Shown here: one piece after another, positions 1 through 64,000 of the stretch
How the letters are laid out: every line of letters begins with the position of its first letter
Position numbering within the stretch: the stretch's first letter is position 1
Notes under the pieces: model-generated
Databases searched by the model: none
What the model was told of the DNA's origin: nothing
The model's input: the letters and a program-made list of their open reading frames with translations, nothing else
Program-made: the position numbers and the translations under genes
Origin: a virus
Taxonomy: Duplodnaviria > Heunggongvirae > Uroviricota > Caudoviricetes
Virus record (IMG/VR): IMGVR_UViG_3300037423_000296
Coordinates: 11,541 to 75,540 of that record
Length of the DNA: 64,000 nucleotides
Direction: 5' to 3' (one strand)

Positions 1-145
1 ACAGTCTCCTGATTACCAGGATTGGGATTGATGACGAGCCAATCCTTTGGTGCTACTCAGAGTTGACAATCTTGAGACCCGGCCTTGACTTGATTCAGCG
101 TGTTCGTGCTGTTGTTACTGAGCACTATACGTGATAGACTGAATC

Positions 146-307
146 ATGCGTAATGTTGATGAGGAGAAGGTGAAGAAACTCTTGCGGAGCATTGTTGCAC
201 AGCTTGAGTCTCTTCATGACCCCAACATGTATACCAGAATGACATTCAGTGAAGTTTACCGACTAATCGATAGGACAGATATTACAAGTGAAGAAGAAAG
301 CACTTAA
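146..307 (+). CDS. small hypothetical protein (53 aa)
   Basis: ATG-initiated ORF read manually; overlaps the GTG start of the next ORF. Confidence 0.3.
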   Translation: MRNVDEEKVKKLLRSIVAQLESLHDPNMYTRMTFSEVYRLIDRTDITSEEEST

Positions 308-692
308 GGCGGTCGCTCTAGCAGCCACCGCCTTTCTCATTTTGACAGCCGAGGGATGTCCTCCCGAGGGAAGTCAGGCGAAGCGAGCCACAACGCCGGT
401 TATCACTAGGAGTGGTGACTACAAAATCACCAATAACTTCCATCCCAACATCCAGGCTCCCAAGCCGACAAAGGATTGTGAGTGGTGGATTCTTTATGAT
501 ATTCCAGGCGGAACTGCTGGAGCAGATGCCGTACAATTGAAGCATGTCACGACAACCGTGAAGACATCAGTCAACCTTGGAAGGGAATATACATTCAACT
601 ATCCAAGTCCGAAGAATGGTACCAAGGTTACTGTAATCGGTCGTGGAACTACGTTTGTGACTAAGGGTTGCGGCCCGTGGTATAAGAAGTGA
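288..692 (+). CDS. putative secreted/lipoprotein (GTG start, N-terminal signal peptide, Cys after hydrophobic stretch)
   Basis: ORF track; N-terminus MKKKALKAVALAATAFLILTAEGC. Confidence 0.5.
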   Translation: MKKKALKAVALAATAFLILTAEGCPPEGSQAKRATTPVITRSGDYKITNNFHPNIQAPKPTKDCEWWILYDIPGGTAGADAVQLKHVTTTVKTSVNLGREYTFNYPSPKNGTKVTVIGRGTTFVTKGCGPWYKK

Positions 693-839
693 GTTACAAC
701 GACGACGAGACTTGGACTATCACCGAGGAAGGGCGGGTTCTCACCAAGAAAGCCCACGTTCTCTTGGATGAAGGATGGGAAATGGACGAGGTTGCAAACT
801 TCCTTGGCCTTCCAAGTAAGCTCCATCTAATGATTCTGA

Positions 840-1112
840 TTGCTATGGATGCTGGGTATGAGTTGTGAGCATCGAGAGAGAACTCCAAAAGCCGCCGAAA
901 TGACGCTAGAGGACTCTCTCGACCACTTTCTAACCTGCTTCACACGAGAAGAGCAATTGCATTACTGGCAGTATTTCCGTGAAGACCAGCACACTGCCAG
1001 AAGGTGCCGTCAGAATGAGCATGAATATCTTATTCGTGAGCACCAAAACTACATTACTGTTTTGAGGAACCAACTTGACAAATACAGAGAGCAATCTCTC
1101 ACAGAAGATTGA
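840..1112 (+). CDS. hypothetical protein
   Basis: ORF track; overlaps thyX-like start by 38 nt. Confidence 0.4.
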   Translation: MLWMLGMSCEHRERTPKAAEMTLEDSLDHFLTCFTREEQLHYWQYFREDQHTARRCRQNEHEYLIREHQNYITVLRNQLDKYREQSLTED

Positions 1113-1785
1113 CGTACTTGACCATGGTTATGTGCGTTACATTAAGCATATGGGCGATGACCTTGACCCTGTTAATTCGGCTAAGGTCTCATTTGCGAAA
1201 GAATCCGCCGAATTCGGTGAGCGAGAAGCAAGACTTCTCGCATTCCTAGCCCGCGAAGAGCACACATCGGTATTTCGTCACTCTGCGTTAACATTTGAAG
1301 TCTATGCACCTTTGATGGTTGCCCGACAGTGGTTTAAGTACATTGTCGCTAGCTCTCACACCGAAGACCAGCAGGGGTGGAATGAATCTAGCCGTCGATA
1401 TGTGACCGAAGAGCCTACGTTCTACGTTCCTGAAGCACATCAGTGGCGCTCAGCCCCAGATAACAGGAAGCAAGGCTCCGGGGAACCGCTGGATTATCTT
1501 GAAGGAAGAGAGCAGATGCTTTCGTTGATGGAATACATTGAAGATGGCGAGCGTAGATATGAAAGGGCTTTGGAAGTAGGAGTTTGTGCCGAGCAGGCTC
1601 GACTCTTCTTGCCAGCCTACGGAATGTATGTTCGTTGGCGCTGGACTGCAAGTCTCGGTGCCGTAATGCACTTCTTGCATCAAAGACTTGAGCATGATGC
1701 TCAAAAGGAAATTCAGGATTTCGCTAAGGCAGTTCATGCACTTACAGCGCAACACTTCCCCGTAACGATGGAGACATTGGTATGA
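1075..1785 (+). CDS. thyX: ThyX-like flavin-dependent thymidylate synthase homolog with RHR motif replaced by KYI
   Basis: Recalled alignment to T. maritima ThyX: KIDVLDHGYV.., APLMVARQWF[KYI]VAS.., SSRRY, ARLFLP.., LHQRLEHDAQKEIQ. Confidence 0.85.
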   Translation: MTNTESNLSQKIDVLDHGYVRYIKHMGDDLDPVNSAKVSFAKESAEFGEREARLLAFLAREEHTSVFRHSALTFEVYAPLMVARQWFKYIVASSHTEDQQGWNESSRRYVTEEPTFYVPEAHQWRSAPDNRKQGSGEPLDYLEGREQMLSLMEYIEDGERRYERALEVGVCAEQARLFLPAYGMYVRWRWTASLGAVMHFLHQRLEHDAQKEIQDFAKAVHALTAQHFPVTMETLV

Positions 1786-1937
1786 AAAAGTTGGGAATTC
1801 TACTCTTCCCGTTGGTTTGGCTTATGGCTAGAGCACCAGGAAAGGCCGATAAGTGCCTCATTACCTTGGCTGCAATGGTCGGGTCTATGGCACTATGGGC
1901 GGCATTGGCAACCGGAGTGGTTAAGGTATTGGTATGA
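1782..1937 (+). CDS. small membrane protein (51 aa)
   Basis: manual ORF; hydrophobic; ATGA overlap with next ORF. Confidence 0.35.
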   Translation: MKKLGILLFPLVWLMARAPGKADKCLITLAAMVGSMALWAALATGVVKVLV

Positions 1938-2110
1938 ACAACAAGCACATCTATATCGGTGGACCTGCTGATGGAGTTCGGACGGAAGTCGTAATCGATG
2001 GTCAGCCTAAAGAACTGGACAGTATTAGGCGCGATGGAACCTTGTATAGATTTAATGGAGTAGTCAATCACGACGGGTATCGAGAAATGATGTGTGAGGA
2101 AGTTGGCTAA
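1934..2110 (+). CDS. small hypothetical protein (58 aa)
   Basis: manual ORF, translationally coupled (ATGA). Confidence 0.35.
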   Translation: MNNKHIYIGGPADGVRTEVVIDGQPKELDSIRRDGTLYRFNGVVNHDGYREMMCEEVG

Positions 2111-2280
2111 TGATGAATAACTTGCGGGTATTCAATGGCAACTACAGGTTCCATGTCTACAAGGGTCGCAAGCTCGTGTACAATGGGAACAGTAGGTTCA
2201 TCGCCGGGATTTATCGGCTGATTGAACGATTCGACAAAAATTATTACGTGGGTGATTTGAATGGCACAAAAGGTAGGTAG
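2110..2280 (+). CDS. small hypothetical protein (56 aa)
   Basis: manual ORF. Confidence 0.3.
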   Translation: MMNNLRVFNGNYRFHVYKGRKLVYNGNSRFIAGIYRLIERFDKNYYVGDLNGTKGR

Positions 2281-2566
2281 CCTTCACGTACACGAACTTC
2301 CAGATAACCGCGACATCGAAATTAGGTCCGAAGTTTACCAATGTAACTGTGGTAGGGAGTTCTTCGTGGAGGAGAATAAGGAGTCCGGATGGGCTAAGCA
2401 ACCTAAGAAGTGGGTTGAGGTTGACTCGTCCTCCTTCTTGGTTGAGTATGACAGGACTGTCGAAGGACAGACCTTCATCGGACGGGCCACAGCAGAAACA
2501 GTATTCGATGAGCCTGCCTCAGAGGAGGTAATCGATGGCGGAACAGAACCAGCAACCACCGATTGA
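2261..2566 (+). CDS. hypothetical protein
   Basis: ORF track. Confidence 0.45.
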   Translation: MAQKVGSLHVHELPDNRDIEIRSEVYQCNCGREFFVEENKESGWAKQPKKWVEVDSSSFLVEYDRTVEGQTFIGRATAETVFDEPASEEVIDGGTEPATTD

Positions 2567-2744
2567 TTCGGTCTTTCATCCTGATAACATTGGGCCAGTA
2601 ACAGTCATCCAGCTAACCCGGCTTTATGATGCTGCGATGGCCTTGCTGGCTATTGCTGACCCAGAGAAGGCTCTTAAGATGGCTGAGGCTCACGCCAAGG
2701 GCATCACACTCACACCAGCCCCGGCTTTTACAGAAGAGGATTAA
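2535..2744 (+). CDS. hypothetical protein
   Basis: ORF track. Confidence 0.4.
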   Translation: MAEQNQQPPIDSVFHPDNIGPVTVIQLTRLYDAAMALLAIADPEKALKMAEAHAKGITLTPAPAFTEED

Positions 2745-3185
2745 ATGCTTACGTATTACACAGATGGTTCATGCGCTCCAACCAATCCAGGTCCGGGTGG
2801 TTTCGCCGTTATTCAAGACGGCAAGCCAGTCTATCTAGGCAAGGATGAATGGACAACCAATATCCGGATGGAGGGTGAAGCGATGCTTCACGCCATTGTT
2901 CATTCCAAAGGCAAGACGTGCACCATCTACTCAGACTCCGAATTCTGGATTAACGTCCTCACCAAGTGGGCTCCAGGCTGGAAGGGTAAGGGTTGGAAGA
3001 AGTCGAGTGGCGAAATCAAGAATCTCGACCTTGTGAAGGAGCTATACTCTGCCTACGTAGCATCTGATGCCAGGCTTGTTTGGGTCAAGGGCCACGCCGA
3101 TGATGTCGGAAATATCGCGGCTGATGAGTGGGCCAACAAAGCCAGAGAAGGTGTAACCCTTGATTTTCAAGACAATCACCGTTGA
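2745..3185 (+). CDS. rnhA: ribonuclease H (RNase HI family)
   Basis: YTDGSC N-terminal motif, overall RNase H-like sequence. Confidence 0.9.
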   Translation: MLTYYTDGSCAPTNPGPGGFAVIQDGKPVYLGKDEWTTNIRMEGEAMLHAIVHSKGKTCTIYSDSEFWINVLTKWAPGWKGKGWKKSSGEIKNLDLVKELYSAYVASDARLVWVKGHADDVGNIAADEWANKAREGVTLDFQDNHR

Positions 3186-3357
3186 ATTCTATGAGCCATG
3201 GGGTAAAGGGTTTCGGACATTCAACGGCTGGGTATATTACCTGGCAACAGTAAGTGACTACGTATTTTACGAAATTAGTCCCAGTGAGCACAAGCACAAG
3301 CCTCTTGCTACAATCGATAAGTCAAGGGTAAAGGCTATTACGGAGAAATTTCTATGA
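3160..3357 (+). CDS. hypothetical protein
   Basis: ORF track. Confidence 0.4.
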   Translation: MIFKTITVEFYEPWGKGFRTFNGWVYYLATVSDYVFYEISPSEHKHKPLATIDKSRVKAITEKFL

Positions 3358-3636
3358 ATGGCAAGGTCGCTTCATTCGTCCTAAGCGCTGTAGTCGCAGG
3401 ATTCCTTATGAGCCAATCCGACCACAAAGCATTGGACGACTGTAACCATAAGGACGGGATTTACATAAGTGGAGCCTGCCAAGAAAAGGAGGTAGTGTAA
3501 TGATTAAGGTCTATAAGGCTGGTAAGCTTGTAGCTTCATATGACCCAGCGCTGTATTATGCCGACCCAGCCGGTGGCAAGCTGAACATCCGCTTGCTCAC
3601 CACTCACGCAATTACAACCACCTATCAAATCGGTCA

Positions 3637-3828
3637 ATGGACGGACGTGAAGTGAAGAAAGTATGGATTGATATTAGCGAGGGCCATGTAGTTCTCTTTG
3701 ATAGTCATACCGGCGAGCCAATCGTCGGCTGGGCTGACGATGAGGACTGGGGTCTTAAGGAAGCCTACGCATACGTTGAACGCTACGGATTCCATGTTAC
3801 GCACGAAGTGAGGCCATTAGTTGACTGA
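3637..3828 (+). CDS. hypothetical protein
   Basis: ORF track. Confidence 0.4.
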   Translation: MDGREVKKVWIDISEGHVVLFDSHTGEPIVGWADDEDWGLKEAYAYVERYGFHVTHEVRPLVD

Positions 3829-4171
3829 CAATTGTGTATTTTGTGAAATTGTGAAAACTGGGGATGCTGAAGAGTTCTACCGGCATGACAAATTTGTCGT
3901 TTCGTTCGTCCCTCTTAACCCAGTAACGCCGGGTCACAGATTGTTTGTACCAGCAAGACATGGTGATGACATTGCCGATGACCCCACATGGGGAACTCTT
4001 GCAGTAAGAGCGGCAGCAGATTACGCTAATGCAAATGGACACGACTTCAACCTGATTACTTCTGGTGGCTCATTCGCTACCCAGACAGTGTTCCATACGC
4101 ACATTCACTATGTGCCCCGTCGAGAAAACGACGGGCTCTTCTTGCCATGGACGGAGCACTGGTGTCTATGA
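3821..4171 (+). CDS. HIT-family (histidine triad) nucleotide hydrolase
   Basis: HTHIHYVP histidine-triad motif, CVFC N-terminus. Confidence 0.85.
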   Translation: MTDNCVFCEIVKTGDAEEFYRHDKFVVSFVPLNPVTPGHRLFVPARHGDDIADDPTWGTLAVRAAADYANANGHDFNLITSGGSFATQTVFHTHIHYVPRRENDGLFLPWTEHWCL

Positions 4172-4410
4172 GACTAGTAATCGAATATCTTGATGGTACC
4201 AAGGATATTACTGGTGTTCTCGATAATGTAGAAACCTGGGAAGAATTTAACAAGATGTTCAGCGGTGGACCAGTTCACAGCATGACGGTACCTAAGTCGG
4301 ATGTCGGAATGATGTGGATTCCGGGTTCAGCTATCAAGAAAATTTACGAATACGTTCCCGTGCAAGAACCTATCAAGGTAAAGAAGGTTCCAAAATGGAG
4401 TTCGAAATGA
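4147..4410 (+). CDS. hypothetical protein
   Basis: ORF track. Confidence 0.45.
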   Translation: MDGALVSMRLVIEYLDGTKDITGVLDNVETWEEFNKMFSGGPVHSMTVPKSDVGMMWIPGSAIKKIYEYVPVQEPIKVKKVPKWSSK

Positions 4411-4562
4411 ACGATATCGACAAAAGAATCGAGAGGGCAGGAGAATATCAAGACACTCGCGGCAAATGTGTAATTTGCGGCGGCTGGTTTCAGGTCTGTC
4501 CTCACAGTATGACTCAGTGTAATCTTGCGATAGAGTACTATAGAATGAGGAGGTGTACATGA
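4407..4562 (+). CDS. small zinc-ribbon protein
   Basis: CVICGG...CPHSMTQC; ATGA overlap with upstream gene. Confidence 0.35.
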   Translation: MNDIDKRIERAGEYQDTRGKCVICGGWFQVCPHSMTQCNLAIEYYRMRRCT

Positions 4563-4888
4563 ACATCGTAAAACCAACTTTGCCAGATGGATGGACATTC
4601 TCCGTTTACTTTGACGATACCCTTGGAACTTCAGTAATCCAATGCTCAGGTCCAGGGTATAACTGGTCAGCACAGGTTGTTAAAAGCGCCGACCCAAATG
4701 CTGTCGAGCAGAATGTTAATAGCATTCTCGCGGATTACGCAGATAGAGCGGCGGCTGCCGAAAAGGTTAGAGCAGACTGGTCAAAGAAGCAGCTAGCAGA
4801 AGCACAAGACAGGATTGCTGCAAAGGCTCTGTCCGATGAAATCAAGCGGGCTCTTCCAGGCACTCCACGACAGATTCAGGGAAGATAA
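4553..4888 (+). CDS. hypothetical protein
   Basis: ORF track. Confidence 0.45.
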   Translation: MYMNIVKPTLPDGWTFSVYFDDTLGTSVIQCSGPGYNWSAQVVKSADPNAVEQNVNSILADYADRAAAAEKVRADWSKKQLAEAQDRIAAKALSDEIKRALPGTPRQIQGR

Positions 4889-4890
4889 TC

Positions 4891-5085
4891 ATGATGGAAG
4901 CATACGCAGCAGTTCACGGAGTGGATGAAGATGATAAGTTTGTCATTACAATTCATGAAAGGGATACTGATACTCTACAAGTGAAGTTCCGAATTAACAA
5001 TTGCACTAAGTTCACCGTCAAGATTATGCAGTTCGTTGAAGAGGAAGCTTCAAAAAGGAATTACAACGTAGTGGAGTGGAGATGA
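4891..5085 (+). CDS. hypothetical protein
   Basis: ORF track. Confidence 0.4.
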   Translation: MMEAYAAVHGVDEDDKFVITIHERDTDTLQVKFRINNCTKFTVKIMQFVEEEASKRNYNVVEWR

Positions 5086-5282
5086 CCGTACAAAAGGGAC
5101 CGGCTCTATGCAATGAATACCTCATCCTAGATGAGGGAACAACTCTAGCCGTATGCTACACAGAGCTTCCTTGCTCAAAGGAGCATGCAACGGAGCGAGA
5201 AATCGCGGCTTGGCGTGAGCGTGTAGAATCACGTATTGCAGAACTAGAAGCAGAGTATTGGAGATTGAAGGATTCAGAATGA
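5076..5282 (+). CDS. hypothetical protein
   Basis: ORF track. Confidence 0.4.
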   Translation: MEMTVQKGPALCNEYLILDEGTTLAVCYTELPCSKEHATEREIAAWRERVESRIAELEAEYWRLKDSE

Positions 5283-5476
5283 AAGATTTCGCCGGAAAGG
5301 AATTTGAGGTCGGCCAAACGGTAGCCTTGTGTCTTCCCTACTACAAACATCTCGTAAAAGGCCGGGTTGAGAAGATTGGTAACAAGATGGTCTCCTGTTC
5401 ATACAAAGGCCCATGGGGAGAAGACACCACAGCAAGGTATCCCAATCAGGTGATTATCATGGACGACAATGACTGA
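5258..5476 (+). CDS. hypothetical protein
   Basis: ORF track. Confidence 0.4.
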   Translation: MEIEGFRMKDFAGKEFEVGQTVALCLPYYKHLVKGRVEKIGNKMVSCSYKGPWGEDTTARYPNQVIIMDDND

Positions 5477-5660
5477 CCTAGACAAGCTAAAGAGTCTTCT
5501 CGATGAATGGGAAGTCCCATACGAAGAAGAGGATAACGCCATCACGCTCGAAGCCAATCAGTGGGATGACGATGCAAAGGTAACCGGCTATAGCGGCTTT
5601 GTAACACATGTTACTTTTGATGAAGAAGGCAAATTTCGCCGGATTGGTATTTGGGAATGA
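5469..5660 (+). CDS. hypothetical protein
   Basis: ORF track. Confidence 0.4.
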   Translation: MTDLDKLKSLLDEWEVPYEEEDNAITLEANQWDDDAKVTGYSGFVTHVTFDEEGKFRRIGIWE

Positions 5661-5817
5661 CAGAAACAGAACTAGATGAACTAAAGAACAAATGGTTCCA
5701 TCTCGGATGGGAGGCGGCTCTACGAGAGGTCGTCCTTTGCGAAGAATCTACAGATTACGGCGGTGTAGAATTCGCACGGGATTGGTTGAAGAGTCATGCC
5801 AAGGAGGTAGGTAAGTA

Positions 5818-6045
5818 ATGACAGATATCGGTCCCAAGACATATGTACTCAAGGGAGGGGCTCATGACGGATTAATTCTAAGGTCAATAAGCCCTATTAA
5901 GTCGATTGCTGTCGATGACAACGCATATGCAGATATGGGCGATGTCGATGAGAACGGATTCGTAGTACTAGAGAATGCAGTCGTCCTTGGATTGTCAAAA
6001 CTCGGCAAAGACCCTCTTGGTGGAGATGGCAAGAAGCTCTTCTGA
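5818..6045 (+). CDS. hypothetical protein
   Basis: ORF track. Confidence 0.4.
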   Translation: MTDIGPKTYVLKGGAHDGLILRSISPIKSIAVDDNAYADMGDVDENGFVVLENAVVLGLSKLGKDPLGGDGKKLF

Positions 6046-6126
6046 TGCGGCGCGAATCCTAGTCAACTAGAATTTCTATTCCCCAAATGTCCAAATTTGT
6101 GTTAGATGTATGATATGGGGTTCCTA

Positions 6127-6147
6127 AATCGAAAATGCTTTCGATTA
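6127..6147. terminator. hairpin aatcgaaaATGCtttcgatt (first of two at convergent junction)
   Basis: inverted repeat read in sequence. Confidence 0.45.
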
Positions 6148-6155
6148 GTGCGCAC

Positions 6156-6192
6156 AGAAAGGCATATAGGAATTGACCCTATATGCCTTTCT
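6156..6192. terminator. bidirectional intrinsic terminator, 14-15 bp perfect stem (agaaaggcatatagg / cctatatgcctttct)
   Basis: perfect inverted repeat between convergent gene blocks. Confidence 0.7.
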
Positions 6193-6295
6193 CCGCAATT
6201 CGCCGGATTACCCTATGACCATTCCAATGAGAACAACAATTCCCATTAGAACGAATGCCAACATAACCGCATAAACCAATAGGGTAATCACTACG

Positions 6296-6547
6296 TCACG
6301 CAATTGCCTTAGCCCAATACAGGACACCGTTGCATTCTTGCTCGAATGGCAAGGGTGAATTGCGCAAGGCAGAATAGATAGGCGCGTATATCTCATCCGC
6401 ACCCTCGCCTATCTCGTCATAGGCCTTATCCCAATTGCTTTCTACCTTGAGCAATAGTTCGGCTATGCATTCGTATGGGTTATCCCTTTTGATGATGGTA
6501 AAAGGCTCATTCCCTACAGCCTGCCATCCTGCCGCGTATCCGCTCAT
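6296..6547 (-). CDS. hypothetical protein
   Basis: ORF track. Confidence 0.4.
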   Translation of the reverse strand: MSGYAAGWQAVGNEPFTIIKRDNPYECIAELLLKVESNWDKAYDEIGEGADEIYAPIYSALRNSPLPFEQECNGVLYWAKAIA

Positions 6548-6651
6548 ATCCCTATCCCTACGGTCACAGCCCTACCCATGCGGGTAGGGCTTTAGCTGTG
6601 TGCCTAAGCCTGTCTAGCTAGGCAGTGTGCCTATGCCTAAAGGCACGGGCT

Positions 6652-6924
6652 CTATGCTGGGATAGGCCTGTAGATATCCACCCTCTCACCCTTGCCTACA
6701 GACACAGGGAAAGGCTGATTGAACGAACCGAAATAGGTCTCTACTTTCTCCCCCGACACGCTAGCTACGCGGGTATAGGTGGCAATGTCGATTCCCCGTA
6801 CGGGCACTAGTACACGCAAGTAGTCACCCTCTCGGATGCTACGCACGGTCCTGTCAGTGAGCCTGTCTACCCTGAGAGTCTGCATATTCGGGAGGGTAAT
6901 CGTCGCCTTAATTGCCTTTGCCAT
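6652..6924 (-). CDS. hypothetical protein (start moved to MAKAIKAT)
   Basis: ORF track, internal ATG chosen. Confidence 0.4.
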   Translation of the reverse strand: MAKAIKATITLPNMQTLRVDRLTDRTVRSIREGDYLRVLVPVRGIDIATYTRVASVSGEKVETYFGSFNQPFPVSVGKGERVDIYRPIPA

Positions 6925-7104
6925 AGTGCTAAATGCCTTTCTAGTGGTTTTTGGTGGGTAATTGGCATTAATTGGGCCAATATCCCTTGTTTTTCGCCAA
7001 AATCGGCGCTTTTTGCGGTGAAAACAGGAACTTGTTCCTGTTTTATTACCCATAGTAACAATGGCAGAATATTGACGTTAGTTAACATTCTGCTAGGTAA
7101 AGCA

Positions 7105-7485
7105 TTAGGCAGGCTCGACTACTGCCAAAGCCAACGGTTGCGTGTCGTCGTCGGTAATGTGCAGCTTGATAACCGCATCCGGATAGTGCTCACGCGGATA
7201 CCTGAAAAGCAGTTCCGATTCGTCTGGGCTTTCGATGGGGTCGGAGTACCAAAGCCACATCTCCGAATCCTCGCCCACATTCGGAGTCAACTTCGAATCC
7301 GGCTCACGGTTGACGTAGTCGAAATCTTGCGTCAGCCAATGTCCCGACACGTACCTATCCACCAAAGCATCTTTGGCAGCTTCAAGGGTGGGGAATGTTT
7401 CTAAGTATTCCCATGGGTAGGACATGGCGTAGTTAGTGCCTCCGTACCATTCGACCCAGACCCGCGATTTTTCGTCAGTGCTCAT
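7105..7485 (-). CDS. hypothetical protein
   Basis: ORF track. Confidence 0.5.
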   Translation of the reverse strand: MSTDEKSRVWVEWYGGTNYAMSYPWEYLETFPTLEAAKDALVDRYVSGHWLTQDFDYVNREPDSKLTPNVGEDSEMWLWYSDPIESPDESELLFRYPREHYPDAVIKLHITDDDTQPLALAVVEPA

Positions 7486-7580
7486 CCTGCCTAGACCTTT
7501 CGTGATTGTCCCTAGATTCGATTCTGAGAGACTTTGGCACAGTGAGGGTAGGTCACCCCACCCTCACCCGCCATGATGCC

Positions 7581-7790
7581 TCAGACTCGCTTGTACGCCG
7601 TCCGTGGATTCGGTAGCGGCTGACTGCCTTCCGGCCACGTGTAAATGTGGTACTGGCCTGCCGGATATTTGTCTTTGCGCAGACCAAAGCGAATGACGTT
7701 ATCGACACTCGCGTAATGCTCGAAAGACTGGTCATCCGTCCCGAGCTTTTCTCGTCCGCTCTCAGTGAGTGCGACGACTAGATAGCGCAT
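7581..7790 (-). CDS. hypothetical protein
   Basis: ORF track. Confidence 0.45.
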   Translation of the reverse strand: MRYLVVALTESGREKLGTDDQSFEHYASVDNVIRFGLRKDKYPAGQYHIYTWPEGSQPLPNPRTAYKRV

Positions 7791-7793
7791 GTC

Positions 7794-8126
7794 TCAATCC
7801 CTTTCCGCATGGTCGTATTCGAACGGGCATCGTGCGGACGGGTAAAGGTCTGGGAATGACTTGCCACACTCTCCGCAAGTCACCACATCGGAGCGGGTAG
7901 GGATTCCCTCGCCTTCCCATGTCTCTACCCATTCGCTTTGGTCACCCTCACTGAAAACAAGGGTGACGCTAAAGCGGTCCTCTCCGAAGTAATCCGGATT
8001 CATTCGGGATTTCAACTCATCCCGAATTGCCACGTAGGCCGATTCCCTTCCACCATCACGGGTAACCCCGGTAACCAGCGCGTGCCAGTTACCGAAGTTG
8101 TCAGCCCATGTCTGCACGCTAGCCAT
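7794..8126 (-). CDS. hypothetical protein (Cys-rich C-terminus)
   Basis: ORF track. Confidence 0.5.
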   Translation of the reverse strand: MASVQTWADNFGNWHALVTGVTRDGGRESAYVAIRDELKSRMNPDYFGEDRFSVTLVFSEGDQSEWVETWEGEGIPTRSDVVTCGECGKSFPDLYPSARCPFEYDHAERD

Positions 8127-8373
8127 TGGTCAATTTCTCCAATCGGTATTCGGTGTCAGTGTCAAGGAAGAAATCCTCACCCTTGACGATGATGTAAACG
8201 CTCGCGGAATTGCCGTAGGCCATGGCGTAAACCCGTCGCCAAATACCCGCGTATTTCAGCATGTAGCGGGTAGGAATCTTCCCTCCGTACCCGCTCACTG
8301 TCTGCCCGCTACGCGGAACATCGGTCACCCTCGCGTCAGTCACAAGCTGACTGTCTGTGCGCTGCACTGTCAT
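8119..8373 (-). CDS. hypothetical protein
   Basis: ORF track. Confidence 0.45.
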   Translation of the reverse strand: MTVQRTDSQLVTDARVTDVPRSGQTVSGYGGKIPTRYMLKYAGIWRRVYAMAYGNSASVYIIVKGEDFFLDTDTEYRLEKLTNG

Positions 8374-8428
8374 GTCTCATCCCTTCCAAGCCTGTAAGGC
8401 ATGGGAAAGCGGTTGCTAAGGCTCTAAC

Positions 8429-8462
8429 GGGTCCGACCCTAGGGAAGGCCTAGGGTCGGACC
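8429..8462. repeat. perfect 14-bp inverted repeat ggtccgaccctagg/cctagggtcggacc (hairpin/operator)
   Basis: read in sequence; intergenic. Confidence 0.5.
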
Positions 8463-8539
8463 TTGAAATCGTCTCTGTGAGCCCTACAGGCTCACTGCCG
8501 TAGGCACAGGCTTACAGGCCTGCCTAGCGGACACAGGCT

Positions 8540-8931
8540 CTACGCGCCTGCCGGACCCCATGACGGAGACTGGTCTACGGTGCCTCCGTCGTCACCCTCA
8601 CCCTCCCAATCGGCGTATTGGTCCTCAAGCTGCCGGTAGCGACGGATGAGGTCCGATTCCGCGTGATAGCGGGTGATGTGGATAAACCCTTGCGAGTCAG
8701 TCATCACGAGAAAGTAACCGACTGCCTCACGCAATTGCTCGTCAGTCATGCCGTAAGCGCTGATGACATCAGCGAATGAGTCTTTGATTCCTCCCGGCCA
8801 TCCGAAGACTTCCGACTCACTGTTGCTAATGCGCGCGAAATGACCGGTAGGGCTTTCAACGTCTCCGTCCGATTCGTTCGCCCACCCTCCGGTAATCATG
8901 GCGTCGAATAGGGCTTCAAGCGGAGTACGCA
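8540..8931 (-). CDS. hypothetical protein (start at MRTPLEALF)
   Basis: ORF track trimmed to internal ATG adjacent to upstream stop. Confidence 0.45.
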
Positions 8932-8945
8932 TGATGTGCTGCCTT

Positions 8946-9347
8946 TCAGTCGTCGTAACGTGCCCAGTACGGGTCACTGGTTGGAAGGGATGCCGCGAGA
9001 TTGCACATCCCTTGATAGCGAGAGGTAGTGGGCGAGTAGGACACGTCAGGGATAACCCATCCGTGAGTTTCCTTTGGTCCACCCTCGCTAGTGGGTACCC
9101 ACCATGCAATAGGCGTGTCATAGGACCACACAACGTATTGCGCTCCGGAGTGAATGAAACGGTCCTGCCATTCGGCAGGCAGTTGCGTGTCTGTCGGCAG
9201 GCTGAGGCTCGCACCCTCGCGGATGTTCTCTCCCCTGTGCGAGAGGGTGGCAGTGCGGAAATTCCGCATCATGTTCACCTCTCGTGCTACCTGCCTACGG
9301 GTGACCTTGCGAGTCATGGCAATTTCCTTTCTTGGCTTTGCCTTCAT
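8946..9347 (-). CDS. hypothetical protein
   Basis: ORF track. Confidence 0.4.
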   Translation of the reverse strand: MKAKPRKEIAMTRKVTRRQVAREVNMMRNFRTATLSHRGENIREGASLSLPTDTQLPAEWQDRFIHSGAQYVVWSYDTPIAWWVPTSEGGPKETHGWVIPDVSYSPTTSRYQGMCNLAASLPTSDPYWARYDD

Positions 9348-9416
9348 TGGTCGCTAGTGAGCACTAGCTTTCGCGTCACCCGCGATTTTTCGCACGGGTG
9401 ACACAAGAGTCATTGC

Positions 9417-9758
9417 TCACTCTGGGCTGTAACCGTCCGCATGTTCCTGCTCCGTGATTTCGTACAGCCTGCCGCTCGAATGGCGCTGTCTCGCAGTAGG
9501 TGGCTTAGGCGGGTTAGTGAACAACTCCGATTCACTCGCCCACCATCCGCACCTACGCTGCAAAGCTTCAAGCGCGCTTGCCTTAGATGCGACTCGCACA
9601 TCACTGCCCGTGGAAAACACGTAGAGCGGATTCCGGTCATCGTCAATCAGCCGGATTTCCCATCCGGCATCGATGACTGTCACGTATCGACGGGTGAAGC
9701 CTGCCTGTATCGACACGCGGAATTCAATCCGGTTGTTAATGGGCTCGAATGTCGCCAT
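9417..9758 (-). CDS. hypothetical protein
   Basis: ORF track. Confidence 0.45.
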   Translation of the reverse strand: MATFEPINNRIEFRVSIQAGFTRRYVTVIDAGWEIRLIDDDRNPLYVFSTGSDVRVASKASALEALQRRCGWWASESELFTNPPKPPTARQRHSSGRLYEITEQEHADGYSPE

Positions 9759-10018
9759 TCCTTACCACCTACTCACTCTCACTAGTGATTCCGTGAGCAA
9801 CGCATTTAGCTTGCGTCCGCTCTCCAATAAATCCCGTGCGAATGCTGCCAATCGCTTGGGGTCGGTTGTGTAAATCCCGAATTCGCTACCGATAAAAGTA
9901 GCGACTCTGATTGTGTCTGTGCGTCGATTCATTCCCTCACCCCTTTGTAAGTTCCCAGCATGAGCAACGCCATGGCAGCGCTAGGCCTGCCGTAAGGCCT
10001 AGCGTCACCAAAGGTCTC

Positions 10019-10321
10019 TCAGTCTGCCGCGTACCAACGTTCCGTCATCGGGTCCAAGACAGGCATGAGAGTGACTGTGTAGTCGTTAATGACTTCATCC
10101 GGCTCATTGCCTAGCACGAAGTAAACGAATCCTTCGTGGTCATCCTTACTGACGTAAAGGTGAGCCGAATCAAGCGCCATGATTGCAGCGATTGCCTCAC
10201 CCTCCTTTGTGACTGGGATGGACTCCTCACCATCCCAGACCGAATCAAGTTCCCACCCTGCCGCACGTAGTGCGCGGATGGTTTGGCGAATACCTGCTTT
10301 GTCGCTAGTCGGCGCTGCCAT
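10019..10321 (-). CDS. hypothetical protein (start at MAAPTSDK)
   Basis: ORF track trimmed. Confidence 0.4.
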   Translation of the reverse strand: MAAPTSDKAGIRQTIRALRAAGWELDSVWDGEESIPVTKEGEAIAAIMALDSAHLYVSKDDHEGFVYFVLGNEPDEVINDYTVTLMPVLDPMTERWYAAD

Positions 10322-10335
10322 GTCAGTAGTTCCAA

Positions 10336-10641
10336 TCAGTGAGTGACGATGAATCGGTAACCAGTGTGAATCACGCGGTAAGCCTTGAGCATGCCGAACC
10401 GACGAAATCGGTAGGCGGTTGACCATGAAAGGTGAGGCAGGGTGAATCTCACGCTATGACGTGTCCACCCTGCCGCATTGTCGTAAGGCCTATCCCATGC
10501 GACGAATGCACGCGGGTAGAACGTGCCTGCCTTTGCATTCATATCTAGGCCGAACGTCACCCGTCCGTACCCGCGAACTTTCGTCTCACAATCCACGATT
10601 AGCGCTTGTGAGAGTTTGGTGGGTTTGTTTCGACGTTGCAT
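10336..10641 (-). CDS. hypothetical protein (101 aa, C-terminal part of the longer R-rich ORF)
   Basis: ATG directly after stop of upstream gene. Confidence 0.4.
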   Translation of the reverse strand: MQRRNKPTKLSQALIVDCETKVRGYGRVTFGLDMNAKAGTFYPRAFVAWDRPYDNAAGWTRHSVRFTLPHLSWSTAYRFRRFGMLKAYRVIHTGYRFIVTH

Positions 10642-10642
10642 G

Positions 10643-11155
10643 TCAGTAACCCGCCATTTCCGCGTATTGGTCATAGACCGTGTTTCTCGGAGTCTCGCAT
10701 TCGTCAGTGCACATATAGATTTCTCTGTGCCTGTATCCCTCTTCCGTGGATTCCGACCATTCCGCTTTGTAGTCGAATTGCGAATACGGGTCACTCTGTA
10801 CCCGCATCGTTCCGTCAATCGCACAGGGTGAGGACAACCAATGCACGTGGAATGACCAAAATCCGAATGCGTCGATTTCTCCGGATTCGGCATCGATGAA
10901 ACGCTCATCGTCGCGACCCCAATAAATCCCGTGGTCACCGTGCCCACCATCACAGTCACGGGATGACTCTTCCCAGTGAATGTGAACGTTGGGGAATTGC
11001 TCGCGGTCAATCTGCAAAGCCTCTGCGTGCCGAATGTCCTCCAATGACTCAGGACCAATCGGGTGACGCCATGTCGGAATTTCGCACTCGCCATCCCAGT
11101 AGGCGAGTTCGTTCCCTGTGCTGGTCGGAGTGCAGTTTTCAAGCGTGTAACTCAT
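10643..11155 (-). CDS. hypothetical protein (171 aa, Cys/His-rich)
   Basis: ORF track trimmed to MSYTLENC; preceded by repeated upstream element A. Confidence 0.5.
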   Translation of the reverse strand: MSYTLENCTPTSTGNELAYWDGECEIPTWRHPIGPESLEDIRHAEALQIDREQFPNVHIHWEESSRDCDGGHGDHGIYWGRDDERFIDAESGEIDAFGFWSFHVHWLSSPCAIDGTMRVQSDPYSQFDYKAEWSESTEEGYRHREIYMCTDECETPRNTVYDQYAEMAGY

Positions 11156-11161
11156 GTCGGC

Positions 11162-11258
11162 ACCTTTCCTGTGTTGGCTGTATGCCGTTGTGCGTGTATC
11201 TGACACGCCATGGCTGAGACAGGGATTGCATGGTCCTGTCTCGCCAAAGTCAGTCAGC
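11162..11258 (-). promoter_or_regulatory. repeated upstream element copy A (cctttcctgtgttggctg ... hairpin gagacagg-N11-cctgtctc ... gtcagtcag)
   Basis: three-copy element with covarying stems. Confidence 0.55.
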
Positions 11259-11432
11259 CTGCCTTCACTCCGAGTCCGGGCGTCCACATACCCTCGCCCA
11301 CCTTGAATTTGAAGCCTGACGAATCGACACAGAGTCGAAATCGCCTGTCAAAGTTCCGAGCATTCGTCAGCGCTTCGAGCAATTGCGCTTGCTCGCGTTC
11401 TGACAATTCGATGATGTTCACTGCACAACCTT

Positions 11433-11738
11433 TCAGATTGTCGGAATGTCGTTAGGGTGCTGCCGTACCCATTCGGCGCAATAGGCAGTGTCCTCCATGC
11501 AATCGACCCATACCGCGTATACCGACCATGCGGATACATGCGGGTAGGCAGCCGCGATAGCGGCTAGGAACAAGGCCTGTGAAGCCTTGTATGTGTCTGT
11601 CCAGCATCCCGAAACGTCATTGCTGGGATGAGCCGAAACGATGTGGTGATGCCGCCTAGCCTCCTCCGCAATCTGCCGCGCCAAATCCTGCCGCGTGACT
11701 CCGAATGACTCCTCTGTCACTGTCTCGAAAACTGCCAT
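11433..11738 (-). CDS. hypothetical protein
   Basis: ORF track trimmed to MAVFETV. Confidence 0.5.
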   Translation of the reverse strand: MAVFETVTEESFGVTRQDLARQIAEEARRHHHIVSAHPSNDVSGCWTDTYKASQALFLAAIAAAYPHVSAWSVYAVWVDCMEDTAYCAEWVRQHPNDIPTI

Positions 11739-11745
11739 GGTGGCT

Positions 11746-11824
11746 TTCCCTTTCCTGTGTTGGCTGAGTTGCCATGGTTGCGGCAGGGAATGCATGTTCC
11801 TGCCGCACCAAAGTCAGTCAGTCA
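11746..11824 (-). promoter_or_regulatory. repeated upstream element copy B (hairpin gcggcagg-N11-cctgccgc)
   Basis: see copy A. Confidence 0.55.
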
Positions 11825-12066
11825 AGGACTCCCCTGCTCCGAAGTTCCGCCACTACGTCATCACGCCGTGCGCGTTGACGCGAGGTGTGCGACTCACCGC
11901 GAGCGCATGACATCTTGTATTCGACAAACTCTCGGACTAATTCCGGAGTCGTCATGACTTGGGGGTCCGCTCCAAGAATGTCTCCGAGCAATGTCCGCAT
12001 CATTCGCATGGTCTCAATTCCTAACGAATCGGAGGGATGGGCTTTCAGTGAGTAGAGCAACCGCAT
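11818..12066 (-). CDS. hypothetical protein
   Basis: ORF track. Confidence 0.4.
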   Translation of the reverse strand: MRLLYSLKAHPSDSLGIETMRMMRTLLGDILGADPQVMTTPELVREFVEYKMSCARGESHTSRQRARRDDVVAELRSRGVLD

Positions 12067-12232
12067 TCGAATAGGGAACGTTTATCCCTACCCGTTCCCA
12101 ATGCGTACCGTTCACGCTGTATGCCGAATAGGTCGCATAAGCGTTGAAACGGTCTGTGAGCTTCAAGCCTGACAAGGCGAGTTGAGTGTCAGTCATGACA
12201 ACCGGTCTCCTACGTAATCGCCCTCGCCCCAA
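12014..12232 (-). CDS. hypothetical protein
   Basis: ORF track; overlaps neighbour. Confidence 0.3.
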   Translation of the reverse strand: MGRGRLRRRPVVMTDTQLALSGLKLTDRFNAYATYSAYSVNGTHWERVGINVPYSNAVALLTESPSLRFVRN

Positions 12233-12399
12233 ACGACACTGTTGTAACCGGGGCCGTATTCCACGTTCACCCGAAGCGCATTCACCCGCACTCCGTAACC
12301 CTCCAAAAGCAGGGTTAGCGCGAGGGAAGTAGCCTCCTCAGCATTCGGCGCTGTAATGCCTCCGCTGAAACCGTCAATCGTAATGTGCATTTCCTGCAT
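12193..12399 (-). CDS. hypothetical protein
   Basis: ORF track trimmed to MQEMHITIDG. Confidence 0.45.
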   Translation of the reverse strand: MQEMHITIDGFSGGITAPNAEEATSLALTLLLEGYGVRVNALRVNVEYGPGYNSVVWGEGDYVGDRLS

Positions 12400-12478
12400 T
12401 CCTTTCCTGTGTTGGCTGAAATGCCATTCGGGCTGACAGCGCATGTCTGTCAGCCCTAGATGACGTGTCAGTCAGTGA
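12398..12478 (-). promoter_or_regulatory. repeated upstream element copy C (hairpin ggctgacag-N7-ctgtcagcc)
   Basis: see copy A. Confidence 0.55.
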
Positions 12479-12743
12479 CCCGCTCCGCATAGGCCAAATC
12501 CTCGCGGTACTGCAAAGCCCATTGGTCACCCGCTGCCTTAACGAACGGATGGAAGTAGGTAGACACGTTGTCATCCGCTGCCACACATCCAACGTTCCAA
12601 CCAACCGTGACCCCATCCGCTTTGAAGCTGAAAGGCTCAGCCACTACGCGGAACAACGTTCCACCTTCGTTCACTACGTCACCCGGTTTCAATTCCGAGT
12701 AGTGCACTCTGTGTGTCGTCATTGCATGTCCTCTCACAGGCAA
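12468..12743 (-). CDS. hypothetical protein
   Basis: ORF track. Confidence 0.5.
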   Translation of the reverse strand: MPVRGHAMTTHRVHYSELKPGDVVNEGGTLFRVVAEPFSFKADGVTVGWNVGCVAADDNVSTYFHPFVKAAGDQWALQYREDLAYAERVTD

Positions 12744-13559
12744 GGCCTACAGACTGTCTGTCTGCCTTGTGAGTGCTAGGCATGCGTCGGAGTCCGCTTG
12801 TTTCGAGTGACTGTCTCCGAGTAGTCACTCACCCTTACCTGTGCCCACATCATCGCGTCGGTGTCTTGCATCCGCGCTAGCGCCATGTCCTAAGGGAACC
12901 TGCCGTGAATAGCATTCCGACCTTGCACGTCAGCCGGAGTATTCCAACGGGCCTTGAGATTCAGTTGTCCTGCTTACCCTGTGCGGGTTGTCCTGCTCTC
13001 CGCGCTTCCCTCGCGTGCCCGATGGGCTGACTTGCGAGTGCCTGTGCTCCGAGCGGAGCGGCTGGCGGGGTGTTTCGGTGTTGCAATGAGGACACTACGT
13101 AGGCCGTAGAGACGCACAAAGTCGTCAAGGCCCATATCCCATCATCGTTATCATTCCGTTATCAAAAACTACGCTCTGTGCATGAAATTAGCGCTCGCTA
13201 TCTACGCAGAGTGAGATTGAGCGTAGACAGTGTGTCAGTCTGTGAGACGGATTGTCTCAGCATTCGAGAAATAACCGACAATGATGTTCAATAAGGCCGA
13301 TTCCGAGCCTGTGCCTATGCAGTGTTTATCTATATGCGCTCCGCACAGGCCTGCCGTGAGCCTGTGAGCCTGCCTAGTGACTGTGCGCCTGTCTCAGCCG
13401 CAGACACTGCCGGTAGGCCTGTCGGCATGCGCTCCGAGACTGCCTGTCAGGTGACTTCGGAGGGTGCCTGTCTGTTGCTACAGGCAACATAGTTACTCAG
13501 AGTGAAAATCGCCTGTAATCGACGTTTAGCCTTCGGTAGGTATGTGACCCTAGCTAGGC

Positions 13560-13990
13560 ACTCTCAATCGCTTAGCAAGCGCTTTCCGAGATAACGCTTT
13601 CCGTAAACAACCTTTCCGATTGAAGCGGTTGTTTGAATCTTGAGCGCAGCACATTCGAACAAATGTTCGTTCGAACAGATTTTCGAAAATTCTCAATTAG
13701 TAAAGGTCCGTTCGTTTAGTAAGTCTGAGGTTACTTAGTAAAGGTTCGTTATTAATCCCGGCGGAATTAGTAAAGAAGCCTTCTTATCTATTCGAACAAG
13801 CGTTCGATTTGGTAAGCGCTTTCCCGGTAAACGCTTTCCGACAACGATTTTCATTCCCAACTGTGGGGGCCGGGGGCCATTTACGAATGGGGCTTACGAA
13901 AGCGGGAGTTTTACGACCGGGACTTTTAAAAGCGGGAGTTACGAATTACGAATTGATTTACAAAAGAGGAAAACCCCGGCTCTTTGCCGG
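13560..13990. repeat. repeat-dense non-coding hub: CGCTTTCCG x4, TTAGTAAAGGTyCGTT x2-3, CGAACA-NN-YGTTCG palindromes x2, TTACGAA x4, AGCGGGAGTT x2
   Basis: direct reading; no ORF >=60 aa from 12780 to 13809. Confidence 0.7.
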
Positions 13991-13998
13991 GGTCTCTC

Positions 13999-14190
13999 TT
14001 AGTATCTGGGAGTCACTGATTTGATTGCACCATCTCCAGCGCCGTGATTTCCGTCAGTCAGTTGCTCAAGAGTTTGCAGCAACGTTTCACGAACGTCATC
14101 CTTGACTGCCTGAGCAGTGTTGTCGATGCCGTAACAAGAAGCCCATTCGTCCTTGTCAACCTCTACAGTGACACTGAAGATTACCTTCAT
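13999..14190 (-). CDS. hypothetical protein
   Basis: ORF track. Confidence 0.45.
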   Translation of the reverse strand: MKVIFSVTVEVDKDEWASCYGIDNTAQAVKDDVRETLLQTLEQLTDGNHGAGDGAIKSVTPRY

Positions 14191-14194
14191 TTGT

Positions 14195-14334
14195 CAGTCC
14201 TCCGAGTTACGAGTCTGGACACGAACCTCAAAGCCGCCGACATAAGTGCCAGTGTTCAGGCCTTGAGTCACCTTCCGCGCTCCGAGACGAGTGTACGTCT
14301 TACGAGCCTGCGGACGACGAACGCGCTTACCCAT
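14195..14334 (-). CDS. small basic protein (46 aa)
   Basis: manual ORF MGKRVRRPQARK.. Confidence 0.3.
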
Positions 14335-14399
14335 AGCTTACTCCTTAATACGAACTTCCAGTTGAAAATCCGGGGTTTTCCCGGCTGCTTGTGAGTACT

Positions 14400-14428
14400 A
14401 CTCTAGTGCGTGAGAGTCAGCCTGTCAA
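14400..14428 (-). promoter_or_regulatory. promoter TTGACA-N17-TAGAGT
   Basis: consensus match on minus strand. Confidence 0.55.
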
Positions 14429-14634
14429 GTCCTGATTAGATGACTTCCAGTCTTGTCTAGGTGCTTCTGGTTGATGGTCCATACGAACATGTCATAGTCA
14501 ACGTTGACAGTCACGGGCTCTTGCCTGTCCCTGAGATATACGCGGGTTGTCCCATGAGGGTCTAGCTCGTCTTCCTCAGCAAATACAATGTCGTCTGTCT
14601 CAATGAATTGAGACTTGGTTACTTGTACCTTCAT
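14425..14634 (-). CDS. hypothetical protein
   Basis: ORF track. Confidence 0.45.
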   Translation of the reverse strand: MKVQVTKSQFIETDDIVFAEEDELDPHGTTRVYLRDRQEPVTVNVDYDMFVWTINQKHLDKTGSHLIRT

Positions 14635-14887
14635 CGGCGGTCCTTGTGCTGAGCCGTGCTAATCCAGTTGAGAGAATGACGCCTGATGCTATTACCCAAT
14701 CCCTCTTCTCGGAGGGTACTCATGAGTGGCAAGAGTCCCAAGATTGAGAGTGTGGACGACCCAACGCCTCCACGCAGGAGAACACCTAGGCCTTCAGCCT
14801 CCTCGCGGGAAAGCTCCAGTGTGTAACCGCCCTTTTCGACAACGACTACCTCAGTAACGTCTTCTCGCTTTGTCAGTGTTGCCATAT
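14631..14887 (-). CDS. hypothetical protein (start at MATLTKRE)
   Basis: ORF track; longer ATG at 14909 lies inside iteron array. Confidence 0.45.
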
Positions 14888-14891
14888 TTGT

Positions 14892-14966
14892 GACCGAAAA
14901 TCCTTTCAATTATGAATGCCGACCGAAAATCTGACCGAAAATCGACCGAAATCTTGACCGAAAATC
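14892..14966. repeat. iteron-like array: 5 direct copies of GACCGAAA(A)TC, last four at about 11-12 bp spacing
   Basis: copies at 14892, 14921, 14933, 14944, 14956. Confidence 0.8.
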
Positions 14967-14984
14967 CATTTGAAATCAGATTTC

Positions 14985-15344
14985 TCACTCAATTTCAAAT
15001 TTGAGACGCTTGAGAATTTCTGAATTCCAACCCGCCGTGTATTCGTGCGTGGTGACATCGTGAGTGTTGTTATTGAAAAGGACGTGCCCCCAACCATGAA
15101 TGAATTCATCCCATCGGACCATGTACCCACATTCATCACACCAAGGCTTACGACCGTTATCTAGGTACTTTTGGTATGCCTGGTCAACATAAGGCTTACG
15201 TTCGTCCAGCAAGAGCCGGTGAATCGTCTGCCGAGTCTCCCACACCTTTTCGTCAGCGTAGAGATTGCCAGTGTGTGGACTGGGTAGATTCTCTACCTCG
15301 TTGATGAGCTTGTTTAGCAGGTTGATTGCTTCCCAGTCCTTCAC
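14985..15344 (-). CDS. hypothetical protein
   Basis: ORF track. Confidence 0.5.
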   Translation of the reverse strand: MKDWEAINLLNKLINEVENLPSPHTGNLYADEKVWETRQTIHRLLLDERKPYVDQAYQKYLDNGRKPWCDECGYMVRWDEFIHGWGHVLFNNNTHDVTTHEYTAGWNSEILKRLKFEIE

Positions 15345-15502
15345 TTGGCTTCCACCATCTCAATCTGGAAATTGTCAATGGTGAACAACTGAATAACCGG
15401 GTTGTTTCCGTCGAAGGTAATCTCCACACGCTCACCAGACGGCAAGTCAACAATTACCTTGTCGTCCTCATCGTTGATACAGCGCCGGTCGATGTTCCAC
15501 AT

Positions 15503-15700
15503 TTAGACTCCTACGAGTTGACGAGCTTCACGCTCTAGCTTCTCTACCTTTAGGGACAATGCTAGGTTCTCCTGCCGTAGCCTGTCAAGCTCAGCGAGGA
15601 CGGCAATGTGGTGCGAATCGTGCCGGGTTGTGTTGCGAACATCAACGCCACATTCGGCGCACATCTTTGCCTCTCCTACGCCAATGTAGGTAGGCTTCAT
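15503..15700 (-). CDS. hypothetical protein (CxxC, possible Zn-binding)
   Basis: ORF track. Confidence 0.4.
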   Translation of the reverse strand: MKPTYIGVGEAKMCAECGVDVRNTTRHDSHHIAVLAELDRLRQENLALSLKVEKLEREARQLVGV

Positions 15701-15909
15701 TTATACTTCACCTCTTTGTATGAAAATGGTTCGGGAACCCAGCGGACTCCCTGAATTGCATATCTAGTGTTAGGCTTGCCGTGCTGTCTAATCCAAGCTT
15801 CGGCTTCCCATTCGGTCAGGTGGTCAAGGAATACCTTAGACCAGAATGGAGTGTCAGCATTGGTCACGTATTCCCATACATGCCAGTAGCGATGAGGGTA
15901 ATTCTCCAT
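15697..15909 (-). CDS. hypothetical protein
   Basis: ORF track. Confidence 0.45.
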   Translation of the reverse strand: MENYPHRYWHVWEYVTNADTPFWSKVFLDHLTEWEAEAWIRQHGKPNTRYAIQGVRWVPEPFSYKEVKYK

Positions 15910-15911
15910 CC

Positions 15912-16136
15912 TTACTCCTTGGCCGATGGTTCGGGGTTGAGGAATAGGTCAAGATAGTCAGCAGCTTGTTCGGTGTTGCCGAGAGCCCGAATGACAACCC
16001 CGCGCTCGTGGAGAGCATCAAGCGACGGAGCAATCTCAGCCTTGAGACTGTCATCCACCTCACCAAGAAGCTTGACAGCCTTGTCAAGGGCAGCTTTTGC
16101 TCGCTCAACCTTCTGCCGGTCTGACTTCTTCATCAT
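15912..16136 (-). CDS. hypothetical protein
   Basis: ORF track. Confidence 0.45.
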   Translation of the reverse strand: MMKKSDRQKVERAKAALDKAVKLLGEVDDSLKAEIAPSLDALHERGVVIRALGNTEQAADYLDLFLNPEPSAKE

Positions 16137-16324
16137 TCCTCCGGTGGATTTCTCTCGATGTATGTTTGGATTGTCGTATAGCCACCGAGAGCACTTCTCT
16201 TTGCGAAGAATTCCATCATCCGCATGTATTCTTCGGCACCCTCAATTGGCTCTTCCATGTCCCATTCAAGGAGCATGCGCATTCGCACTCTAGCCATTAC
16301 TCTTCCGGCTTCTCGCCGGTCCAC
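16133..16324 (-). CDS. hypothetical protein
   Basis: ORF track. Confidence 0.4.
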   Translation of the reverse strand: MDRREAGRVMARVRMRMLLEWDMEEPIEGAEEYMRMMEFFAKRSALGGYTTIQTYIERNPPEE

Positions 16325-16593
16325 AATTCGTGGGCCGAAATGGTAGAAGCCTGCGGAGTCTGCCTCTGCATTGCCTCAGCTTCAATTGCCTGAGCCGCCG
16401 ATGCAAGCCCGTTGACGAATACGAATGCCTCACGCAGCGAGCGCAATTCCAAGTCCGCTCCGCTAGCCAGGTGGACAATGTATCGGTCTCCCGGCTTACG
16501 CGGGTCAAGAATCCACGAGCCAATCCGGCGCTTGTCAGCGTGCATCGTGAGAGCCCGCTCGACGGATTCCTTGCTGTAACCCTTGCCTGCCAT
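16297..16593 (-). CDS. hypothetical protein
   Basis: ORF track; RBS and promoter upstream. Confidence 0.5.
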   Translation of the reverse strand: MAGKGYSKESVERALTMHADKRRIGSWILDPRKPGDRYIVHLASGADLELRSLREAFVFVNGLASAAQAIEAEAMQRQTPQASTISAHELWTGEKPEE

Positions 16594-16628
16594 GATGTCT
16601 CCCTACCTAGTGTTCCGTTGATGTATCT

Positions 16629-16657
16629 AGACTAACAGAGTCTAGCTTGAGAGTCAA
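16629..16657 (-). promoter_or_regulatory. promoter TTGACT-N17-TAGTCT
   Basis: consensus match. Confidence 0.55.
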
Positions 16658-16828
16658 TCGTTGTCGTACGGACCAAAAGTGCGGGTGACATCGAAGGTGA
16701 AAATCCGACCTTCCTCATCCTCAACGTGAACAACGGTAGGATGAAAGGCGTCAACCCGGCAGTTGAGATTCGGGTCGTCCTCATTGAGCAGTCGGACAAT
16801 CTTGGTGGCGAGCTTGATTCTGGTCATT
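16655..16828 (-). CDS. small hypothetical protein (57 aa)
   Basis: manual ORF MTRIKLATKIV.., GGGAG RBS. Confidence 0.4.
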
Positions 16829-16839
16829 GTAACTCCCTG

Positions 16840-17130
16840 TTATCGCGGGTCTTTGTGGTATTTGTAATAGAAAGCCAGGTTCGAACGAAACCGCTCTTTG
16901 TACGAGCCGATAGCTCTCTCTAGTTCGTTCTCTGGCCCGTCAGGCAATGCCTCATCCAGCTTATTGACAATGTTTGCCATGATGGCAACTGCTTCGGCTA
17001 GGTCGGAATTCGCAACCTGCCAAGCTTTTCCCTGCTCTATTGCGTAGTCCACCTCCCAGTGAAGTCGGTTCAATGCCGAACGTGCATCGCGTGCACGGAT
17101 ATCAACTCCTACGAATTGCATCTTCGGCAT
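16840..17130 (-). CDS. hypothetical protein
   Basis: ORF track. Confidence 0.5.
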   Translation of the reverse strand: MPKMQFVGVDIRARDARSALNRLHWEVDYAIEQGKAWQVANSDLAEAVAIMANIVNKLDEALPDGPENELERAIGSYKERFRSNLAFYYKYHKDPR

Positions 17131-17143
17131 TGTGACTCCTCAG

Positions 17144-17167
17144 CTAGGGTGTATAGGTACACCCTAG
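17144..17167. repeat. perfect 10-bp hairpin ctagggtgta-tagg-tacaccctag
   Basis: read in sequence, intergenic. Confidence 0.5.
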
Positions 17168-17185
17168 CCAAGAGAGCCGGGATTG

Positions 17186-17629
17186 TCAATAGGCGGCAAC
17201 CCACCGGATTAGAAAGCGAGGGTCGAAAGAGCGAGAGCACTTGCCACAAGCCCTATTGCCACTAGGCTTACGGTGCCGCTTGATGATGTGACCATTCGGA
17301 CAAAGCCCGTGCCACTTGTAAGACACCTCTACCTTGTCAGCGCTGCAACGCTTGCCGTCACAGCCAATTGAGAGAGCCTTTCGACGCCATACCGCATCGT
17401 GGCCGTGGGAAGCTCCTACAAGCGCGTGAGCGATTTCGTGGAGCATGGTGTTTCGTACTGCCTCTTCGGTACGCTGCACCGTGAGAACCCGGCTCAGAGA
17501 GATAAGCCTGTCAGAGTGGCGGCAGCGTCCAAACCGGCTTTTGGCGTTGTCCCACTCGAATCTCCAGCCGGTCAAGCCGTGTGCGGCCATCAGCAGTTTG
17601 GCCTGTCGCTCAGCTTGGAAAAGGTCCAT
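17186..17629 (-). CDS. SprT-like zinc metalloprotease
   Basis: HEIAHAL (HExxH) followed by Cys-rich zinc ribbon (CPNGH..CGKC). Confidence 0.75.
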   Translation of the reverse strand: MDLFQAERQAKLLMAAHGLTGWRFEWDNAKSRFGRCRHSDRLISLSRVLTVQRTEEAVRNTMLHEIAHALVGASHGHDAVWRRKALSIGCDGKRCSADKVEVSYKWHGLCPNGHIIKRHRKPSGNRACGKCSRSFDPRFLIRWVAAY

Positions 17630-17696
17630 CGTCTTGCCCTTTCGGTCGATTTGCTTGGTGTAAGCTTACCAGCCTAGAGAGTGTGGGTCAAGCCCT

Positions 17697-17873
17697 AATT
17701 TGTGCGGGTACTGGGATTCGAACCCAGATATCAGTACGCTCGACATTGCTAGCATTTAGTCGAGACTAGACTGAGACTGTGCACCATCTCTGCCTAGAGA
17801 ACCATACTGCATTCGACGGAATTGCTCCCTTAGCCTTGCTCTTCACAAGCGGCTTTACCATTTGCCTATACCC
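17697..17873 (-). ncRNA. tRNA-like element (7-bp acceptor GCGGGUA/UACCCGC, D-arm, T-arm CUGGG-UUCGAAU-CCCAG) with about 100-nt insertion; identity unresolved
   Basis: manual folding; perfect acceptor pairing 177 nt apart. Confidence 0.35.
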
Positions 17874-19306
17874 GCATGAAGGGCTAGATGACCCCCGTTA
17901 AGAACCCATCTAGCCCTAGTGCTCTTCCGCACGACGGTTTGAGCAGTTAACCAATCAGGCACCTGACAAATGCTATTGGTTCTCTGTGCTTCCGGTTGTC
18001 AGCCTCACAGAGTGGGCTTATGCCTCCGTTATCTCAACCACCATTAGCACGGAAGCTACACTAATGGTGTGTAAAAGTGAAGAGAGCCAGCCGACGCATT
18101 GCATCACAGCAAAGCATTCAGTCTAAATGCCTTTCATCGTTGACTAGACGATTAAGCTCTCCCCAACTTGCGCTCCCAGCGGGAGTTGAACCCGCGCTAA
18201 TACATTGACAATGTATCGTGCTGCCGTAACACTTTGAGAGCAATCGCCGGGTTTTGTTAAGTGGCTCCCTGCTAATACCCGGCTGATTAGCAGAAATCTT
18301 GAGCCGATGAGTGAATGCGCCTACCCATTCCACAGGGCTTTAGTACGCATTCGCTAGTGGAATTCCCTAACTCGCCTTGAGCGTCGGGCTAGCCTCACCA
18401 CGTGTTTTTGTCGTTGCCATGACTAGTATTGGCTTTCCCGTCTCGCCAGACGTTCCACGCAATGAGTAACCTTTGACGTTATCGCCGGTTGCGGTCCTTG
18501 AATGCTACCCGGTAAACCGGACATCTTCACCTAACCTCACTGCCGCTCTATGCCTAAGGATGCTATTTATACTCGCATAGACGAGTGTTGAGGCGCATTA
18601 GCTGTCGTATGCTATGCGAATTGATAGGTCAGTCCGGGGCTCGTTCTACAGGTTCCAGCCTTCGCCACTTCAACCCGCTTCCACCCTAACCATTCCATTC
18701 TGGCTCTCCGCACAAGGGACTAGAACCCAAGCTCTCCTCAACGTGTCACCCCATCCGGTTAATTCCGGTCCTGCCAACCCCAGTTAAAGGCTGACTATGC
18801 TTTCCTGCTTAACGGCAGGCCTATACACTAATGGGAAGCTTATGGGGTGGACGCTAAGACCAGTGTTCTTCATTCCGGGCGTACCGGACTTCCACTTACG
18901 TCTCTTATCTAACACAAGACCCCGCAGAATTTCGAATCGGTGCCAGTTCACCCTGTGATTCTCCATTCTGACCCCGGCTTTTTCTAGCAAGCGTGACCAA
19001 GCCACCGGGGATTTGCTTTTGCTGGTGTGGGTGGCGTTTATACACTCTCCCCTAATCCGGGCGTACCCAGAAGCCACATGCCCATCTTGTCTAGTGTTAG
19101 ACCAGCAATTCGCTATTCAGTTGTCAAGGTGTTGCCTAACTTCCTTGGTTTGTATATCTTAATCTTGCCTTGATTCTCGGAGCTTGTCAAGTAGCTGTGG
19201 GAAGTTTTTCATCATCTCGGCCCACTGCTCAGACTCAGCCTTGAGACACTTGGCACACCGCTCCTCGTGCCAACCAGTAGTCTCACTACCCGGCTTGCAG
19301 TCGCAG

Positions 19307-19540
19307 TCAGTCATCCCTATACCAGTCTTTCAGGAACAGAGTCCCTACCTTGTGATACCGCCTGCCATATCGCCACTGTACTTCGCAACCGGCAGGACAT
19401 TGAAGCTTTGTTCGTGGACCAGCACCCTTGTTGGAAAGGGTTCTATGCCAAGTGGCTACAGCATGGCACTCTGGACACCTGTGAGGCTTGTCCTCGTTGC
19501 GCTTAACCCACCGCATACTGAGCCAGCTTAGCCTCTGCAA
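19307..19540 (-). CDS. hypothetical Cys-rich (zinc-finger-like) protein
   Basis: ORF track; CPEC..CPAGC. Confidence 0.4.
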   Translation of the reverse strand: MQRLSWLSMRWVKRNEDKPHRCPECHAVATWHRTLSNKGAGPRTKLQCPAGCEVQWRYGRRYHKVGTLFLKDWYRDD

Positions 19541-19698
19541 TAGCCCGCAGGCTTTGCATGTGCCAATCCATGAGGTTGTGTACGTCTTGCGGGTGCATGT
19601 TCAGCTTCTTGGCTGTCATGGTCTCAGCTTCGGTTACTTCACAACCCATGTCGTTGTGGTAATCCTCGCAAACTGGAATGTTCATGAATCCTCCATCT

Positions 19699-19935
19699 TC
19701 ATAACCAACCCCGGCTTCTCAGTCGGGCGACAGCCTCTTTCTTCGTGGGGAACTCTTCCAACTCTTCCCATTCGCCATTAGGCGTTACGGGTCGCTGAGT
19801 GATTACCCAAACGGAAGATGTGGTCTCAACATATCGCTGCTCTTTGACCGACCATCCCTCACCAAGGGAGTCAATCCTCTCGACACGGTATTGTCCGTCG
19901 TTTGTCTGATAAACCCCCGATTCAATACGCTTCAT
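19699..19935 (-). CDS. hypothetical protein
   Basis: ORF track; AGGAGGA RBS. Confidence 0.5.
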   Translation of the reverse strand: MKRIESGVYQTNDGQYRVERIDSLGEGWSVKEQRYVETTSSVWVITQRPVTPNGEWEELEEFPTKKEAVARLRSRGWL

Positions 19936-19946
19936 GGATAATCCTC

Positions 19947-20150
19947 CTAAACCTTGAGAGTCTTGTCAAGGCCTTTAGCCTTCTTCAAGGCCAAATCCGC
20001 GACTTCTTCGTAGTCCCAACAGCTAAAACTCTCAGCCTTGACAGTCTCCATGGCTTCATCCCAAAGCTCATTCAGGTGGTCTACCTCGTACTGGTCGTTT
20101 CGCCTGCGAGCCTTCCAAATGAGATTGTTGAATTGCTCAAGCCGGGTCAT
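19947..20150 (-). CDS. hypothetical protein
   Basis: ORF track. Confidence 0.45.
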   Translation of the reverse strand: MTRLEQFNNLIWKARRRNDQYEVDHLNELWDEAMETVKAESFSCWDYEEVADLALKKAKGLDKTLKV

Positions 20151-20338
20151 GTCGTCAACTGCAATTCTGAGCCGTAGGCAACAAAAGTATCTGCGCCACT
20201 CATCCAGGGGTCGGTGTACCTCACGAGAAACAGGCGACCGGTGTACGCATCCTTAACTTCAGAGACGATTTCAACCAAACCCGCTGGAAAAGCCGGGTTG
20301 TTATTTTCATGCTGAAACAACAGCGCTGGCTCAGTCAA
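20147..20338 (-). CDS. hypothetical protein
   Basis: ORF track. Confidence 0.45.
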   Translation of the reverse strand: MTEPALLFQHENNNPAFPAGLVEIVSEVKDAYTGRLFLVRYTDPWMSGADTFVAYGSELQLTT

Positions 20339-20540
20339 TTGGCACCTCTGTGTCCAATTCGAAAACCCGTGCTCCCTGGCCTCCGTCGTAATGCTTCACC
20401 GGAACGAAAACCATCTTCTTTCCGTCCTCAACGCTCCACGCTACGACGGCATCGCCGGTAGCTTTCCAGTCACCGTGAATCCGACCCCTTTCGTCGCGAT
20501 TGGTGTAGGTGTTGCCGGTCTTGATGTCCTGAGCTTTCAT
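20331..20540 (-). CDS. hypothetical protein (start at MKAQDIK)
   Basis: ORF track trimmed. Confidence 0.4.
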   Translation of the reverse strand: MKAQDIKTGNTYTNRDERGRIHGDWKATGDAVVAWSVEDGKKMVFVPVKHYDGGQGARVFELDTEVPID

Positions 20541-20541
20541 G

Positions 20542-20847
20542 TCACTCTCCAAACGTCTTGAAGTGCGATTCAAGGAATGCGATTGATTCCTCAATGGTGC
20601 TACCAATGATACTACCACCACTGTGGGGTTCGCCGGTAGTGTAGTAGTAGGCAATTGCCCAGCTTTGAGACCAAACTGGATATGCCACCAACAATTGCGA
20701 TTTCCCCTCAGGTTGAAGGTTCGCATTGCAATTGACGTAGGCCGGTGCGTATCCAATCGTTGCCCGCGTCTTGCCGCCAGACTTCCGCACTGACGACTCT
20801 TCGAATTGTTGGATAAGCTCTTGAAGTCGGTCGAATTTGGTTGTCAT
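20542..20847 (-). CDS. hypothetical protein
   Basis: ORF track; GGAGGA RBS. Confidence 0.5.
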   Translation of the reverse strand: MTTKFDRLQELIQQFEESSVRKSGGKTRATIGYAPAYVNCNANLQPEGKSQLLVAYPVWSQSWAIAYYYTTGEPHSGGSIIGSTIEESIAFLESHFKTFGE

Positions 20848-20993
20848 TACTCCTCCTCAACTTCCTGAGCCGCGATTTCCTCGTCGGTCGGCGTGCACAG
20901 ATATCCCTTCATGCCATTCGCGTACTCAACCTCTACCCGCACCATTTTTCCTCCAGAGAGTAAGAGACCCTAGCTTGACTAGGTTAGGGGTAC

Positions 20994-21022
20994 AGCTTAG
21001 CGTACCGGGAGGAGCTTGTCAA
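20994..21022 (-). promoter_or_regulatory. promoter TTGACA-N17-TAAGCT
   Basis: consensus match. Confidence 0.5.
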
Positions 21023-21193
21023 CCAGTTGATTCTAAGTACCCACTCATGATAGATATAAACCCGCCACTGAAACGGGGGTTTGAAGTGGGGGCCGGTCAG
21101 CGGGACGGACATGAGGGGTTATGGGGGTCAACGTCCCGCCGACCGGTGATTAATAGTACACCAAGCGTGATTACTGGTCAAATGTGAATTTGG

Positions 21194-21394
21194 TTACAGA
21201 CCGTCACTAAGGTCGGCATGGTCCATCATACCTCGTGCCGTAGAACCCTCGTCCAGAACCCTCAGATAGCCGTCTGCGCCACGTTTGCACATCTCCCACA
21301 GTGGTGCCTCAGGACGGCTTCCCAGAGCCTTACGGACCAGCCAGTCGCCTCGGTGCCAGCCCTCATGGTCACGAGTCCAGGTAGTCTCCATCAA
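21194..21394 (-). CDS. hypothetical protein
   Basis: ORF track. Confidence 0.4.
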   Translation of the reverse strand: MMETTWTRDHEGWHRGDWLVRKALGSRPEAPLWEMCKRGADGYLRVLDEGSTARGMMDHADLSDGL

Positions 21395-21609
21395 TGCCGT
21401 CCTCGCGTAGCCTCGCTGTACGATTCGATGATGGTTTGCGCCTCTTCCAGCCCGCCCAAATGTGCGGACAATCGGGCAATCCTCATTCGGTCAACAAGAG
21501 TGACCTTCTCCTGCGCTTCGAGGGTTCGAACTTTCTTTCGAATTTTCTCGATGCGCGCTTGCAGTGCAGCTTCGGCCACCCCGTCAGGCATGGCGCTCCT
21601 TGTTGGCAC
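21391..21609 (-). CDS. hypothetical protein
   Basis: ORF track. Confidence 0.45.
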   Translation of the reverse strand: MPTRSAMPDGVAEAALQARIEKIRKKVRTLEAQEKVTLVDRMRIARLSAHLGGLEEAQTIIESYSEATRGRH

Positions 21610-21784
21610 GAGCCTCGGCCAGCTTGCCCTTCATGTACTGAAGAGCGGCGGTTCTGTTGGTGATTACCTCATCCTGAAACACGTACTTAGTCGGACCTTT
21701 CGGGTCAGGCTGAGTTGCGTAATGGAAAAGGTCTTGCCCCGTCAGGTTTACGTACTCCTGATTCAGAGCTTGGAATTCGCTCAT
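21584..21784 (-). CDS. hypothetical protein
   Basis: ORF track. Confidence 0.45.
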   Translation of the reverse strand: MSEFQALNQEYVNLTGQDLFHYATQPDPKGPTKYVFQDEVITNRTAALQYMKGKLAEARANKERHA

Positions 21785-21823
21785 GCCACCGGCTCCCTTC
21801 GACTGATTGGTACTTAGGGCTGA

Positions 21824-21853
21824 AGCCTATCAAGCGGGATAAGCCGATGTCAA
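21824..21853 (-). promoter_or_regulatory. promoter TTGACA-N18-TAGGCT
   Basis: consensus match. Confidence 0.5.
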
Positions 21854-21875
21854 GGCCTGTCTCAGCATTCAGTCG

Positions 21876-22094
21876 TCATACAACTTCAATGGGCGGGCAG
21901 TAAATGTGTATGCCACTGCCATTTGGATACGGGGTGTGTACGCAGTGATTCTTGGTCTTGTAAATTACCGCCCGGATTTGGTCATCAATCGGACCATCAA
22001 ACGTCTCAAGGTCAACAACCGATGCAAGCATAATGAGAGCCGTAACCTCTTTTCCGGTGAATACGGTGTCTCGTGAACGATTCCAGAACATCAA
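21876..22094 (-). CDS. hypothetical protein
   Basis: ORF track. Confidence 0.45.
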   Translation of the reverse strand: MMFWNRSRDTVFTGKEVTALIMLASVVDLETFDGPIDDQIRAVIYKTKNHCVHTPYPNGSGIHIYCPPIEVV

Positions 22095-22179
22095 TCCTCC
22101 CCTTTGAATCTAGCTTGAATAAGAAGCCACATGGAAATGACGATGAGGATAATGAGAGCAATAAATCCGAGAATCCTCA

Positions 22180-22398
22180 TCAGTCACCCTTATAAGGTGA
22201 AGTCCAGCCGGGTGGAAAGTCGTATGTCTCCAGTACTACACCATCCCGAATAATCCGGATTGTCGCGTAGTAATCTGCGTCATTGCTCAGGCCGTATTCC
22301 TTGACCCATTTGATTGCCTGTGCATAGGACAGGGTTTCTCCAACCTCTGCCTTAAATCCGTCGTATTCTCGCTGTACCACAAAAGGCTTAATTGCCAT
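22180..22398 (-). CDS. hypothetical protein (start trimmed to MAIKPFVV)
   Basis: ORF track. Confidence 0.4.
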   Translation of the reverse strand: MAIKPFVVQREYDGFKAEVGETLSYAQAIKWVKEYGLSNDADYYATIRIIRDGVVLETYDFPPGWTSPYKGD

Positions 22399-22444
22399 GT
22401 TCGCCACCGCATATACTTGAGCAGTTTGCCCAGGTCCGTACAAG

Positions 22445-22684
22445 TCAACTCCTATGTTCAAACGGCCACGTTGGGTCGTAATCAAATGCCCACAATGTGA
22501 CATCTCCGACATATTCAAATACCGTACCGACTAGCAAGTCGGTTGGGCCGGATGATTGTGCGTAAACAGCATACTCCGTCTTATCGCGCTCCGCAACACC
22601 TTCGGCAGCAGCAATGCAGCCTTTCAAGGTAGGGAACAATCCCGAAGTATCTTCTGTCTTAACGTTCTCGTAGTAATATCCCAC
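22445..22684 (-). CDS. hypothetical protein
   Basis: ORF track. Confidence 0.45.
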   Translation of the reverse strand: MGYYYENVKTEDTSGLFPTLKGCIAAAEGVAERDKTEYAVYAQSSGPTDLLVGTVFEYVGDVTLWAFDYDPTWPFEHRS

Positions 22685-22700
22685 ATTTCCTCCAGGGGAT

Positions 22701-23072
22701 TTATGCAGCCGCGTAACGGCTCCTATCTAGCGTTTTGTGCTGGTCCCACTTAGTGTTTACCCAGACAGTCTTGCACCGCCAAGGCTTATCCCCGTTGGGA
22801 ATCAATACTATGCAAAGGTCACGCTGGTCGTCAAGGCGACCGCGAAAAAGAATCTTGGAAACGGTTTTACCGACCATTCCAACCTCAATTACCCGCATCC
22901 TGTGCAGGCTGAGAGTCTTGGGAAGCCGGATTTCTCCGTAGCGGTCGGCGCGAGCTTCAGCGCGAGCGTGAGAGTCAGGACTGGAACCGTAGTTGATTTC
23001 GATGCGGTGAGTCGGGGCCACAAAGCCCTTGGGGAGTCCGAGTTCAGCGTGGTAAAGCGTCTCAGTCAGCAT
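22701..23072 (-). CDS. hypothetical protein
   Basis: ORF track. Confidence 0.5.
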   Translation of the reverse strand: MLTETLYHAELGLPKGFVAPTHRIEINYGSSPDSHARAEARADRYGEIRLPKTLSLHRMRVIEVGMVGKTVSKILFRGRLDDQRDLCIVLIPNGDKPWRCKTVWVNTKWDQHKTLDRSRYAAA

Positions 23073-23079
23073 GTGTAAG

Positions 23080-23109
23080 AGACTACAGCCTGACTGAGAC
23101 GCTTGTCAA
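23080..23109 (-). promoter_or_regulatory. promoter TTGACA-N18-TAGTCT
   Basis: consensus match. Confidence 0.5.
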
Positions 23110-23372
23110 CCCTTATTCAGAGACTCAAGCCAGTCTCTTACAGCAGACTCCAGCATGTCTTCGGCGTAATCGATTTCGTCGCCTGCATGAGGATTCTCCG
23201 GACGCTCGTCGGCAGACTGCCAGGCATTCTTGAGTCGCGTGGCCCAGATTACCACAATGGACAAATCGCTTGGAGGATTGCCGGTAGAAATTCCGTAATC
23301 CTCTGCCATTCCCCTAATGAATCCCCACTCCTCTTCCTGAGTCGCAAGGCGGGTTTCGTAGAAATCACTCAT
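23106..23372 (-). CDS. hypothetical protein
   Basis: ORF track. Confidence 0.5.
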   Translation of the reverse strand: MSDFYETRLATQEEEWGFIRGMAEDYGISTGNPPSDLSIVVIWATRLKNAWQSADERPENPHAGDEIDYAEDMLESAVRDWLESLNKG

Positions 23373-24007
23373 AGTGTCTTAATCCAATCTCTGATGACCG
23401 AATGGTGAACCGGCGTGTAATCGTTCACATCCACACCGACATTGAACATATTTCCTTCAATCCGGCGCTTCTCGTGAATGTGTCCGTGAATGAGAGGCAA
23501 GTTAGAGTCAGTCGGCCTCTTGTCAACGTGCCGGTCATTCTCCTGAGAATCCCCCGAGTAAGGGAAGTGACTCAGGGTAATGTAGGACTCCAGATGCGGA
23601 ATCCACGTCTGAACAATCTCAGGCCAAATGACATTGAAGACCTTACGGTATTCAGGGTCGAAGCGATTTCGAGACTTCTCCTTTTCACCAGAGAAAACCC
23701 TATCATGGTTACCCGGCACCAATACCTTGCAGCCATTCAGCAGGCCGACCAAAGGTAGACTATCAGCAATCTTGCCCAGTGCAACATCCCCCAAGTGAAT
23801 AGCCAAATCCTCCGAACGTACAACGGTATTCCAGTTGTCAATGAGAGTTTGGTCGTGAAGGTCGATGTCCGGCTCATTGTGAGTTAAGAAAGGCCGGTTA
23901 CTCAGATTGATGATATTCCGGTGACTGAAGTGGGTATCACTGGTGAACCACACATTGTCGAATTTCATGAAAAATGCGGCAATTGCGCCAGTGTTGAAAG
24001 TAAGCAT
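23369..24007 (-). CDS. calcineurin-like metallophosphoesterase
   Basis: SDTHF.., LGDV, GNHD motifs. Confidence 0.8.
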   Translation of the reverse strand: MLTFNTGAIAAFFMKFDNVWFTSDTHFSHRNIINLSNRPFLTHNEPDIDLHDQTLIDNWNTVVRSEDLAIHLGDVALGKIADSLPLVGLLNGCKVLVPGNHDRVFSGEKEKSRNRFDPEYRKVFNVIWPEIVQTWIPHLESYITLSHFPYSGDSQENDRHVDKRPTDSNLPLIHGHIHEKRRIEGNMFNVGVDVNDYTPVHHSVIRDWIKTL

Positions 24008-24013
24008 GTGAAG

Positions 24014-24042
24014 AGCCTATCTGACTAGCTAGAGTTTGTCAA
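24014..24042 (-). promoter_or_regulatory. promoter TTGACA-N17-TAGGCT
   Basis: consensus match. Confidence 0.55.
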
Positions 24043-24050
24043 TGGAGGGG

Positions 24051-24248
24051 TCACCGGTCTTGTGCATTCTTCTTCTCCATATCAATGATGAATTGGGCAG
24101 CCTCGTCTTTGACGGACTGCGGTGATTGAAGCAATAGCTCAGCAAGCCGGTTCTTTCCCGTGCCATCCGGCAGGAAATCTAGCTGCTGAAACAGAAAGGC
24201 GAATGTCCGAGCCGCCCACTCGTTGGTCTCCATAGGAAAGTCTCCCAA
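24051..24248 (-). CDS. hypothetical protein
   Basis: ORF track. Confidence 0.45.
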   Translation of the reverse strand: MGDFPMETNEWAARTFAFLFQQLDFLPDGTGKNRLAELLLQSPQSVKDEAAQFIIDMEKKNAQDR

Positions 24249-24322
24249 AATAGTAGTGATTGTGTAACGCCATTCACAGTCTATCGTAGGAGACTTGCCA
24301 TGTCAACGAAGGAAAACCTTCT

Positions 24323-24565
24323 TCACCAGAACTTTGCAATGAAGTGGATTGCCACGTAGATAATCCCGGCTGTCAGAGCAAGGCTAAGCAGTGCCCCGAT
24401 AAGCCAGACAATCACAAAGCCAATGCCAACCTTGCGTTCAATGTCACGCAATGTAACTCCTCCCTTAATCCTCGTCATCTGGAGTGCCGAATTCAAACAC
24501 AATGAAATCCGGCAGAAATATTGAGAGTACAACCACTGCAATTCCGACCATGACCAAAGCTGCAC
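24323..24565 (-). CDS. small membrane protein
   Basis: ORF track; hydrophobic. Confidence 0.4.
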   Translation of the reverse strand: MQLWSWSELQWLYSQYFCRISLCLNSALQMTRIKGGVTLRDIERKVGIGFVIVWLIGALLSLALTAGIIYVAIHFIAKFW

Positions 24566-24656
24566 CGACGAAAAGCCCGAGCACCATCAGAGCCATTCCA
24601 ACAGAGTACCCGATTTCATCCAGCGAAATGAAGTGATGCCCAATGTTGATTTTCAT
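24465..24656 (-). CDS. small membrane protein
   Basis: ORF track; overlaps neighbour. Confidence 0.3.
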   Translation of the reverse strand: MKINIGHHFISLDEIGYSVGMALMVLGLFVGAALVMVGIAVVVLSIFLPDFIVFEFGTPDDED

Positions 24657-25400
24657 TTACCGGCCCTTCTGCTTGAGCGTACTATCCAAGGAAACCTTAC
24701 CGGAGAATGCAGCCCTCATCAAGCCGGGGAACTGATTCAAGGTAATGATTGACGCAACGGTGTTGTGTCGGAACATCTTGGAAAGCTCGTCGGCAACCCG
24801 CTCATCTGCGACAGACTCAACCCCGACATGGACAGCAGGCTCACGGAGAGCGTCAGCCAAATTTATGTCCAGAGCGAATCCCTTGGTGACCGTGAATCGA
24901 ATTGCCCTGAGAGCCCTCAGCGGGTCTTCTGACAGCCTTTCTAGTGGGTCACCTACAGCCCTAACAATCCGGCGCTTGATGTCCCTAAAGCCGTCGTGAG
25001 GGTCAATGAAGTTACCAGTGCTATCCTTGGCAATGGCATTCATGGTGAAATCCCGCCGCTTTAGGTCGTCGCCAAGCTTACCCGGCTCAACCTTGTCAGG
25101 CCTGCGTCCGTCCGTGTAATCCGACTCCTTGCGAGCCAGCACAAAGTCGGCAGCCATGCCAGGGTAAGTCGGGTGATTCTTCGGGAATTGTCCACGAGCC
25201 GTCAAGAATTCGGGGGTCGTCACGAAAATGGTGAATCCCTGCTTCTTCAGCATGTCCACCATCGTTTGAAACGGATTGAATTCCAGCCCGCCAATTGGGT
25301 TCCAATCGTACTGAGCGAGAACGCAAGTGAAATCAATGTCCTTCGATGGAATACCCAGGATTTCATCCCGAACACAACCGCCTACTTCAAAGAGTTGCAT
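24657..25400 (-). CDS. cca: tRNA nucleotidyltransferase (CCA-adding enzyme / polyA polymerase head domain)
   Basis: GGCVRDEILG..DIDF and RRDFTMNAIA motifs. Confidence 0.85.
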   Translation of the reverse strand: MQLFEVGGCVRDEILGIPSKDIDFTCVLAQYDWNPIGGLEFNPFQTMVDMLKKQGFTIFVTTPEFLTARGQFPKNHPTYPGMAADFVLARKESDYTDGRRPDKVEPGKLGDDLKRRDFTMNAIAKDSTGNFIDPHDGFRDIKRRIVRAVGDPLERLSEDPLRALRAIRFTVTKGFALDINLADALREPAVHVGVESVADERVADELSKMFRHNTVASIITLNQFPGLMRAAFSGKVSLDSTLKQKGR

Positions 25401-25403
25401 AAT

Positions 25404-25589
25404 TCAGTCCAATCCCCTAGGGTCAAACTTGGTGTAATTCAGACCGTTAGCCTCAACGAAATCAACAAGTGTATCCCAGCACTCTTGCTCAGCCCGGATA
25501 TTAGCTTCAGAGTCATCATCAATCAGACGATTACTCGCCTTGACCCACAAATCTCGTAGCCTCAAAGCTTCCTTCTCAATCTCGGTCAT
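25404..25589 (-). CDS. hypothetical protein
   Basis: ORF track. Confidence 0.45.
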   Translation of the reverse strand: MTEIEKEALRLRDLWVKASNRLIDDDSEANIRAEQECWDTLVDFVEANGLNYTKFDPRGLD

Positions 25590-25596
25590 GAGACCT

Positions 25597-25626
25597 ACTC
25601 TACCTTGAGAGTCTTGAGGTTGTCAA
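25597..25626 (-). promoter_or_regulatory. promoter TTGACA-N18-TAGAGT
   Basis: consensus match. Confidence 0.5.
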
Positions 25627-25886
25627 GAGCCTTCATCGGGCCGCGTCTCCTCGCGGTTGAAACGGCGGGCTGCCCGCTCAGCGCATTTCCGGGCGGTGCC
25701 GGGGCTGTTGTGAGCATGCGGGCAACGCTCGAATTCCAAACCTTTCTCGCCCCTTCGGACGACGACCCCTCGCCAGACATTCACACGCTGATGGACAAGG
25801 CCGCCGCTGTCCCGCCGCAACATGGTGCGTTTGTCAACGAACTGGATTGGGTCTGACGCATACCAATCGCTAGGCATCGCTCTCAC
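25623..25886 (-). CDS. hypothetical protein
   Basis: ORF track. Confidence 0.45.
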   Translation of the reverse strand: MRAMPSDWYASDPIQFVDKRTMLRRDSGGLVHQRVNVWRGVVVRRGEKGLEFERCPHAHNSPGTARKCAERAARRFNREETRPDEGS

Positions 25887-26073
25887 ATTCCTGACAGCCG
25901 TACTTAGGTTGTTCCTCGTGGTCTGGGCAGATTTCTACGACGGACAAATCGTCGGCATTCGCCGGGTCTTCCGAGATGTATTCACCAAGACGTTCCTGTG
26001 CAGAAAAGTCACTGTAGAAACCTGTCTCTACAAACCCGCCGTCGCTCGCAGTCCAAATGCCGTATTCCTGCAT
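25870..26073 (-). CDS. hypothetical protein
   Basis: ORF track. Confidence 0.45.
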   Translation of the reverse strand: MQEYGIWTASDGGFVETGFYSDFSAQERLGEYISEDPANADDLSVVEICPDHEEQPKYGCQECESDA

Positions 26074-26237
26074 TATTCGCCGTCCTCACCATCAACGTGA
26101 CCTACGACTCGCCAACCCTCGGTCAGCAATTCCTTAACCTCGTCGGTGTCAGGGTCTTCGAACAATGGGCAATGCGACACGTAGGCATAGCGGGTAGGCT
26201 CGTTCTTCTCTCGCCGTAGCATCAATCTGGTTGCCAT
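26073..26237 (-). CDS. small hypothetical protein (54 aa)
   Basis: manual ORF MATRLMLRRE..; AGGAGA RBS. Confidence 0.4.
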   Translation of the reverse strand: MATRLMLRREKNEPTRYAYVSHCPLFEDPDTDEVKELLTEGWRVVGHVDGEDGE

Positions 26238-26268
26238 TGGTATCTCCTTAGCTTGAGTTGATACTCAG

Positions 26269-26297
26269 AGTCTAGTCTGAGAATGTCGGCCTGTCAA
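26269..26297 (-). promoter_or_regulatory. promoter TTGACA-N17-TAGACT
   Basis: consensus match. Confidence 0.55.
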
Positions 26298-26587
26298 GCA
26301 TCGCCGTCCATCAGCTTCCGGAAGAAACGCTTGATACCCTCGCGTCGAGCAATCCGGCGAGAATGCCTGAGTTCCTGTTCGGTCAATGGGTAATCGGCAT
26401 GCCGACTCCGGTAATTCCGGTCGTCTTGGCAGAATTGGCATGGACAAATACTCTGAAAATGCTTCATTAGATTGACCCCGGCTTTCTGCGGGAGGTACTT
26501 AGCGACTTGGCGAGAGGAAACCTGATAGCCGTACCGGGGTCTTCCGATGTTTACTGTTACCAGCTTACCAGAAAACCCCGATTTCCG

Positions 26588-26779
26588 CTACTCCATTTCG
26601 TCGTCTCGGTTGTCCTTACCCAGAAGTTCTCGGAGGACGGCATTACGTCCTCGTTCCCACGCCAGAGCTTCACGATTCGACGGAGTGAACACATCGTCAG
26701 GCTGTGCCTCAAGCTCATCCAGCCGCGCCTCAGATGCTTCGAACAATTCCAATGCTCTGAGCTTGAATTCGTCAGCCAT
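26588..26779 (-). CDS. hypothetical protein (start at MADEFKL)
   Basis: ORF track trimmed; ATGA-type overlap with upstream small ORF. Confidence 0.4.
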   Translation of the reverse strand: MADEFKLRALELFEASEARLDELEAQPDDVFTPSNREALAWERGRNAVLRELLGKDNRDDEME

Positions 26780-27035
26780 TAGCGTCCTCCTGCTCATTCA
26801 TCATTTTGGCAGTCTTCTCAGCCTCTTGCTTGGTCATCAAATCAGTGGCGTATCCGAGATGAGTGTCTTGTACGTAGAAGCGTACGGGCGTGTCATTCTC
26901 CCACGGACCAAGCTCCTTCACCACGTATCTCATCCCTCGTGCTCCTCGTCCTTGACCATGGTAATCATGTAGACGATGTGGTCATCCACTTCCTCTTCGG
27001 TGCCTTCGAATTCACAGTATGGACATTTAGGCATT

Positions 27036-27383
27036 TTACCGACCTTCCTCGCAGAGGTACTGGGTCGCTCCGTCGTAAATCCGGCGACCGGCTCCAGGGT
27101 ACTGAAGCTCAGCCATGTTTGTCAACGTAGTCTCGGAGAAGCTGTGTAGCTCCCCGCAAATCTTGTAGCCGACAAACAGCAGGTTGCCGTTCGGCTCACT
27201 GTTTAGCTCAGGATTGTTCATCCTGACATAGTTGAGGTAGGCGTCGTTGAGCTTGGCGGATTCATCCGATGTGCGACCGTGAGCGGTCATCTCAGGCTCG
27301 CTCGCCTCGTGGATGGCCAGCCCTAGGCCGACGCCTGCAAGAGCCAGCACAACGGCTCCTACGGCCAGCCACCAGCGCTTCAT
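27036..27383 (-). CDS. secreted/membrane-anchored protein (signal peptide)
   Basis: MKRWWLAVGAVVLALAGVGLGLA. Confidence 0.5.
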   Translation of the reverse strand: MKRWWLAVGAVVLALAGVGLGLAIHEASEPEMTAHGRTSDESAKLNDAYLNYVRMNNPELNSEPNGNLLFVGYKICGELHSFSETTLTNMAELQYPGAGRRIYDGATQYLCEEGR

Positions 27384-27694
27384 GACGCGCTCAACTCCCA
27401 GCCAGGGAAGTAAGCAATCAGACCGTCGCCCAGCGGGTCAATCTGAAGGTGAGCGCCGAGCAGACCAGCGTCGTCAGGATTGACGTAATCGGAGCGAGTG
27501 TGGTTCCAGTCCATCTCCCGATACATGGAATCACCGCCCAGCTTCACAAGAAAGCTACCGAGTTCTCCGAAGGTGTCGAATTGAATTCCGAAACCCGGCT
27601 CCAAGTGGGGCTTGATGTGGCTTTTGTAGGACAGGTAGAAATCTCCCGCGTGAACCGCAGCGTTCCGAATGTCCTTGCCAGTGATGGTCAGCAT
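27380..27694 (-). CDS. paralog family A member 1 (C-terminal YFPGWEL)
   Basis: shared FGI(Q/E)FD and (V/A)YFPGW(T/E)L motifs with two neighbours. Confidence 0.5.
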   Translation of the reverse strand: MLTITGKDIRNAAVHAGDFYLSYKSHIKPHLEPGFGIQFDTFGELGSFLVKLGGDSMYREMDWNHTRSDYVNPDDAGLLGAHLQIDPLGDGLIAYFPGWELSAS

Positions 27695-27739
27695 GTTATC
27701 TCCTTCTACTAATTGTTACGGTGTGTTACTGCTACTGAA

Positions 27740-27768
27740 AGTCTAACCTAGGGTCAGACTAATGTCCA
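27740..27768 (-). promoter_or_regulatory. promoter TGGACA-N17-TAGACT
   Basis: consensus match. Confidence 0.5.
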
Positions 27769-28080
27769 GCCAGGGAAGTATACAACCGTGTGAGAAGTAA
27801 GGGCACTCATCCTTCCGGCACGGGCAAGCTCAAAAGCCCTCTCGCTGGTCAGAGACTCGTCGTCATTGTCATCAGCGTATTGGTCCATAACCCCGCCCTC
27901 AATGCCAAGAGACGTGAAGAATGCAAATACGTGCGACATGGCGTCGAACTCGATTCCGAAGCCCTCTGGCAAATCCCACCCGCCACGGTAAGCCGGGACA
28001 ATTGCGTCCTCGCCTTCGAATACATTCGCGGCTTCCAGCGCGGCCAGAACTTCCTTGCGACTGATGACCTTCTCCATCAT
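27754..28080 (-). CDS. paralog family A member 2 (C-terminal VYFPGWTLV)
   Basis: see member 1. Confidence 0.5.
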   Translation of the reverse strand: MMEKVISRKEVLAALEAANVFEGEDAIVPAYRGGWDLPEGFGIEFDAMSHVFAFFTSLGIEGGVMDQYADDNDDESLTSERAFELARAGRMSALTSHTVVYFPGWTLV

Positions 28081-28109
28081 GACTCCTTAGCTTGAGATTG
28101 TGGCTTCAC

Positions 28110-28361
28110 CTACACCATAATCAGGACAACTGTCCAGTACTTCTCCGTGCCACCCCATGCACCTCTCGGCACTGATTCGGCAATTGCGTTCATGCCCTGT
28201 TTCTGCAAACGTCGAGCTTCCCGGCGAGCTTCAATTTGTGACATCGGTCGGCCCAATGGACACTCTGGCAAATGAGCCTGCGTAACCCTCGCAAAACAAA
28301 CCGGGCATTCTGGGAAATAAACATTTGCCTCATCGTTCGGAATCATCGTCGCTCTCCGCAT
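28110..28361 (-). CDS. hypothetical Cys-rich protein
   Basis: ORF track; CPVC..CPLG. Confidence 0.4.
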   Translation of the reverse strand: MRRATMIPNDEANVYFPECPVCFARVTQAHLPECPLGRPMSQIEARREARRLQKQGMNAIAESVPRGAWGGTEKYWTVVLIMV

Positions 28362-28683
28362 CCAATAGCCTGATGTAAGCGCATCCGACAGAATGAGTCA
28401 TCGTCTTGGCACCCTTACCCACCTTCGGAGTGAGTTTGAATTTCGCGCCACAGGCTGGACAATCCTCGCCTCGTGCAATTGCTTCAAACCACTCGTCCAA
28501 TGGATTGGAGACATTGCCAGTAATGTCCAGCGGGTCACCATCGGCCTTGAGAGCCCAGCGGCGAAGCTGATGGGGAATGCCGGTCATCCCTTCGACAACC
28601 GGCTTTCCAGCCTCATCGTAGCCCAGCAATTTGACTCTCGGCGTATCGAGCACTTGTCGCTGTTGCTTAGTGAGCTTGTTCAT
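28330..28683 (-). CDS. hypothetical protein with CPACG / C..C motifs
   Basis: ORF track. Confidence 0.5.
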   Translation of the reverse strand: MNKLTKQQRQVLDTPRVKLLGYDEAGKPVVEGMTGIPHQLRRWALKADGDPLDITGNVSNPLDEWFEAIARGEDCPACGAKFKLTPKVGKGAKTMTHSVGCAYIRLLDAESDDDSER

Positions 28684-28994
28684 CAGTAGAGAGTCCAGCC
28701 CTTGAAGTACACCGTCAACTTTTCGGGGGTGTATTCCAGAGAAGCATCGTCAGCGAGCCCCTGAGCCTTCTCATCCTCGTAGTTGTACGTCTCACCGGTA
28801 CCGAGAACATATCCAGCCTCTCGACCCATCTGAGTAAAGAACCGAGCCACCTGAGCGAAGTTCTCAAAGTCAATGCAGAGGCAATCTCTCACGCCATCCT
28901 TGTTGACAATCTCGTAGGGGTTCAGGTTCGAAGAGCCCCCGGCCTTGTTCAAAGCGTAAACCACGCTGTCTCGGTCAATCTTGTTCAACGGCAT
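28683..28994 (-). CDS. paralog family A member 3 (C-terminal VYFKGWTLY)
   Basis: trimmed from ORF 28683..29111 to MPLNKIDRD; GGGAGG RBS. Confidence 0.5.
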   Translation of the reverse strand: MPLNKIDRDSVVYALNKAGGSSNLNPYEIVNKDGVRDCLCIDFENFAQVARFFTQMGREAGYVLGTGETYNYEDEKAQGLADDASLEYTPEKLTVYFKGWTLY

Positions 28995-29029
28995 GATGTC
29001 CTCCCCTAGCTCGTGATTGTTACAGGTAA

Positions 29030-29070
29030 AGCCTAACAAGAAAAGAGCCGGGGCACAATGGCCCCGGCTC
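29030..29070 (-). terminator. intrinsic terminator (gagccggggc/gccccggctc stem followed by U-run on minus strand)
   Basis: read in sequence downstream of 29077..30075. Confidence 0.65.
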
Positions 29071-29076
29071 AATTTC

Positions 29077-30075
29077 TTAGACAGCCGCCAGGAAGCGCTG
29101 CCAGACTGCATTCCGGCTGTCGTTGGTCACGTTGTCGAAACCAGCGCCAGCGGCAAACAGGTTCTCGTCCTTACCGGCGCGAACCTCACGGAACCACTGC
29201 TGGTGCTCAGTGACAGCGTTGAGACCCTTCCAGACCGTGTTGTCAAGGTTGCCCATGGACTCCGTACCGTTGCTCCAAATGGTCTCCAGAGCGTCAACCT
29301 TGAATTCCCACTTGCTCATCCGGCCACGGGTGTTGTCCTCAGGCTTCGGGTAAATGTCCTCAACAATCTTGAGGAAAGCGTCCTTGGTCATCTCGGCCTC
29401 AATCATGGCCTTGGCCTCAGCCTCAAAGGCGTCGTCGTAAGCCTGAGCGAATCCAAGGGCGGCCTGAGCGTCGGCCAGCTTGGTCTCCATACCCTGAGTG
29501 TGACGAATGCGGAATTCGTCTCCACGCTCGCCCAGAGCCACGTTGAGGGTGTTCTGACAAACAACCCTCACGTTCGTCTTCTTGGCAATCAGGGTGCCGG
29601 AACCATCGTGCGAGGAGGTCAGCATCAGATAGCGCTTGATGACATCCTTGGAACCCTTCGGGTCCAGCACGATATCGTTGGTCTCAACCAGCGTGGCAAA
29701 TACCTGAGCACCACCCTTGATAGAACCGGCAGTCTCCCAGCGGCGACGGCCATTCGTGAGCTTGTCTCCGAAGTCGAAAATCGACTCGTTGGAGAAGATG
29801 TTGTAACGCTTGCCAACCGTGCCCAGAACATCCTTCTGGCCCTTCTTGAAGGGGTTGTCACGGATGACGAGCTTGGCTTCCTTGGCAAAGTTGTAGTGCG
29901 GAAGCTCTTCCTTCAGGTCAAGGAAGCGAATGTTCCAACCGTGAAGGTGAGCGAGCTTGAGCATTTCCTCAGTGGAAACCGGCTTGTCGAAGACGGTACC
30001 GAGTCGGTGCCAGGCGGGCTCACGCAGGGAAGCGAAAGCAGCCAGGTCGCCGTAGGTCTCGATTCCTGCGGGCAT
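29077..30075 (-). CDS. hypothetical protein, 332 aa, likely highly expressed (own promoter, AGGAGGA RBS, terminator); function unknown
   Basis: ORF track; regulatory context. Confidence 0.65.
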   Translation of the reverse strand: MPAGIETYGDLAAFASLREPAWHRLGTVFDKPVSTEEMLKLAHLHGWNIRFLDLKEELPHYNFAKEAKLVIRDNPFKKGQKDVLGTVGKRYNIFSNESIFDFGDKLTNGRRRWETAGSIKGGAQVFATLVETNDIVLDPKGSKDVIKRYLMLTSSHDGSGTLIAKKTNVRVVCQNTLNVALGERGDEFRIRHTQGMETKLADAQAALGFAQAYDDAFEAEAKAMIEAEMTKDAFLKIVEDIYPKPEDNTRGRMSKWEFKVDALETIWSNGTESMGNLDNTVWKGLNAVTEHQQWFREVRAGKDENLFAAGAGFDNVTNDSRNAVWQRFLAAV

Positions 30076-30112
30076 TATGTCCTCCTAGTGTCTGTTTGAC
30101 TTGGTACCTAGT

Positions 30113-30141
30113 ACTCTACCGGAGTCTACCTAGACTGTCAA
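30113..30141 (-). promoter_or_regulatory. promoter TTGACA-N17-TAGAGT
   Basis: perfect -35, consensus -10. Confidence 0.6.
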
Positions 30142-30169
30142 GCACCCAGCCTAGGTAGACTTTGTGGCC

Positions 30170-30409
30170 TCAGTCACTCAGGGTGAGCCGACGATACTCC
30201 ACCTCTGCCTCGCGGACAGCCTGAAAGAATGCCTCAATTTCGCGGGGTTCATCCGTGAATGCGTCCACGAAATCATCAGCAGTCTGGACTTTTGTCAAGA
30301 TGACAGAGACGTAGGGCTTCCGAATTCCACCACTGATATTGTGCTCCTTTACGGTGACATCAATATCAATATTTTCGTGCCCGTAGGCATCCTCGAATTC
30401 AGCAGCCAT
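30170..30409 (-). CDS. paralog pair B member 1
   Basis: shares C-terminal (E/A)FF(Q/R)xV(R/E)EA..Y(R/Y)RL motif with neighbour. Confidence 0.5.
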   Translation of the reverse strand: MAAEFEDAYGHENIDIDVTVKEHNISGGIRKPYVSVILTKVQTADDFVDAFTDEPREIEAFFQAVREAEVEYRRLTLSD

Positions 30410-30627
30410 TACTTGTCAGCCTTGAGACGGTAGTAATCCTTCTTGGCCTCTTCGACTTGCCGGAAGAACTCTTCGATGTCCTCGTGACTGTCCGTCTGAA
30501 ACTCGATGGTCTTCCCGTCGTCACTCTCGAAAATCACCGCCATGAACAGGGTCTCATCTACCTCGCAGGTAATGTCGAATCGAACCTGTTCGCTGCCGTA
30601 ATTGACATTCTCCAGAAATGCGGTCAT
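30409..30627 (-). CDS. paralog pair B member 2
   Basis: see member 1. Confidence 0.5.
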   Translation of the reverse strand: MTAFLENVNYGSEQVRFDITCEVDETLFMAVIFESDDGKTIEFQTDSHEDIEEFFRQVEEAKKDYYRLKADK

Positions 30628-30636
30628 CGCTACCTC

Positions 30637-30984
30637 CTACATCTTGAACTGGTCGAGCGTATCCTTCAGGCGCATTGCATCTCTGGCAACATCGTCTTGA
30701 TAAACCCCGTGCTCCCACTGAGACGCATAGTGCTTGATGATGCCAATAGCAATACCAAGAATCCGCCGACGCATTTCATTGCCGCCTTCTACGGCAAGCA
30801 GGTAGGCAAATGACGAAGTATCGAATGACATCTTATCCAGAAGTCCTACAAGGGTGCGTGCAGCCTTGCCTTCTGGAGTCCTGTAGTTGGTTGTACCTCT
30901 GTCGTAATGTGCGGAGCTTGGGATGTCTGGCTGGTTAATACCTCCACCACCATAGCCACCGAATTGAAAAGACCTTCCACTCAT
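30637..30984 (-). CDS. hypothetical protein (Gly-rich N-terminus)
   Basis: ORF track. Confidence 0.5.
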   Translation of the reverse strand: MSGRSFQFGGYGGGGINQPDIPSSAHYDRGTTNYRTPEGKAARTLVGLLDKMSFDTSSFAYLLAVEGGNEMRRRILGIAIGIIKHYASQWEHGVYQDDVARDAMRLKDTLDQFKM

Positions 30985-30997
30985 TCAGTACCCCGAT

Positions 30998-31579
30998 TCA
31001 GTTGTCGTCGCTGACGGAAACTCCACCCTCAGGCCATCCCTTTCGGACTCCCCAAGAGCCGTTCACCTTAGCGTGCCACTTCTTCCCAGTCTTGTCAATG
31101 AAGTGCGTGAAACCCTCGCTGTCAGGAAACTCGCTCACAACCCTGAGAGTCATGCCCTGCGGGTTGCAGACGAAGTTACCGAAGGCGAACACCTTCTCGT
31201 ACCACGAAAGCGGCGGGTGAGTCGGCTTACCATCCTCGCCAAGCTTGACAGCGTTGGACGGCTTACCCTCAACGATGACAGCCTCACGACTATTGTTCGG
31301 GGTTGAAGCCTTGCGAATCCGCTTCGGGCCACTTTCAGCCCGCTCCTGCGCCGCAAGAACGTGCGCCGGAAGCTTAAAGACGACACCCTCAGACTCAGCC
31401 TTGGCAATAGCCTCCTTGGCAGCAGGACTCATTCGGCCCCGGCCCATCTTGGCAAGTCCGAGACTCGCGGCATACTCACGCGCAGTCATCTCCGAACGCT
31501 TGTCCATAGTTGCAGTAAGCACTTTCTCTCCTTCAGTAGGTTGTGTCTCAACCCTAACAGACTCAAGTTTGGGAGTCAA
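30998..31579 (-). CDS. protein with Lsr2-type C-terminal-domain-like DNA-binding motif (REYAASLGLAKMGRGRMSPAAKEAIAKA) near N-terminus
   Basis: spacing-identical match to REWARKNGYDINARGRIPFSVMDAFTKA of the Lsr2 at 62317. Confidence 0.55.
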   Translation of the reverse strand: MTPKLESVRVETQPTEGEKVLTATMDKRSEMTAREYAASLGLAKMGRGRMSPAAKEAIAKAESEGVVFKLPAHVLAAQERAESGPKRIRKASTPNNSREAVIVEGKPSNAVKLGEDGKPTHPPLSWYEKVFAFGNFVCNPQGMTLRVVSEFPDSEGFTHFIDKTGKKWHAKVNGSWGVRKGWPEGGVSVSDDN

Positions 31580-31732
31580 GAGCTAGCTCAAAAGAATCCC
31601 GGCGATTATCGCGAGTGCAACAATCGTAAGGATACCTAAACAGCTACCACATCCGCCAGTGTTAAGAGGCAGGGTATCTCTGATTTCCCCCGCCTCTATC
31701 CGGTCGTCTCTTGTCAGAGACCGGTAAAGCAG

Positions 31733-31978
31733 TCACCGAATGGCGACGGCAAGCTCCCGAGCGGTAGCCTTCGGCAGGCGACCCTTCGACGGAACCTCCA
31801 GACCCAGGAAGTCGCCCAGTTCGCGAGCGGTCTTCGGCTGAGTCACAAGGTAGTCAGCGATGACATCTACGGAAACCCGCCCAATGCTGCCGACAGCCTT
31901 TCCAGCCTCACGAGCGTGCTCACGAGCCGCGTTCGCGATGTTGGAGGTGTCCAGTACGAGAGTAGTGTACTTAGCCAT
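31733..31978 (-). CDS. hypothetical protein
   Basis: ORF track. Confidence 0.5.
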   Translation of the reverse strand: MAKYTTLVLDTSNIANAAREHAREAGKAVGSIGRVSVDVIADYLVTQPKTARELGDFLGLEVPSKGRLPKATARELAVAIR

Positions 31979-32030
31979 TTCAGTTTCTCCTTCTTGTTCC
32001 GGTTGTGGGCTTGTTGCCCCGTTGAGTAAG

Positions 32031-32060
32031 ACTCTAGGGCCAGACTGTCTAGCTTGTCAA
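32031..32060 (-). promoter_or_regulatory. promoter TTGACA-N18-TAGAGT
   Basis: consensus match. Confidence 0.5.
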
Positions 32061-32074
32061 CCCTACTTCCCGAA

Positions 32075-32380
32075 TTAGTTTTGGGCAGTTGCCGGAAGGT
32101 AGTAGATGTCGTTGCCTACAAGGTAGGCAGCCTGAGCCTCAGTCACAGGCTGACGAGTCTGGACATCCACATACTTACCGATAGAGCAGACGTAACGAAG
32201 CCGGTTCCACCGTGACACCTCCGCGTGAGGACGGATAACCTTCTCCGTCGCCTCTGTCACGACTCCCCGCAACTTCCCATTGATTGCTACGTCCTGTAGA
32301 ACCACAGTCTTTACCTTGACAACCTTACCCTTGATGTTGAGAGCAAGTCCATCACTGGTTTGATTCACTGCACCACGCAT
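32075..32380 (-). CDS. hypothetical protein
   Basis: ORF track; AGGAGGA RBS. Confidence 0.5.
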   Translation of the reverse strand: MRGAVNQTSDGLALNIKGKVVKVKTVVLQDVAINGKLRGVVTEATEKVIRPHAEVSRWNRLRYVCSIGKYVDVQTRQPVTEAQAAYLVGNDIYYLPATAQN

Positions 32381-32424
32381 TTACGTATCCTCCTGGGGGT
32401 TGGAGCTAATTAACTTGTAGCCAG

Positions 32425-32453
32425 ACACTATCGGTAACTCTCGTGCCTGTCAA
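32425..32453 (-). promoter_or_regulatory. promoter TTGACA-N17-TAGTGT
   Basis: consensus match. Confidence 0.55.
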
Positions 32454-32510
32454 CTCTGTGTGTCTGATTAGTCGCTACTTATCTCGGTGTAATTTCGTAC
32501 TGAGTCTACT

Positions 32511-32684
32511 CGAAAGTGCGTTCGAGTGCAATCTTTCAAACGATTGATTCAATCGAACGTTTGTTCGAATACCTCGCGGGGCTGTCGAACAGGTGTTCGG
32601 TTGCTCGCGGGCACCCGAAACCAATTTTTGCCCTTTACGAAAGGGTCCAAAAGTGTACGGGACTTTTTCGCCCTTTACGAAAGG
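32511..32684. promoter_or_regulatory. regulatory region with CGAAMR-NN-YGTTCG palindromes (32511, 32554, 32586) and two CCCTTTACGAAAGG hairpin motifs 40 bp apart (32631, 32671)
   Basis: direct reading. Confidence 0.6.
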
Positions 32685-32869
32685 TCACCGATTTCGACGG
32701 GACTTAAAATCCGAGATTCGGATTGCTCGTGTGTACGTCGTCGGAATTCCGGCTCCTCGTACTCAATCTCTTCTTCCGGCCAATCAAATTCCACAAGACC
32801 ATACCAGACTTCTGTGCTGGGGTCTACAATTAACTCGACATACATGATGCCTCCCGAGTTAATTATACC

Positions 32870-33283
32870 TCAAAGACCCTCATTATCATATCTGGCATGG
32901 GCACAACGAATCTCTTCGTTCAAGTCCTTGATTTCGTTCTCAGCGTAGGCAAGGTCTTCTTCAAGAGCCCTGATTTTCTCGTATTGAGCGTAGTTGTCAT
33001 CCATGAGAACCCCGCAGTTTTTGCACAAGGTGTCCCAGTTCAGCGCGTCCTCGTTGAGAATTAGAATGCGCGTAGCCATCTCTTCCTGAGAGAACCAACC
33101 AGCCTCATCGTACTGCTGGACAAGCCTCAGTGCCTCCTTAAATGCCGGAAGCTCACGATATCTCTCTTTGAATAGCTCTGCCATATCAGCCCCAGATGAC
33201 GACTTTGGTTTCGACCTGTGGGTCGTCGCCGTACTCGCCGTTCTCGATGTCTTCCCAGGAAGCCGGGTATTCGTCTCCGTCAA
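32870..33283 (-). CDS. hypothetical protein
   Basis: ORF track. Confidence 0.45.
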   Translation of the reverse strand: MTETNTRLPGKTSRTASTATTHRSKPKSSSGADMAELFKERYRELPAFKEALRLVQQYDEAGWFSQEEMATRILILNEDALNWDTLCKNCGVLMDDNYAQYEKIRALEEDLAYAENEIKDLNEEIRCAHARYDNEGL

Positions 33284-33410
33284 CGAACTTCTCCTCCTGA
33301 ATACACCAGATGGTGTCGAAGCCGTTACCCTCTTCGTCCTTCGATTTAATGATGGGCAAGTCCTGGTTGAACTTCAGTAGTTCCTTTACCACATCTCCTA
33401 CGGTGTTCAC
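33186..33410 (-). CDS. hypothetical protein
   Basis: ORF track. Confidence 0.4.
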   Translation of the reverse strand: MNTVGDVVKELLKFNQDLPIIKSKDEEGNGFDTIWCIQEEKFVDGDEYPASWEDIENGEYGDDPQVETKVVIWG

Positions 33411-33592
33411 TCAACACTCCTTAGCTTGTCAGCGTGCTTGATAATCCATCTGGCAAGAGAACTTTCGGCATCTACCAATGCGGCGTATTCAACGTCCTGC
33501 AATTGCCACGCCTCAAACTTCTTCCTCGCCTTGTCATAGGCCTTGCGTGCCTCGGTTGCTCGTGTTATAAGCAGAGCCAGCTTCTCGTTCAT
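33407..33592 (-). CDS. hypothetical protein
   Basis: ORF track; CCTTTCGTAAAGGG motif immediately upstream of ATG. Confidence 0.45.
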   Translation of the reverse strand: MNEKLALLITRATEARKAYDKARKKFEAWQLQDVEYAALVDAESSLARWIIKHADKLRSVE

Positions 33593-33628
33593 TTTACCCC
33601 TTTACGAAAGGTCTCCAGAAGTCATGGA

Positions 33629-33656
33629 GAAACCCGGCCTTTTTCGACCGGGTTTC
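33629..33656. repeat. hairpin gaaacccgg-N10-ccgggtttc (possible terminator)
   Basis: read in sequence. Confidence 0.45.
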
Positions 33657-33727
33657 AACCAGAATACAACCAGATGACCAGAAATGCGACCGAAAATCCA
33701 GCCAAAAGCCCCAGTGTGACTAGAATT

Positions 33728-33943
33728 CTACCCAATAACTAGCAAATCCCTCGGTGCAAACCAGAGAGTGGAAATGCTACGACCAATCTCGTCTCTCGAC
33801 TCTTCAGAGAGGACTACCTTGACGGTTCGCTCGGGGTTGATTGGCCCTCTGTCACGCATCTCGCGGACGTGGCCGAAAAGTGTCTTGGTACCCCACTGAG
33901 ATGTCCATTCTGGTGTGGTTCTGACTCTATCTCCGATGTTCAT
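33728..33943 (-). CDS. hypothetical protein
   Basis: ORF track. Confidence 0.45.
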   Translation of the reverse strand: MNIGDRVRTTPEWTSQWGTKTLFGHVREMRDRGPINPERTVKVVLSEESRDEIGRSISTLWFAPRDLLVIG

Positions 33944-34176
33944 TCTACCTCCACCCGAGTGATTGCTCCACCGTCGTCAATGTAGAAGAAGCCCCCTTCC
34001 TTAGACCCGCCGACTGCCCGGTTACCATGCAAGTCGGGGTAGGCAAGGATGTCTTGAACAGTACAGCCGTTCTCTTTGTCCTGCTCTCGACGGGCATCCT
34101 CGAAGTTCCAAAAGGCTCGTGGTCCTGAGTTCCGACCTTCATAAATCCAAACTATAGCCAAATTGTTATGCCTCAA
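33940..34176 (-). CDS. hypothetical protein
   Basis: ORF track. Confidence 0.45.
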   Translation of the reverse strand: MRHNNLAIVWIYEGRNSGPRAFWNFEDARREQDKENGCTVQDILAYPDLHGNRAVGGSKEGGFFYIDDGGAITRVEVE

Positions 34177-34571
34177 ATCTTGTCGTTATAGAAATCATCA
34201 AGTAGTGAGTCAATGTCCATTACCTCTTCGCCCTCAGGCACCAGAACGCGGGTCTGGTCAAGGAAGAGGCTCACCTCATTGAGCGGGTACAGAACGTTCT
34301 GGTAGCCGCCGTCGAATCGTAGGTGCATGCCTACCATTAGCTGTGTGACCGAAAAACTGATTGAACCTTCACCGGCATATCCCATTGCTCGTTCACGGTT
34401 CACTACCGGCTGTACAGCTTCGCTCAGTAGCTCCCGGCCAAAGATAATGTCCGCGCCGGTCACGTTCTGTAGCCTAATCTCGAATGGTCGAGTCTCGTCG
34501 TAAATGAAATTGGTAACCATTTTCTGGTCACCGCCGACGCCTACATGACCTGTAATTGGGCGTGCAAACAT
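34173..34571 (-). CDS. SsgB/SsgA-like protein (SALP family) homolog
   Basis: recalled alignment to S. coelicolor SsgB: YDETRPFEI.. vs YDTADPYAV.., IIFGRELLSEAV vs WVFARDLLAEGL, SLFLDQTRVLVPEGEE vs SFLKRTDAAVPPGTE; ATG start chosen (track used GTG upstream). Confidence 0.6.
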   Translation of the reverse strand: MFARPITGHVGVGGDQKMVTNFIYDETRPFEIRLQNVTGADIIFGRELLSEAVQPVVNRERAMGYAGEGSISFSVTQLMVGMHLRFDGGYQNVLYPLNEVSLFLDQTRVLVPEGEEVMDIDSLLDDFYNDKI

Positions 34572-34798
34572 GCCCCAGTTCCCCACCTCTCGTGTCCCCT
34601 GCTCCCCCACCTTGCCCTCTGCTGGACACGATGCTGGGAGGAATCCTACCTGTTAAACGGTTTGAGCCGCAAAGCGTTACGTAACGCTTAGGTCTCGGCC
34701 TGTCCACAGCCTGTGGACATCCTATGTCACCTGTAGTGACACTACAAGTCCACGGAGTGACAAGACCGGGTTCCTTTACGAAACCCGGTCTACGACAA

Positions 34799-35686
34799 TT
34801 ACTTACTTGGTGCTACGATGCCAACACCCGAAGAGCCAGAGCAATTCCAGCCAGCGGGAAGAGGACCATTCTTGTTCTGGTCCCAGTTATTCGTGACATC
34901 AAGGCAAAAGCGCTGGTTAGCCTGAGGAGTCAGAATGCCAGACTTCTCACGAATCTCAGCAGTCTTGGCCTCAGTCAAAGCCTTTTGACGCTCAAGCTCA
35001 GCACGAGCCAAATCCTGTTGAGCAATGACAACCTTCTCAATGCTGGCCTGCGTCTTCTCGTCCAAGCCTACATTGGTAACCCGGACATTATCAACTTCAA
35101 GACCATACTTCGCAAAGTCCAAAGAAAGCTGAGTCTTGACGGCTTCAGAAATCTCATTTCCCTTTGCCTGAGCATCAGTCGGAATGTACTTGCCAGCAGC
35201 ATCACGAACTGCTGCCTCGGCACTGTTCTGCACAAGTTCCTTCTGAACCCGCTTAAAGGACTTGTAACGCTCCCACAGAGCCTTGGCTTCCTTGTCAGAA
35301 ATCTTCCAAGAGACGGTAGCAGCAATCGAACCCTGACCGCCGCCCTTGTAAGTGACATTGACGCGGTTCACGTGCACAACGTTGTCATCATTGTCGTCAC
35401 CACCATCAAGGTAGAGAGTCTGAATCTGAGTGCTGAACTCTTCGACCGAAGAAGTCGGGTTGGTCCAGTGGAATCCGTTGTCCAGCGTCTTCTGGTACTT
35501 CCCGAAGCCGGTCTGAATTCCGACAGACCGGGCTGAAACAGTGGTAGCCGAACAGATACCAAAGACCAGCAACCAGAGCATAATAACCGCTCCAGCCGCA
35601 ATCTTACCACCGGTCGTGACGAACGCAAAGCCAATTGATACGACAAATGCAATCGCCAGGATGATGGTCAGAATGATGAACAGCAA
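34799..35686 (-). CDS. SPFH/band-7 (stomatin/prohibitin/HflK-like) membrane protein
   Basis: N-terminal TM segments then band-7 core and coiled-coil (AQQDLARAELERQKALTEAK). Confidence 0.8.
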   Translation of the reverse strand: MLFIILTIILAIAFVVSIGFAFVTTGGKIAAGAVIMLWLLVFGICSATTVSARSVGIQTGFGKYQKTLDNGFHWTNPTSSVEEFSTQIQTLYLDGGDDNDDNVVHVNRVNVTYKGGGQGSIAATVSWKISDKEAKALWERYKSFKRVQKELVQNSAEAAVRDAAGKYIPTDAQAKGNEISEAVKTQLSLDFAKYGLEVDNVRVTNVGLDEKTQASIEKVVIAQQDLARAELERQKALTEAKTAEIREKSGILTPQANQRFCLDVTNNWDQNKNGPLPAGWNCSGSSGVGIVAPSK

Positions 35687-35965
35687 TTAAAACTCCTTAC
35701 ATTTTGGGCAGGCCACTGTATAGCCGCCGATTGTTTGGGGGTCATGCTTATAACCTACGAAGGCATTCTCAGACAATAGTTCATGCTCATTGTCCCAATC
35801 TCTTCGTAGCAAATCCCGCGCCATCTTGTCGGCACGCTCCTGCTTGAGCTTCCGAGACATCTCTTTAGCTTTATCTTTGGTCTTCTTCATTTGAAGACCC
35901 CAGTATACTGCAAATCCGGTCCCGCCTGTGAGGACGACACCGAGACTCACTAGTCCTTGTCGCAT
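35687..35965 (-). CDS. membrane protein
   Basis: ORF track; N-terminal TM. Confidence 0.45.
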   Translation of the reverse strand: MRQGLVSLGVVLTGGTGFAVYWGLQMKKTKDKAKEMSRKLKQERADKMARDLLRRDWDNEHELLSENAFVGYKHDPQTIGGYTVACPKCKEF

Positions 35966-36159
35966 TATTCCTCACAGTAGTCGGGGTTATCGAGCGGCGT
36001 AGGCGTTCTCGCTTTATTGCCGCATGACACACAATACATATCTAGGGAGTACGATGCAATCTCATACTCATCAAATGTTGCCAGAATCTTCCAAGTGTCA
36101 CATCCACAGATACAAATGTGGGTAACCACGCCAAGGTCAAGAGGTCTTTCGTTGGACAC
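35965..36159 (-). CDS. small zinc-ribbon protein
   Basis: CICGCD..CVSCGN. Confidence 0.4.
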   Translation of the reverse strand: MSNERPLDLGVVTHICICGCDTWKILATFDEYEIASYSLDMYCVSCGNKARTPTPLDNPDYCEE

Positions 36160-36308
36160 TTTTCTTCTTCTGGCCTTCCTTCTTATTGTGACACTTACAG
36201 TGACACTTCAAATCCCCGTTTTGTTTGGTGCACACTTCGTGCTGATTTGTCAAGCACCAGCCGAACTTGGATTTCCCCTCAGTTACAGCAGAAACGGGCA
36301 TGATTCTC

Positions 36309-36632
36309 CTATCGGCGGATTTCGGAAGCTAGCTGAAGTGCTGTACGAGCCTTAATTTCTCGACCCTCAACACCATTACGGGCGTCCTCATAGAACCAAA
36401 CCTGTGGCACTGACATGATGCCAAATTGCTCCTTGACACCTTCAACGTGGTCAACATCAGCGTCAAGGAAAGTGTAATCAGGCATGGTCTGAGCCGCTGC
36501 CTTTACGTGTGGCGCAAGTCTCTGACAAGGGACGCACCAATCAACTGCTGAGAAGGTTACCACAACATTCGGTGTAGTATCAAGTACATCCAGCAATTCG
36601 TCTAGACTCTCTACCTTGATAACCTCACTCAA
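36309..36632 (-). CDS. trx: thioredoxin
   Basis: WCVPC active-site motif in thioredoxin-length protein. Confidence 0.85.
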   Translation of the reverse strand: MSEVIKVESLDELLDVLDTTPNVVVTFSAVDWCVPCQRLAPHVKAAAQTMPDYTFLDADVDHVEGVKEQFGIMSVPQVWFYEDARNGVEGREIKARTALQLASEIRR

Positions 36633-37035
36633 AGTGAACCCGCACCTCCTTCAGCACACCGTTCGGGAATAGCCGCTCGAAATCAGCCTTGGCGTCTTCC
36701 AACGAAGTTCCCTCGAAGGTGTACTCTACTGGAGAGTGGCCCACAAGCACAAACTTGTGAGTGTTGCTCTCGGCAGCCTTACCGGCTCCGATGAAGGTCA
36801 AGCTACTGACATTCATGAACGTGTTGAACTTTCCCTTGATATTCGTGTTGTAATAGTTACCGGCAGACCCAGCCTTGATGAATGCGTCCCAAGTCCACGA
36901 AGGAACCTTGGAATATCCATAAAGACCGTTGCCAGAGAACTTCACGAATAGATTCTGCTCGCCTCGGTGATAGTAAGCCACGCTGACAAGCGTGCTGTCC
37001 GGACTGAAGCTATCCGTGTATTTGTAATCTGTCAC
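36625..37035 (-). CDS. KTSC-domain-like protein
   Basis: VKFSGNGLYGYSKVP..AGSAGNYYNTNIKGKF resembles KTSC domain (recalled). Confidence 0.45.
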   Translation of the reverse strand: MTDYKYTDSFSPDSTLVSVAYYHRGEQNLFVKFSGNGLYGYSKVPSWTWDAFIKAGSAGNYYNTNIKGKFNTFMNVSSLTFIGAGKAAESNTHKFVLVGHSPVEYTFEGTSLEDAKADFERLFPNGVLKEVRVHFE

Positions 37036-37325
37036 TCAATTTCTCCCATTCTCAAGAATACCTCTACTTTACCAGATTCAGACTGCTTAAACAAGAGGTG
37101 TCGCATGATTACCTGCGCACTTGTGTTCTTCACATGAGAATTCACGGCTTGGTATTCTACTTCAAACTTTGCCCTGTCTAGTACTGCTTGGATGTCTTCG
37201 GCAGTAGGAACTCTTTGAGACCCGCCGATTTTCCAGGTGAGATTGTGCTTTACGAAAAGCTCCGCAATCTCACCAGCTAGAGCGGTGATGGGTTCGCTTG
37301 ACGGCATCAGATACTCCCTGTGCAA
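37032..37325 (-). CDS. hypothetical protein
   Basis: ORF track. Confidence 0.45.
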   Translation of the reverse strand: MHREYLMPSSEPITALAGEIAELFVKHNLTWKIGGSQRVPTAEDIQAVLDRAKFEVEYQAVNSHVKNTSAQVIMRHLLFKQSESGKVEVFLRMGEIE

Positions 37326-37500
37326 TGTCAGTGCTTCGTAGATTTGGAATGTTGATGACTGGCTTGGAGTCGTCTAGCTTGACACTCTTCACTCCAAAGT
37401 CAGAATCCTCAATGTTGGCAAGCAAATCTCCGAGACGAGAATATACTTCACTCTCGAATTCCGTCTCAATCTCTAGCTCAAGCGTTACTTTCTTACGCAT
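37270..37500 (-). CDS. hypothetical protein
   Basis: ORF track. Confidence 0.4.
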   Translation of the reverse strand: MRKKVTLELEIETEFESEVYSRLGDLLANIEDSDFGVKSVKLDDSKPVINIPNLRSTDIAQGVSDAVKRTHHRSSW

Positions 37501-38122
37501 TTGCGTAAATCTCCTTTAGTGGTGTTGGGCTTCCGTGGACGTTAATCAAGTGGTCGAGACCCATGCGGCCTCTGCGCTGTACCGCCTTGCAATCTTGTGC
37601 TGTCCACAAGCCTTGAACAATACCCCCGGCGAATCGAGCAGGCAGGAATCTTCCGCCCCCCTTTGCCTCGTGCTGGTGATACCTTCTGTGCTCAGCAATA
37701 GCCAAGCATTGTACGGCATACAAGAATGTCTGTGGATGAAGGCTGTCTGTCCATAGCTCACCTTCATCGCCGGGGTTTTCCGGTAGAAGGTGATATGTTG
37801 GCCTATGCCAATCAAGCTTGGCAGGGTCTTCACCAAAGACTACCTTAACGTAATCCACGAAGAATTGCTCTGTGGTGTAAAGGTCGTCGCCGCATTTCTT
37901 TTCAATGTCGTGAAAGAGGTCGTCATGAGTGAACTGGTGATTTACCCAGCCTAGTCTTTCATCACTTACCATTACGACAAAATCCCCGCCTTCCGGGGTT
38001 GTGTCTTTCTGATGTCTTCCCGGCATTGCAAGAACCACGCCATTATATGGAGTCATAGTCATGACGTGGTTCTTACCACCAGTTGCGTAGGGAATCATCT
38101 TATGCAGTGTGTCGAATTTCAA
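37493..38122 (-). CDS. hypothetical protein (209 aa)
   Basis: ORF track. Confidence 0.5.
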   Translation of the reverse strand: MKFDTLHKMIPYATGGKNHVMTMTPYNGVVLAMPGRHQKDTTPEGGDFVVMVSDERLGWVNHQFTHDDLFHDIEKKCGDDLYTTEQFFVDYVKVVFGEDPAKLDWHRPTYHLLPENPGDEGELWTDSLHPQTFLYAVQCLAIAEHRRYHQHEAKGGGRFLPARFAGGIVQGLWTAQDCKAVQRRGRMGLDHLINVHGSPTPLKEIYANA

Positions 38123-38202
38123 AATTGCCTTTTAGGTCACACGGTCGATGACTGCCCAAGCCATTTCTTGACCGAATTCAAGTACCGAACGCCAGTAGAG
38201 TT

Positions 38203-38436
38203 TCAACGGGATAACCTCAATTGAGTCTTTCTATCCATGTAGATATACTCTACCTGCTTTTTTGGTACCAACTCGTGAGCCATTCGCATGGCTCCACGGA
38301 TATTCCTATGAATCCCAGAAAATTCTGCCCTATCAGGGTCAAACGGCCAGTCGTGCGGTTCGATTGGTTGCAAATGCCAACCCCAGTACTTTGATGCCGT
38401 GTTCTGAATCAAACACAGCTTGTACACAATAGCCAT
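38203..38436 (-). CDS. hypothetical protein
   Basis: ORF track. Confidence 0.45.
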   Translation of the reverse strand: MAIVYKLCLIQNTASKYWGWHLQPIEPHDWPFDPDRAEFSGIHRNIRGAMRMAHELVPKKQVEYIYMDRKTQLRLSR

Positions 38437-38448
38437 CAGTCCTCCTTA

Positions 38449-38622
38449 GAAGAGAGCCTTAATTTCCTCTGAAATGCGGTGAGAAGCTTCTTCAATACTT
38501 TCTTCTTCACCACCGGCCAAAAACTCAAACTCTTCATCATTGAGTTCCTGACCAATTCCCCAAGTGTAGACGTTATCCGTCTCCTTGGTGATGTATACAT
38601 ATAGTTCGTAAGTATCCATTAA
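38449..38622 (-). CDS. small acidic protein (57 aa)
   Basis: manual ORF MDTYELYVYITKE.. Confidence 0.35.
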
Positions 38623-38909
38623 TTCCTCTCAACAATACGACATCCGCCGTCACACGATGACCAAAACACCTTGAACAATGAATCGGGGTAACCCAGAGTC
38701 ACTGATGCAGTTTCAGGAGCGTAAGCAATGTCCATCAACTCTAGCCTGTAAGTCTCTGGGATTTGCCCGAGTTGGTACATGTATACGTTGCCAATTAGCT
38801 CAACAAAATCATCGATGCTACGTTCAGCGGATTCATATTCACTCTCATAGAGTACCACACCTTGAGGTGTAATACTAACGATATGAAAGTGTCTATCGGA
38901 GATATCCAA
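38619..38909 (-). CDS. hypothetical protein
   Basis: ORF track. Confidence 0.45.
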   Translation of the reverse strand: MDISDRHFHIVSITPQGVVLYESEYESAERSIDDFVELIGNVYMYQLGQIPETYRLELMDIAYAPETASVTLGYPDSLFKVFWSSCDGGCRIVERN

Positions 38910-39231
38910 GTGCTCGTAGCTTCCTATTCATTTCTTCCGAACTTCTAGCTTCATAGTCTACGTAGGTAGCGTAATCTCCATCGGCAGGCATTAGCTTGCC
39001 TTCGAATACTGCCACAATCGCCAGATGAAGCCCGCGCTCTTTCGCTTCCATTTGTGCAAGGTCTTCGGCCATTTGCGGGGTCAGGCAGTCATAGTGACCG
39101 GCCCAACGCTCCCACGATTCATGCCAAAACCCTACCACAGTCCACCAGTCATGGCGGATGTCATCCTGAAGTTCATTCTCAACATAGTCACTCACCCGAA
39201 CCATCTCCAAACTTTGCATACAGGATTCCAA
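38893..39231 (-). CDS. hypothetical protein
   Basis: ORF track. Confidence 0.45.
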   Translation of the reverse strand: MESCMQSLEMVRVSDYVENELQDDIRHDWWTVVGFWHESWERWAGHYDCLTPQMAEDLAQMEAKERGLHLAIVAVFEGKLMPADGDYATYVDYEARSSEEMNRKLRALGYLR

Positions 39232-39370
39232 TGGTGACCCATGGAATCATTGCTGCTGCCCAGAGAATCGGACTGTCCATAGCTAGTGCATAAATCGACT
39301 CTACCAATGAAGTAAACGAGCCGACAATAATTGAATTACGAGCTTCCGGTGTCACAAGCCCTCCTTGTAG
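39232..39370 (-). CDS. small membrane protein (46 aa)
   Basis: manual ORF, hydrophobic. Confidence 0.3.
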
Positions 39371-39442
39371 AAGTACCAGATAGTGAAAATACCCCCGCCA
39401 ACAACAAGGCCGATAGCAAGGCCAATAATTAGTTCCTTCATT
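39353..39442 (-). CDS. tiny single-TM protein (29 aa, MKELIIGLAIGLVVGGGIFTIWYFYKEGL)
   Basis: manual ORF. Confidence 0.3.
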
Positions 39443-39498
39443 TCCCCTCCTATAAAGAAAAGAGTACCACCCTTACGAGTGGTACTCCAAATCCATAG

Positions 39499-40191
39499 TC
39501 AGCGTCGGCTGGTACGAATTCCACCGGAAGAGGAAGACTTGCTACTCCAACCGGAGCTATTCCTGCTGCTACTTCCAGTCCTGTAACCGCCGCCACTTGA
39601 GGAAGGCTTCCAACTACTAGACTTTTCCTGCTTCTTGTACCACTTGTCTGCATTATTCTTCACAGACTTGCCATTGTCACCCCGAATTCCAGAGCCGCCC
39701 TTGGAGCGAACACCGCCTCCGAATTGCGAAGTCTGAACACGGTCACCATCAACCTTGTTACCCTTGTTGTCAACGTAGACAGCCTTCTTCTGAGCAACCT
39801 TAATATCCTTTGCCCAAGTGGTCTCAAAGTCACGAACATAGACCGCATAAATCTTGCGGTTCGAAGCCGGAACGTAGTAGTCGCGGTATTCAGGGGATTC
39901 GTAATACTTTACGTAACGAACCTGCCAAGACCAAGGAGCCTGAGCCGGTCGCCAGGTGGGCTGGCAAAGACCCTCTCGAATGAGCATATCTGCTTCGGCC
40001 TGAGTCTGCATGTAGTAACACATGCCATTCTCACCGAATGATGCAGGCCGATAATAATTGGTCTTGTTCCAGTTCGGACCACAGGCCGATGCACCAACGA
40101 GAACCGCCAGAACACCGAACAATCCGAGCAACTTCTTGAGCAATTTATCCTCCTCTTTGGGGGTTATACATAGCAATAACCCCGGCTTCAT
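39499..40191 (-). CDS. secreted/lipoprotein candidate with Ser/Gly-rich C-terminal tail
   Basis: signal peptide ..LVGASAC, long S/G-rich tail. Confidence 0.55.
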   Translation of the reverse strand: MKPGLLLCITPKEEDKLLKKLLGLFGVLAVLVGASACGPNWNKTNYYRPASFGENGMCYYMQTQAEADMLIREGLCQPTWRPAQAPWSWQVRYVKYYESPEYRDYYVPASNRKIYAVYVRDFETTWAKDIKVAQKKAVYVDNKGNKVDGDRVQTSQFGGGVRSKGGSGIRGDNGKSVKNNADKWYKKQEKSSSWKPSSSGGGYRTGSSSRNSSGWSSKSSSSGGIRTSRR

Positions 40192-40217
40192 CGTTGAGAG
40201 GAAATCCGGGGTTTACG

Positions 40218-40290
40218 AGCGTATGGCCGGGTTCGAACCGGCGACATCAACGTTGGCAACGTTGCACTCTACCTACTGAGTTACATACGC
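40218..40290 (-). tRNA. tRNA-Gly (GCC)
   Basis: manual cloverleaf; loop UUGCCAA. Confidence 0.8.
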
Positions 40291-40364
40291 AAAGGCAGGA
40301 TATGTAGGCGTCATCGGTATTTAGCAATGTGAGTGATAGGTAACCGATTAACTTCGACCCTGCG

Positions 40365-40441
40365 TGGGGTGACTGACGGGGTTCGAACCCGCGTACTCTG
40401 CTTCACAGGCAGATATCTGAGACCGCTCGATTACAGCCACC
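40365..40441 (-). tRNA. tRNA-His (GUG) with G-1 and encoded CCA
   Basis: manual cloverleaf; loop CUGUGAA; 8-bp acceptor incl G-1:C73. Confidence 0.8.
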
Positions 40442-40457
40442 ATAGCGCTTACGCGCA

Positions 40458-40652
40458 TTAATCCAATGGGATTATTGTTACTTCGAATCCCTGAGCATTC
40501 AGCTTCTTCCAAGCTTCCTGTCCATGGTGATTGCAAAATACTAGCATCAATGTGCCCTTTTCTGCAACCATATACCCTCGTGCGCCGCACTTGTCACATC
40601 GTTGTGACACAGGATTGTGTTCCTGCAACTTCTCTACAACATTCATTGACAT
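40458..40652 (-). CDS. small zinc-ribbon protein
   Basis: CDKCGARG..CNHHG. Confidence 0.4.
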   Translation of the reverse strand: MSMNVVEKLQEHNPVSQRCDKCGARGYMVAEKGTLMLVFCNHHGQEAWKKLNAQGFEVTIIPLD

Positions 40653-40682
40653 AGCGCCTCCTATAGAATCGGGGGTACCGAG

Positions 40683-40753
40683 AGCGGATGACCAGAATCG
40701 AACTGGCTTCTCTAGCTTGGAAGGCTAGGGCACAACCAATATACCACATCCGC
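40683..40753 (-). tRNA. tRNA-Gly (UCC)
   Basis: manual cloverleaf; loop CUUCCAA. Confidence 0.75.
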
Positions 40754-40777
40754 AATGACATTCTTTCGAATGTCTCG

Positions 40778-40848
40778 CACTCCTACGGAGAATTGAACTC
40801 CGACTAACAACTTGAGAGGCTGTCGTACTACCCTTATACGATAGGAGC
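40778..40848 (-). tRNA. tRNA-Glu (CUC)
   Basis: manual cloverleaf; loop CUCUCAA. Confidence 0.65.
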
Positions 40849-40936
40849 AAAATCGGGTTTTTAGGAGCCCGTCTCCTGCCAGGTGTTTCACTGGCTGCCC
40901 TGATGTTTCTATTCTATCAGAGCGTTTGCACCACTG

Positions 40937-41239
40937 TCAAGCCGATGTCTCAGGGGTTGTTTGTGTTGGGGCTTTTGAGGTATCTCCCTGACCCATCTTA
41001 TACTTGATGAACTCGTCCATTAGAGCGTAGTACTTCACACGCCACTTGTCAAGCTCTTCTTCTGTCTTGGCAAGCTCTAGACGAAGTTCTTTAATGTCTG
41101 ACCGCAACTCGTTACGAAAGTCTGTTGCAGTGTCATCTTTAGATTTAGACCTGTTTAGCCAGTGCTCGATGACCTTCAGTCCGGAACCCCCGAGAAGAGC
41201 ACCAATGAGTGCTAGCCAAGCCTGATTAATTTCCGGCAT
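40937..41239 (-). CDS. membrane/coiled-coil protein
   Basis: ORF track. Confidence 0.45.
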   Translation of the reverse strand: MPEINQAWLALIGALLGGSGLKVIEHWLNRSKSKDDTATDFRNELRSDIKELRLELAKTEEELDKWRVKYYALMDEFIKYKMGQGDTSKAPTQTTPETSA

Positions 41240-41663
41240 CTTGTGTATCCATCTCCCACTTTAGTCTCAAGTGGCAAACAGCCGAGATGAGTGCCAGACC
41301 AAATGTCTGCAACCAGGATAGTCTCTGGGTTCCAAAGAGAATAACCCCGGAAAAACCATAAAAGGTCAGCAACAGAAAGGACGTGAACGTTACAATTCTG
41401 CGAACCTGCTGCCTCCTAGGCCACTTCTTACGGAGCAGAGCATACAGCATCGGTCCAGCCATCAAGATTTGCACAGTACCAAACAATATTGACAGAGTAA
41501 TTCCATCAATAATTTTCAGCTGTGAAGCCGCCCCAGGATTCGGTGTGTACCACGGTGTCATAAACCAAATCCCCGTCAAGAACAGAATGAAGGCGATGAT
41601 AGACTCGATTGCTTCCATCGGTCGCTTCGCAATGGACTTGAAAAAGGTAATTGGCTCAATCAT
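41226..41663 (-). CDS. integral membrane protein (about 4 TM)
   Basis: ORF track; hydrophobic segments. Confidence 0.5.
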   Translation of the reverse strand: MIEPITFFKSIAKRPMEAIESIIAFILFLTGIWFMTPWYTPNPGAASQLKIIDGITLSILFGTVQILMAGPMLYALLRKKWPRRQQVRRIVTFTSFLLLTFYGFSGVILFGTQRLSWLQTFGLALISAVCHLRLKWEMDTQDAGN

Positions 41664-41716
41664 GGTCTAATTATAGCCCGGAACGGATTAGGTGCCAAAA
41701 AGGTAACTCTCAGTAA

Positions 41717-41962
41717 CTAGCCCAGCAATTCTTTTGCAGTGATTTCTGGACCACAATACCGGCGATGCTTGATGTATTCACGAAAAGTCTCATCGCCGCC
41801 AATACGACCGGCCAAGATGATAAAGCTTCGTGGTTCCATCTTACTGTTAATGCAGGTCTGACACAGAAGAATCTTAGTCTTCTTCCAAAGCTTTGATTCC
41901 TTGGCATGAAGCTCAGCCTTCTGCTTGCCACAACTCTGGCACTCCATTAATTCCCCTCCCAT
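41717..41962 (-). CDS. zinc-ribbon protein
   Basis: CQSCGK..CQTC. Confidence 0.45.
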   Translation of the reverse strand: MGGELMECQSCGKQKAELHAKESKLWKKTKILLCQTCINSKMEPRSFIILAGRIGGDETFREYIKHRRYCGPEITAKELLG

Positions 41963-42213
41963 TTACGGTACGGCACCGGGTTTGTAGAGCCCTGAATGTG
42001 ACACTTGGTACCGGTCAGTCTAATTGCATCTCGCAGCTTGTATAGGTAATCAGCTAGGCCTAGTTTCTGTGGTTCGCTGAATGATTCAATATTGTCTTTG
42101 TAAACCCGCAACTCAAGGTAATCTTGGTGCTCAACCATATCAACAAAGAACCCCCGATATGGACACTTTGTTGTCTTGAAGATACGCTGAACCTCAGATG
42201 TGTAAAGGCTCAT
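41947..42213 (-). CDS. hypothetical protein
   Basis: ORF track. Confidence 0.45.
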   Translation of the reverse strand: MSLYTSEVQRIFKTTKCPYRGFFVDMVEHQDYLELRVYKDNIESFSEPQKLGLADYLYKLRDAIRLTGTKCHIQGSTNPVPYRKWEGN

Positions 42214-42548
42214 GATACCTTCCTCTCAATTGCATCCCAAATTTCTTGAGTTTTGTGTGAATTCTTGTTCTTGTCTGGCTTACCGGAGCCATTCCAGTAA
42301 ACGCCACCCCAAACGCCAAACTCGCCATTCTGGAGTCCAGCAAAAAAGCAGTCTTTAATGACTGGGCATCCGAGACACACCGCGTCGGCTGCCTTAGCAA
42401 TCTCGGTGTCAGATTCGTATTTGTCGCAGAAAATTTCCGGCTCAAGATGTTGGCAGGCAGCCAAGTGATGCCATTCGAATTCTTCCGGGTCAACTCCGAG
42501 ACTTTCTAGCAGTGAAGACATCCTTCTTGCTAACCTCCCAATTGCCAT
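42210..42548 (-). CDS. whiB: WhiB-like (Wbl) Fe-S transcription factor
   Basis: four Cys (C..C..CLGCP..C) plus GVWGG motif. Confidence 0.8.
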   Translation of the reverse strand: MAIGRLARRMSSLLESLGVDPEEFEWHHLAACQHLEPEIFCDKYESDTEIAKAADAVCLGCPVIKDCFFAGLQNGEFGVWGGVYWNGSGKPDKNKNSHKTQEIWDAIERKVS

Positions 42549-42735
42549 CCGCGTTTACCGAGACGCGCTTTTCCACGCCCCAACGTCCATCACGGAAGGC
42601 CCCGTTTACATCCTTGTAACCATAGTGGGTTGGCTTGAAGAAAACCATGTCCCATCCTTCCCAGCGAACCTTATTGCCGAGGTGACGCTGCTCCCGCATA
42701 AACTTGTGGGCAGCGGAGTAATCGAGAATCAACAT
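42490..42735 (-). CDS. hypothetical protein
   Basis: ORF track. Confidence 0.45.
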   Translation of the reverse strand: MLILDYSAAHKFMREQRHLGNKVRWEGWDMVFFKPTHYGYKDVNGAFRDGRWGVEKRVSVNADGNWEVSKKDVFTARKSRS

Positions 42736-42870
42736 TGTTAGTTAATCCTTTCATTTGTAGGAAACATCATGGTTTAATATTAACATGTGCTTAACATGAG
42801 AGTCAAGCGTTTGTTTGACGCTTTTGCCAAACAAAACCCGGCAATGTCATTTTGGTGACCATTGCCGGGG

Positions 42871-42944
42871 TGGAGCCCAATACCTGAGTCGAACAGGCAC
42901 ATCCTCATTACGAAAGAGGCGCACTGCCATTATGCTAATCGGGC
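42871..42944 (-). tRNA. tRNA-Thr (CGU), CCA encoded
   Basis: manual cloverleaf; loop UUCGUAA. Confidence 0.7.
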
Positions 42945-43056
42945 AAATTCAGCTTGACGAACTGATTACGAGATGAAGGGCCTAGAAACCTTCATCACCG
43001 GGGGTTATATGGAATACCCCTCACCAGTGTGCCGTTAGGCTTTACCTTAACACACT

Positions 43057-43131
43057 TGGAGCCCACTGTGGGAATTGAACCCACGACCTTCTCCTTACCA
43101 AGGAGACATTCTACCACTGAACCAAGCGGGC
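43057..43131 (-). tRNA. tRNA-Thr (GGU), CCA encoded
   Basis: manual cloverleaf; loop UUGGUAA. Confidence 0.8.
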
Positions 43132-43399
43132 AAATTACATAACAAAGCAATAATAGCCGGGGTTCTGTTATTTCATGCAAGCATCTGTCTCGGGTTCTTT
43201 TACGAACCCGGCGATTTCGTTGCCTCCATCGCTGCCCTCTACCCGACATCCTATGGGAATGAAACCGGATGTCTGCTTGAGGTTGCTCCCATCCTACACC
43301 CTGCTTTTTCGGTTGGGCTTAGTGGACGCACCACACGGCTTTCATTCTGGGAGCCCCGAACTTGTCCTCTGCGTTAACCGCAGCGCTCGCATCATGCTT

Positions 43400-43450
43400 T
43401 GTTAAAACTATTTTAGCAAAAGAGAGGGGACTTTGGCAAGTCCCCTCTCT
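43400..43450 (-). terminator. intrinsic terminator (agagaggggac/gtcccctctct stem, U-run)
   Basis: read in sequence downstream of 43456..43758. Confidence 0.65.
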
Positions 43451-43455
43451 TAGAC

Positions 43456-43758
43456 TCACTTCTCGTTCTTCTTGGTTGCCTCGTCTGAAGTTACAACTCC
43501 AGCGTCAGAAGCACCAACCTCACGACGGAAAGCTGCATCTGCGAAAGAGGTTCCGTTTTCACGGGCACGACGCTGCTCCAATGTCTCAACGTCTGGACGG
43601 CTCTCGTAGTTCTCAAGAGCGGCCTCGTAGTCAACGTACTCCGGGGCGACCTTACCAGCCTCAGCGGCTCGTGCAGCGGCCTCCTCGTCAACCTTGTTTC
43701 CGCGCTCCTCTGGAGCTAGAAGACCTGAGTAATCGTAGTCCTTCTTGTCATCTGCCAT
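43456..43758 (-). CDS. hypothetical acidic protein
   Basis: ORF track. Confidence 0.5.
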   Translation of the reverse strand: MADDKKDYDYSGLLAPEERGNKVDEEAAARAAEAGKVAPEYVDYEAALENYESRPDVETLEQRRARENGTSFADAAFRREVGASDAGVVTSDEATKKNEK

Positions 43759-43795
43759 ATGTGTTACACCTCCTTAAGAATAGATTGCACCCTAG

Positions 43796-44566
43796 CTAGG
43801 TACCCAATCCATTCCATTCTACCTTGAATTCGTTCCTAAAGAGAAATTCTTGTGTTTCAAGGTCAAGAATTCCCCAACTATCCCATGTTCCATCCATATC
43901 TAGACCAATTGTTTTGGTGTAATGATTGTCTGCAACAAGGTTCTCCCAGACATAGCGGGTGTGCATATGTCCGTGAAAATGCATCTCTGGCCTAACCCGG
44001 CTCAAAATCGCATCGATACGCTGCCGGTTAGCCAGACTGTCCATGTCAGGCTTGAGTCGGCCCTTCCATGGAGTCCTGTTAGAACAGTCGTGAGTGACTA
44101 AGTAGTCAATCTTACCGGTCTTGATGGAGTCAACCATCTCGTCGGTGACTTCCTCATTCCGCCACCAAGTCTGGCCCTCAACTCTCCACTGCTTATCGAC
44201 CGAGACAGCCCCAGCAACCATGAGAAACTTCTTGCCTTCCCACCCCCAATAATGGACACGTGGAGCTAGCAAGATGTGAGACCGCAGATATGCAAAGCCA
44301 TGGTAGGACTTCGGCATATTCTTTACGAACCAATCCCAGTGGTCCCAATTCTCATGGTTACCGCCGACAGCGTAAATCTTTACGCCCTCTCTTCGGGCAA
44401 CCTCGTTCAATTGGTCTAGAAAACGAATGCCATCCTCGTAGTGACTCCAGAGTCCGAAATCGCCTGTCTGGATAATCTTCTTGACCCCGGCTTTTGACGC
44501 CTCCTTCACCATGTTAATGGCGTGCTTGGTGTTGCCGTGCCAGTCGCCTGCTACGAGTACCTTCAT
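43796..44566 (-). CDS. calcineurin-like metallophosphoesterase (Ser/Thr phosphatase-like)
   Basis: GDWHG, GDFG, GNHE motifs. Confidence 0.8.
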   Translation of the reverse strand: MKVLVAGDWHGNTKHAINMVKEASKAGVKKIIQTGDFGLWSHYEDGIRFLDQLNEVARREGVKIYAVGGNHENWDHWDWFVKNMPKSYHGFAYLRSHILLAPRVHYWGWEGKKFLMVAGAVSVDKQWRVEGQTWWRNEEVTDEMVDSIKTGKIDYLVTHDCSNRTPWKGRLKPDMDSLANRQRIDAILSRVRPEMHFHGHMHTRYVWENLVADNHYTKTIGLDMDGTWDSWGILDLETQEFLFRNEFKVEWNGLGT

Positions 44567-44575
44567 TTCGCCTCC

Positions 44576-44851
44576 TTAAACCCAGTCGTTTTCGTTGATG
44601 CCTTCCTTGCCATGTTTGCACAAGTCTACATGACGACCACACCTTGAGCAAATGGCTTCCTGAGATGCGTAGTAGTGCTTAGGGGGAGCGCTAGGCGACT
44701 CCCCCATTACACTCTCAGCCTTATCAGGCTCAGTAGTCGTCATCTTCGTCGTCGTCTTCATCGTACTCTGGACACTCGTAGTACTCGTGGTCATCGTCAC
44801 CGCAATTCTCACAGTACAAAGTGTCGAAGTCGTTCTCGTCCAACTCGCCAA
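44576..44851 (-). CDS. hypothetical Cys-containing protein (true start probably internal)
   Basis: ORF track. Confidence 0.35.
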   Translation of the reverse strand: MASWTRTTSTLCTVRIAVTMTTSTTSVQSTMKTTTKMTTTEPDKAESVMGESPSAPPKHYYASQEAICSRCGRHVDLCKHGKEGINENDWV

Positions 44852-45680
44852 CTACATTGGCATAATCGGACTTGAGCAGAGGAGCGCTGACCTCTTCATC
44901 GGCAACGTCAATTACGACGTAGCGACAAACGCGAATCTTCGCCTCGTTGTGCTCAGTCGGCACAGAGACAACATCGCGAGGGTTGATAGCAACCTTCACA
45001 CGACCATTTCCGTAACCACGGGCATAGTCGAACGTTCCGGCATGCAGACCAGTCGAGCATCCCTCGGCAGGGTTGAATTCAACCTCGCTACGCGGCATCT
45101 CAACCGTGTCACCAATGCGCTGGGGAATCTGCTGGTTCTCGAACAACTCGCCATTGACGATTGCCGTACCAGAGTGCCACGACTTGTAGACCTTGCCGTT
45201 CTCATCCTCCTCAACGTAGAGACCCTTGTAGGCAACAAGGTCACCGTCAGAGGTAATCGTGATTGACGGACGAGCCTTGACCCAGCCGTAAAGCTGCTCA
45301 CGGCTGTGAGGCTCAGGGTTGAGAGACACCTTGTCTAGGAAGTTGACCAAAGGCATGAAGTCTTCGTCAGCCTCAAGCATTCGCAGAATGTGGTCAGTGA
45401 TGGCGTTGTCAACGTGGTCACCGTCGAAGTATACCTTGCCATTGGCAACGGAGATTCGGTCGGTCAGACGCTCAAAACGCTTTGCCACCTCTTCAGCCGG
45501 GTCAAAGAGTCGGACGACAGACTCATCACCGGAAGTAATCCCGGCAACAATCTGGTCCCAATTCTTGTGGTCCTGGTTTGCAACGTACATCTCACCGTCA
45601 ATAAAAGCGGTGACGCTGGACTCATTTCCAACGCTTACGAGATTATACTTGATTGTTCTTCTCCTTCTGGTAAATTGCAT
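44730..45680 (-). CDS. rIIB: rIIB-like protein (by size and position immediately downstream of rIIA-like)
   Basis: 316 aa, overlaps rIIA-like end; acidic C-terminus; no motif-level confirmation. Confidence 0.5.
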   Translation of the reverse strand: MQFTRRRRTIKYNLVSVGNESSVTAFIDGEMYVANQDHKNWDQIVAGITSGDESVVRLFDPAEEVAKRFERLTDRISVANGKVYFDGDHVDNAITDHILRMLEADEDFMPLVNFLDKVSLNPEPHSREQLYGWVKARPSITITSDGDLVAYKGLYVEEDENGKVYKSWHSGTAIVNGELFENQQIPQRIGDTVEMPRSEVEFNPAEGCSTGLHAGTFDYARGYGNGRVKVAINPRDVVSVPTEHNEAKIRVCRYVVIDVADEEVSAPLLKSDYANVVGELDENDFDTLYCENCGDDDHEYYECPEYDEDDDEDDDY

Positions 45681-47559
45681 TCATGTATAGGTAGACATGC
45701 TCTTTATTGCTACCACAGTTACCCCTGGCAAGCGGGTACTTATTGAATGGGTCGGTAATATCTTCCGACTTAATCTCTCCGTGAGCGTACTCGATTGCCC
45801 TGGCAAATTCACACGCCGCGTACCAATCCTTCATGGTGTCGGTGAGCGGTTCCTGCTTCGCATTGCATGCATTGATGAATGCGACCATCTCAGGGTCGTC
45901 AATGCGAGTGGGGTCAAGCTTCTGAGCGTTGACTCTGGAGTAGTAATCTACGTCAGTCATTCTACGCCTATCGGTCTTGGTAAGTCCAGCCTTCGCGAAC
46001 ATTACCTTGTCCTTAATCCACTGCTCCAAATCCTCAGAGTCAGGGTTGGCTTTCTTGAACCTATCAAGCTCATTCTTGTACAGAATGACGATTTCGTAAT
46101 CCTTGAGAATAGTGGTGAGGTTCTTCCACTTAATCTTCCGGCGACCCGGCACAATGTACATGACATTCTTGGTGTCATCCAAATCAGCCTTGGTTGTCGT
46201 GTATCCGTGCGCAGTCAGGGTGTTGTACTCAACAACCTTCTTGTCAGACTTGGCACGAACTAGCTTGATAGCCTTGATAGTCTCAAAGGGCACCGTCCGA
46301 ATTTCGGCCAGACGCTTCGTGTCAGGGTGCTTCTCCATCAAGAATACCTTGTACGGACGCTCGCCTGCCGGAAGATTCTCAATGTAGTGACGAATCTTCT
46401 GTCGGTAGTTCGTAGGAAGCTTCTCACCAGTAAACCCAGTGATGGTCAGATATTGAGAGAAATTCTTCCAGTCGATGTGCCTCGGGAAGGTTACTGCATG
46501 ACGCTCATGGCTGTGAGCGAAAGACATCGCTTCCGGCGCTTCACCGTAATTGAATTCCCACGTCTGCTTCAGTTCCTCACCCTTGTAGGTGTAATTGTGA
46601 GAAATCATGAATGAACGCTTGTCATGAGTCTTGAGAGCTTCAAGGTAGGTGGGCTGGGCATCAATCTCGGCCTGGATTTGGTTGGCAATTCCTGCCTTAG
46701 CCTCTGCCGACAGCTTGGAGATTGTCTCCTTGGTCTTGTCGGTGTACATCAATTCCTCGCGGTTCGGAGGAAATGCCACATCACCAATCTCGACAAAGGC
46801 TACCAAGTGATAATCGCCGTAGTGTTCGGCAAGACCGTCAGCCTTGTAGGGAACATTTCCCATAACTACGTACGATGTACCCTGACCGGGAAGAGCGACA
46901 ATGTTGTCAGTGACCCACAAAGCATCCTTGTGGTCTCCGATGAATTCCGGCTGCTTGTCGTCAACAAGAACAGTACCCGGAGTCCAGTACTTGAAGAAAT
47001 GCTCCACCCTTGCAGTGAAGTCACTAGTGTACTTGACGGGAATGATGATTTCCACACCAGACGGCTCATCGGTAATCGACGTGTCAACAATCTCCATTAC
47101 GCCAGAGCCGTACTCATCCTTGCTCACCATTACAAGAATCTTCACACCTTGGTGAATGGATACAATCTGGAATTGAGCCGTGTAAGTCAAGCCAGACTTA
47201 CTTCCAAGACCCAGCATTCCAACCTGAGAATCAGTATCTCTCTTGGTTGAATTCCAGTATTGAGAGTAGACGTTCTCAATGAAATCTACAGACATTCCAT
47301 TGCCAAAATCCCGAATTTTGAAGAACGGGCTAAGCGCGCTGGGACTGTGAATCTCGATTGGAACATTTGCCTTGCCAGCGTCAATATGAGCATCACGAGC
47401 ATTCGTGCTGTATTCTCGAATGATTGCCTTGATTGGGTCTGCGTACATATCTGTCAAGGTGCTCATGGCGAATTGTAGACTGTGCATATCCATCGTCATC
47501 TCAATACGCTTACCGCCGAGATTGCCGCTGGTTTGAATGTCTAGTGGTGCTGGACGCAT
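45643..47559 (-). CDS. rIIA: rIIA-like protein with N-terminal GHKL (HATPase_c) ATPase domain
   Basis: N box REYSTNARDA, G1 box IRDFGNGMS, G2 box GMLGLGSKSG. Confidence 0.75.
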   Translation of the reverse strand: MRPAPLDIQTSGNLGGKRIEMTMDMHSLQFAMSTLTDMYADPIKAIIREYSTNARDAHIDAGKANVPIEIHSPSALSPFFKIRDFGNGMSVDFIENVYSQYWNSTKRDTDSQVGMLGLGSKSGLTYTAQFQIVSIHQGVKILVMVSKDEYGSGVMEIVDTSITDEPSGVEIIIPVKYTSDFTARVEHFFKYWTPGTVLVDDKQPEFIGDHKDALWVTDNIVALPGQGTSYVVMGNVPYKADGLAEHYGDYHLVAFVEIGDVAFPPNREELMYTDKTKETISKLSAEAKAGIANQIQAEIDAQPTYLEALKTHDKRSFMISHNYTYKGEELKQTWEFNYGEAPEAMSFAHSHERHAVTFPRHIDWKNFSQYLTITGFTGEKLPTNYRQKIRHYIENLPAGERPYKVFLMEKHPDTKRLAEIRTVPFETIKAIKLVRAKSDKKVVEYNTLTAHGYTTTKADLDDTKNVMYIVPGRRKIKWKNLTTILKDYEIVILYKNELDRFKKANPDSEDLEQWIKDKVMFAKAGLTKTDRRRMTDVDYYSRVNAQKLDPTRIDDPEMVAFINACNAKQEPLTDTMKDWYAACEFARAIEYAHGEIKSEDITDPFNKYPLARGNCGSNKEHVYLYMNAIYQKEKNNQV

Positions 47560-47568
47560 TATGCTCCT

Positions 47569-47916
47569 TTACGCTGGTGTTTGAACTGTTGGCGGGTATG
47601 TTGTACCCAATTCAATGAGAAAGCCTTCCAATGGAAGTCCTCGCAAATTCTCGAAGACAAACCCACCAATGAAAGGCAAGTAGTTGATTCTAACAGCAGT
47701 CCATGGCTCTCCGCAACCCGGCTCACCGGAGCGCTCAGAGTATTCTGCAATCGTGATATGACCGTCTTCGCTTGGTCTGGCTCCTCTGTTACAGGCTAGA
47801 CACAGTGAGCTACTTCTGTCAATCTGAATCGTTGCCATAGTACTTTCCTTCATTCTTCTTAGCCTCAACCCAGGCTTGGTGCCGGTTCCATAGCTTCCTG
47901 GCCTCCGCAAGAACAC
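47569..47916 (-). CDS. hypothetical protein
   Basis: ORF track. Confidence 0.4.
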   Translation of the reverse strand: MFLRRPGSYGTGTKPGLRLRRMKESTMATIQIDRSSSLCLACNRGARPSEDGHITIAEYSERSGEPGCGEPWTAVRINYLPFIGGFVFENLRGLPLEGFLIELGTTYPPTVQTPA

Positions 47917-48097
47917 TGTTGTTGGTCAAGTCGTTGGAGACACCGGCCTCTTGAGGTTCCCACCAAAACCAATTCTTTTTCTCAAGAATGATGTAGTAGC
48001 AAAGAACTCCTGAGAGCTTTTCAGTAACCTCAACCTTCCAGCGGAAGTTCTTCGGCAATTCGGGGAGATTCAAGTTAGTCATTATCCTCCAATGCAA
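47819..48097 (-). CDS. hypothetical protein
   Basis: ORF track. Confidence 0.45.
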   Translation of the reverse strand: MHWRIMTNLNLPELPKNFRWKVEVTEKLSGVLCYYIILEKKNWFWWEPQEAGVSNDLTNNSVLAEARKLWNRHQAWVEAKKNEGKYYGNDSD

Positions 48098-48106
48098 AAA
48101 CCGCCA

Positions 48107-48307
48107 CTACTTAGAGTGACGGTTCTTTCGGTTCGGGTCTTTCATTAGTCTGGCAACGTGGTCAATCTCTTCCTGACCTCGCTTTGTCTTGCCCTTTGCA
48201 TGCAATAGTAGCGCAATGAGCAACGGTTCGCCAGTATGAACTAGGTCACCATCTCGAAGATAAGCTCTGTCCATCAATCGATAGCCAGGCTTGATATAAG
48301 TACTCAT
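48107..48307 (-). CDS. hypothetical protein
   Basis: ORF track. Confidence 0.45.
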   Translation of the reverse strand: MSTYIKPGYRLMDRAYLRDGDLVHTGEPLLIALLLHAKGKTKRGQEEIDHVARLMKDPNRKNRHSK

Positions 48308-48312
48308 TCTTA

Positions 48313-48342
48313 TATCATATCCTATAAGACTCTAGCCTGTCA
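48313..48342 (-). promoter_or_regulatory. promoter TTGACA-N18-TATGAT
   Basis: consensus match. Confidence 0.5.
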
Positions 48343-48423
48343 ACGTGGACGCGGCGGTGGAGGAGGTGGTGGTGCAGGTAGTTGTGACGGGTCATCATGT
48401 GGTTCCCATGGATTTCTCATAAG

Positions 48424-48506
48424 TAGCGACTGTGGGAGTCGAACCCACACCCCATTTCTGAGACTGCATTTTGAGTGCAGCGCGGCTGCCGTTACGCCAA
48501 GTCGCC
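48424..48506 (-). tRNA. tRNA-Leu (CAA), long variable arm
   Basis: manual cloverleaf; loop CUCAAAA. Confidence 0.75.
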
Positions 48507-48588
48507 AAATTCCTAGAAATCGGTCCCATTACTATTCTAGGCGGATTTCGGTTGCCACTAATGGGTTGAGCGAACCTACTTTCGTCTG

Positions 48589-48660
48589 TGGATGGTGAGG
48601 GAATCGAACCCCCGACGACTTGCGTGTCGAGCAAGCATTCTACCGCTGAATTAACCATCC
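48589..48660 (-). tRNA. tRNA with anticodon GAC (Val?) and non-canonical C33
   Basis: manual cloverleaf; loop UCGACAC; acceptor and T-arm perfect. Confidence 0.5.
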
Positions 48661-48661
48661 A

Positions 48662-48814
48662 TGGCCCCTCGTCTGGACTCGATACCAGAACCCCCGGTTT
48701 ATGAGACCGGAATGCTAACCGTGCGGGAACACGGGTTATGCCATTCGTTCAACCAGGGACTTGTACAGGTTCCCGCCCGTACAGAGGCTTAATTGAATAG
48801 AGGCATACTTACAC
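48662..48814 (-). ncRNA. unresolved tRNA-like segment (anticodon-arm-like hairpin CCGGU-CUCAUAA-ACCGG with CAU; T-like arm with 8-nt loop; no canonical acceptor)
   Basis: manual folding failed to give a canonical cloverleaf. Confidence 0.25.
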
Positions 48815-48886
48815 CATCTCGGGGTGCTCCCAGGGAATTTCGAAATCCCGGCCTTCTGTGTGTAAGACAGACGCTCTTCCTCTGAG
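48815..48886 (-). tRNA. tRNA-Val (UAC)
   Basis: manual cloverleaf; loop CUUACAC. Confidence 0.7.
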
Positions 48887-48972
48887 CTACAGGAGCTTGG
48901 AAGCGCGGTTTTAGAGCCCGCGCTACTTATCTCGTTACACTGTGTCACATTCTAGACTGCTCAACAATGCCT

Positions 48973-49046
48973 TGGCTGGGGAAGTAGGATTCGAACCCAC
49001 ACAGCAGGAACCAAAATCCTGCGTCCTGCCATTAGACGATTCCCCA
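48973..49046 (-). tRNA. tRNA-Gln (UUG), U1-A72, CCA encoded
   Basis: manual cloverleaf; loop UUUUGGU. Confidence 0.75.
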
Positions 49047-49115
49047 ATAAATGCAGAGGCTCTATTTGAGCTACACCCAACGGGGATGGGATTACACCCA
49101 CATCTCTCTGCACAG
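49047..49115 (-). pseudogene. possible tRNA remnant (acceptor/D-arm-like GGGUGUAGCUCAAAUAGAGC, no 3' half)
   Basis: manual reading. Confidence 0.25.
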
Positions 49116-49198
49116 TACGGATAACAGGAGTCGAACCTGCACGCCCTCTCGGGCACTGCGTTCTAAGCGCAGCGTGTCTGCCATTTCACCATATCCGC
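49116..49198 (-). tRNA. tRNA-Leu (UAG), long variable arm
   Basis: manual cloverleaf; loop CUUAGAA. Confidence 0.8.
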
Positions 49199-49286
49199 AT
49201 GTTCGGAGGGATGCTCAACCCTGAAGGTCTCTTGCCATTCCCTCCGAAGTACTTCTATTCTAGCACAGTCTCTCTGACTAGTGCAA

Positions 49287-49790
49287 CTACGGAAGAGCAA
49301 TCCACTTGGTGACAGTTACTTCCTTGCCGACAACCGGGAAAATCGTGCAGTTGCCGTGCCAGGGCTCAGTGCCATCGTAGGAAGAGTAGAAGTGGTCGAA
49401 CTTATAGTGCTGGTCGCCAATCTTGACGATAATCCACAACTCCTCGCCCATTCCCTCCCCACCGTAAGAATCTACCAAAGTAGCAATCCCAAGGCCGGGA
49501 AGCTCAACACCTTCCTTCGGGAAATCGTACGCCTCGTAGAAGCCTTCCGCAAGCTGGGTTGCAACATCTTCACGGTTGAACTCTTCGGGAGTCGTTGGGT
49601 AAGGAACCTTCTTAGGTTCACCCCTATAACCGCCGTAGCTGTACACCGTACGACCGCCGTACTTCTCGTTGTATTCCTTGTTATTCTTGATTGACTCGGC
49701 AATGCTAGCATCCACCTGAGACTCAGCCCAGGCATTGATGGCATTGTGAATCTGAGTGCCGGTGAAATAATTCACTTCTTGACCTTCCAA
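49287..49790 (-). CDS. paralog family C member 4 (C-terminal HYKFDHFYSSYDGTEPWHG)
   Basis: shared FFKK(T/E)G.Y.SY(D/E)G..WDG motif across four tandem ORFs. Confidence 0.5.
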   Translation of the reverse strand: MEGQEVNYFTGTQIHNAINAWAESQVDASIAESIKNNKEYNEKYGGRTVYSYGGYRGEPKKVPYPTTPEEFNREDVATQLAEGFYEAYDFPKEGVELPGLGIATLVDSYGGEGMGEELWIIVKIGDQHYKFDHFYSSYDGTEPWHGNCTIFPVVGKEVTVTKWIALP

Positions 49791-50128
49791 TCCGTAACAG
49801 TCTTCTCGAAAGGCTCGACCTCGAAAAGCTCGCCATCCCAGTTACTACCGTCATAAGACATGTAGTAACCCTCCTTCTTGAAGAACTGAGTGTTGCCTTC
49901 GCCATCCGTGACAGACCAAACCTGCCAGATGTACTCGGCAGAGCCCTCTCCACCAGTCTCACCGTCGATGTACTTGGCAAATCCGAATTCACCAAGATTC
50001 AGGTCTTCCTTGCCATAGTGAGCCTCGTGCCAGAATTCAGAGCCCTCTAGCTCGTAGTCGTCACCATCGTCAATACCCTCATCAATGAGGTTTTCGAACT
50101 GCTTTGCGGTAATCAAATCTCTACCCAT
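49772..50128 (-). CDS. paralog family C member 3
   Basis: FFKKEGYYMSYDGSNWDGE. Confidence 0.5.
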   Translation of the reverse strand: MGRDLITAKQFENLIDEGIDDGDDYELEGSEFWHEAHYGKEDLNLGEFGFAKYIDGETGGEGSAEYIWQVWSVTDGEGNTQFFKKEGYYMSYDGSNWDGELFEVEPFEKTVTDWKVKK

Positions 50129-50394
50129 TCCTCTCGTAGAACCTCGCGCTTTTCAACCTGCACGAGTGGACCGTCCCAGACAGCCCCTTCGTATGACTGG
50201 TAATAGCCGGTCTTCTTGAATGTCTGACCGTTCAAGCGGACGACCTTGTAAAGCTCGCCTTCATTGTTCTCGCCACGCTGGTTCTCTTCGACAATCTCCA
50301 CCAAGCCGTACGGAGTCGAAACTTCGTCTTCTTCGTAGTGGAGAAAGTACCAGTTAATGGCGCAATCTAGGTCTGTCAGCGTAAAGCTCATCAA
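50113..50394 (-). CDS. paralog family C member 2
   Basis: FKKTGYYQSYEGAVWDGP. Confidence 0.5.
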   Translation of the reverse strand: MMSFTLTDLDCAINWYFLHYEEDEVSTPYGLVEIVEENQRGENNEGELYKVVRLNGQTFKKTGYYQSYEGAVWDGPLVQVEKREVLREEWVEI

Positions 50395-50696
50395 TTACCC
50401 TTCGGGACAAAGACTATTACAGTCTTGGTGGTTCCGAATACCTCGGTGACTGGGCCGTCCCAACTACGGATTTCATCGTAGGAATCCATTCGACCAGTCT
50501 TCTTGAAGAACCGGTTGCCAACCTGGAAGATGACGTAAATCTCATCCTCACTCTGGAGGTAATCTCCATAGCCATCAGTTGGCCGGTTGTGAACTTCCAC
50601 AACGGTAGCCTCGGTTCCCTGAGCCAGCGGGACTACATTGTGCTTAGAGCCCAGGCCACTTCTGAACATGGCGTCCCAATTGTCTGTCGTGTACAT
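50391..50696 (-). CDS. paralog family C member 1
   Basis: FFKKTGRMDSYDEIRSWDGP. Confidence 0.5.
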   Translation of the reverse strand: MYTTDNWDAMFRSGLGSKHNVVPLAQGTEATVVEVHNRPTDGYGDYLQSEDEIYVIFQVGNRFFKKTGRMDSYDEIRSWDGPVTEVFGTTKTVIVFVPKGN

Positions 50697-50704
50697 TTTC
50701 TCCC

Positions 50705-51451
50705 TTAGAGTAGAATCAGTTTGTGTGACTTCGCCTTGTGTTGCGCTACGTAGTCAAAGTCAGGCTTGTAAAGGTCTTTGTAGTTCAAAATAATGAACAA
50801 AGCCCATTCATTCTTGAACAGCGACGTAATGGATTTCTTCATGGCCTTAGCATATGCCATGCGCGGGCTAACCCGGTAATCTGCTGGGATTACCCAGCGC
50901 TCAAGTGCTGTCGCATAGACTTCCTCGCGGATAGTCTTGAGCTTGTCCTCGTGGCTCATTGCCCAGAACTTATCGTTATCGACAAGGACATCTGAGCCCT
51001 CTTTCAGAATCCTAATATACATGGCTTCGTCGCCGTATGCAACACTGTCATGCAGAGAATCGTGGTCATACTTTCGGATAACCGCGTCTCCGAAGAAGTC
51101 TTTCTTGGTCTTGTTAAGGTTGACTCTCTTCTGGCCGTGAACTTCCATCCACACGGGATGGAGAATTTCCCACATAGCCCGGTCGAATTGTACGCCGTTA
51201 TGCTGGAAGAAGAGGATGTCATTCATGTGCTTCTCCCACGAGCCATTCTGCAATGCCCACGGAGAGTGACTGACCTTGATGGTGTAAAGCTCTCGCGGCC
51301 AGGCTACTCGATTGGTGCCCCACTCTTCCGGAAAAGACTCATGCCAGAAGTTGTCACCTGGCAAATCCGGGTCAGGAGAGAAATGGTCCTCATCCTTTGG
51401 CTCACGAAAGTCTGGATACCAACCCTTCATTGCTTTAGAACCGATTAGCAT
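50705..51451 (-). CDS. hypothetical protein (248 aa); weak nucleotidyltransferase-like GS...DED signature at N-terminus
   Basis: ORF track; IGSKAMKGWYPDFREPKDEDHF. Confidence 0.5.
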   Translation of the reverse strand: MLIGSKAMKGWYPDFREPKDEDHFSPDPDLPGDNFWHESFPEEWGTNRVAWPRELYTIKVSHSPWALQNGSWEKHMNDILFFQHNGVQFDRAMWEILHPVWMEVHGQKRVNLNKTKKDFFGDAVIRKYDHDSLHDSVAYGDEAMYIRILKEGSDVLVDNDKFWAMSHEDKLKTIREEVYATALERWVIPADYRVSPRMAYAKAMKKSITSLFKNEWALFIILNYKDLYKPDFDYVAQHKAKSHKLILL

Positions 51452-51465
51452 TTCTCTCCTAACTC

Positions 51466-51684
51466 TTAGATAAGACCCTTGGACTTTGCTGCAATTGCGG
51501 CGGCACTAAGAGCGCAAGCGCTATTCTCAGAACCCCAGCAACGAGCCTTCTTCGTAACCTTAATGCCATCACGAATTGCATCTGCAAGACTGTAGGGCTT
51601 GGTAAGAAGGTCAAGCTCGATGTTTGCCAGGTCGGCCTTCATAAGCTCAGAAAGCTCATCAGCCTTTGTCTCTCTAGTAATCAA
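51466..51684 (-). CDS. hypothetical protein
   Basis: ORF track. Confidence 0.45.
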   Translation of the reverse strand: MITRETKADELSELMKADLANIELDLLTKPYSLADAIRDGIKVTKKARCWGSENSACALSAAAIAAKSKGLI

Positions 51685-51685
51685 T

Positions 51686-52681
51686 TTAGTTCTCCTTTTC
51701 AGTGGTAGTACTATTGTCTCTCAAGGAGAGGTCTACGTCAAGACTCTCAAGCCAATCCGCGATTTCTTCTCGTGACCATTCTCCACTGCCATTCTCATGG
51801 TAACCCTTGTCATTAAGATGAATGATGATTGCCTGAATGGTATTAGATGTGCTCAGGCCCATCTTGCATCCACAGGGATACTTTACCTTCTCGTTGAGGC
51901 CGGGGCAAATCTCTCTCAGAAGGACGGCAGAGTCACCGTAGTCATCTCCTCCCATGTGCCCGCCAGTCGCCAAGTCCTTGTCAAACTTGGGAACAATGTC
52001 ACCCTTCTTCACTCCGTGATGCCACCAGTCCTTATTGACATCATTCATAATACCAAATTGGCGAGCCCGTTTATACGGATAGTAACCATTCGGGTTGTCC
52101 CAAAAGAAGTCTAGCTGGTCAAGGTAGCCCTTGGATTTTAGATATTCATAGGACTGCATGGTATGTGGGAATGTAGATGCAACCTGGTCAATGTCACCGA
52201 CATCCTTGGCAAAAATCGAATGCGCATTGTGAAGTGCATACATTATATGAAGTTTATCGTCACACGTCATGCACATCTTGCGCAGGGTGTCAAAGAAAGC
52301 ATCCTTGGTATTATTTCCAATAAAGTACTCAGAGGTAAACTTCATTGCAAAGATGGAAGTTTTTTGCATTGCCATAACACTGATAGCGAGTGAGAACATA
52401 TCAGTCTTCGGATGGTAATGCCATTCTTTGGTGACATTATCCACACCCCATAGATGAGCGGCGGCTTGTCCAAGGTAATCCGCCATTTTCTTAATGGCGT
52501 CATGTGGCAACAGCCACTCGGGCTCCGTGTATTGAAATGCAGAGATAATAGCCTCCCCGGACTCTTGTGCAGTTTTCTTCATGGCAAGCATACCGGCAGT
52601 CATACCGCCAAAATCAAAAGACACACTATCAATATCGATTTTCGAAATGATGTGTGTCTTCTTTGGAAATTCTTTTGTCAT
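51686..52681 (-). CDS. hypothetical protein (331 aa; start at MTKEFPKK because longer ORF overlaps tRNA-Ser)
   Basis: ORF track trimmed. Confidence 0.55.
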   Translation of the reverse strand: MTKEFPKKTHIISKIDIDSVSFDFGGMTAGMLAMKKTAQESGEAIISAFQYTEPEWLLPHDAIKKMADYLGQAAAHLWGVDNVTKEWHYHPKTDMFSLAISVMAMQKTSIFAMKFTSEYFIGNNTKDAFFDTLRKMCMTCDDKLHIMYALHNAHSIFAKDVGDIDQVASTFPHTMQSYEYLKSKGYLDQLDFFWDNPNGYYPYKRARQFGIMNDVNKDWWHHGVKKGDIVPKFDKDLATGGHMGGDDYGDSAVLLREICPGLNEKVKYPCGCKMGLSTSNTIQAIIIHLNDKGYHENGSGEWSREEIADWLESLDVDLSLRDNSTTTEKEN

Positions 52682-52704
52682 TACTAATCTTTCGGTCAAT
52701 GAAG

Positions 52705-52789
52705 CGGCGAGTGTGGGATTCGAACCCACGGTGGTTTTACCCACACAGACTTAGCAGGTCTGCCTAATCAGCCTCTCTAGCAACTCACC
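52705..52789 (-). tRNA. tRNA-Ser (GCU), long variable arm
   Basis: manual cloverleaf; loop CUGCUAA. Confidence 0.8.
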
Positions 52790-52912
52790 AAGTGGAAGTG
52801 GGCACATGACCGTTTGTCGTTTAAGTCAACGTGATTCCCGAATCCGGCCTTACCCGAGAGCCACCTTATCCTAGGTTGGTGGTCGGTGACACGTTAAACC
52901 CCTACTCCCAAG

Positions 52913-52995
52913 CGGTGGGTAAGGGATTCGAACCCTTGGGAGTTTCCTCCGCTGCCTTTCCAAGACAGTGCACTAGACCTCTATGCGAACCCACC
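52913..52995 (-). tRNA. tRNA-Ser (GGA), long variable arm
   Basis: manual cloverleaf; loop UUGGAAA. Confidence 0.8.
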
Positions 52996-53147
52996 AATAA
53001 GCAGCGCTCTTCCGCTGAGCTACCCGAACTTTTACATAAGGGGCTGGATTCGAACCAGCGACCTCTGCTGTCGGTAGCGCTCTGCCATTGAGCTACAACC
53101 CCGGTTGCCCGAAGCTGGCGGGACTCGAACCCGCAACCTCTACCACG
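52996..53147 (-). pseudogene. cluster of degenerate tRNA-like pieces (5' half GUUCGGG-UAGCUCAGCGGAAGAGC; near-complete tRNA-like with T-arm GCUGG-UUCGAAU-CCAGC but acceptor missing about 4 nt; T-arm GCGGG-UUCGAGU-CCCGC)
   Basis: manual folding; no canonical cloverleaf recoverable. Confidence 0.35.
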
Positions 53148-53229
53148 TGCACACAGAGAGATTCGAACTCTCACGCCACTAGGACACAGCGCCCTCAACA
53201 CTGCGCGTCTACCGTTCCGCCATGCGTGC
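53148..53229 (-). tRNA. tRNA-Leu (GAG), long variable arm
   Basis: manual cloverleaf; loop UUGAGGG. Confidence 0.75.
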
Positions 53230-53310
53230 AAATGCTACCATTCTGAGTTTCACAGTGTTTGGTAGCAGGAGTAAACTGAGCTTGATATTATCTCCTCAGC
53301 AATTACCCCT

Positions 53311-53388
53311 TGGAGCCCAGTGTCGGTTTCGAACCGACCGCCTCGAATTTACAAGATTCGCGCTCTACACCAAATGAGCTAACCGGGC
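53311..53388 (-). tRNA. tRNA-Thr (UGU), CCA encoded
   Basis: manual cloverleaf; loop CUUGUAA. Confidence 0.8.
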
Positions 53389-53481
53389 AGGACCGTACGT
53401 GCTATCTACACTACTTAGAGTCTCAGAGTTTGCAACCTCAATCAACCCTTACAGGGATTCTCACCACTGCTCTTTACGGAT

Positions 53482-53557
53482 GGCTGGCCTAATAGGACTC
53501 GAACCTATAACCGGTCGGTTAACAGCCGACTGCTCTGCCAATTGAGCTACAGACCAA
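53482..53557 (-). tRNA. tRNA-Asn (GUU), CCA encoded
   Basis: manual cloverleaf; loop CUGUUAA. Confidence 0.85.
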
Positions 53558-53936
53558 TATGTGCACCCCTCCACCAACTTAGGATGATGCACTGCTAAGT
53601 TTCCACCCGCCGTGGTAACGAATCTCAACCTAGCTTATTTATTGTATCACTCTTCTGATGTCCGCGTCAACTCTGCATTACAAGCCAGAACCATGATAAT
53701 CGCACCGAACATCAACAGGATTTCTGCCTGACACAAGAGAATAAAGCTTGAGACTGACATGCTCCAGAAGCCAAACCAGAGAGTTTTCCTATACACGATT
53801 TGCTTCTACTTCCTGCCGTAGTTGTGCAAGTCGCTCACTAAGCCGGTCGGCCTGCGACGTTTCGGCTTTTAGCACCTGCGCCTTCGGGTCTTTCAGAGAA
53901 TCGCGGTTCTTGTAACGTCTCGGGTAATACTCCACG

Positions 53937-54437
53937 TCACTCCTTAGCTAGTACCTGAAGAAGATGGTCTCCGTAACGTTCACTATCTAGACTCAGTTTA
54001 GTCTTTCTACCTAGTGTCTTTAGTTCGATAGAGACATCCTCTAGAAAGTCTTGCTTGTAGTCTACCAGAGCTACCTCTGTCGGTACAATTCTGGCGGCTT
54101 TCCGAAAGAGAGCCCGCGATGGTTCGTCATGCGGATGAGTGATGATGTTTCCCAGCTTAGCCGCTCTTTTGACCATAGCCATACCAATGCCCTTACCTCG
54201 GGCTTCCCGGCGAGTCCAGAAGCCAACTTCTCCGTCACTTCTCCTTAGACCCCAGCCAAGAAAAATGCCATCCTCTTCAACGAGAATGGCCTTAGTGTCT
54301 GCCCAATCGTCCCAGTGTCTAGCTTGATAGAGCCATTCACTGAGGTCTCCATATGACCGAAAACTGCTATTGTAGCAGTATCTTAGCTCCTGAGTGTCAA
54401 GTGACCTTGCAAGCTTAGTCAGAATCTTACGCGCCAA
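53937..54437 (-). CDS. GNAT-family N-acetyltransferase
   Basis: ARGKGIGMAMV acetyl-CoA binding motif. Confidence 0.7.
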   Translation of the reverse strand: MARKILTKLARSLDTQELRYCYNSSFRSYGDLSEWLYQARHWDDWADTKAILVEEDGIFLGWGLRRSDGEVGFWTRREARGKGIGMAMVKRAAKLGNIITHPHDEPSRALFRKAARIVPTEVALVDYKQDFLEDVSIELKTLGRKTKLSLDSERYGDHLLQVLAKE

Positions 54438-54697
54438 CTACCTCTCCTATAAGGAACTGTGTATCGGCCAAGAGTTGCCTCACGACCTGTAGGGCTGAGT
54501 CACAGTTGCGGATTACATCCTCTGTGGACCCGCCGTAAAAGAGCGGCGAAGTGTACTCAATGTTACCGTTCTTCGAAATTGCGAAGTATCGAGCATATCC
54601 CACATTCATTTCAAATGGGTTTGCTTCAACGGTGATTAATCGCACCTTCGTGTCGAGAGAGAAGAAGTCTTCCTTCTTGACAATCGTATCTGACATG
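54427..54697 (-). CDS. hypothetical protein (start at MSDTIVKK)
   Basis: ORF track trimmed to avoid tRNA-like element. Confidence 0.45.
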
Positions 54698-54712
54698 CTC
54701 TTCCTCTCTAAT

Positions 54713-54790
54713 TGTGGAGTCGCGGGGAATTGAACCCCGGTCCTTTGCATTCAATCGTACATCCGAATTACAGCCATCCCTATTCTTTAG
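54713..54790 (-). ncRNA. tRNA-like fragment (perfect T-arm CGGGG-UUCAAUU-CCCCG; no acceptor partner found)
   Basis: manual reading. Confidence 0.3.
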
Positions 54791-55108
54791 ACCTTTACGA
54801 TTGAAGGTGGTCCCAGGATAAGTCCGTCTACCTCTGGCCTTTTAAACTGATGCCGAGCAGTAGGGGGGGTGAACAGTTTGTAGGCGAAGCCACTGTTCGA
54901 TTTCCACCACTGACCTTTCTGTTCCTAGGCAGTCAGCGCCCGATGCTCAATCCTCAGACTGAAGCAAGGTCGTACTCAGCGCAAAGCGCCTCGTACTCTG
55001 CATCAATGTTGTCAGTTGCAGTTATTGTTTGTCAAGTGTTTAACGACTCTCTCAACGAAGTCGGGCTGCGTTCATACTCTCTAGTTCAAAGTCGATACCT
55101 TTCGACCC

Positions 55109-55423
55109 CTAAGGCAAATATACTTTTGCCAAGTTATTGTCTACAAGTAGTTTATTGAGACTTTCAGTACCGGCGAAAACCTCTGCCAGCCAGCGACCGT
55201 ACTTCTCTTTCTTGTAGGTATTGATTGTAACTGTTGGATTCTTTGCAAAGAAGGACTTTACGAAGGCTGTTGCCTCTGCCCATCCTACCTGACCACGCTC
55301 TGGCGTGTCAATTCCATACAATCTGAAAACCGTATCAACTCTAATATCAAATCCCAGGTCTACTGTTAGTTCTACAGTATCACCATCTACCGCTCTAACA
55401 AAGTCTGCCTTGTATTGGTACAT
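55109..55423 (-). CDS. thermonuclease (staphylococcal nuclease-like, SNase domain)
   Basis: VRAVDGDTVEL..RLYGIDTPE..KYGRWLA motifs. Confidence 0.8.
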   Translation of the reverse strand: MYQYKADFVRAVDGDTVELTVDLGFDIRVDTVFRLYGIDTPERGQVGWAEATAFVKSFFAKNPTVTINTYKKEKYGRWLAEVFAGTESLNKLLVDNNLAKVYLP

Positions 55424-55445
55424 GTTTCAATTATATCAGATTGCG

Positions 55446-55517
55446 TGTCCCTGCCCGGACTCGAACCGGGAATAGCTCCTTAGGAGGGAGCGGGTTTATC
55501 CATTAGCCTACAGAGAC
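55446..55517 (-). tRNA. tRNA-Arg (CCU)
   Basis: manual cloverleaf; loop CUCCUAA. Confidence 0.75.
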
Positions 55518-55588
55518 ATTCGCCAAGCCGTTGCAACCAGCAGGAATCGAACCCCGACTTGACTGAGCGTATTTCGAACTACGCTTTG
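55518..55588 (-). pseudogene. degenerate tRNA-like spacer with two T-arm-like hairpins (GCGUA-GUUCGAAA-UACGC; GGGGUUCGAUUCC)
   Basis: manual reading. Confidence 0.25.
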
Positions 55589-55659
55589 CTCTCCCACCTG
55601 GACTCGAACCAAGAAGACTTCGTTAACAGCGAAGCATGTTGCCATTACATCATAGGAGA
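55589..55659 (-). tRNA. tRNA-Asn (GUU), second copy with different backbone
   Basis: manual cloverleaf; loop CUGUUAA. Confidence 0.7.
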
Positions 55660-55698
55660 AAGAAAGGATTCTCATGAAAGGGGTAACTGAGAATCCTA

Positions 55699-55771
55699 GA
55701 GGTGCGTACCGGATTCGAACCGGTGTTTACAGCTTTGCAGGCTGCCGCCTAACCAGACTCGGCCAACACAC
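55699..55771 (-). tRNA. tRNA-Cys (GCA)
   Basis: manual cloverleaf; loop CUGCAAA. Confidence 0.8.
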
Positions 55772-55849
55772 CATAATGCAATCTTCTACTTTACCCATTA
55801 AGGGAGGCACTGCGCACCATTTGCTAAAGTAAAGTGACTGCAACTTGCG

Positions 55850-55921
55850 TGCCCCCAGAGAGATTCGAACTCCCGACTTACTGGTTCGAAGCCAGTTACT
55901 CTTCCGCTGAGTTATGAAGGC
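55850..55921 (-). tRNA. tRNA-Arg (UCG)
   Basis: manual cloverleaf; loop CUUCGAA. Confidence 0.75.
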
Positions 55922-56035
55922 ATTGGTGGGCGCGTGCTCAAGAAATCATCCTCAGCATCTTCCGTATAGCCGTTTCTCGGGATATTGTACAATTACCTCC
56001 GACGTACTACACGACATGTCTTTCGACGCGCCCAG

Positions 56036-56107
56036 TGGACCATACAGGATTTGAACCTGCGACTTCTTCCATGCCATGGAAGCACTCTACCGCTGAGTTA
56101 ATGGCCC
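56036..56107 (-). tRNA. tRNA-Ala (GGC) with G3-U70
   Basis: manual cloverleaf; loop AUGGCAU; G3:U70 identity pair. Confidence 0.8.
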
Positions 56108-56137
56108 ATTGCCATTTGAGGCATGGCTGCCGCGTTA

Positions 56138-56407
56138 CTATGCTTGAGTTGGAGTGAATGTTCCGAACTGTGGACCTGATACGCTTGCATATGCATATTG
56201 GAATTGCCAGCCATCGGCACCCAATAGTTCTGTCAGAGAATCAATGATTGCCTGATAACCCTCTTCCTGAGTTCCTGGCAACGTTCCAAAGCTAGGCTTA
56301 ATTTCAAGCCAATCCGCTGCCCATTCTTGAGGGTCTTGTGGGTCGTAATACCTAACAAATCTAACTGTAAGTTCCTGACCCATTGTGACAGTCTCAGTAA
56401 ATGGCAC
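56138..56407 (-). CDS. hypothetical protein
   Basis: ORF track. Confidence 0.45.
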   Translation of the reverse strand: MPFTETVTMGQELTVRFVRYYDPQDPQEWAADWLEIKPSFGTLPGTQEEGYQAIIDSLTELLGADGWQFQYAYASVSGPQFGTFTPTQA

Positions 56408-56424
56408 TTTTTCACCTCCCCTTA

Positions 56425-56805
56425 CTACGTGCGCGCTGATGGAGTCGAACCACCCGAGCCCGAAGACAACTGTTTTACAGACAGTCCCGCTACCTCTACG
56501 GAATAAGCACGCATTGCAAGTTGGTTTCTAATCAACTTGCTCTTGTAGTAGCTTACTCGACGCCTTCTCAGTCTGTCAAGCTTATCCGGCAGAGTTTCTG
56601 TAGTTTCATCTTGAACTACTTCTGTTCTTGCCGCTTGCCAGCTTGAGAATGACCCCAAGAACAAGGCTACCATGGATACTACACTTACGAAAACCACACT
56701 CTCAAGCCAGCCAATGTAGTAACTCAAGATAGTGAATGGCAACCAGAATAGTGTACACCATCCGTGGAATGCTCTCAAAACCCGTGGATTTTCGTAAAAT
56801 TTCAT
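56425..56805 (-). CDS. membrane protein (2 TM); 3' part of ORF overlaps tRNA-Tyr so true end uncertain
   Basis: ORF track; overlap with 56430..56512 tRNA. Confidence 0.35.
   Translation of the reverse strand: MKFYENPRVLRAFHGWCTLFWLPFTILSYYIGWLESVVFVSVVSMVALFLGSFSSWQAARTEVVQDETTETLPDKLDRLRRRRVSYYKSKLIRNQLAMRAYSVEVAGLSVKQLSSGSGGSTPSART
56430..56512 (-). tRNA. tRNA-Tyr (GUA), long variable arm
   Basis: manual cloverleaf; loop CUGUAAA. Confidence 0.8.
56560..56590 (-). promoter_or_regulatory. promoter TTGACA-N18-TAAGCT upstream of tRNA-Tyr
   Basis: consensus match. Confidence 0.45.
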
Positions 56806-56838
56806 GATACATCTAGCTTACCATAGTAAGCACGTGGG

Positions 56839-56906
56839 GGCAGGGCCGGATTCGAACCGGAATACGAGATTATGAGCCTCGTGTGATGCCGTTTCACTAC
56901 CCTGCA
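56839..56906 (-). tRNA. tRNA with anticodon CAU (Met or Ile2), short/non-canonical T-stem
   Basis: manual cloverleaf; loop CUCAUAA; acceptor GCAGGGU/GCCCUGC. Confidence 0.55.
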
Positions 56907-56908
56907 AG

Positions 56909-56981
56909 TAGCTGAGGTCAGAATCGAACTGACTATATAGTTCCTTATGAGAGAACTCGGATACCTTATCTCGTCCCAGCC
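56909..56981 (-). tRNA. second tRNA with anticodon CAU (Met or Ile2), atypical D-arm
   Basis: manual cloverleaf; loop CUCAUAA; acceptor GGCUGGG/CUCAGCU. Confidence 0.5.
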
Positions 56982-57056
56982 ATACTTCATTTATTCTATC
57001 ATACTTTCTTGATGCGAGTCAAGAAGGGCGGGCTTCCCCAGATAGCCCGCGCCATC

Positions 57057-58277
57057 TCACTTGTCTAGAACATTGAACTTCGTGAAGTCCCAGCGCTTGA
57101 ATACTCCCTTGGTATCAACAGGCTCAACACCATAAGAAATCTGACCAACGTGAGGGTCTGATGCGGCAGTGCGCATAATACCTCTGTTTGCCATATCCTT
57201 GGCGAATGCCTTGACATCAATTGTGCCACTGGTAATTGCTTGTGGAGCACCATCTGCCGGTACGTATGCAACGTAGTCAGGAGCACCATAATATACATCC
57301 CACTGGCGTCCATCAACTGTCACATTCTTGGCCTTGAGGTCACCATATGGTGACTGCCCCTGATTGTGAGTCCAAATCATCAACTCGGTCTGGTAATTTC
57401 CATCACCAATACCATTGAGCCAAATGTCGAATGCCTCTTCGTAAACACATCCGGCGCAATCAGTTGGGCTTTGGTGAGCAAACTCTACCTTTAGCTGTGG
57501 GAATGAGGATAGCTTAGGGTCAAGCGTGTAATCCTCTGGACCTCCCCAGTCGTGGTAAATCTTCCTAATGGAAGGGTAAGCCTGAACTGCTCCATCGCCA
57601 TGGTCGGTAGCCTTGATTTCGACGTACCAATCGTCCTTGGAGTAGGCACAGAGATTGGAGCTATAGTCATTCTTTACTGCCCACTGTTCGGCAGAAATGT
57701 CATACCCGTCTCCAATTGCGTCTGAGCCTTCTCCAGTGAAGTGGGCAATTGTGTTTGTTGGGCTGCATGACTTGTCAGCAGGAATCGTTGGACTTGCGGT
57801 TGGTGTTACCGTTGTCGTAGGAGTTGGCGTATTTGTCTCCGTTGGTGACGGAGTTGAGCTAGTCACTGTCGGTGACGGACTTGGCTCGATTGGCGCTCCC
57901 ACATAAGTGTAAACAACGTAATACTTGATGACAATTCCAGACTTGAACTTGGTGCCATCATGCCACAAGAACTTCACTGTATAGCTTGTGTCTGTGGTCT
58001 TGGATGGGTCAACCGTTGCATTCTGCCCCGGTCCTCCAGGGGTTACAACGATTGATGTTGGCTTGACTCCCAAGCCATGATTCACCGTACATGCGCTAGA
58101 AACATTGACTGTACACTGTTCGCTACGGCCAAGTGTCTGCTGAGTCGGTGGTGTTGTTGAATCATTAGCCTTTGCATTGAATGCGCTCATTAGCGCAATA
58201 ATGAAAGCTAGAGCCAGGGCGGCTACGAAAACTACTCGTACATTTGGCTTGCTAATGGCGGGCTTAGCGTGCTTCAT
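57057..58277 (-). CDS. secreted glycoside hydrolase, GH12-like catalytic domain, with N-terminal domain and Pro/Thr-rich linker
   Basis: signal peptide; PT linker; ELMIWTHNQG motif characteristic of GH12; AAGGAGA RBS before MKHAKP. Confidence 0.65.
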   Translation of the reverse strand: MKHAKPAISKPNVRVVFVAALALAFIIALMSAFNAKANDSTTPPTQQTLGRSEQCTVNVSSACTVNHGLGVKPTSIVVTPGGPGQNATVDPSKTTDTSYTVKFLWHDGTKFKSGIVIKYYVVYTYVGAPIEPSPSPTVTSSTPSPTETNTPTPTTTVTPTASPTIPADKSCSPTNTIAHFTGEGSDAIGDGYDISAEQWAVKNDYSSNLCAYSKDDWYVEIKATDHGDGAVQAYPSIRKIYHDWGGPEDYTLDPKLSSFPQLKVEFAHQSPTDCAGCVYEEAFDIWLNGIGDGNYQTELMIWTHNQGQSPYGDLKAKNVTVDGRQWDVYYGAPDYVAYVPADGAPQAITSGTIDVKAFAKDMANRGIMRTAASDPHVGQISYGVEPVDTKGVFKRWDFTKFNVLDK

Positions 58278-58352
58278 GTATTTCTCCTTATTTGTGATTG
58301 ACCTCACGGGTCTCTCACAAGCATAACATTAAGGTTACGATGAAGCAAGATG

Positions 58353-58425
58353 TACCCCTGACAGGATTCGAACCTGCATACGCGCTGGGTAGAAACCAGC
58401 CGTTCATCCTTTGAACTACAGAGGC
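58353..58425 (-). tRNA. tRNA-Arg (UCU)
   Basis: manual cloverleaf; loop UUUCUAC. Confidence 0.7.
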
Positions 58426-58678
58426 AAGACTGCCGGGTATTGTATCCCCATTTTCCCGGCAGCTTTCTATCGGGCAATTTTCCGGGTTCCCGATGGTTGT
58501 TACTGCTTCAGAGCTTTGTACAACTTTTCGAACATCGATTTAGCTCCCCGCTCACACGATGGTGAGCAGTAAACCAGCCCTCTCATGACCCACCGATGGG
58601 TGGTAATCTTTGTTCTGCACTTGCTACAATTCACATTATTGATTTATACCGTCTCTCGACGTGTGAGGTGTTACGGTA

Positions 58679-59113
58679 TCAGTAGTGATACCACCAAGAG
58701 GTGTCATTGCTGTGGTCAGCCTTCATCCTCTTCTTACCGGACTTTTTCAAGCATCCGGCGCAAATCTGAATTTCACGAGCCTCAAGCCAAGCTGCGTGCT
58801 CTTCTTGAGAATCGAACGGCATGTATCCGTGGAACATGCCGTCGTAGTTGGGGTTGTTGCGGTAGCACCACTTGTCTCGTACCTGGTCAAGGTAGATTCC
58901 GTTGTGAGTCGGCATGTAACGTGCGCCAATCCAGACGTAAACGTGGTTCTTACCGTCGTTTCCAGGGCAACCCGGCTTTTTCTTGGGTGCCTTCTTGGAC
59001 TTGTTCTTCTTGTGAGGTGTTTCCTCGTAACCGGCGCTCTTGTCGTGCCGGTTGTCTCGGGTGATGAGACTTGTTGCGTTCCAGTTGTCAGAACGTTCTT
59101 TCAATGTTGCCAT
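58679..59113 (-). CDS. hypothetical basic protein with Cys/His and aromatic-rich C-terminus
   Basis: ORF track. Confidence 0.5.
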   Translation of the reverse strand: MATLKERSDNWNATSLITRDNRHDKSAGYEETPHKKNKSKKAPKKKPGCPGNDGKNHVYVWIGARYMPTHNGIYLDQVRDKWCYRNNPNYDGMFHGYMPFDSQEEHAAWLEAREIQICAGCLKKSGKKRMKADHSNDTSWWYHY

Positions 59114-59192
59114 GTTAAGTATCCCTCCTTAGGTTACCTATACATGGCCGTCAACCTTTCGCATTACAAACCTCCTTTGAATAGAAGTTACG

Positions 59193-59266
59193 TAGGCCCC
59201 GTGGGATTCGAACCCACACTCTGACAGGGTAAAAGCCTGCGGTTTTGCCAATTAAACTAGAGACCC
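59193..59266 (-). tRNA. tRNA-Lys (UUU)
   Basis: manual cloverleaf; loop CUUUUAC. Confidence 0.8.
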
Positions 59267-59450
59267 AAAAACCTCAAGACCGCTAATCTTGAGGCTGTAA
59301 GCAATCACAGTACCTAGGATTGATTGCCCTTTGTGAGTTTTGGCTTCTCACTGCGCCACGGTTTTCTCTAACATTCAGAACCGCTCTGAACGGCTGCGCT
59401 CTGGTGTACAGCCACCATCTGTATTTTGCATCGCGTAATGCTCAACATTG

Positions 59451-59526
59451 TACTCCGGACGGGAATCGAACCCGCACCCTCTGGGGTGAAAACCCAGCGA
59501 ACCTGACCAATAGATTCTACCGGAGC
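59451..59526 (-). tRNA. tRNA-Glu (UUC)
   Basis: manual cloverleaf; loop UUUUCAC. Confidence 0.75.
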
Positions 59527-59636
59527 ATAAGCGGTAGTCCGCTAGCCAGTCGGTCTTTATACACAATAGCCCTATCCGACGACCTTGCTATTGCGTGGCC
59601 CGTTTATCTCGTGCCAAAACGGTTTCCATAAAAGCG

Positions 59637-59709
59637 TACCCCCAGACGGACTCGAACCGCCGACCCGATGATTAAGAGTCATCTGCTCTACCAACTGAGC
59701 TATAGAGGC
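59637..59709 (-). tRNA. tRNA-Lys (CUU)
   Basis: manual cloverleaf; loop CUCUUAA. Confidence 0.8.
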
Positions 59710-59725
59710 ATATTCAATTATTGCG

Positions 59726-59798
59726 TGGGTCGCCGGGGAATTGAACCCCGTCCCGAAGGGTAAGAGCCTTCTGTTGCTAACCGTTACACCCGCGACCC
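59726..59798 (-). tRNA. tRNA-Lys (CUU), second copy, different backbone
   Basis: manual cloverleaf; loop CUCUUAC. Confidence 0.65.
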
Positions 59799-60047
59799 AG
59801 AACCGGGCTGACTTCTTAACCCGGCCATCTTACTTTACAACTGTGGAAGAAGCAATAGGCAAAATACCAGACCCAATGCGAATCCAATTACTACTGCTAG
59901 CCAAAGGGGCATCATTTACCCCCTCACAGGATTAGTGATAGTAGCCATACGATTAGCAATACTACCACAACCACCATAAGAATGTAACCAATACTCATAT
60001 TACACACCTCCACTATCATGTTACCCAAGTTAGTGGAGGTTGAAACG

Positions 60048-60118
60048 TGGACCGTGTGGGAATCGAACCCCTCTTCTTCCTTGCAAGGGAAGTTTGCAAC
60101 CATTACAACTCACAGCCC
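60048..60118 (-). tRNA. tRNA-Ala (UGC) with G3-U70, imperfect T-stem
   Basis: manual cloverleaf; loop CUUGCAA. Confidence 0.55.
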
Positions 60119-60183
60119 AAAACCCGAACCACGAGGGAGCGGGTGGTTAATAACTCAAGTTTACCAGAACCCGCGCATTCTTG

Positions 60184-60390
60184 TCAACTAACAATGTGGA
60201 CGACGAACCATGCGAAGAAGATTCCAGATACAACCAACCATACCGTGCGTCCAAGGTGAGTGTCAACCCTGAACCACTTACGAAGATGCTCTGAGAGCGT
60301 GTCTTCGTCTACGTCATTGGAGATTGCTACAGCCTCAATAATAGCGAAGCTGACAATCCATAATACCCACAAGACATTCCAGATGTTCAT
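60184..60390 (-). CDS. small membrane protein
   Basis: ORF track; two hydrophobic segments. Confidence 0.45.
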   Translation of the reverse strand: MNIWNVLWVLWIVSFAIIEAVAISNDVDEDTLSEHLRKWFRVDTHLGRTVWLVVSGIFFAWFVVHIVS

Positions 60391-60629
60391 TCTTCTCCCA
60401 GGGATAGCTTATGTTCTACACTGATTAGGTCTAGACACTTCTGGCATACTGGGATAACGATTGGACCAAATTCTGTTGATGCAGTAATTTCACCAACCGC
60501 TGGATTTCCGTCAGTGAACAGTACCTCTGGGTTTTCAGAGTCAGTCCAAGTAATCCCGCACATCTGCTGAATCTGGATGTTATTACCCATTGCTTCGATG
60601 CTACTTTTGATTTGGCTTAGGTCGTTCAC
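60387..60629 (-). CDS. hypothetical protein
   Basis: ORF track. Confidence 0.45.
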   Translation of the reverse strand: MNDLSQIKSSIEAMGNNIQIQQMCGITWTDSENPEVLFTDGNPAVGEITASTEFGPIVIPVCQKCLDLISVEHKLSLGEE

Positions 60630-60780
60630 TGTCTACCTTGAAACTGTTGATGTCTACTCCGCACGTAGAGCCCTCGCCAAATGCGTCATGGACAGCATCA
60701 ATGGCATCGGCAAGGTCGAATGCTTCGACCTCAACCTCTAGGCTTACGTGCAACACATATCTTTCCATGCCTCTATTGTA

Positions 60781-60975
60781 CTACGAATTCTTTCCTCGTA
60801 GCCACCAGTCGGCCAAATCTACAGAGCAGTTTCCGCAGATTTCTCCTCTATCATCCACTGCCAGAACCGGCCCATTCTCATTGAACTGAGACTCAAGCCT
60901 TAGACTGACAATGCCAAGCGCCTTAAACTGAGAGACTACCTTGTTACAGTTCGGCCTTGCGCAAATTGTTGCCAT
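60781..60975 (-). CDS. zinc-ribbon protein (start at MATICARPNC)
   Basis: CARPNC..CGNC. Confidence 0.4.
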   Translation of the reverse strand: MATICARPNCNKVVSQFKALGIVSLRLESQFNENGPVLAVDDRGEICGNCSVDLADWWLRGKNS

Positions 60976-61516
60976 CAAGCACCTCCTTAAGATAGTTGTA
61001 TCTAACAATGTTAAACTTAGCATCTTCAAGAGCGTTGTGCAAGCCTTCCGGCTGCTTAGGCATGTCACAGTACTTAGCTAGTTTGTGTAGCTGCTTGATA
61101 TCGTAGGTCACCATCGGTACCTCGGGTGGAAGGTCAACCATCTTGCCAAAGAGTTGGGCTAGGCATACATGGTCATAGGCACTGTACCATGCCCATAGTT
61201 CTGCTGGCTGTCCTTGGCCGACAAATTCCAAGACCCCGCGCTTAATCTCCTCGCGGCTCATGGCTGCCGGGTCTGTGATGTCGAAGTCTCGATAGACAGG
61301 AAATCCTTCGGCATCGACAACAGCGTACGACTCATGGTCAATAGAAGACATAACATTCTCCATGAGCCACCAATGAGTTGCTACCCTGGAAGTGTCGAAT
61401 TCATTAGACACAGCGTAGAAAGTCTCATCTGTCTCGTAGTTCACGATTCCGATACTGATAAGGTCGATAATCTTTCCATCTTCATGGAATTCACAGTCAT
61501 AGAAAAACTTACTCAT
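60944..61516 (-). CDS. DEDDh-family 3'-5' exonuclease (DnaQ/RNase T-like)
   Basis: Exo I YDCEFHEDG, Exo II AWYSAYD, Exo III HNALEDAKFN motifs. Confidence 0.8.
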   Translation of the reverse strand: MSKFFYDCEFHEDGKIIDLISIGIVNYETDETFYAVSNEFDTSRVATHWWLMENVMSSIDHESYAVVDAEGFPVYRDFDITDPAAMSREEIKRGVLEFVGQGQPAELWAWYSAYDHVCLAQLFGKMVDLPPEVPMVTYDIKQLHKLAKYCDMPKQPEGLHNALEDAKFNIVRYNYLKEVLDGNNLRKAEL

Positions 61517-61691
61517 TACTCACAATCCAAAATAGTATTCAATTCGATGCCCTCCAGAACAAAAGTATAGCGTCTCCTGAGGAACTTCACCGGCTGCCGC
61601 GACGACTCCATTTGTAATGAATGCCAGCTTGAAAGTCCTGATACCAACCAGTCTGTCATCACAAGTAGCTCCGCACCACGCACACTCTTTC

Positions 61692-61958
61692 TCAGACATT
61701 GAAAGTCAGTGTTTCCTTTAGTGTAGTTGTGTCGATATCCCAATCAACAACCCCGGCTGTCACTGCGTTGAGAATCGCTAGGTCAGCTTGGTTGCGATGA
61801 GCCCAGTAGATTTCTGGGCAAAGTTCTAGTGCCTGCTTGATATTCAGCACGTACAGTGGCTCTCCGTTATCATCTGGTCCCACATAGTCATACACACCCA
61901 TAGTAACCAGTGCATCGAAATCTGTAACTGCGTCCATATTGTGAGACCTCCATATCAT
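61692..61958 (-). CDS. hypothetical protein
   Basis: ORF track. Confidence 0.5.
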   Translation of the reverse strand: MIWRSHNMDAVTDFDALVTMGVYDYVGPDDNGEPLYVLNIKQALELCPEIYWAHRNQADLAILNAVTAGVVDWDIDTTTLKETLTFNV

Positions 61959-61992
61959 AGAGAAAGGCCACTACCGAAGTAGTGGCCTCTTG

Positions 61993-62065
61993 CGCGCTAG
62001 AGAGGATTCGAACCTCCGACCGCTTGATTCGTAGTCAAGTACTCTATCCGCTGAGCTACTAGCGC
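61993..62065 (-). tRNA. tRNA-Arg (ACG)
   Basis: manual cloverleaf; loop CUACGAA. Confidence 0.85.
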
Positions 62066-62093
62066 ATGCTTTATACTAGCCCTTATGGGGCAG

Positions 62094-62166
62094 TGGGAAC
62101 TTAGGGAATCGAACCCTACTCTCTCGGGCTTCAACCGAGCGCATCTACCACTTCTACTTAGTCCCC
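62094..62166 (-). tRNA. tRNA-Phe (GAA)
   Basis: manual cloverleaf; loop UUGAAGC; D-arm imperfect. Confidence 0.7.
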
Positions 62167-62206
62167 TTGTAACAAGTAGTACCAGTGTAGCATCTGATTC
62201 AAACGC

Positions 62207-62235
62207 TTGTCAAGTAACGACTTCAGAACTAGTGC
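62207..62235 (+). promoter_or_regulatory. promoter TTGTCA-N17-TAGTGC upstream of lsr2
   Basis: same consensus as minus-strand promoters. Confidence 0.5.
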
Positions 62236-62316
62236 TTGACTTGCTGCGTGTTGCCCTGTACAACTGGTTGTGTACCAAGTAGTGCAACACCAACCGCAAC
62301 AGTTAGGAGAAACATC

Positions 62317-62673
62317 ATGAGCAAGCGGCAGATGGAAGTTCTCGTTGATGACATCGACGGAACCCCAATCATGGACGAGAGCCAGGGCCGGTCCATCCCG
62401 GTCAAAATCGGAGACGTGGAGACCACGCTCGACCTCACCAACGAGAACATCGCACGACTGGAGCAAACGTTCCGCGAATTCATCTCGGCAGGAGAGGGCA
62501 ATGTCGCCACTCGAAACACCGCCGCACCTCGTCGCACCGCACAGTCCACGGAAGACCTCTCAGTCATCCGCGAGTGGGCACGGAAGAATGGGTACGACAT
62601 CAACGCCAGAGGGCGTATCCCATTCTCTGTCATGGATGCCTTCACCAAGGCTCACATGGGCAAGCTCCGCTGA
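62317..62673 (+). CDS. lsr2: Lsr2 nucleoid-associated protein
   Basis: N-terminal VLVDDIDG dimerisation-domain pattern, C-terminal REWARKNGYDINARGRIP motif; AGGAGA RBS; track ORF had upstream extension. Confidence 0.85.
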   Translation: MSKRQMEVLVDDIDGTPIMDESQGRSIPVKIGDVETTLDLTNENIARLEQTFREFISAGEGNVATRNTAAPRRTAQSTEDLSVIREWARKNGYDINARGRIPFSVMDAFTKAHMGKLR

Positions 62674-62684
62674 ATTCCCAGAGT

Positions 62685-62716
62685 AAACCCCCGACCGTTT
62701 GGTCGGGGGTTTCTCG
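62685..62716 (+). terminator. intrinsic terminator aaacccccgacc-gttt-ggtcgggggttt followed by T-rich tract
   Basis: perfect 12-bp stem immediately after lsr2 stop. Confidence 0.8.
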
Positions 62717-62767
62717 TTGCCCTACCCGGCGTGTGCGACCCACCGCAAGTGCAACGGCGTAATCGTA

Positions 62768-62950
62768 TCATTCCAAAATGTTACTGTCAAGCTCTGAATC
62801 AGACTGTAGCATGTCACGTTTATGGTTGTCAAGGTCACGCAGAGCTATTGGTACGTTCTCAAAGCTGAGAGATACAACTCCATGGTCGAAGCAGTACCAG
62901 TACCAATTGTACATATCGTCATGAAACAATCGCGCCCTGCAAGTAAGCAT
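62768..62950 (-). CDS. hypothetical protein
   Basis: ORF track. Confidence 0.4.
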   Translation of the reverse strand: MLTCRARLFHDDMYNWYWYCFDHGVVSLSFENVPIALRDLDNHKRDMLQSDSELDSNILE

Positions 62951-62979
62951 ACACTTATTATTCCCAAGAATTACAAGGG

Positions 62980-63255
62980 TTAAACTAGAGCAATTCCGTA
63001 CTCGTGTTCGATGACTCCAGTATAGTTCCTGCGTTCTTCATGCCAGAAGTCGATATTGTATTCTCCAGCGGGAAGCACTGTCAACTCATCCGGCAACCCG
63101 GCTTCATCGATAAACCAGCCGACTGGACAAATCCACTCCAGATAACCCCGGCTAGCTTGAGTAGGGCATTCGGTAAGATGCTCAATTTCACACTCCCGAC
63201 CATGTTCGTCATCAACGATTGTCAGAATGTGGTGCATCATGATACCACCGGGCAT
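62980..63255 (-). CDS. hypothetical protein
   Basis: ORF track. Confidence 0.45.
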   Translation of the reverse strand: MPGGIMMHHILTIVDDEHGRECEIEHLTECPTQASRGYLEWICPVGWFIDEAGLPDELTVLPAGEYNIDFWHEERRNYTGVIEHEYGIALV

Positions 63256-63438
63256 TGTCCGGTATGGCCTCCGACCTCTCCGCAGTATTTGCAGCGTTCC
63301 GGTGTACCCTTGCCCCCAGCAAGGGTCTTATCCGTCACCAATCCCAGTACTTGCGCATCGCGGCCACCAGCTTTCATCTTCATTATATTCCCCATCCTTT
63401 CGTTAAAAAGGCGGGGTGACCAAAGCCACCCCGCTCAA

Positions 63439-64000
63439 TTACAGACGACCGGCTGAGAAGTCTGCGAAAACCTTTGGCGCGTTGCTGTCAAAGCCAACGA
63501 AATCCATCTGGTTCGCGTCCTTAGGGTCGGCCACAGTGTACTCGGTAGCAGCTACACCGAAGCTTGCCAGCTTCGCATTAATTCCCATCTTCTGGCGGTA
63601 GTCGGCCAAGGCCTGGGTAGGCTTACGACCGGTGTTAGCCTCGTTGTCGGTAATCATTGCGAACGTGTCAACCTCAATACGGTTCTTGATAGCGTAGTCG
63701 ATTGCAGCGGAAATGTTCGTTGCTCCGAAGGAACGCTGAACCCTTTGCATTGCACCTTCCAAGTTAGTCTTGGCCGTAATTCCAAGGTCAACGATGCTGG
63801 TTCCGAACCCTACAATCTCGCTGTACTTTTCAGTACGAGCAAGGTTCATTCCCATAGCCGCTGCAACCTGCGCGGCAGAAAGGTCTAGACCGTTAGCAGC
63901 GAATCCGGCCATGGAGCCAGAAACGTCAACTGCGAGCATAGTCCTCTTGCCGGAAGGCTCGACGTGCTTGAAAGCCTCGTAGAAGCCCTCGTTGAGAGCG
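63439..64000 (-). CDS. von Willebrand factor A (VWA) domain protein, 5' end beyond window
   Basis: MIDAS motif DVSGSM; reading frame stays open to the window edge. Confidence 0.7.
   Translation of the reverse strand, partial: ALNEGFYEAFKHVEPSGKRTMLAVDVSGSMAGFAANGLDLSAAQVAAAMGMNLARTEKYSEIVGFGTSIVDLGITAKTNLEGAMQRVQRSFGATNISAAIDYAIKNRIEVDTFAMITDNEANTGRKPTQALADYRQKMGINAKLASFGVAATEYTVADPKDANQMDFVGFDSNAPKVFADFSAGRL

What the first reader, a model, noticed from the sequence alone, without database searches (positions are those of the whole stretch)
13100..13990. Repeat-dense ~0.9 kb non-coding hub: candidate replication origin or master regulatory region
There is no ORF of 60 aa or more between 12780 and 13809. 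The interval contains CGCTTTCCG x4, TTAGTAAAGGTyCGTT x2-3, TTACGAA x4, AAGCGGGAGTT x2 and two CGAACA-NN-YGTTCG palindromes. Its composition is more AT-rich than the flanks. Clustered iterons plus palindromes typify phage origins or regulator-binding hubs.
Basis: seen in the sequence. Interest (0 to 1): 0.7.

Follow-up and report, generated by a model that had tools for sequence, protein, structure and literature searches.

The report
Phage control hub with LexA boxes
A 1.25 kb gene-free stretch near one end of a large, undescribed Streptomyces-type phage genome carries a dense array of protein-binding repeats that includes three textbook binding sites for the host's DNA-damage repressor LexA, suggesting this phage reads the host's damage alarm at a conserved genome landmark.

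Summary
12744-13998 has no ORF over 56 aa, and its right part (13541-13970) is the most direct-repeat-dense 430 nt of the 64 kb window. The "palindromes" are three full-consensus actinobacterial LexA (SOS) boxes, TCGAAC-N4-GTTCGA. A second triple cluster lies at 32510-32600. Seven such sites occur against 0.16 expected by chance. In an 88%-identical homologous hub, half-sites changed at 1 of 36 positions and spacers at 6 of 12. The "TTACGAA" repeats are copies of a family-wide TCGTAA word. CGCTTTCCG (R1) and TTAGTAAAG (R3) are hub-specific repeats with variable copy number around an AT-rich, easily melted core. The gap is a conserved landmark: relatives (Blueeyedbeauty and three metagenome contigs) have a 1.45-1.5 kb non-coding gap at the same place, about 6-7 kb inside the genome's right end. 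In all of them, host-type promoters (about 1 per kb) stop at the gap and are absent from the terminal gene block. Their arrays use other repeats plus DnaA-type boxes. Best reading: a protein-binding boundary control region gated by host LexA. A replication origin is not excluded. Nothing was shown biochemically.

The parts
13970..13996 (-). Intrinsic terminator (11-bp GC-rich stem followed by a T-run) that ends the upstream minus-strand transcription unit, whose last gene is 13999-14190.
   Evidence: sequence
13880..13958 (-). R4: a cluster of TCGTAA(A) words. On the minus strand TTCGTAA starts at 13952, 13945, 13900 and 13887, and TCGTAAA starts at 13916. They include two 30-nt tandem units (13880-13909 and 13910-13939). 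This is the family-wide motif that opens both box-bearing gaps here and the equivalent gaps of relatives.
   Evidence: (D4). The gap copies have only weak self-complementarity.
13865..13878 (.). GC clamp GGGGGCCGGGGGCC between the TCGTAA cluster and the array. Relatives have a comparable G+C-rich run at this position.
13817..13840 (-). R1 pair, read as CGGAAAGCG / CGGGAAAGCG on the minus strand, 15-16 nt apart. L024 has one unit here.
   Evidence: (D1)
13792..13807 (.). LexA-type box A, TCGAACAAGCGTTCGA, a perfect 16-bp palindromic consensus. It is followed on the minus strand by A + TAGATA.
   Evidence: Half-sites are identical in L024 while all 4 spacer bases differ.
13697..13782 (-). R3 array in the AT-rich core: CTTTACTAA x3 on the minus strand (TTAGTAAAG at 13697, 13735, 13767 on the plus strand) plus a degenerate CTTACTAA. 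A 37-nt unit (13725-13761) is absent from three strain variants.
   Evidence: (D3). The duplex-stability minimum is at 13673-13792.
13655..13686 (.). LexA-type boxes B (13671-13686, TCGAACAGATTTTCGA, 1 mismatch) and C (13655-13670, TCGAACAAATGTTCGT, 1 mismatch at the outermost base), abutting head to tail.
   Evidence: Both are present in L001, L003 and L024, and box B is perfect in L024.
13580..13618 (-). R1 triple: CGGAAAGGT, CGGAAAGCG, CGGAAAGCG on the minus strand with a 15-nt period. Nearly invariant between the window and L024.
   Evidence: (D1)
13495..13560 (-). Conserved island CCTAGCTAGGG...CTAAACGTCGATTACAGGCGATTTTCAC. This is the only sequence shared with the Blueeyedbeauty and L025 gaps, where it also lies directly after the repeat array.
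13307..13516 (-). Run of seven ACAGGC words (four as GACAGGC) on the coding strand. These are -35-like words with no -10 partner.
   Evidence: 7 observed, 0.15 expected; no promoter
12744..13140 (-). GC-rich (59%) non-coding stretch upstream of the first terminal-block gene (12468-12743). A variant contig (L003) carries unrelated sequence here, so it is a separate, replaceable module.
32510..32600 (.). Second cluster of three LexA-type boxes (32510-32525, 32553-32568, 32585-32600). It lies upstream of the 101-aa gene at 32075-32380 and the Lsr2-like gene at 31733-31978. Box 32510-32525 fills the 17-nt spacer of a weak promoter, TTGCAC-N17-TAGACT (32531 to 32503 on the minus strand).
32626..32705 (-). 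Two 40-nt tandem units AAGTCCCG-N16-TTCGTAAAGGGC that head the second gap. The 18-mer GACCCTTTCGTAAAGGGC is identical at the equivalent site of Blueeyedbeauty.
32425..32453 (-). Consensus host-type promoter TTGACA-N17-TAGTGT downstream of the second box cluster.

Best explanation
The locus is the head of a conserved non-coding boundary region in a large Streptomyces-type siphophage. It is a composite protein-binding array that includes three operators for the host SOS repressor LexA.

Shown from sequence:
- Transcription of the upstream, host-promoter-rich gene train ends at an intrinsic terminator (13996 to 13970 on the minus strand).
- Next comes a cluster of the family's TCGTAA words.
- Next comes a roughly symmetric array: R1 x2, LexA box, AT-rich R3 x3-4, LexA box x2, R1 x3.
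- Next comes about 800 nt with no ORF and no recognisable sigma-70-type promoter.
- Next comes a 6.7 kb terminal block of small genes that also lacks such promoters.

Inferred mechanism:
- In an undamaged host, LexA dimers occupy the three consensus boxes on either side of the easily melted core.
- Unidentified, probably phage-encoded, proteins occupy R1 and R3.
- Together they keep closed whatever process starts here. Most likely that process is entry of transcription into the promoterless terminal block, by read-through or from a non-canonical promoter.
- When RecA-stimulated self-cleavage removes LexA during the SOS response, the gate opens.
- The same signal acts on the second triple-box cluster in front of the operon that contains the Lsr2-like gene.

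Confidence that the palindromes are real LexA-type operators is about 0.8. Confidence in the gating role at this boundary is lower (the figure given).
For: Match to the LexA site:
- S. venezuelae LexA binds the 16-bp motif tCGAAC-N4-GNNCGa, shown by ChIP-seq and SPR (PMC9380542).
- The window has 7 sites with at most 1 mismatch to TCGAAC-N4-GTTCGA against 0.16 expected. Six of them lie in two intergenic clusters.

Selection pattern:
- Against the 88%-identical hub of L024, half-sites changed at 1 of 36 positions and N4 spacers at 6 of 12 (Fisher p = 4.6e-4).
- The one substitution in box B between the window and L001/L003 falls in the spacer.
- Box number stays at three while R1 and R3 copy numbers vary.

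Host and phage proteins:
- The window encodes WhiB, Lsr2-like and SsgA proteins, which point to an actinomycete host.
- No LexA-like or HTH domain was found in 142 ORFs, so a phage-encoded look-alike binder is not evident.

Boundary role:
- TTGACN-N16-19-TANNNT promoters on the coding strand number 36 to the right of the gap, 0 in the gap and 0 in the terminal block.
- The same pattern holds in Blueeyedbeauty (28/0/0), L025 (26/0/0) and L154.
- A terminator lies at the gap's head.

Conserved landmark:
- Gaps of 1.45-1.5 kb sit at the same position in Blueeyedbeauty, L025 and L154.
- The Blueeyedbeauty and L025 gaps are 72% identical end to end.
- A shared sequence island follows the array in both gap types.

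Precedent: GIL01 uses host LexA at pairs of boxes in two phage promoters (PMC4551915, PMC6182141).
Against: - No sigma-70-type promoter overlaps the gap-1 boxes. So the classical operator-over-promoter arrangement is absent here and only weakly present at 32510-32525.
- The boxes in the second cluster lie 60-170 nt upstream of the strong promoter.
- Relatives with the same boundary architecture have no SOS boxes: Blueeyedbeauty, L025, L154 and Mildred21. The LexA input is therefore a lineage-specific addition, not the core function of the region.
- The host is unknown and no binding data exist.
- How the terminal block is transcribed is unknown.
- The R1 and R3 binders are hypothetical.
Confidence: 0.45

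Rival explanations
1. Replication origin. R1 and R3 are iterons for a phage initiator, the AT-rich R3 core is the unwinding element, and the LexA boxes (DnaA boxes in related lineages) are host-factor sites that modulate initiation.
For: - The direct repeats are locus-specific and occur nowhere else in the window.
- It has the highest direct-repeat density in the window.
- The core at 13673-13792 is among the 3-4 least stable 80-120-nt segments of the 64 kb.
- Repeat copy number is plastic, as is usual for iterons.
- The positionally equivalent arrays in Blueeyedbeauty, L025 and L154 combine lineage-specific repeats with 2-4 perfect DnaA-type 9-mers. That is the classical iteron + DnaA-box layout of theta-type origins (own knowledge).
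- An unrelated phage contig (L012) also places four LexA-type boxes next to tandem 22-nt iterons and an AT-rich stretch.
Against: - There is no DnaA-type box in this window's gap.
- Repeat spacings (15 nt; 32 and 38 nt) are not in helical phase.
- No recognisable initiator, helicase or primase gene is adjacent.
- There is no skew signal.
- Other AT-rich segments in the window are equally unstable.
- This reading does not by itself explain the second box cluster in a plain promoter region.
Confidence: 0.25
2. The palindromes are bound by a phage-encoded protein that happens to share, or has copied, the LexA specificity. The hub would then be an autonomous phage operator or iteron array with no SOS input.
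For: - Related lineages carry different palindromes at the same place (GTTGAA-TG-TTCAAC type). This suggests arrays that co-evolve with a phage protein.
- GIL01 encodes a LexA homologue, gp6 (PMC6182141).
- Only about half of the genome is in the window.
Against: - The match to the host consensus is exact over all 12 specified bases and has the right 4-nt spacer.
- No LexA_DNA_bind or other HTH domain was found among 142 ORFs.
- Blueeyedbeauty's counterpart of the second gap does not carry that phage's own array motifs, so the two loci do not co-vary there.
Confidence: 0.12
3. LexA sink. Six or seven consensus-strength boxes per genome, multiplied by replication, titrate LexA and switch on the host SOS regulon without DNA damage, to the phage's benefit.
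For: - All the boxes are at or near full consensus, so better than most chromosomal sites listed in PMC9380542.
- They are clustered and mostly do not overlap promoters.
- Clusters of 3-4 consensus boxes recur in other viral contigs.
Against: - This is purely inferential.
- Both clusters sit at the head of transcription units directly after the TCGTAA words, which points to local control.
- Close relatives do without them.
Confidence: 0.08
4. T5-iss-like site: a host-factor-binding untranslated repeat region that pauses or anchors the genome during DNA entry and separates a terminal segment from the rest.
For: - It is a roughly 1.2-1.5 kb untranslated repeat region a few kb (about 5%) inside a genome end. 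It is better conserved than the neighbouring genes and carries DnaA boxes in the Blueeyedbeauty-type lineages.
- T5 Repeat Region 3 is 1.2 kb, untranslated, highly conserved and has 8 DnaA boxes (bioRxiv 10.1101/866236).
Against: - The terminal block has no host-type promoters in any lineage, unlike genes that must be expressed first by unmodified host RNA polymerase.
- The region is not inside a long terminal repeat: Blueeyedbeauty's repeat is about 0.8 kb.
- This window's gap has no DnaA boxes.
- Which end enters first is unknown.
Confidence: 0.06
5. Non-functional spacer: decayed genes or chance low-complexity sequence.
For: There is no Rfam match and only weak RNA structure. One module (12744-13140) is replaceable.
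Against: - Repeat density exceeds all shuffles.
- Box enrichment is about 40-fold.
- Half-sites are conserved against spacers.
- The gap's position is conserved across lineages, and the Blueeyedbeauty and L025 gaps are 72% identical.
Confidence: 0.02

Closest known systems
Host-LexA-controlled promoters of the temperate Bacillus tectivirus GIL01 (dinBox1/1b at P1, dinBox2/3 at P3; PMC4551915, PMC6182141)
   Same: A phage genome carries multiple consensus host LexA boxes. They are grouped in pairs or triplets at two separate control regions, and no classical CI-type repressor is evident.
   Different: - GIL01 is a 15 kb temperate linear plasmid-prophage of a Firmicute. Here the genome is a roughly 130 kb-class, tRNA-rich relative of virulent Streptomyces phages.
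- GIL01's boxes overlap or directly follow the promoter elements. Here most boxes have no overlapping promoter.
- No homologue of gp7 or gp6 was identified.
Chromosomal SOS boxes of Streptomyces venezuelae and other Actinobacteria (tCGAAC-N4-GNNCGa; PMC9380542)
   Same: Same 16-bp palindrome, spacer length and half-site sequence. Clusters of boxes also occur at some host genes, for example at the M. tuberculosis lexA region (PMC8151990).
   Different: - The sites here are in a phage and are closer to the ideal palindrome than most listed chromosomal sites.
- They are embedded in an array of other repeats.
- They are not in front of DNA-repair genes.
T5 'injection stop signal' / Repeat Region 3 (bioRxiv 10.1101/866236)
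   Same: A roughly 1.2 kb untranslated, repeat- and palindrome-dense region a few kb inside a genome end. It is better conserved than the adjacent small genes and carries host-factor boxes (DnaA boxes in T5 and in the Blueeyedbeauty-type relatives).
   Different: - It is not inside a long terminal repeat.
- The terminal block lacks host promoters.
- This lineage carries LexA boxes, not DnaA boxes.
- There is no homologous sequence and no evidence for two-step injection.
Iteron-type origins (lambda ori, P1 oriR, SPP1 oriL; own knowledge)
   Same: Several classes of locus-specific direct repeats flank an AT-rich, low-stability core. Copy number varies, and host-factor boxes sit next to the repeats.
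   Different: - No helical phasing.
- No adjacent or enclosing initiator gene.
- No DnaA box in this window.
- Nothing is known about replication in this phage family.
Non-coding gap of Streptomyces phage Blueeyedbeauty (NC_048720, 123070-124574) and of metagenome relatives L025 and L154
   Same: - Same position in the gene train, about 6-7 kb before the right genome end.
- Same order of elements: TCGTAA-word pair, G+C-rich run, repeat array, shared island (CCTAGG...GCGAWTTTCAC), long leader, then a promoterless terminal block with hairpin-bearing spacers.
   Different: - The array motifs are unrelated (GTTGAAC and TGTACCA...TACAAAG repeats plus DnaA-type 9-mers).
- There are no LexA boxes.
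- Apart from the island there is no alignable sequence.

Membership tests
LexA operator (actinobacterial SOS box) | 16-bp palindrome tCGAAC-N4-GNNCGa | tested here: met
   One perfect and two one-mismatch 16-mers at 13655-13807, and the same again at 32510-32600. Motif taken from PMC9380542.
LexA operator (actinobacterial SOS box) | Occurrence above chance | tested here: met
   7 sites observed against 0.16 +/- 0.37 expected in 100 dinucleotide shuffles. Perfect CGAAC-N4-GTTCG occurs only in the two clusters.
LexA operator (actinobacterial SOS box) | Half-sites constrained and spacer free among homologous loci | tested here: met
   Window against L024: 1 of 36 half-site positions changed and 6 of 12 spacer positions changed, p = 4.6e-4. 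This rests on only one diverged homolog plus close variants.
LexA operator (actinobacterial SOS box) | Overlaps or abuts the -35/-10 elements of the regulated promoter | tested here: inconclusive
   Gap 1 has no sigma-70-type promoter within reach. Box A is followed by TAGATA, which lacks the final T. In gap 2, box 32510-32525 fills the spacer of TTGCAC-N17-TAGACT, whose -35 is weak. The other boxes lie 60-170 nt upstream of the consensus promoter.
LexA operator (actinobacterial SOS box) | Bound by LexA and derepressed on DNA damage | not testable with these tools
   Needs EMSA, SPR or ChIP, and RNA-seq with and without mitomycin C.
LexA operator (actinobacterial SOS box) | The host encodes a LexA with this specificity | not testable with these tools
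   The host is unknown (metagenome source). An actinomycete host is inferred from the phage's WhiB, Lsr2-like and SsgA genes and from Streptomyces-phage relatives.
Iteron-type replication origin | Three or more direct repeats specific to the locus | tested here: met
   R1 x5 and R3 x3-4 are found only here. Repeat density ranks 1 of 1272.
Iteron-type replication origin | Repeats in helical phase (multiples of about 10.5-11 bp) | tested here: not met
   R1 period is 15 nt. R3 spacings are 38 and 32 nt, and one unit is lost in variants.
Iteron-type replication origin | Adjacent AT-rich unwinding element | tested here: inconclusive
   13673-13792 is the 3rd-4th least stable 80-120-nt segment of 64 kb, about 3 SD from the mean, but it is not unique.
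Iteron-type replication origin | DnaA boxes or another host initiator site | tested here: not met
   No TTRTCCACA with at most 1 mismatch occurs between 10837 and 14751, and the window-wide count is at chance. Such boxes are present in the equivalent gaps of Blueeyedbeauty, L025 and L154.
Iteron-type replication origin | Initiator or replication gene adjacent to or enclosing the repeats | tested here: not met
   The flanking genes have no Pfam or PHROG replication annotation. No replication initiator was recognised among the 142 ORFs scanned.
Iteron-type replication origin | Mapped initiation or a skew turning point | tested here: inconclusive
   Cumulative GC skew turns only at the strand switch near 6000. 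Skew tracks transcription, and half of the genome is missing.
T5 iss-type untranslated repeat region | Untranslated repeat or palindrome region of about 1.2 kb a few kb inside a genome end | tested here: met
   The gap is 1255 nt and lies about 6.7 kb from the strand-convergence point. That point is the presumed genome end, judged by synteny with Blueeyedbeauty.
T5 iss-type untranslated repeat region | Located within a long terminal repeat | tested here: not met
   Blueeyedbeauty's terminal repeat is about 0.8 kb and does not reach its gap. The window's own repeat could not be determined.
T5 iss-type untranslated repeat region | Ordered array of DnaA boxes | tested here: not met
   None in this window's gap.
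T5 iss-type untranslated repeat region | Terminal segment carries genes expressed first from host promoters | tested here: not met
   Zero consensus promoters in the terminal block of the window, Blueeyedbeauty, L025 and L154.
Known structured RNA (Rfam) | Covariance-model match at or near the gathering score | tested here: not met
   The best match scored 25.6 bits against a threshold of 55, over the terminator. Nothing was found in the relatives' gaps. Fold z-scores are -2.1, -1.9 and -0.2.

The most novel reading that the evidence does not exclude
A large phage of the lytic type, related to the Streptomyces Stanwilliamsviridae phages, has recruited the host SOS repressor as a direct sensor. 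Consensus LexA operators were inserted into two control regions. One is a family-conserved boundary hub in front of the promoterless terminal gene block. The other lies in front of the operon with the Lsr2-like gene. Host DNA damage would therefore reprogramme the infection. Alternatively, the replicating phage would drain LexA and trigger SOS itself. In sister lineages DnaA-type boxes sit in the same hub. That would make the hub a general docking platform for host global DNA-binding proteins.
Probability: 0.3. Interest if true: 0.7.

Novelty: new variant of a known kind. Interest (0 to 1): 0.55.

Why it matters
Direct use of host LexA by phages is documented for a few small temperate elements such as GIL01. 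It has not been reported, as far as the searched literature shows, for the large tRNA-rich Streptomyces phages that are treated as strictly lytic.

If the boxes work, they give a simple, testable link between host DNA damage (including damage from the antibiotics that Streptomyces themselves make) and the programme of a large phage.

The analysis also defines a conserved, previously undescribed genome landmark in this phage family. It is a 1.25-1.5 kb non-coding boundary where host-type promoters stop, and it carries lineage-specific binding-site arrays (LexA boxes here, DnaA-type boxes elsewhere). This is the obvious place to look for the origin of replication or the switch to a second transcription regime.

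Tried and rejected
- **DNA searches of deposited phages.** Megablast and blastn of the gap and of 25 kb of the window against INPHARED gave no match. The phage is not deposited, and only protein-level relatives exist.
- **IMG/VR with flanking proteins.** Scans with the two flanking proteins found no relatives. The upstream gene has no homologs beyond its own cluster.
- **Terminal-repeat boundary.** I considered this because Mildred21-type phages have 10.8 kb terminal repeats bounded by a 1.3 kb gap. I rejected it because the closer relative Blueeyedbeauty has only a ~0.8 kb repeat that does not reach its gap.
- **SOS boxes as a family trait.** Rejected: there are none in Mildred21, Blueeyedbeauty, L025, L154 or L155.
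- **DnaA boxes in this gap.** None found.
- **Sigma-70-type promoter in the gap.** None found, even with relaxed criteria.
- **Structured RNA.** No Rfam hit and no strand-specific fold signal.
- **Hidden protein gene.** Indels of 1, 2, 10 and 37-38 nt among variants rule out coding constraint.
- **Mobile element.** There is no second copy in the window.
- **'TTACGAA units are hairpin loops.'** This holds for the dispersed copies after genes (z = -3 to -6) but not for the copies in the gap heads (z about 0), so I downgraded it to 'conserved word'.
- **Phage-encoded LexA homologue.** None detected among 142 ORFs. The other half of the genome was not examined.
- **Context of box clusters in other viral contigs.** The neighbouring proteins in L006 and L012 have no Pfam annotation.
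- **Gap 2 variants.** L029-L032 are nearly identical to the window, so they are uninformative.
Full report
**Setting**

The window is part of a large phage genome. It has 32 tRNA genes and a tmRNA. Small genes lie almost all on the minus strand from about 6000 to 64000, and on the plus strand from 1 to about 6000. It matches no deposited phage at the DNA level.

At the protein level its relatives are the ~130 kb Streptomyces siphophages of Stanwilliamsviridae. rIIA is 36% identical to Mildred21 and Gilson-type phages. A SprT-like protease is 70% identical to that of Blueeyedbeauty. WhiB, Lsr2-like and SsgA genes point to a sporulating actinomycete host.

Gene order (rIIA, rIIB, phosphoesterase..., SprT) and a ThyX gene at 1075-1785 show two things. 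The window is the reverse complement of the Blueeyedbeauty map, and it crosses the genome termini near position 6000. The finding therefore lies about 7 kb inside the right end of the genome.

**The observation**

Between the genes 13999-14190 (-) and 12468-12743 (-) there are 1255 nt whose longest internal ORF is 56 aa. Strain variants differ there by indels of 1, 2, 10 and 37-38 nt, which excludes a coding constraint.

All the listed motifs are present, with small corrections:
- CGCTTTCCG has 3 exact copies plus 2 variants.
- There is a third, abutting palindrome.

The stretch 13541-13970 is the most direct-repeat-dense 430 nt of the whole window: rank 1 of 1272 and above all 500 shuffles. 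Only this part is AT-rich, at 42% GC. The rest of the gap is 52-59% GC.

**Anatomy on the coding (minus) strand**

1. An intrinsic terminator at 13996 to 13970.
2. A cluster of TCGTAA(A) words.
3. A G+C-rich run.
4. R1 (CGGAAAGCG) x2.
5. Box A.
6. R3 (CTTTACTAA) x3-4, in a core that is among the 3-4 least stable 80-120-nt segments of the window.
7. Boxes B and C, head to tail.
8. R1 x3.
9. A short conserved island.
10. Seven ACAGGC words (0.15 expected).
11. A GC-rich stretch that another variant (L003) replaces with unrelated sequence.

There is no sigma-70-type promoter anywhere in the gap, even with relaxed criteria. There is no Rfam match and no strand-specific RNA structure.

**The palindromes are LexA-type boxes**

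They read TCGAAC-N4-GTTCGA. The LexA site of Streptomyces venezuelae, defined by ChIP-seq and SPR, is the 16-bp tCGAAC-N4-GNNCGa (PMC9380542).

The window holds seven sites with at most one mismatch to the full palindrome, against 0.16 expected. Six form two clusters:
- 13655-13807, inside the finding.
- 32510-32600, in another intergenic gap, upstream of a 101-aa gene and the Lsr2-like gene.

A metagenome contig carries the homologous hub at 88% identity (L024, found through the SprT-like anchor, whose protein is 84% identical). All three boxes are present there as perfect or near-perfect 16-mers. Half-sites differ from the window at 1 of 36 positions and spacers at 6 of 12 (p = 4.6e-4).

Box number is constant, while R1 and R3 copy numbers vary between variants. 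This is the pattern expected of a site read by a symmetric dimer that ignores the central four bases. No LexA-like or other HTH domain was found among 142 ORFs of the window, so host LexA is the simplest binder. Binding itself is inferred, not shown.

**The other repeats**

TTACGAA, read as TTCGTAA on the coding strand, is not a local iteron. TCGTAA(A) is enriched on the coding strand throughout this phage and its relatives. It opens, as a pair or trio about 30-40 nt apart, both box-bearing gaps here and the equivalent gaps of Blueeyedbeauty, L025 and L154. At several sites after genes it is the loop of a strong hairpin (z = -3 to -6). The copies at the gap heads are only weakly self-complementary, so its role is open.

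R1 and R3 occur nowhere else in the window and remain unassigned.

**A conserved landmark**

Blueeyedbeauty, L025 and L154 each have a 1.45-1.5 kb non-coding gap in the same gene train. In Blueeyedbeauty, the only complete genome among them, it lies about 6 kb before the right end. The Blueeyedbeauty and L025 gaps are 72% identical over their whole length, although the SprT proteins of these phages are only 60-70% identical to the window's.

Their order of elements matches the window's: TCGTAA pair, G+C-rich run, repeat array, shared island (CCTAGG...GCGAWTTTCAC), long leader. Their array motifs are different. They have GTTGAAC-type and TGTACCA...TACAAAG repeats plus 2-4 perfect DnaA-type 9-mers, and no SOS boxes.

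In every lineage, consensus TTGACN-N16-19-TANNNT promoters occur at 0.7-1.4 per kb on the coding strand up to the gap. Not one lies in the gap or in the terminal block behind it: window 36/0/0, Blueeyedbeauty 28/0/0, L025 26/0/0, and L154 the same.

The terminal blocks share a layout of small genes separated by ~80-100-nt spacers that hold strong hairpins. The gap is thus the boundary between a host-promoter-driven early region and a terminal block that must be expressed differently.

**Interpretation**

The best-supported reading is a composite protein-binding control region at this boundary. In this lineage it has acquired three host LexA operators, and a parallel triple-box insertion lies in front of the Lsr2-like operon.

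The documented precedent is GIL01, where host LexA acts at pairs of boxes in two phage promoters (PMC4551915, PMC6182141).

The weak points are these:
- The gap-1 boxes overlap no recognisable promoter.
- The mode of transcription of the terminal block is unknown.
- Sister lineages manage without SOS boxes.

**Rivals**

A replication origin remains a serious rival:
- In favour: locus-specific repeats with variable copy number, a low-stability core, and DnaA-type boxes in the equivalent arrays of relatives.
- Against: the features that would confirm it (helical phasing, a DnaA box here, an adjacent initiator gene, a skew signal) were tested and either not met or uninformative.

The T5 injection-stop region matches in size, position, conservation and host-factor boxes (bioRxiv 10.1101/866236). 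However, the terminal block lacks host promoters and the region is not inside a long terminal repeat.

A LexA-titration role is possible but purely speculative.

**Verdict**

It is a new variant of known kinds of element (phage LexA operators; iteron-like control hubs), placed at a conserved and undescribed landmark of a poorly studied phage family. Function is inferred from sequence only.

Noticed in passing
window 11163-11257, 11749-11821, 12401-12460: Three copies of a ~100-nt intergenic element lie in the terminal gene block. Each has a strong hairpin followed by the identical 17-mer CCTTTCCTGTGTTGGCT, which covers the ribosome-binding region just before a start codon. Blueeyedbeauty's terminal block has analogous ~80-nt hairpin spacers. 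This could mean RNA processing or antitermination sites in one long transcript.
   Followed up: partly
window 14428-63791 versus 6000-13998 (minus strand): All 36 consensus TTGACN-N16-19-TANNNT promoters on the coding strand lie to the right of the gap, and none lies in the gap or the 6.7 kb terminal block. The same split is seen in three relatives, so there are two transcription regimes.
   Followed up: yes
window 5950-6250: This is the convergence point of plus- and minus-strand genes. It has the highest inverted-repeat density of the window. By synteny with Blueeyedbeauty it is the presumed position of the physical genome ends and short terminal repeat. The ends themselves were not mapped.
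   Followed up: partly
L012 1540-2290 (IMG/VR 3300031890_000033) and L010: An unrelated 49% GC viral contig has four consensus LexA-type boxes in a row. They are preceded by 3-4 tandem 22-nt repeats (GATCAGAACTTAGTTCAGCTAACG) and an AT-rich stretch. This is the same kind of boxes-plus-iterons hub in a different phage.
   Followed up: partly
L005-L009, L011, L013, L015-L018, L020 (IMG/VR contigs of 65-68 kb, about 65% GC): A family of high-GC viral contigs carries clusters of 3-4 consensus TCGAAC-N4-GTTCGA boxes arranged as abutting pairs. The neighbouring proteins have no Pfam annotation.
   Followed up: partly
L027 25202 and 25457; L025 18386, 18398 and 18651; L154 17035-17056 and 17238: Perfect DnaA-type 9-mers (TGTGGATAA / TTATCCACA) are conserved in the equivalent non-coding gaps of Blueeyedbeauty and two metagenome relatives. 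L154 has a tight cluster of three.
   Followed up: partly
window 13307-13516 and window-wide: GACAGGC is strongly strand-biased, with 18 copies on the coding strand and 1 on the other. It forms the tail of several TTGACAGGC early promoters. Four copies 24-30 nt apart sit in the gap with no -10 element.
   Followed up: partly
window 13275-13290 and 13838-13853: The 16-mer CCGACAAYGATKTTCA occurs twice in the gap (TGAAnATCnTTGTCGG on the coding strand). One copy is at the head of the array and is conserved in L024. Its function is unknown.
   Followed up: no
L003 (JGI 3300037312) against window near 13140: This variant contig shares 13140-13998 with the window but carries unrelated sequence beyond. 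There is a mosaic junction inside the non-coding gap.
   Followed up: partly
window 21526-21541: A lone one-mismatch LexA-type box (TCGAACTTTCTTTCGA) lies outside the two clusters. It is also present in variant L001. Its context was not examined.
   Followed up: no
window 18170-62166: There are 32 tRNA genes and a tmRNA (54714-55109), all on the coding strand and interspersed with small genes, as in the Streptomyces Stanwilliamsviridae phages.
   Followed up: no

What the first reader, a model, noticed from the sequence alone, without database searches (positions are those of the whole stretch)
13656..32599. Shared palindromic operator-like motif CGAAMR-NN-YGTTCG in two distant regulatory regions
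Copies: 13656 cgaacaaatgttcg, 13793 cgaacaagcgttcg, 32511 cgaaagtgcgttcg, 32554 cgaacgtttgttcg, 32586 cgaacaggtgttcg. All are intergenic, often extended to TTCGAAC. This 6-2-6 palindrome looks like a dimeric regulator site reused at two control regions, upstream of gene 32075..32380 and in the 13100-14000 hub.
Basis: seen in the sequence. Interest (0 to 1): 0.6.

Follow-up and report, generated by a model that had tools for sequence, protein, structure and literature searches.

The report
Host LexA (SOS) boxes in actinophage
Six copies of a 16-bp palindrome that matches the DNA-damage repressor (LexA) binding site of actinobacteria sit in two non-coding control regions of a large uncultivated Streptomyces-type phage, so the phage probably reads, or exploits, its host's SOS state.

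Summary
All five listed copies are at the stated coordinates, and there is a sixth at 13672. The 16-bp form TCGAAC-N4-GTTCGA gives 7 sites with at most one mismatch against 0.13 expected, and 6 of the 7 lie in the two regions.

The motif is the experimentally defined actinobacterial LexA SOS box: tCGAAC-N4-GNNCGa in S. venezuelae and TCGAAC(N4)GTTCGA in M. tuberculosis. It includes the actinobacteria-specific T and the R/Y spacer ends.

The window is a large phage distantly related to Streptomyces phages of the Stanwilliamsviridae. It encodes SsgA-, WhiB- and Lsr2-like proteins, 31-32 tRNAs and a tmRNA.

In relatives whose flanking protein is 69-88% identical, the arms of the boxes are kept while the N4 spacers and the flanks change.

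The promoter-proximal box of region 2 fills the 17-nt spacer of a conserved second promoter (P2). The other boxes overlap no recognisable promoter. Region 1 lies in an ORF-free repeat hub.

No LexA-like or HTH protein was found among 142 window ORFs.

Best reading: these are host LexA sites that tie two phage control regions to the SOS response. LexA binding and its effect are inferred, not shown. This is a new member of a known kind, of moderate interest.

The parts
13655..13670 (.). Box R1a, TCGAACAAATGTTCGT (1 mismatch to TCGAAC-N4-GTTCGA). Left member of a tandem pair in 16-bp register.
   Evidence: kept in L021 and L015
13671..13686 (.). Box R1b, TCGAACAGATTTTCGA (1 mismatch). Right member of the tandem pair. 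It is a perfect box (TCGAACATGCGTTCGA) in relative L021.
13792..13807 (.). Box R1c, TCGAACAAGCGTTCGA (perfect). In L021 all four spacer bases differ while the arms are intact.
13687..13791 (.). AT-rich core (35-38% GC) between the tandem pair and box R1c. It holds 3-4 TTAGTAAAG repeats.
13572..13608 (-). Left flanking CGGAAAGCG-type repeats (3 copies read on the - strand).
13809..13845 (-). Right flanking CGGAAAGCG-type repeats (2 copies).
13880..13939 (-). Two 30-nt repeats carrying TCCCG...TCGTAA(A) elements, just after the terminator.
13970..13996 (-). Intrinsic terminator that ends the early-gene block before the hub.
12780..13960 (.). ORF-free hub that contains region 1. No sigma-70-like promoter was found in it. 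Its left part is rich in ACAGGC repeats.
32510..32525 (.). Box R2-proximal, TCGAAAGTGCGTTCGA (1 mismatch). It fills the spacer of promoter P2.
32553..32568 (.). Box R2-middle, TCGAACGTTTGTTCGA (perfect). It decays in more distant relatives.
32585..32600 (.). Box R2-distal, TCGAACAGGTGTTCGG (1 mismatch). Both arms are invariant in 5 of 5 related phages.
32503..32531 (-). Predicted promoter P2, TTGCAC-17-TAGACT. A promoter is present at the same distance in L008, L010 and L011.
   Evidence: sequence
32425..32453 (-). Predicted promoter P1, TTGACA-17-TAGTGT, conserved in all 5 relatives.
32625..32704 (-). Two 40-nt repeats, AAAGTCCCGT-N10-GACCTTTCGTAAAGG, each a hairpin with TTCGTAAA in or at the loop. 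They lie upstream of the boxes on the - strand.
32075..32380 (-). First gene downstream of region 2: 101 aa, confident all-beta model, no known fold or family.
31733..31978 (-). Next gene downstream, a small Lsr2-like DNA-binding protein with its own TTGACA promoter at 32060-32031.

Best explanation
The six palindromes are binding sites for the host's LexA repressor, that is, actinobacterial-type SOS boxes carried by a large phage of a Streptomyces-like host. In an undamaged cell, LexA dimers would occupy all six. In region 2 the promoter-proximal box lies between the -35 and -10 of an upstream promoter (P2). LexA would therefore silence P2 and leave only the constitutive promoter P1 to drive the 101-aa gene and the Lsr2-like genes behind it. 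The middle box and the strictly conserved distal box would add LexA occupancy just after the hairpins that end the upstream operon. In region 1, a tandem pair and a single box flank an AT-rich repeat core in an ORF-free hub, so whatever that hub does would also be gated by LexA. When DNA damage activates RecA and LexA cleaves itself, both regions are freed together. Shown here: the motif, its enrichment, its identity with the published LexA consensus, the actinobacterial affiliation of the phage, and the conservation of the arms. Inferred: that LexA binds these sites, that P2 is a real promoter repressed by LexA, and that the hub has an SOS-gated function.
For: 1. Motif identity. Each box matches TCGAAC-N4-GTTCGA with 0-1 mismatch. 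This is the consensus found by ChIP-seq and SPR for S. venezuelae LexA (tCGAAC-N4-GNNCGa, PMC9380542) and by mutagenesis and ChIP-seq for M. tuberculosis (TCGAAC(N4)GTTCGA, PMC3381160). The leading T is the actinobacteria-specific form of the half-site, and the general Gram-positive consensus is CGAACRNRYGTTYC (PMC2248561). All 6 window boxes and all 7 boxes read in relatives have R after CGAAC and Y before GTTCG. The phage boxes are closer to the palindromic consensus than most validated host boxes in Table 1 of PMC9380542.
2. Enrichment. 7 sites with at most one mismatch against 0.13 expected, 6 of them within about 250 bp of non-coding DNA.
3. Host clade. The rIIA-like, SprT-like and 101-aa proteins have their closest named homologues in Streptomyces phages. 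The window encodes SsgA-, WhiB- and Lsr2-like proteins. It carries 27 promoters of the TTGACA-N17-TAGNNT type.
4. Conservation. In five phages whose 101-aa protein is 69-100% identical, the distal box has 12 invariant columns in an alignment where only 26% of columns are invariant, and its spacer takes five forms: ACCT, AGGT, GCCT, GGCT, GATT. In the hub of L021 (SprT 84% identical) all three boxes persist. One has 4 of 4 spacer bases changed, one improves to a perfect match, and indels of 10 and 11 nt trim both sides of the tandem pair without touching it.
5. Geometry. The proximal box fills the 17-nt spacer of TTGCAC-17-TAGACT. A TTGNNN-17/18-TANNNT promoter sits at -146 to -151 in 4 of 5 relatives. 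Box positions of -145 to -220 from the ATG fall within or near the range of validated S. venezuelae boxes (-14 to -199; recA -162).
6. No rival binder found. None of 142 window ORFs hits LexA_DNA_bind, Peptidase_S24 or any HTH family at E<=1e-3.
7. Precedent. The same tandem arrangement (CGAAC-N4-GTTCG-NN-CGAAC-N4-GTTCG) recurs in many IMG/VR contigs, including Gordonia phage Marietta. Host LexA controls the upstream one of two tandem promoters in phage GIL01 through adjacent boxes (PMC4551915).
Against: Only one of the six boxes overlaps a predicted promoter, and that promoter is a consensus match, not a mapped start site. The best-conserved box (distal, region 2) and all three hub boxes overlap no recognisable sigma-70 promoter on either strand. 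A simple operator role is therefore not demonstrated for five of the six. More distant Streptomyces phages with the same synteny (BillNye, Blueeyedbeauty, contig L024) have no such box in either equivalent region. The sites are thus a feature of one sub-lineage, not of the family. In Blueeyedbeauty the equivalent hub carries a different repeat (GTTGAAYGTTSAAC), which is the pattern expected if hub repeats co-evolve with a phage protein. The host is inferred, not known. Only about half of the genome is in the window, so a phage-encoded binder elsewhere cannot be excluded. Most window ORFs have no detectable family at all.
Confidence: 0.6

Rival explanations
1. The boxes are operators for a phage-encoded dimeric DNA-binding protein that happens to share, or has evolved to share, LexA's specificity. 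It could be a small novel-fold regulator, or a LexA-like protein encoded outside the window. The two regions would then be controlled by a phage timer, not by the host SOS state.
For: The boxes occur only in one sub-lineage. The equivalent hub of Blueeyedbeauty has a different repeated palindrome or iteron (GTTGAAYGTTSAAC), as expected when sites co-evolve with a phage protein. Most boxes do not sit on host-type promoters. Most of the roughly 170 small ORFs have no family, so an unrecognised DNA-binding protein is possible. Only about half of a genome of roughly 130 kb is visible.
Against: No HTH, LexA_DNA_bind or S24 domain in 142 ORFs. A 12-of-12 match to the host LexA consensus, including the clade-specific T and the R/Y spacer ends, at six sites and in every relative examined, is hard to obtain by coincidence. 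Whatever else binds, sequences this close to consensus should be bound by LexA in an actinobacterial cell, because weaker host sites are bound tightly in vitro.
Confidence: 0.2
2. The boxes, at least those of region 1, are structural parts of a replication origin, partition site or packaging site. In this view the hub core is a nested, roughly symmetric repeat module around an AT-rich segment. The palindromes would serve as initiator or cruciform elements, or would recruit LexA as an architectural or licensing factor and not as a transcriptional repressor.
For: Hub layout: CGGAAAGCG repeats, tandem box, 105-nt AT-rich core with TTAGTAAAG repeats, single box, CGGAAAGCG repeats. No promoter was found in the hub. 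The equivalent ORF-free hubs of Blueeyedbeauty and L024, and a nearby region of BillNye, carry clusters of perfect DnaA-box 9-mers, which suggests these hubs recruit host replication-related proteins.
Against: The same boxes also occur upstream of an ordinary gene with two promoters (region 2), where the origin reading adds nothing. No replication-initiator gene was identified next to the hub. There is no GC-skew inflection at the hub. An origin role for any of these hubs is untested.
Confidence: 0.12
3. The similarity is a by-product of an old duplication, or of chance palindromes in repeat-rich intergenic DNA, and has no shared function.
For: Both regions also share other short repeats, such as TTCGTAAA hairpins and CGGGACTTTT.
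Against: blastn-short finds no similarity between the regions apart from the boxes themselves. The six spacers all differ. Enrichment is more than 50-fold. The arms are conserved across relatives while flanks diverge. TTCGTAAA is a separate element found in many intergenic gaps.
Confidence: 0.03

Closest known systems
Actinobacterial LexA SOS box (S. venezuelae tCGAAC-N4-GNNCGa; M. tuberculosis TCGAAC(N4)GTTCGA)
   Same: Same 16-bp imperfect palindrome, same half-site with the actinobacteria-specific T, and same R/Y spacer ends. Positions relative to start codons are comparable. Several boxes per regulatory region also occur at host lexA and dnaE2.
   Different: Here the boxes are on a phage genome of about 50% GC. 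They are closer to the perfect palindrome than most host sites. They are clustered three per region, and most do not overlap a recognisable promoter.
Bacillus thuringiensis tectivirus GIL01: host LexA at dinBox1/dinBox1b of promoter P1
   Same: A phage uses the host LexA, not a repressor of its own, through adjacent Cheo-type boxes at the upstream member of a pair of tandem promoters (PMC4551915).
   Different: GIL01 is a small temperate linear plasmid-prophage of a Firmicute. LexA there maintains lysogeny and needs the phage co-factor gp7, and the boxes lie just downstream of the start site. The present phage belongs to a group of large phages with many host-type early promoters, and no lysogeny function was seen in the window. 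No gp7 analogue was looked for. A second box cluster sits in an ORF-free hub.
Tandem Cheo-type double boxes in other (pro)phage contigs, e.g. Gordonia phage Marietta (NC_055763), intergenic between genes 77 and 78
   Same: Identical register: two 14-mers separated by 2 nt (16 bp centre to centre), TCGAAC type, in non-coding DNA of an actinobacteriophage.
   Different: Unrelated phage family (Zierdtviridae). One double box lies in a divergent promoter region. As far as my literature searches went, these sites have not been described or tested.
ORF-free hubs of related Streptomyces phages (Blueeyedbeauty, BillNye, metagenomic contig L024)
   Same: Same synteny: the early-gene block ends at a terminator, followed by TCGTAAA(GG) hairpin repeats, a repeat-rich ORF-free stretch of 1-1.5 kb, and then a block of small genes.
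   Different: Those hubs carry no LexA-type box. They have DnaA-box 9-mers (TTATCCACA / TGTGGATAA, 2-4 copies) and other repeats. The window hub has no DnaA box.

Membership tests
LexA SOS box, actinobacterial type | 16-bp imperfect palindrome TCGAAC-N4-GTTCGA (core GAAC-N4-GTTC) | tested here: met
   Six sites with 0-1 mismatch. Consensus taken from PMC9380542 and PMC3381160.
LexA SOS box, actinobacterial type | Clade-specific details: T before CGAAC (Actinobacteria) and purine/pyrimidine at the spacer ends (CGAACRNRYGTTYC) | tested here: met
   Leading T in 6 of 6, trailing A in 4 of 6. R...Y at the spacer ends in 6 of 6 window boxes and 7 of 7 boxes in relatives. Reference: PMC2248561.
LexA SOS box, actinobacterial type | The element resides in a cell that has a LexA of this specificity (actinobacterial host) | tested here: inconclusive
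   The host is not known. Closest named relatives are Streptomyces phages. SsgA-, WhiB- and Lsr2-like genes and TTGACA-N17-TAGNNT promoters point to an actinomycete.
LexA SOS box, actinobacterial type | Position that can affect transcription (overlapping or next to a promoter) | tested here: inconclusive
   The proximal box of region 2 fills the spacer of predicted P2. The five other boxes overlap no predicted sigma-70 promoter. No start sites have been mapped.
LexA SOS box, actinobacterial type | Purifying selection on the arms but not on the spacer | tested here: met
   Distal box: 12 invariant columns against a 26% background, with five spacer variants. In the hub, one box has 4 of 4 spacer changes with intact arms.
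LexA SOS box, actinobacterial type | Physical binding by LexA and release on RecA-stimulated cleavage | not testable with these tools
   Needs EMSA, SPR or ChIP, and expression data with and without DNA damage.
GIL01-type LexA-governed phage switch | Temperate or carrier life style in which LexA keeps lytic genes off, with a phage co-factor (gp7) that stabilises LexA | not tested
   No integrase or repressor-type family appears in the Pfam summary of 142 ORFs, but only about half of the genome is in the window. No gp7 analogue was searched for.
Operator of a phage-encoded repressor | A cognate phage DNA-binding protein encoded in the genome, usually nearby | tested here: not met
   No HTH, LexA_DNA_bind or S24 hit among 142 ORFs. 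Flanking genes have no family or fold match. The rest of the genome is unseen.
Phage or plasmid replication origin with iterons | AT-rich unwinding segment flanked by repeated initiator sites, usually next to an initiator gene | tested here: inconclusive
   Region 1 has an AT-rich core flanked by nested repeats. No initiator gene was identified and there is no skew signal. Region 2 does not fit this description.

The most novel reading that the evidence does not exclude
In this lineage of large actinophages the LexA boxes are not ordinary operators. On this reading, the ORF-free hub is a module that recruits host proteins, with DnaA boxes in sister genera and LexA boxes here. The two high-affinity clusters, which bracket the 18.6-kb block of early genes, would then use LexA in one of two ways. 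LexA could act as an architectural or licensing factor for replication or genome-end functions. Alternatively, once the phage DNA is amplified, the sites could act as a sponge that titrates LexA and switches on the host SOS regulon (RecA, repair polymerases) for the phage's benefit.
Probability: 0.12. Interest if true: 0.75.

Novelty: new member of a known kind. Interest (0 to 1): 0.45.

Why it matters
Use of the host LexA by phages is well documented for temperate phages of Proteobacteria and Firmicutes. My literature searches found no description of LexA boxes in actinobacteriophages, and one genome-wide scan of Streptomyces tectiviruses reported none (PMC6950372). Here a lineage of large, probably virulent Streptomyces-type phages keeps near-perfect SOS boxes at two control regions. 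A quick scan shows the same tandem design in Gordonia phages and many uncultivated viral contigs.

If LexA does bind, these phages sense or manipulate the DNA-damage state of hosts that live among producers of genotoxic antibiotics. That would bear on phage-host dynamics in soil and on the design of SOS-responsive parts for Streptomyces. The finding also gives a concrete, cheap experiment: LexA binding to six 23-bp oligonucleotides.

Tried and rejected
- DNA similarity: megablast and blastn of both regions against 50,697 phage records gave no match.
- Relatives through IMG/VR with the 101-aa protein: none found.
- Near-identical metagenome contigs L001-L005 and L015-L019 are 97-100% identical, so they say little about conservation.
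- The protein just after the hub (84 aa) has only one distant homologue, and it lies in an unrelated context (L014).
- Hypothesis that the two regions mark the ends of a long terminal repeat: rejected as a general rule. The repeat in BillNye is 2.26 kb and starts inside its hub. The repeat in Blueeyedbeauty is only about 0.8 kb and lies 5 kb beyond its hub.
- DnaA boxes in the window hub: none.
- Sigma-70-type promoter over the hub boxes or over the distal and middle boxes: none found on either strand by scan or by eye.
- Known RNA family in the hub: none, even at E<=1. The fold z-score is only -2.2.
- Wider paralogy between the two regions: none beyond the boxes.
- The TTCGTAAA hairpins shared by both regions turned out to be a separate element that is common in the window's intergenic DNA.
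- From memory, I compared other actinobacterial regulators with palindromic sites (Rex, DasR, HrcA/CIRCE, NrdR, IdeR). None has CGAAC/GTTCG arms. This was not tested with tools.

Full report
**1. The observation**

The pattern CGAAMRNNYGTTCG occurs at 13656, 13793, 32511, 32554 and 32586, exactly as listed. It also occurs at 13672-13685, where it matches on the minus strand (CGAACAGATTTTCG on the plus strand). Counting both strands there are 10 matches against 0.06 expected from dinucleotide-preserving shuffles. The strict CGAAC-N4-GTTCG has four exact copies in 64 kb, all in these two places.

Read with one more base on each side, the six sites are:
- TCGAACAAATGTTCGT
- TCGAACAGATTTTCGA
- TCGAACAAGCGTTCGA
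- TCGAAAGTGCGTTCGA
- TCGAACGTTTGTTCGA
- TCGAACAGGTGTTCGG

That is TCGAAC-N4-GTTCGA with no mismatch or one. In 300 first-order Markov simulations of the window, the number of sites with at most one mismatch averaged 0.13 and never exceeded 2. Seven are observed. The seventh (21526) lies inside a coding ORF. The six sites lie in DNA without credible ORFs.

The two regions share nothing else except short elements described in section 6. A sensitive blastn between them aligns only the boxes. The six spacers all differ, so this is not a recent duplication.

**2. What the window is**

From about 6.1 kb onward the genes are small and on the minus strand. There are 31-32 tRNA genes and a tmRNA. There are 27 exact matches to TTGACA-N16-19-TANNNT, all on the minus strand, against 1.8 expected. 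Most have a TAGNNT -10 element.

No phage record matches at the DNA level. Three proteins have their best named matches in Streptomyces phages of the Stanwilliamsviridae: BillNye, Blueeyedbeauty, Phredrick and others, with genomes of about 127-131 kb.
- The rIIA-like protein is 36% identical.
- The SprT-like protease is up to 70% identical.
- The 101-aa protein next to region 2 is 33-41% identical.

Gene order is shared with these phages: 101-aa gene, Lsr2-like genes, DUF932, poly(A) polymerase-like, SprT, ORF-free hub, block of small genes, then ThyX on the other strand. The window also encodes SsgA-like, WhiB-like and Lsr2-like proteins. I conclude that this is an uncultivated large phage of a Streptomyces-like actinomycete. 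The host itself is inferred.

**3. What the motif is**

The LexA operator of S. venezuelae, defined by ChIP-seq, MEME and SPR, is tCGAAC-N4-GNNCGa (PMC9380542). That of M. tuberculosis is TCGAAC(N4)GTTCGA (PMC3381160). The general Gram-positive consensus is CGAACRNRYGTTYC. The half-site TCGAACA is specific to Actinobacteria, whereas Firmicutes have TACGAAC (PMC2248561).

The phage sites carry the leading T in 6 of 6. They have a purine after CGAAC and a pyrimidine before GTTCG in 6 of 6, as do all seven boxes read in relatives. They are nearer to the full palindrome than most validated host boxes, many of which have only one good half-site (Table 1 of PMC9380542). On sequence grounds these are high-affinity actinobacterial SOS boxes.

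**4. Conservation**

Homologues of the 101-aa protein (65-88% identical) led to four syntenic metagenomic contigs: L008 (88%), L010 (77%), L011 (74%) and L013 (69%). Only 26% of columns are invariant in the alignment of the intergenic region upstream of that gene.

Even so, the distal box has 12 invariant columns (CGAAC and TGTTCGA) in all five sequences. Its spacer reads ACCT, AGGT, GCCT, GGCT or GATT, and its flanks are not conserved. The middle and proximal boxes are kept in L008 and decay in the more distant contigs.

For region 1, a contig with an 84%-identical SprT (L021) has the same hub and all three boxes:
- One box has all four spacer bases changed (GCTT to AAAC).
- One improves from one mismatch to a perfect match.
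- Deletions of 10 and 11 nt remove DNA on both sides of the tandem pair but leave the pair intact.

A 97%-identical strain (L015) keeps the three boxes and has lost one TTAGTAAAG repeat between them.

More distant Streptomyces phages (BillNye, Blueeyedbeauty, contig L024) have no such box in either equivalent region. The boxes therefore belong to one sub-lineage, within which they are under selection.

**5. Anatomy and likely mechanism: region 2**

Read on the minus strand, region 2 has the following order:
1. The end of a 56-aa ORF.
2. Two 40-nt repeats, each a small hairpin (AAAGTCCCGT-N10-GACCTTTCGTAAAGG).
3. The distal box.
4. 17 nt.
5. The middle box.
6. 27 nt containing a conserved TTGAATCAA.
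7. The proximal box.
8. Promoter P1 (TTGACA-17-TAGTGT, 32453-32425).
9. A ribosome-binding site and the ATG at 32380.

The proximal box is preceded directly by TTGCAC and followed, after one base, by TAGACT. It therefore occupies the 17-nt spacer of a second promoter, P2 (32531-32503). A TTGNNN-17/18-TANNNT promoter lies at the same distance from the ATG (-146 to -151) in L008, L010 and L011. This is the classical geometry for repression.

The arrangement recalls phage GIL01, where host LexA controls the upstream one of two tandem promoters through adjacent boxes (PMC4551915). The boxes start at -145, -188 and -220 from the ATG, within or near the range of validated S. venezuelae sites (-14 to -199; recA -162).

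I could find no promoter over the distal or middle box on either strand. Their role is inferred. They may raise local LexA occupancy, block read-through from the upstream operon, or do something else.

**6. Anatomy: region 1**

The block of early genes ends at a canonical terminator (13996-13970, minus strand). After it comes a 1.2-kb ORF-free hub. Its first 400 nt, read on the minus strand, run as follows:
1. TCCCG...TCGTAA(A) repeats.
2. A GC-rich patch.
3. CGGAAAGCG repeats.
4. The single box.
5. A 105-nt AT-rich core (35-38% GC) with three or four CTTTACTAA repeats (TTAGTAAAG on the plus strand).
6. The tandem pair.
7. CGGAAAGCG repeats.

Beyond these lie about 800 nt rich in ACAGGC. No sigma-70-like promoter is predicted in the hub, and no Rfam family matches even at E<=1.

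The nested, roughly symmetric layout around an AT-rich core resembles an origin or a partition or packaging site. I keep that as a rival for region 1. The hubs of Blueeyedbeauty and L024, and a nearby region of BillNye, hold 2-4 perfect DnaA-box 9-mers. The window hub holds none. That contrast is what suggests the more novel reading: these hubs may recruit host DNA-binding proteins, with LexA in the place of DnaA here.

I first suspected that the hub marks the start of a long terminal repeat. That holds for BillNye but not for Blueeyedbeauty, so I dropped it as a general explanation.

**7. Who binds**

A Pfam scan of 142 window ORFs of at least 57 aa gave no LexA_DNA_bind, no Peptidase_S24 and no helix-turn-helix family at E<=1e-3. 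The genes flanking both regions have no informative family. The 101-aa protein gives a confident all-beta model (pLDDT 90) with no neighbour in the PDB.

This does not exclude an unrecognised phage regulator or one encoded outside the window. It does leave the host LexA as the only identified protein with this specificity.

**8. Elsewhere**

In nearly half of them the second box is also complete, so they carry the same 16-bp-register double box as 13656-13685. Given the 15-base match, chance would complete the second box in about one case in a thousand.

One group of these contigs is Gordonia phage Marietta and its relatives. There the double box lies in a 660-bp divergent intergenic region. 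Full-text searches found no paper describing LexA boxes in actinobacteriophages. A study of Streptomyces tectiviruses scanned for them and found none.

**9. Verdict**

What is shown:
- the motif and its enrichment;
- its identity with the published operator;
- the phage's actinobacterial affiliation;
- selection on the box arms;
- the fit of one box into a conserved predicted promoter.

What is inferred:
- LexA binding;
- repression of P2;
- any function of the hub cluster.

This is a new member of a known kind: phage DNA carrying host SOS boxes. Two features are unusual. The phage belongs to a group of large phages with no lysogeny function seen in the window. Five of the six boxes are not at recognisable promoters. 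I score interest at 0.45. I give 0.12 probability to the reading in which LexA acts as an architectural factor, a licensing factor or a target of titration at a hub that recruits host proteins, and 0.75 interest if that reading is true.

Noticed in passing
window 18533-18586 (-): Rfam match to the Pistol self-cleaving ribozyme (RF02679), 37.9 bits against a gathering score of 34.5, in an apparently ORF-poor stretch near tRNA-Asp (18170-18241).
   Followed up: no
window 40217-62166 (-) and 54712-55109 (-): An array of about 31 tRNA genes plus a tmRNA whose predicted tag (ATDNIDAEYEALCAEYDLASV) looks unusual to me. I did not compare it with host tags.
   Followed up: no
window 63442-63939 (-), at the right edge: An ORF with a strong Ro60 vWA domain match (PF25045, 7.6e-45). 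It is probably the C-terminal part of a Ro60/Rsr-like gene that starts beyond the window, next to the tRNA array. No Y RNA was reported by Rfam.
   Followed up: partly
window, e.g. 32634-32641, 32674-32681, 33601-33608, 34775-34782, 43199-43206 (-): TTCGTAAA is enriched (13 copies against 1.8 expected, 11 on the coding strand). It usually sits in or at the loop of a short hairpin whose stem sequence varies, in intergenic gaps. The same TTTCGTAAAGG element lies upstream of the 101-aa homologue in BillNye and Blueeyedbeauty. Its function is unknown.
   Followed up: partly
window 14400-63084 (-): 27 exact TTGACA-N16-19-TANNNT promoters, all on the minus strand (1.8 expected), mostly with a TAGNNT -10. 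None lies between 6000 and 14400 or between 32453 and 40911, so those gene blocks may use another promoter class.
   Followed up: partly
window 13040-13511 (-): ACAGGC occurs 8 times in the left part of the hub, out of 31 minus-strand copies in the whole window. This part has no ORF, no promoter match and no Rfam match. Its RNA fold z-score is -2.2.
   Followed up: partly
L020 23483 and 23738; L024 17035, 17047, 17238; L006 19632-19911: Clusters of perfect DnaA-box 9-mers (TTATCCACA / TGTGGATAA) in the ORF-free hubs of Streptomyces phage Blueeyedbeauty and contig L024, and in a short region of BillNye. This hints at host DnaA recruitment. Blueeyedbeauty also has GTTGAAYGTTSAAC repeats in its hub.
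   Followed up: partly
L026-L144 (IMG/VR); L145 = Gordonia phage Marietta 55243-55272: The double box CGAAC-N4-GTTCG-NN-CGAAC-N4-GTTCG (16-bp register) recurs in many viral contigs of 27-70% GC. These include about 60 Gordonia phage records that match the query spanning the Marietta double box. I found no publication on it.
   Followed up: partly
window 6129-6144 and 6158-6195: A symmetric weak relative of the box (TCGAAAATGCTTTCGA, both arms with A/T at the sixth position) in the convergent gap where the coding strand switches. It is followed by a long bidirectional terminator-like hairpin.
   Followed up: no
window 32075-32380 (-): The 101-aa protein, conserved in this phage lineage and distantly in Streptomyces phages, gives a confident all-beta AlphaFold model (pLDDT 90, pTM 0.80). 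It has no structural neighbour in the PDB and no Pfam or PHROG family.
   Followed up: yes
L016-L019 (JGI contigs): Four short metagenome contigs identical to the window all break inside or just before the hub, at window positions of about 14035, 13975, 13888 and 13860. This suggests an assembly problem there, such as a repeat, strain variation or a genome end.
   Followed up: no
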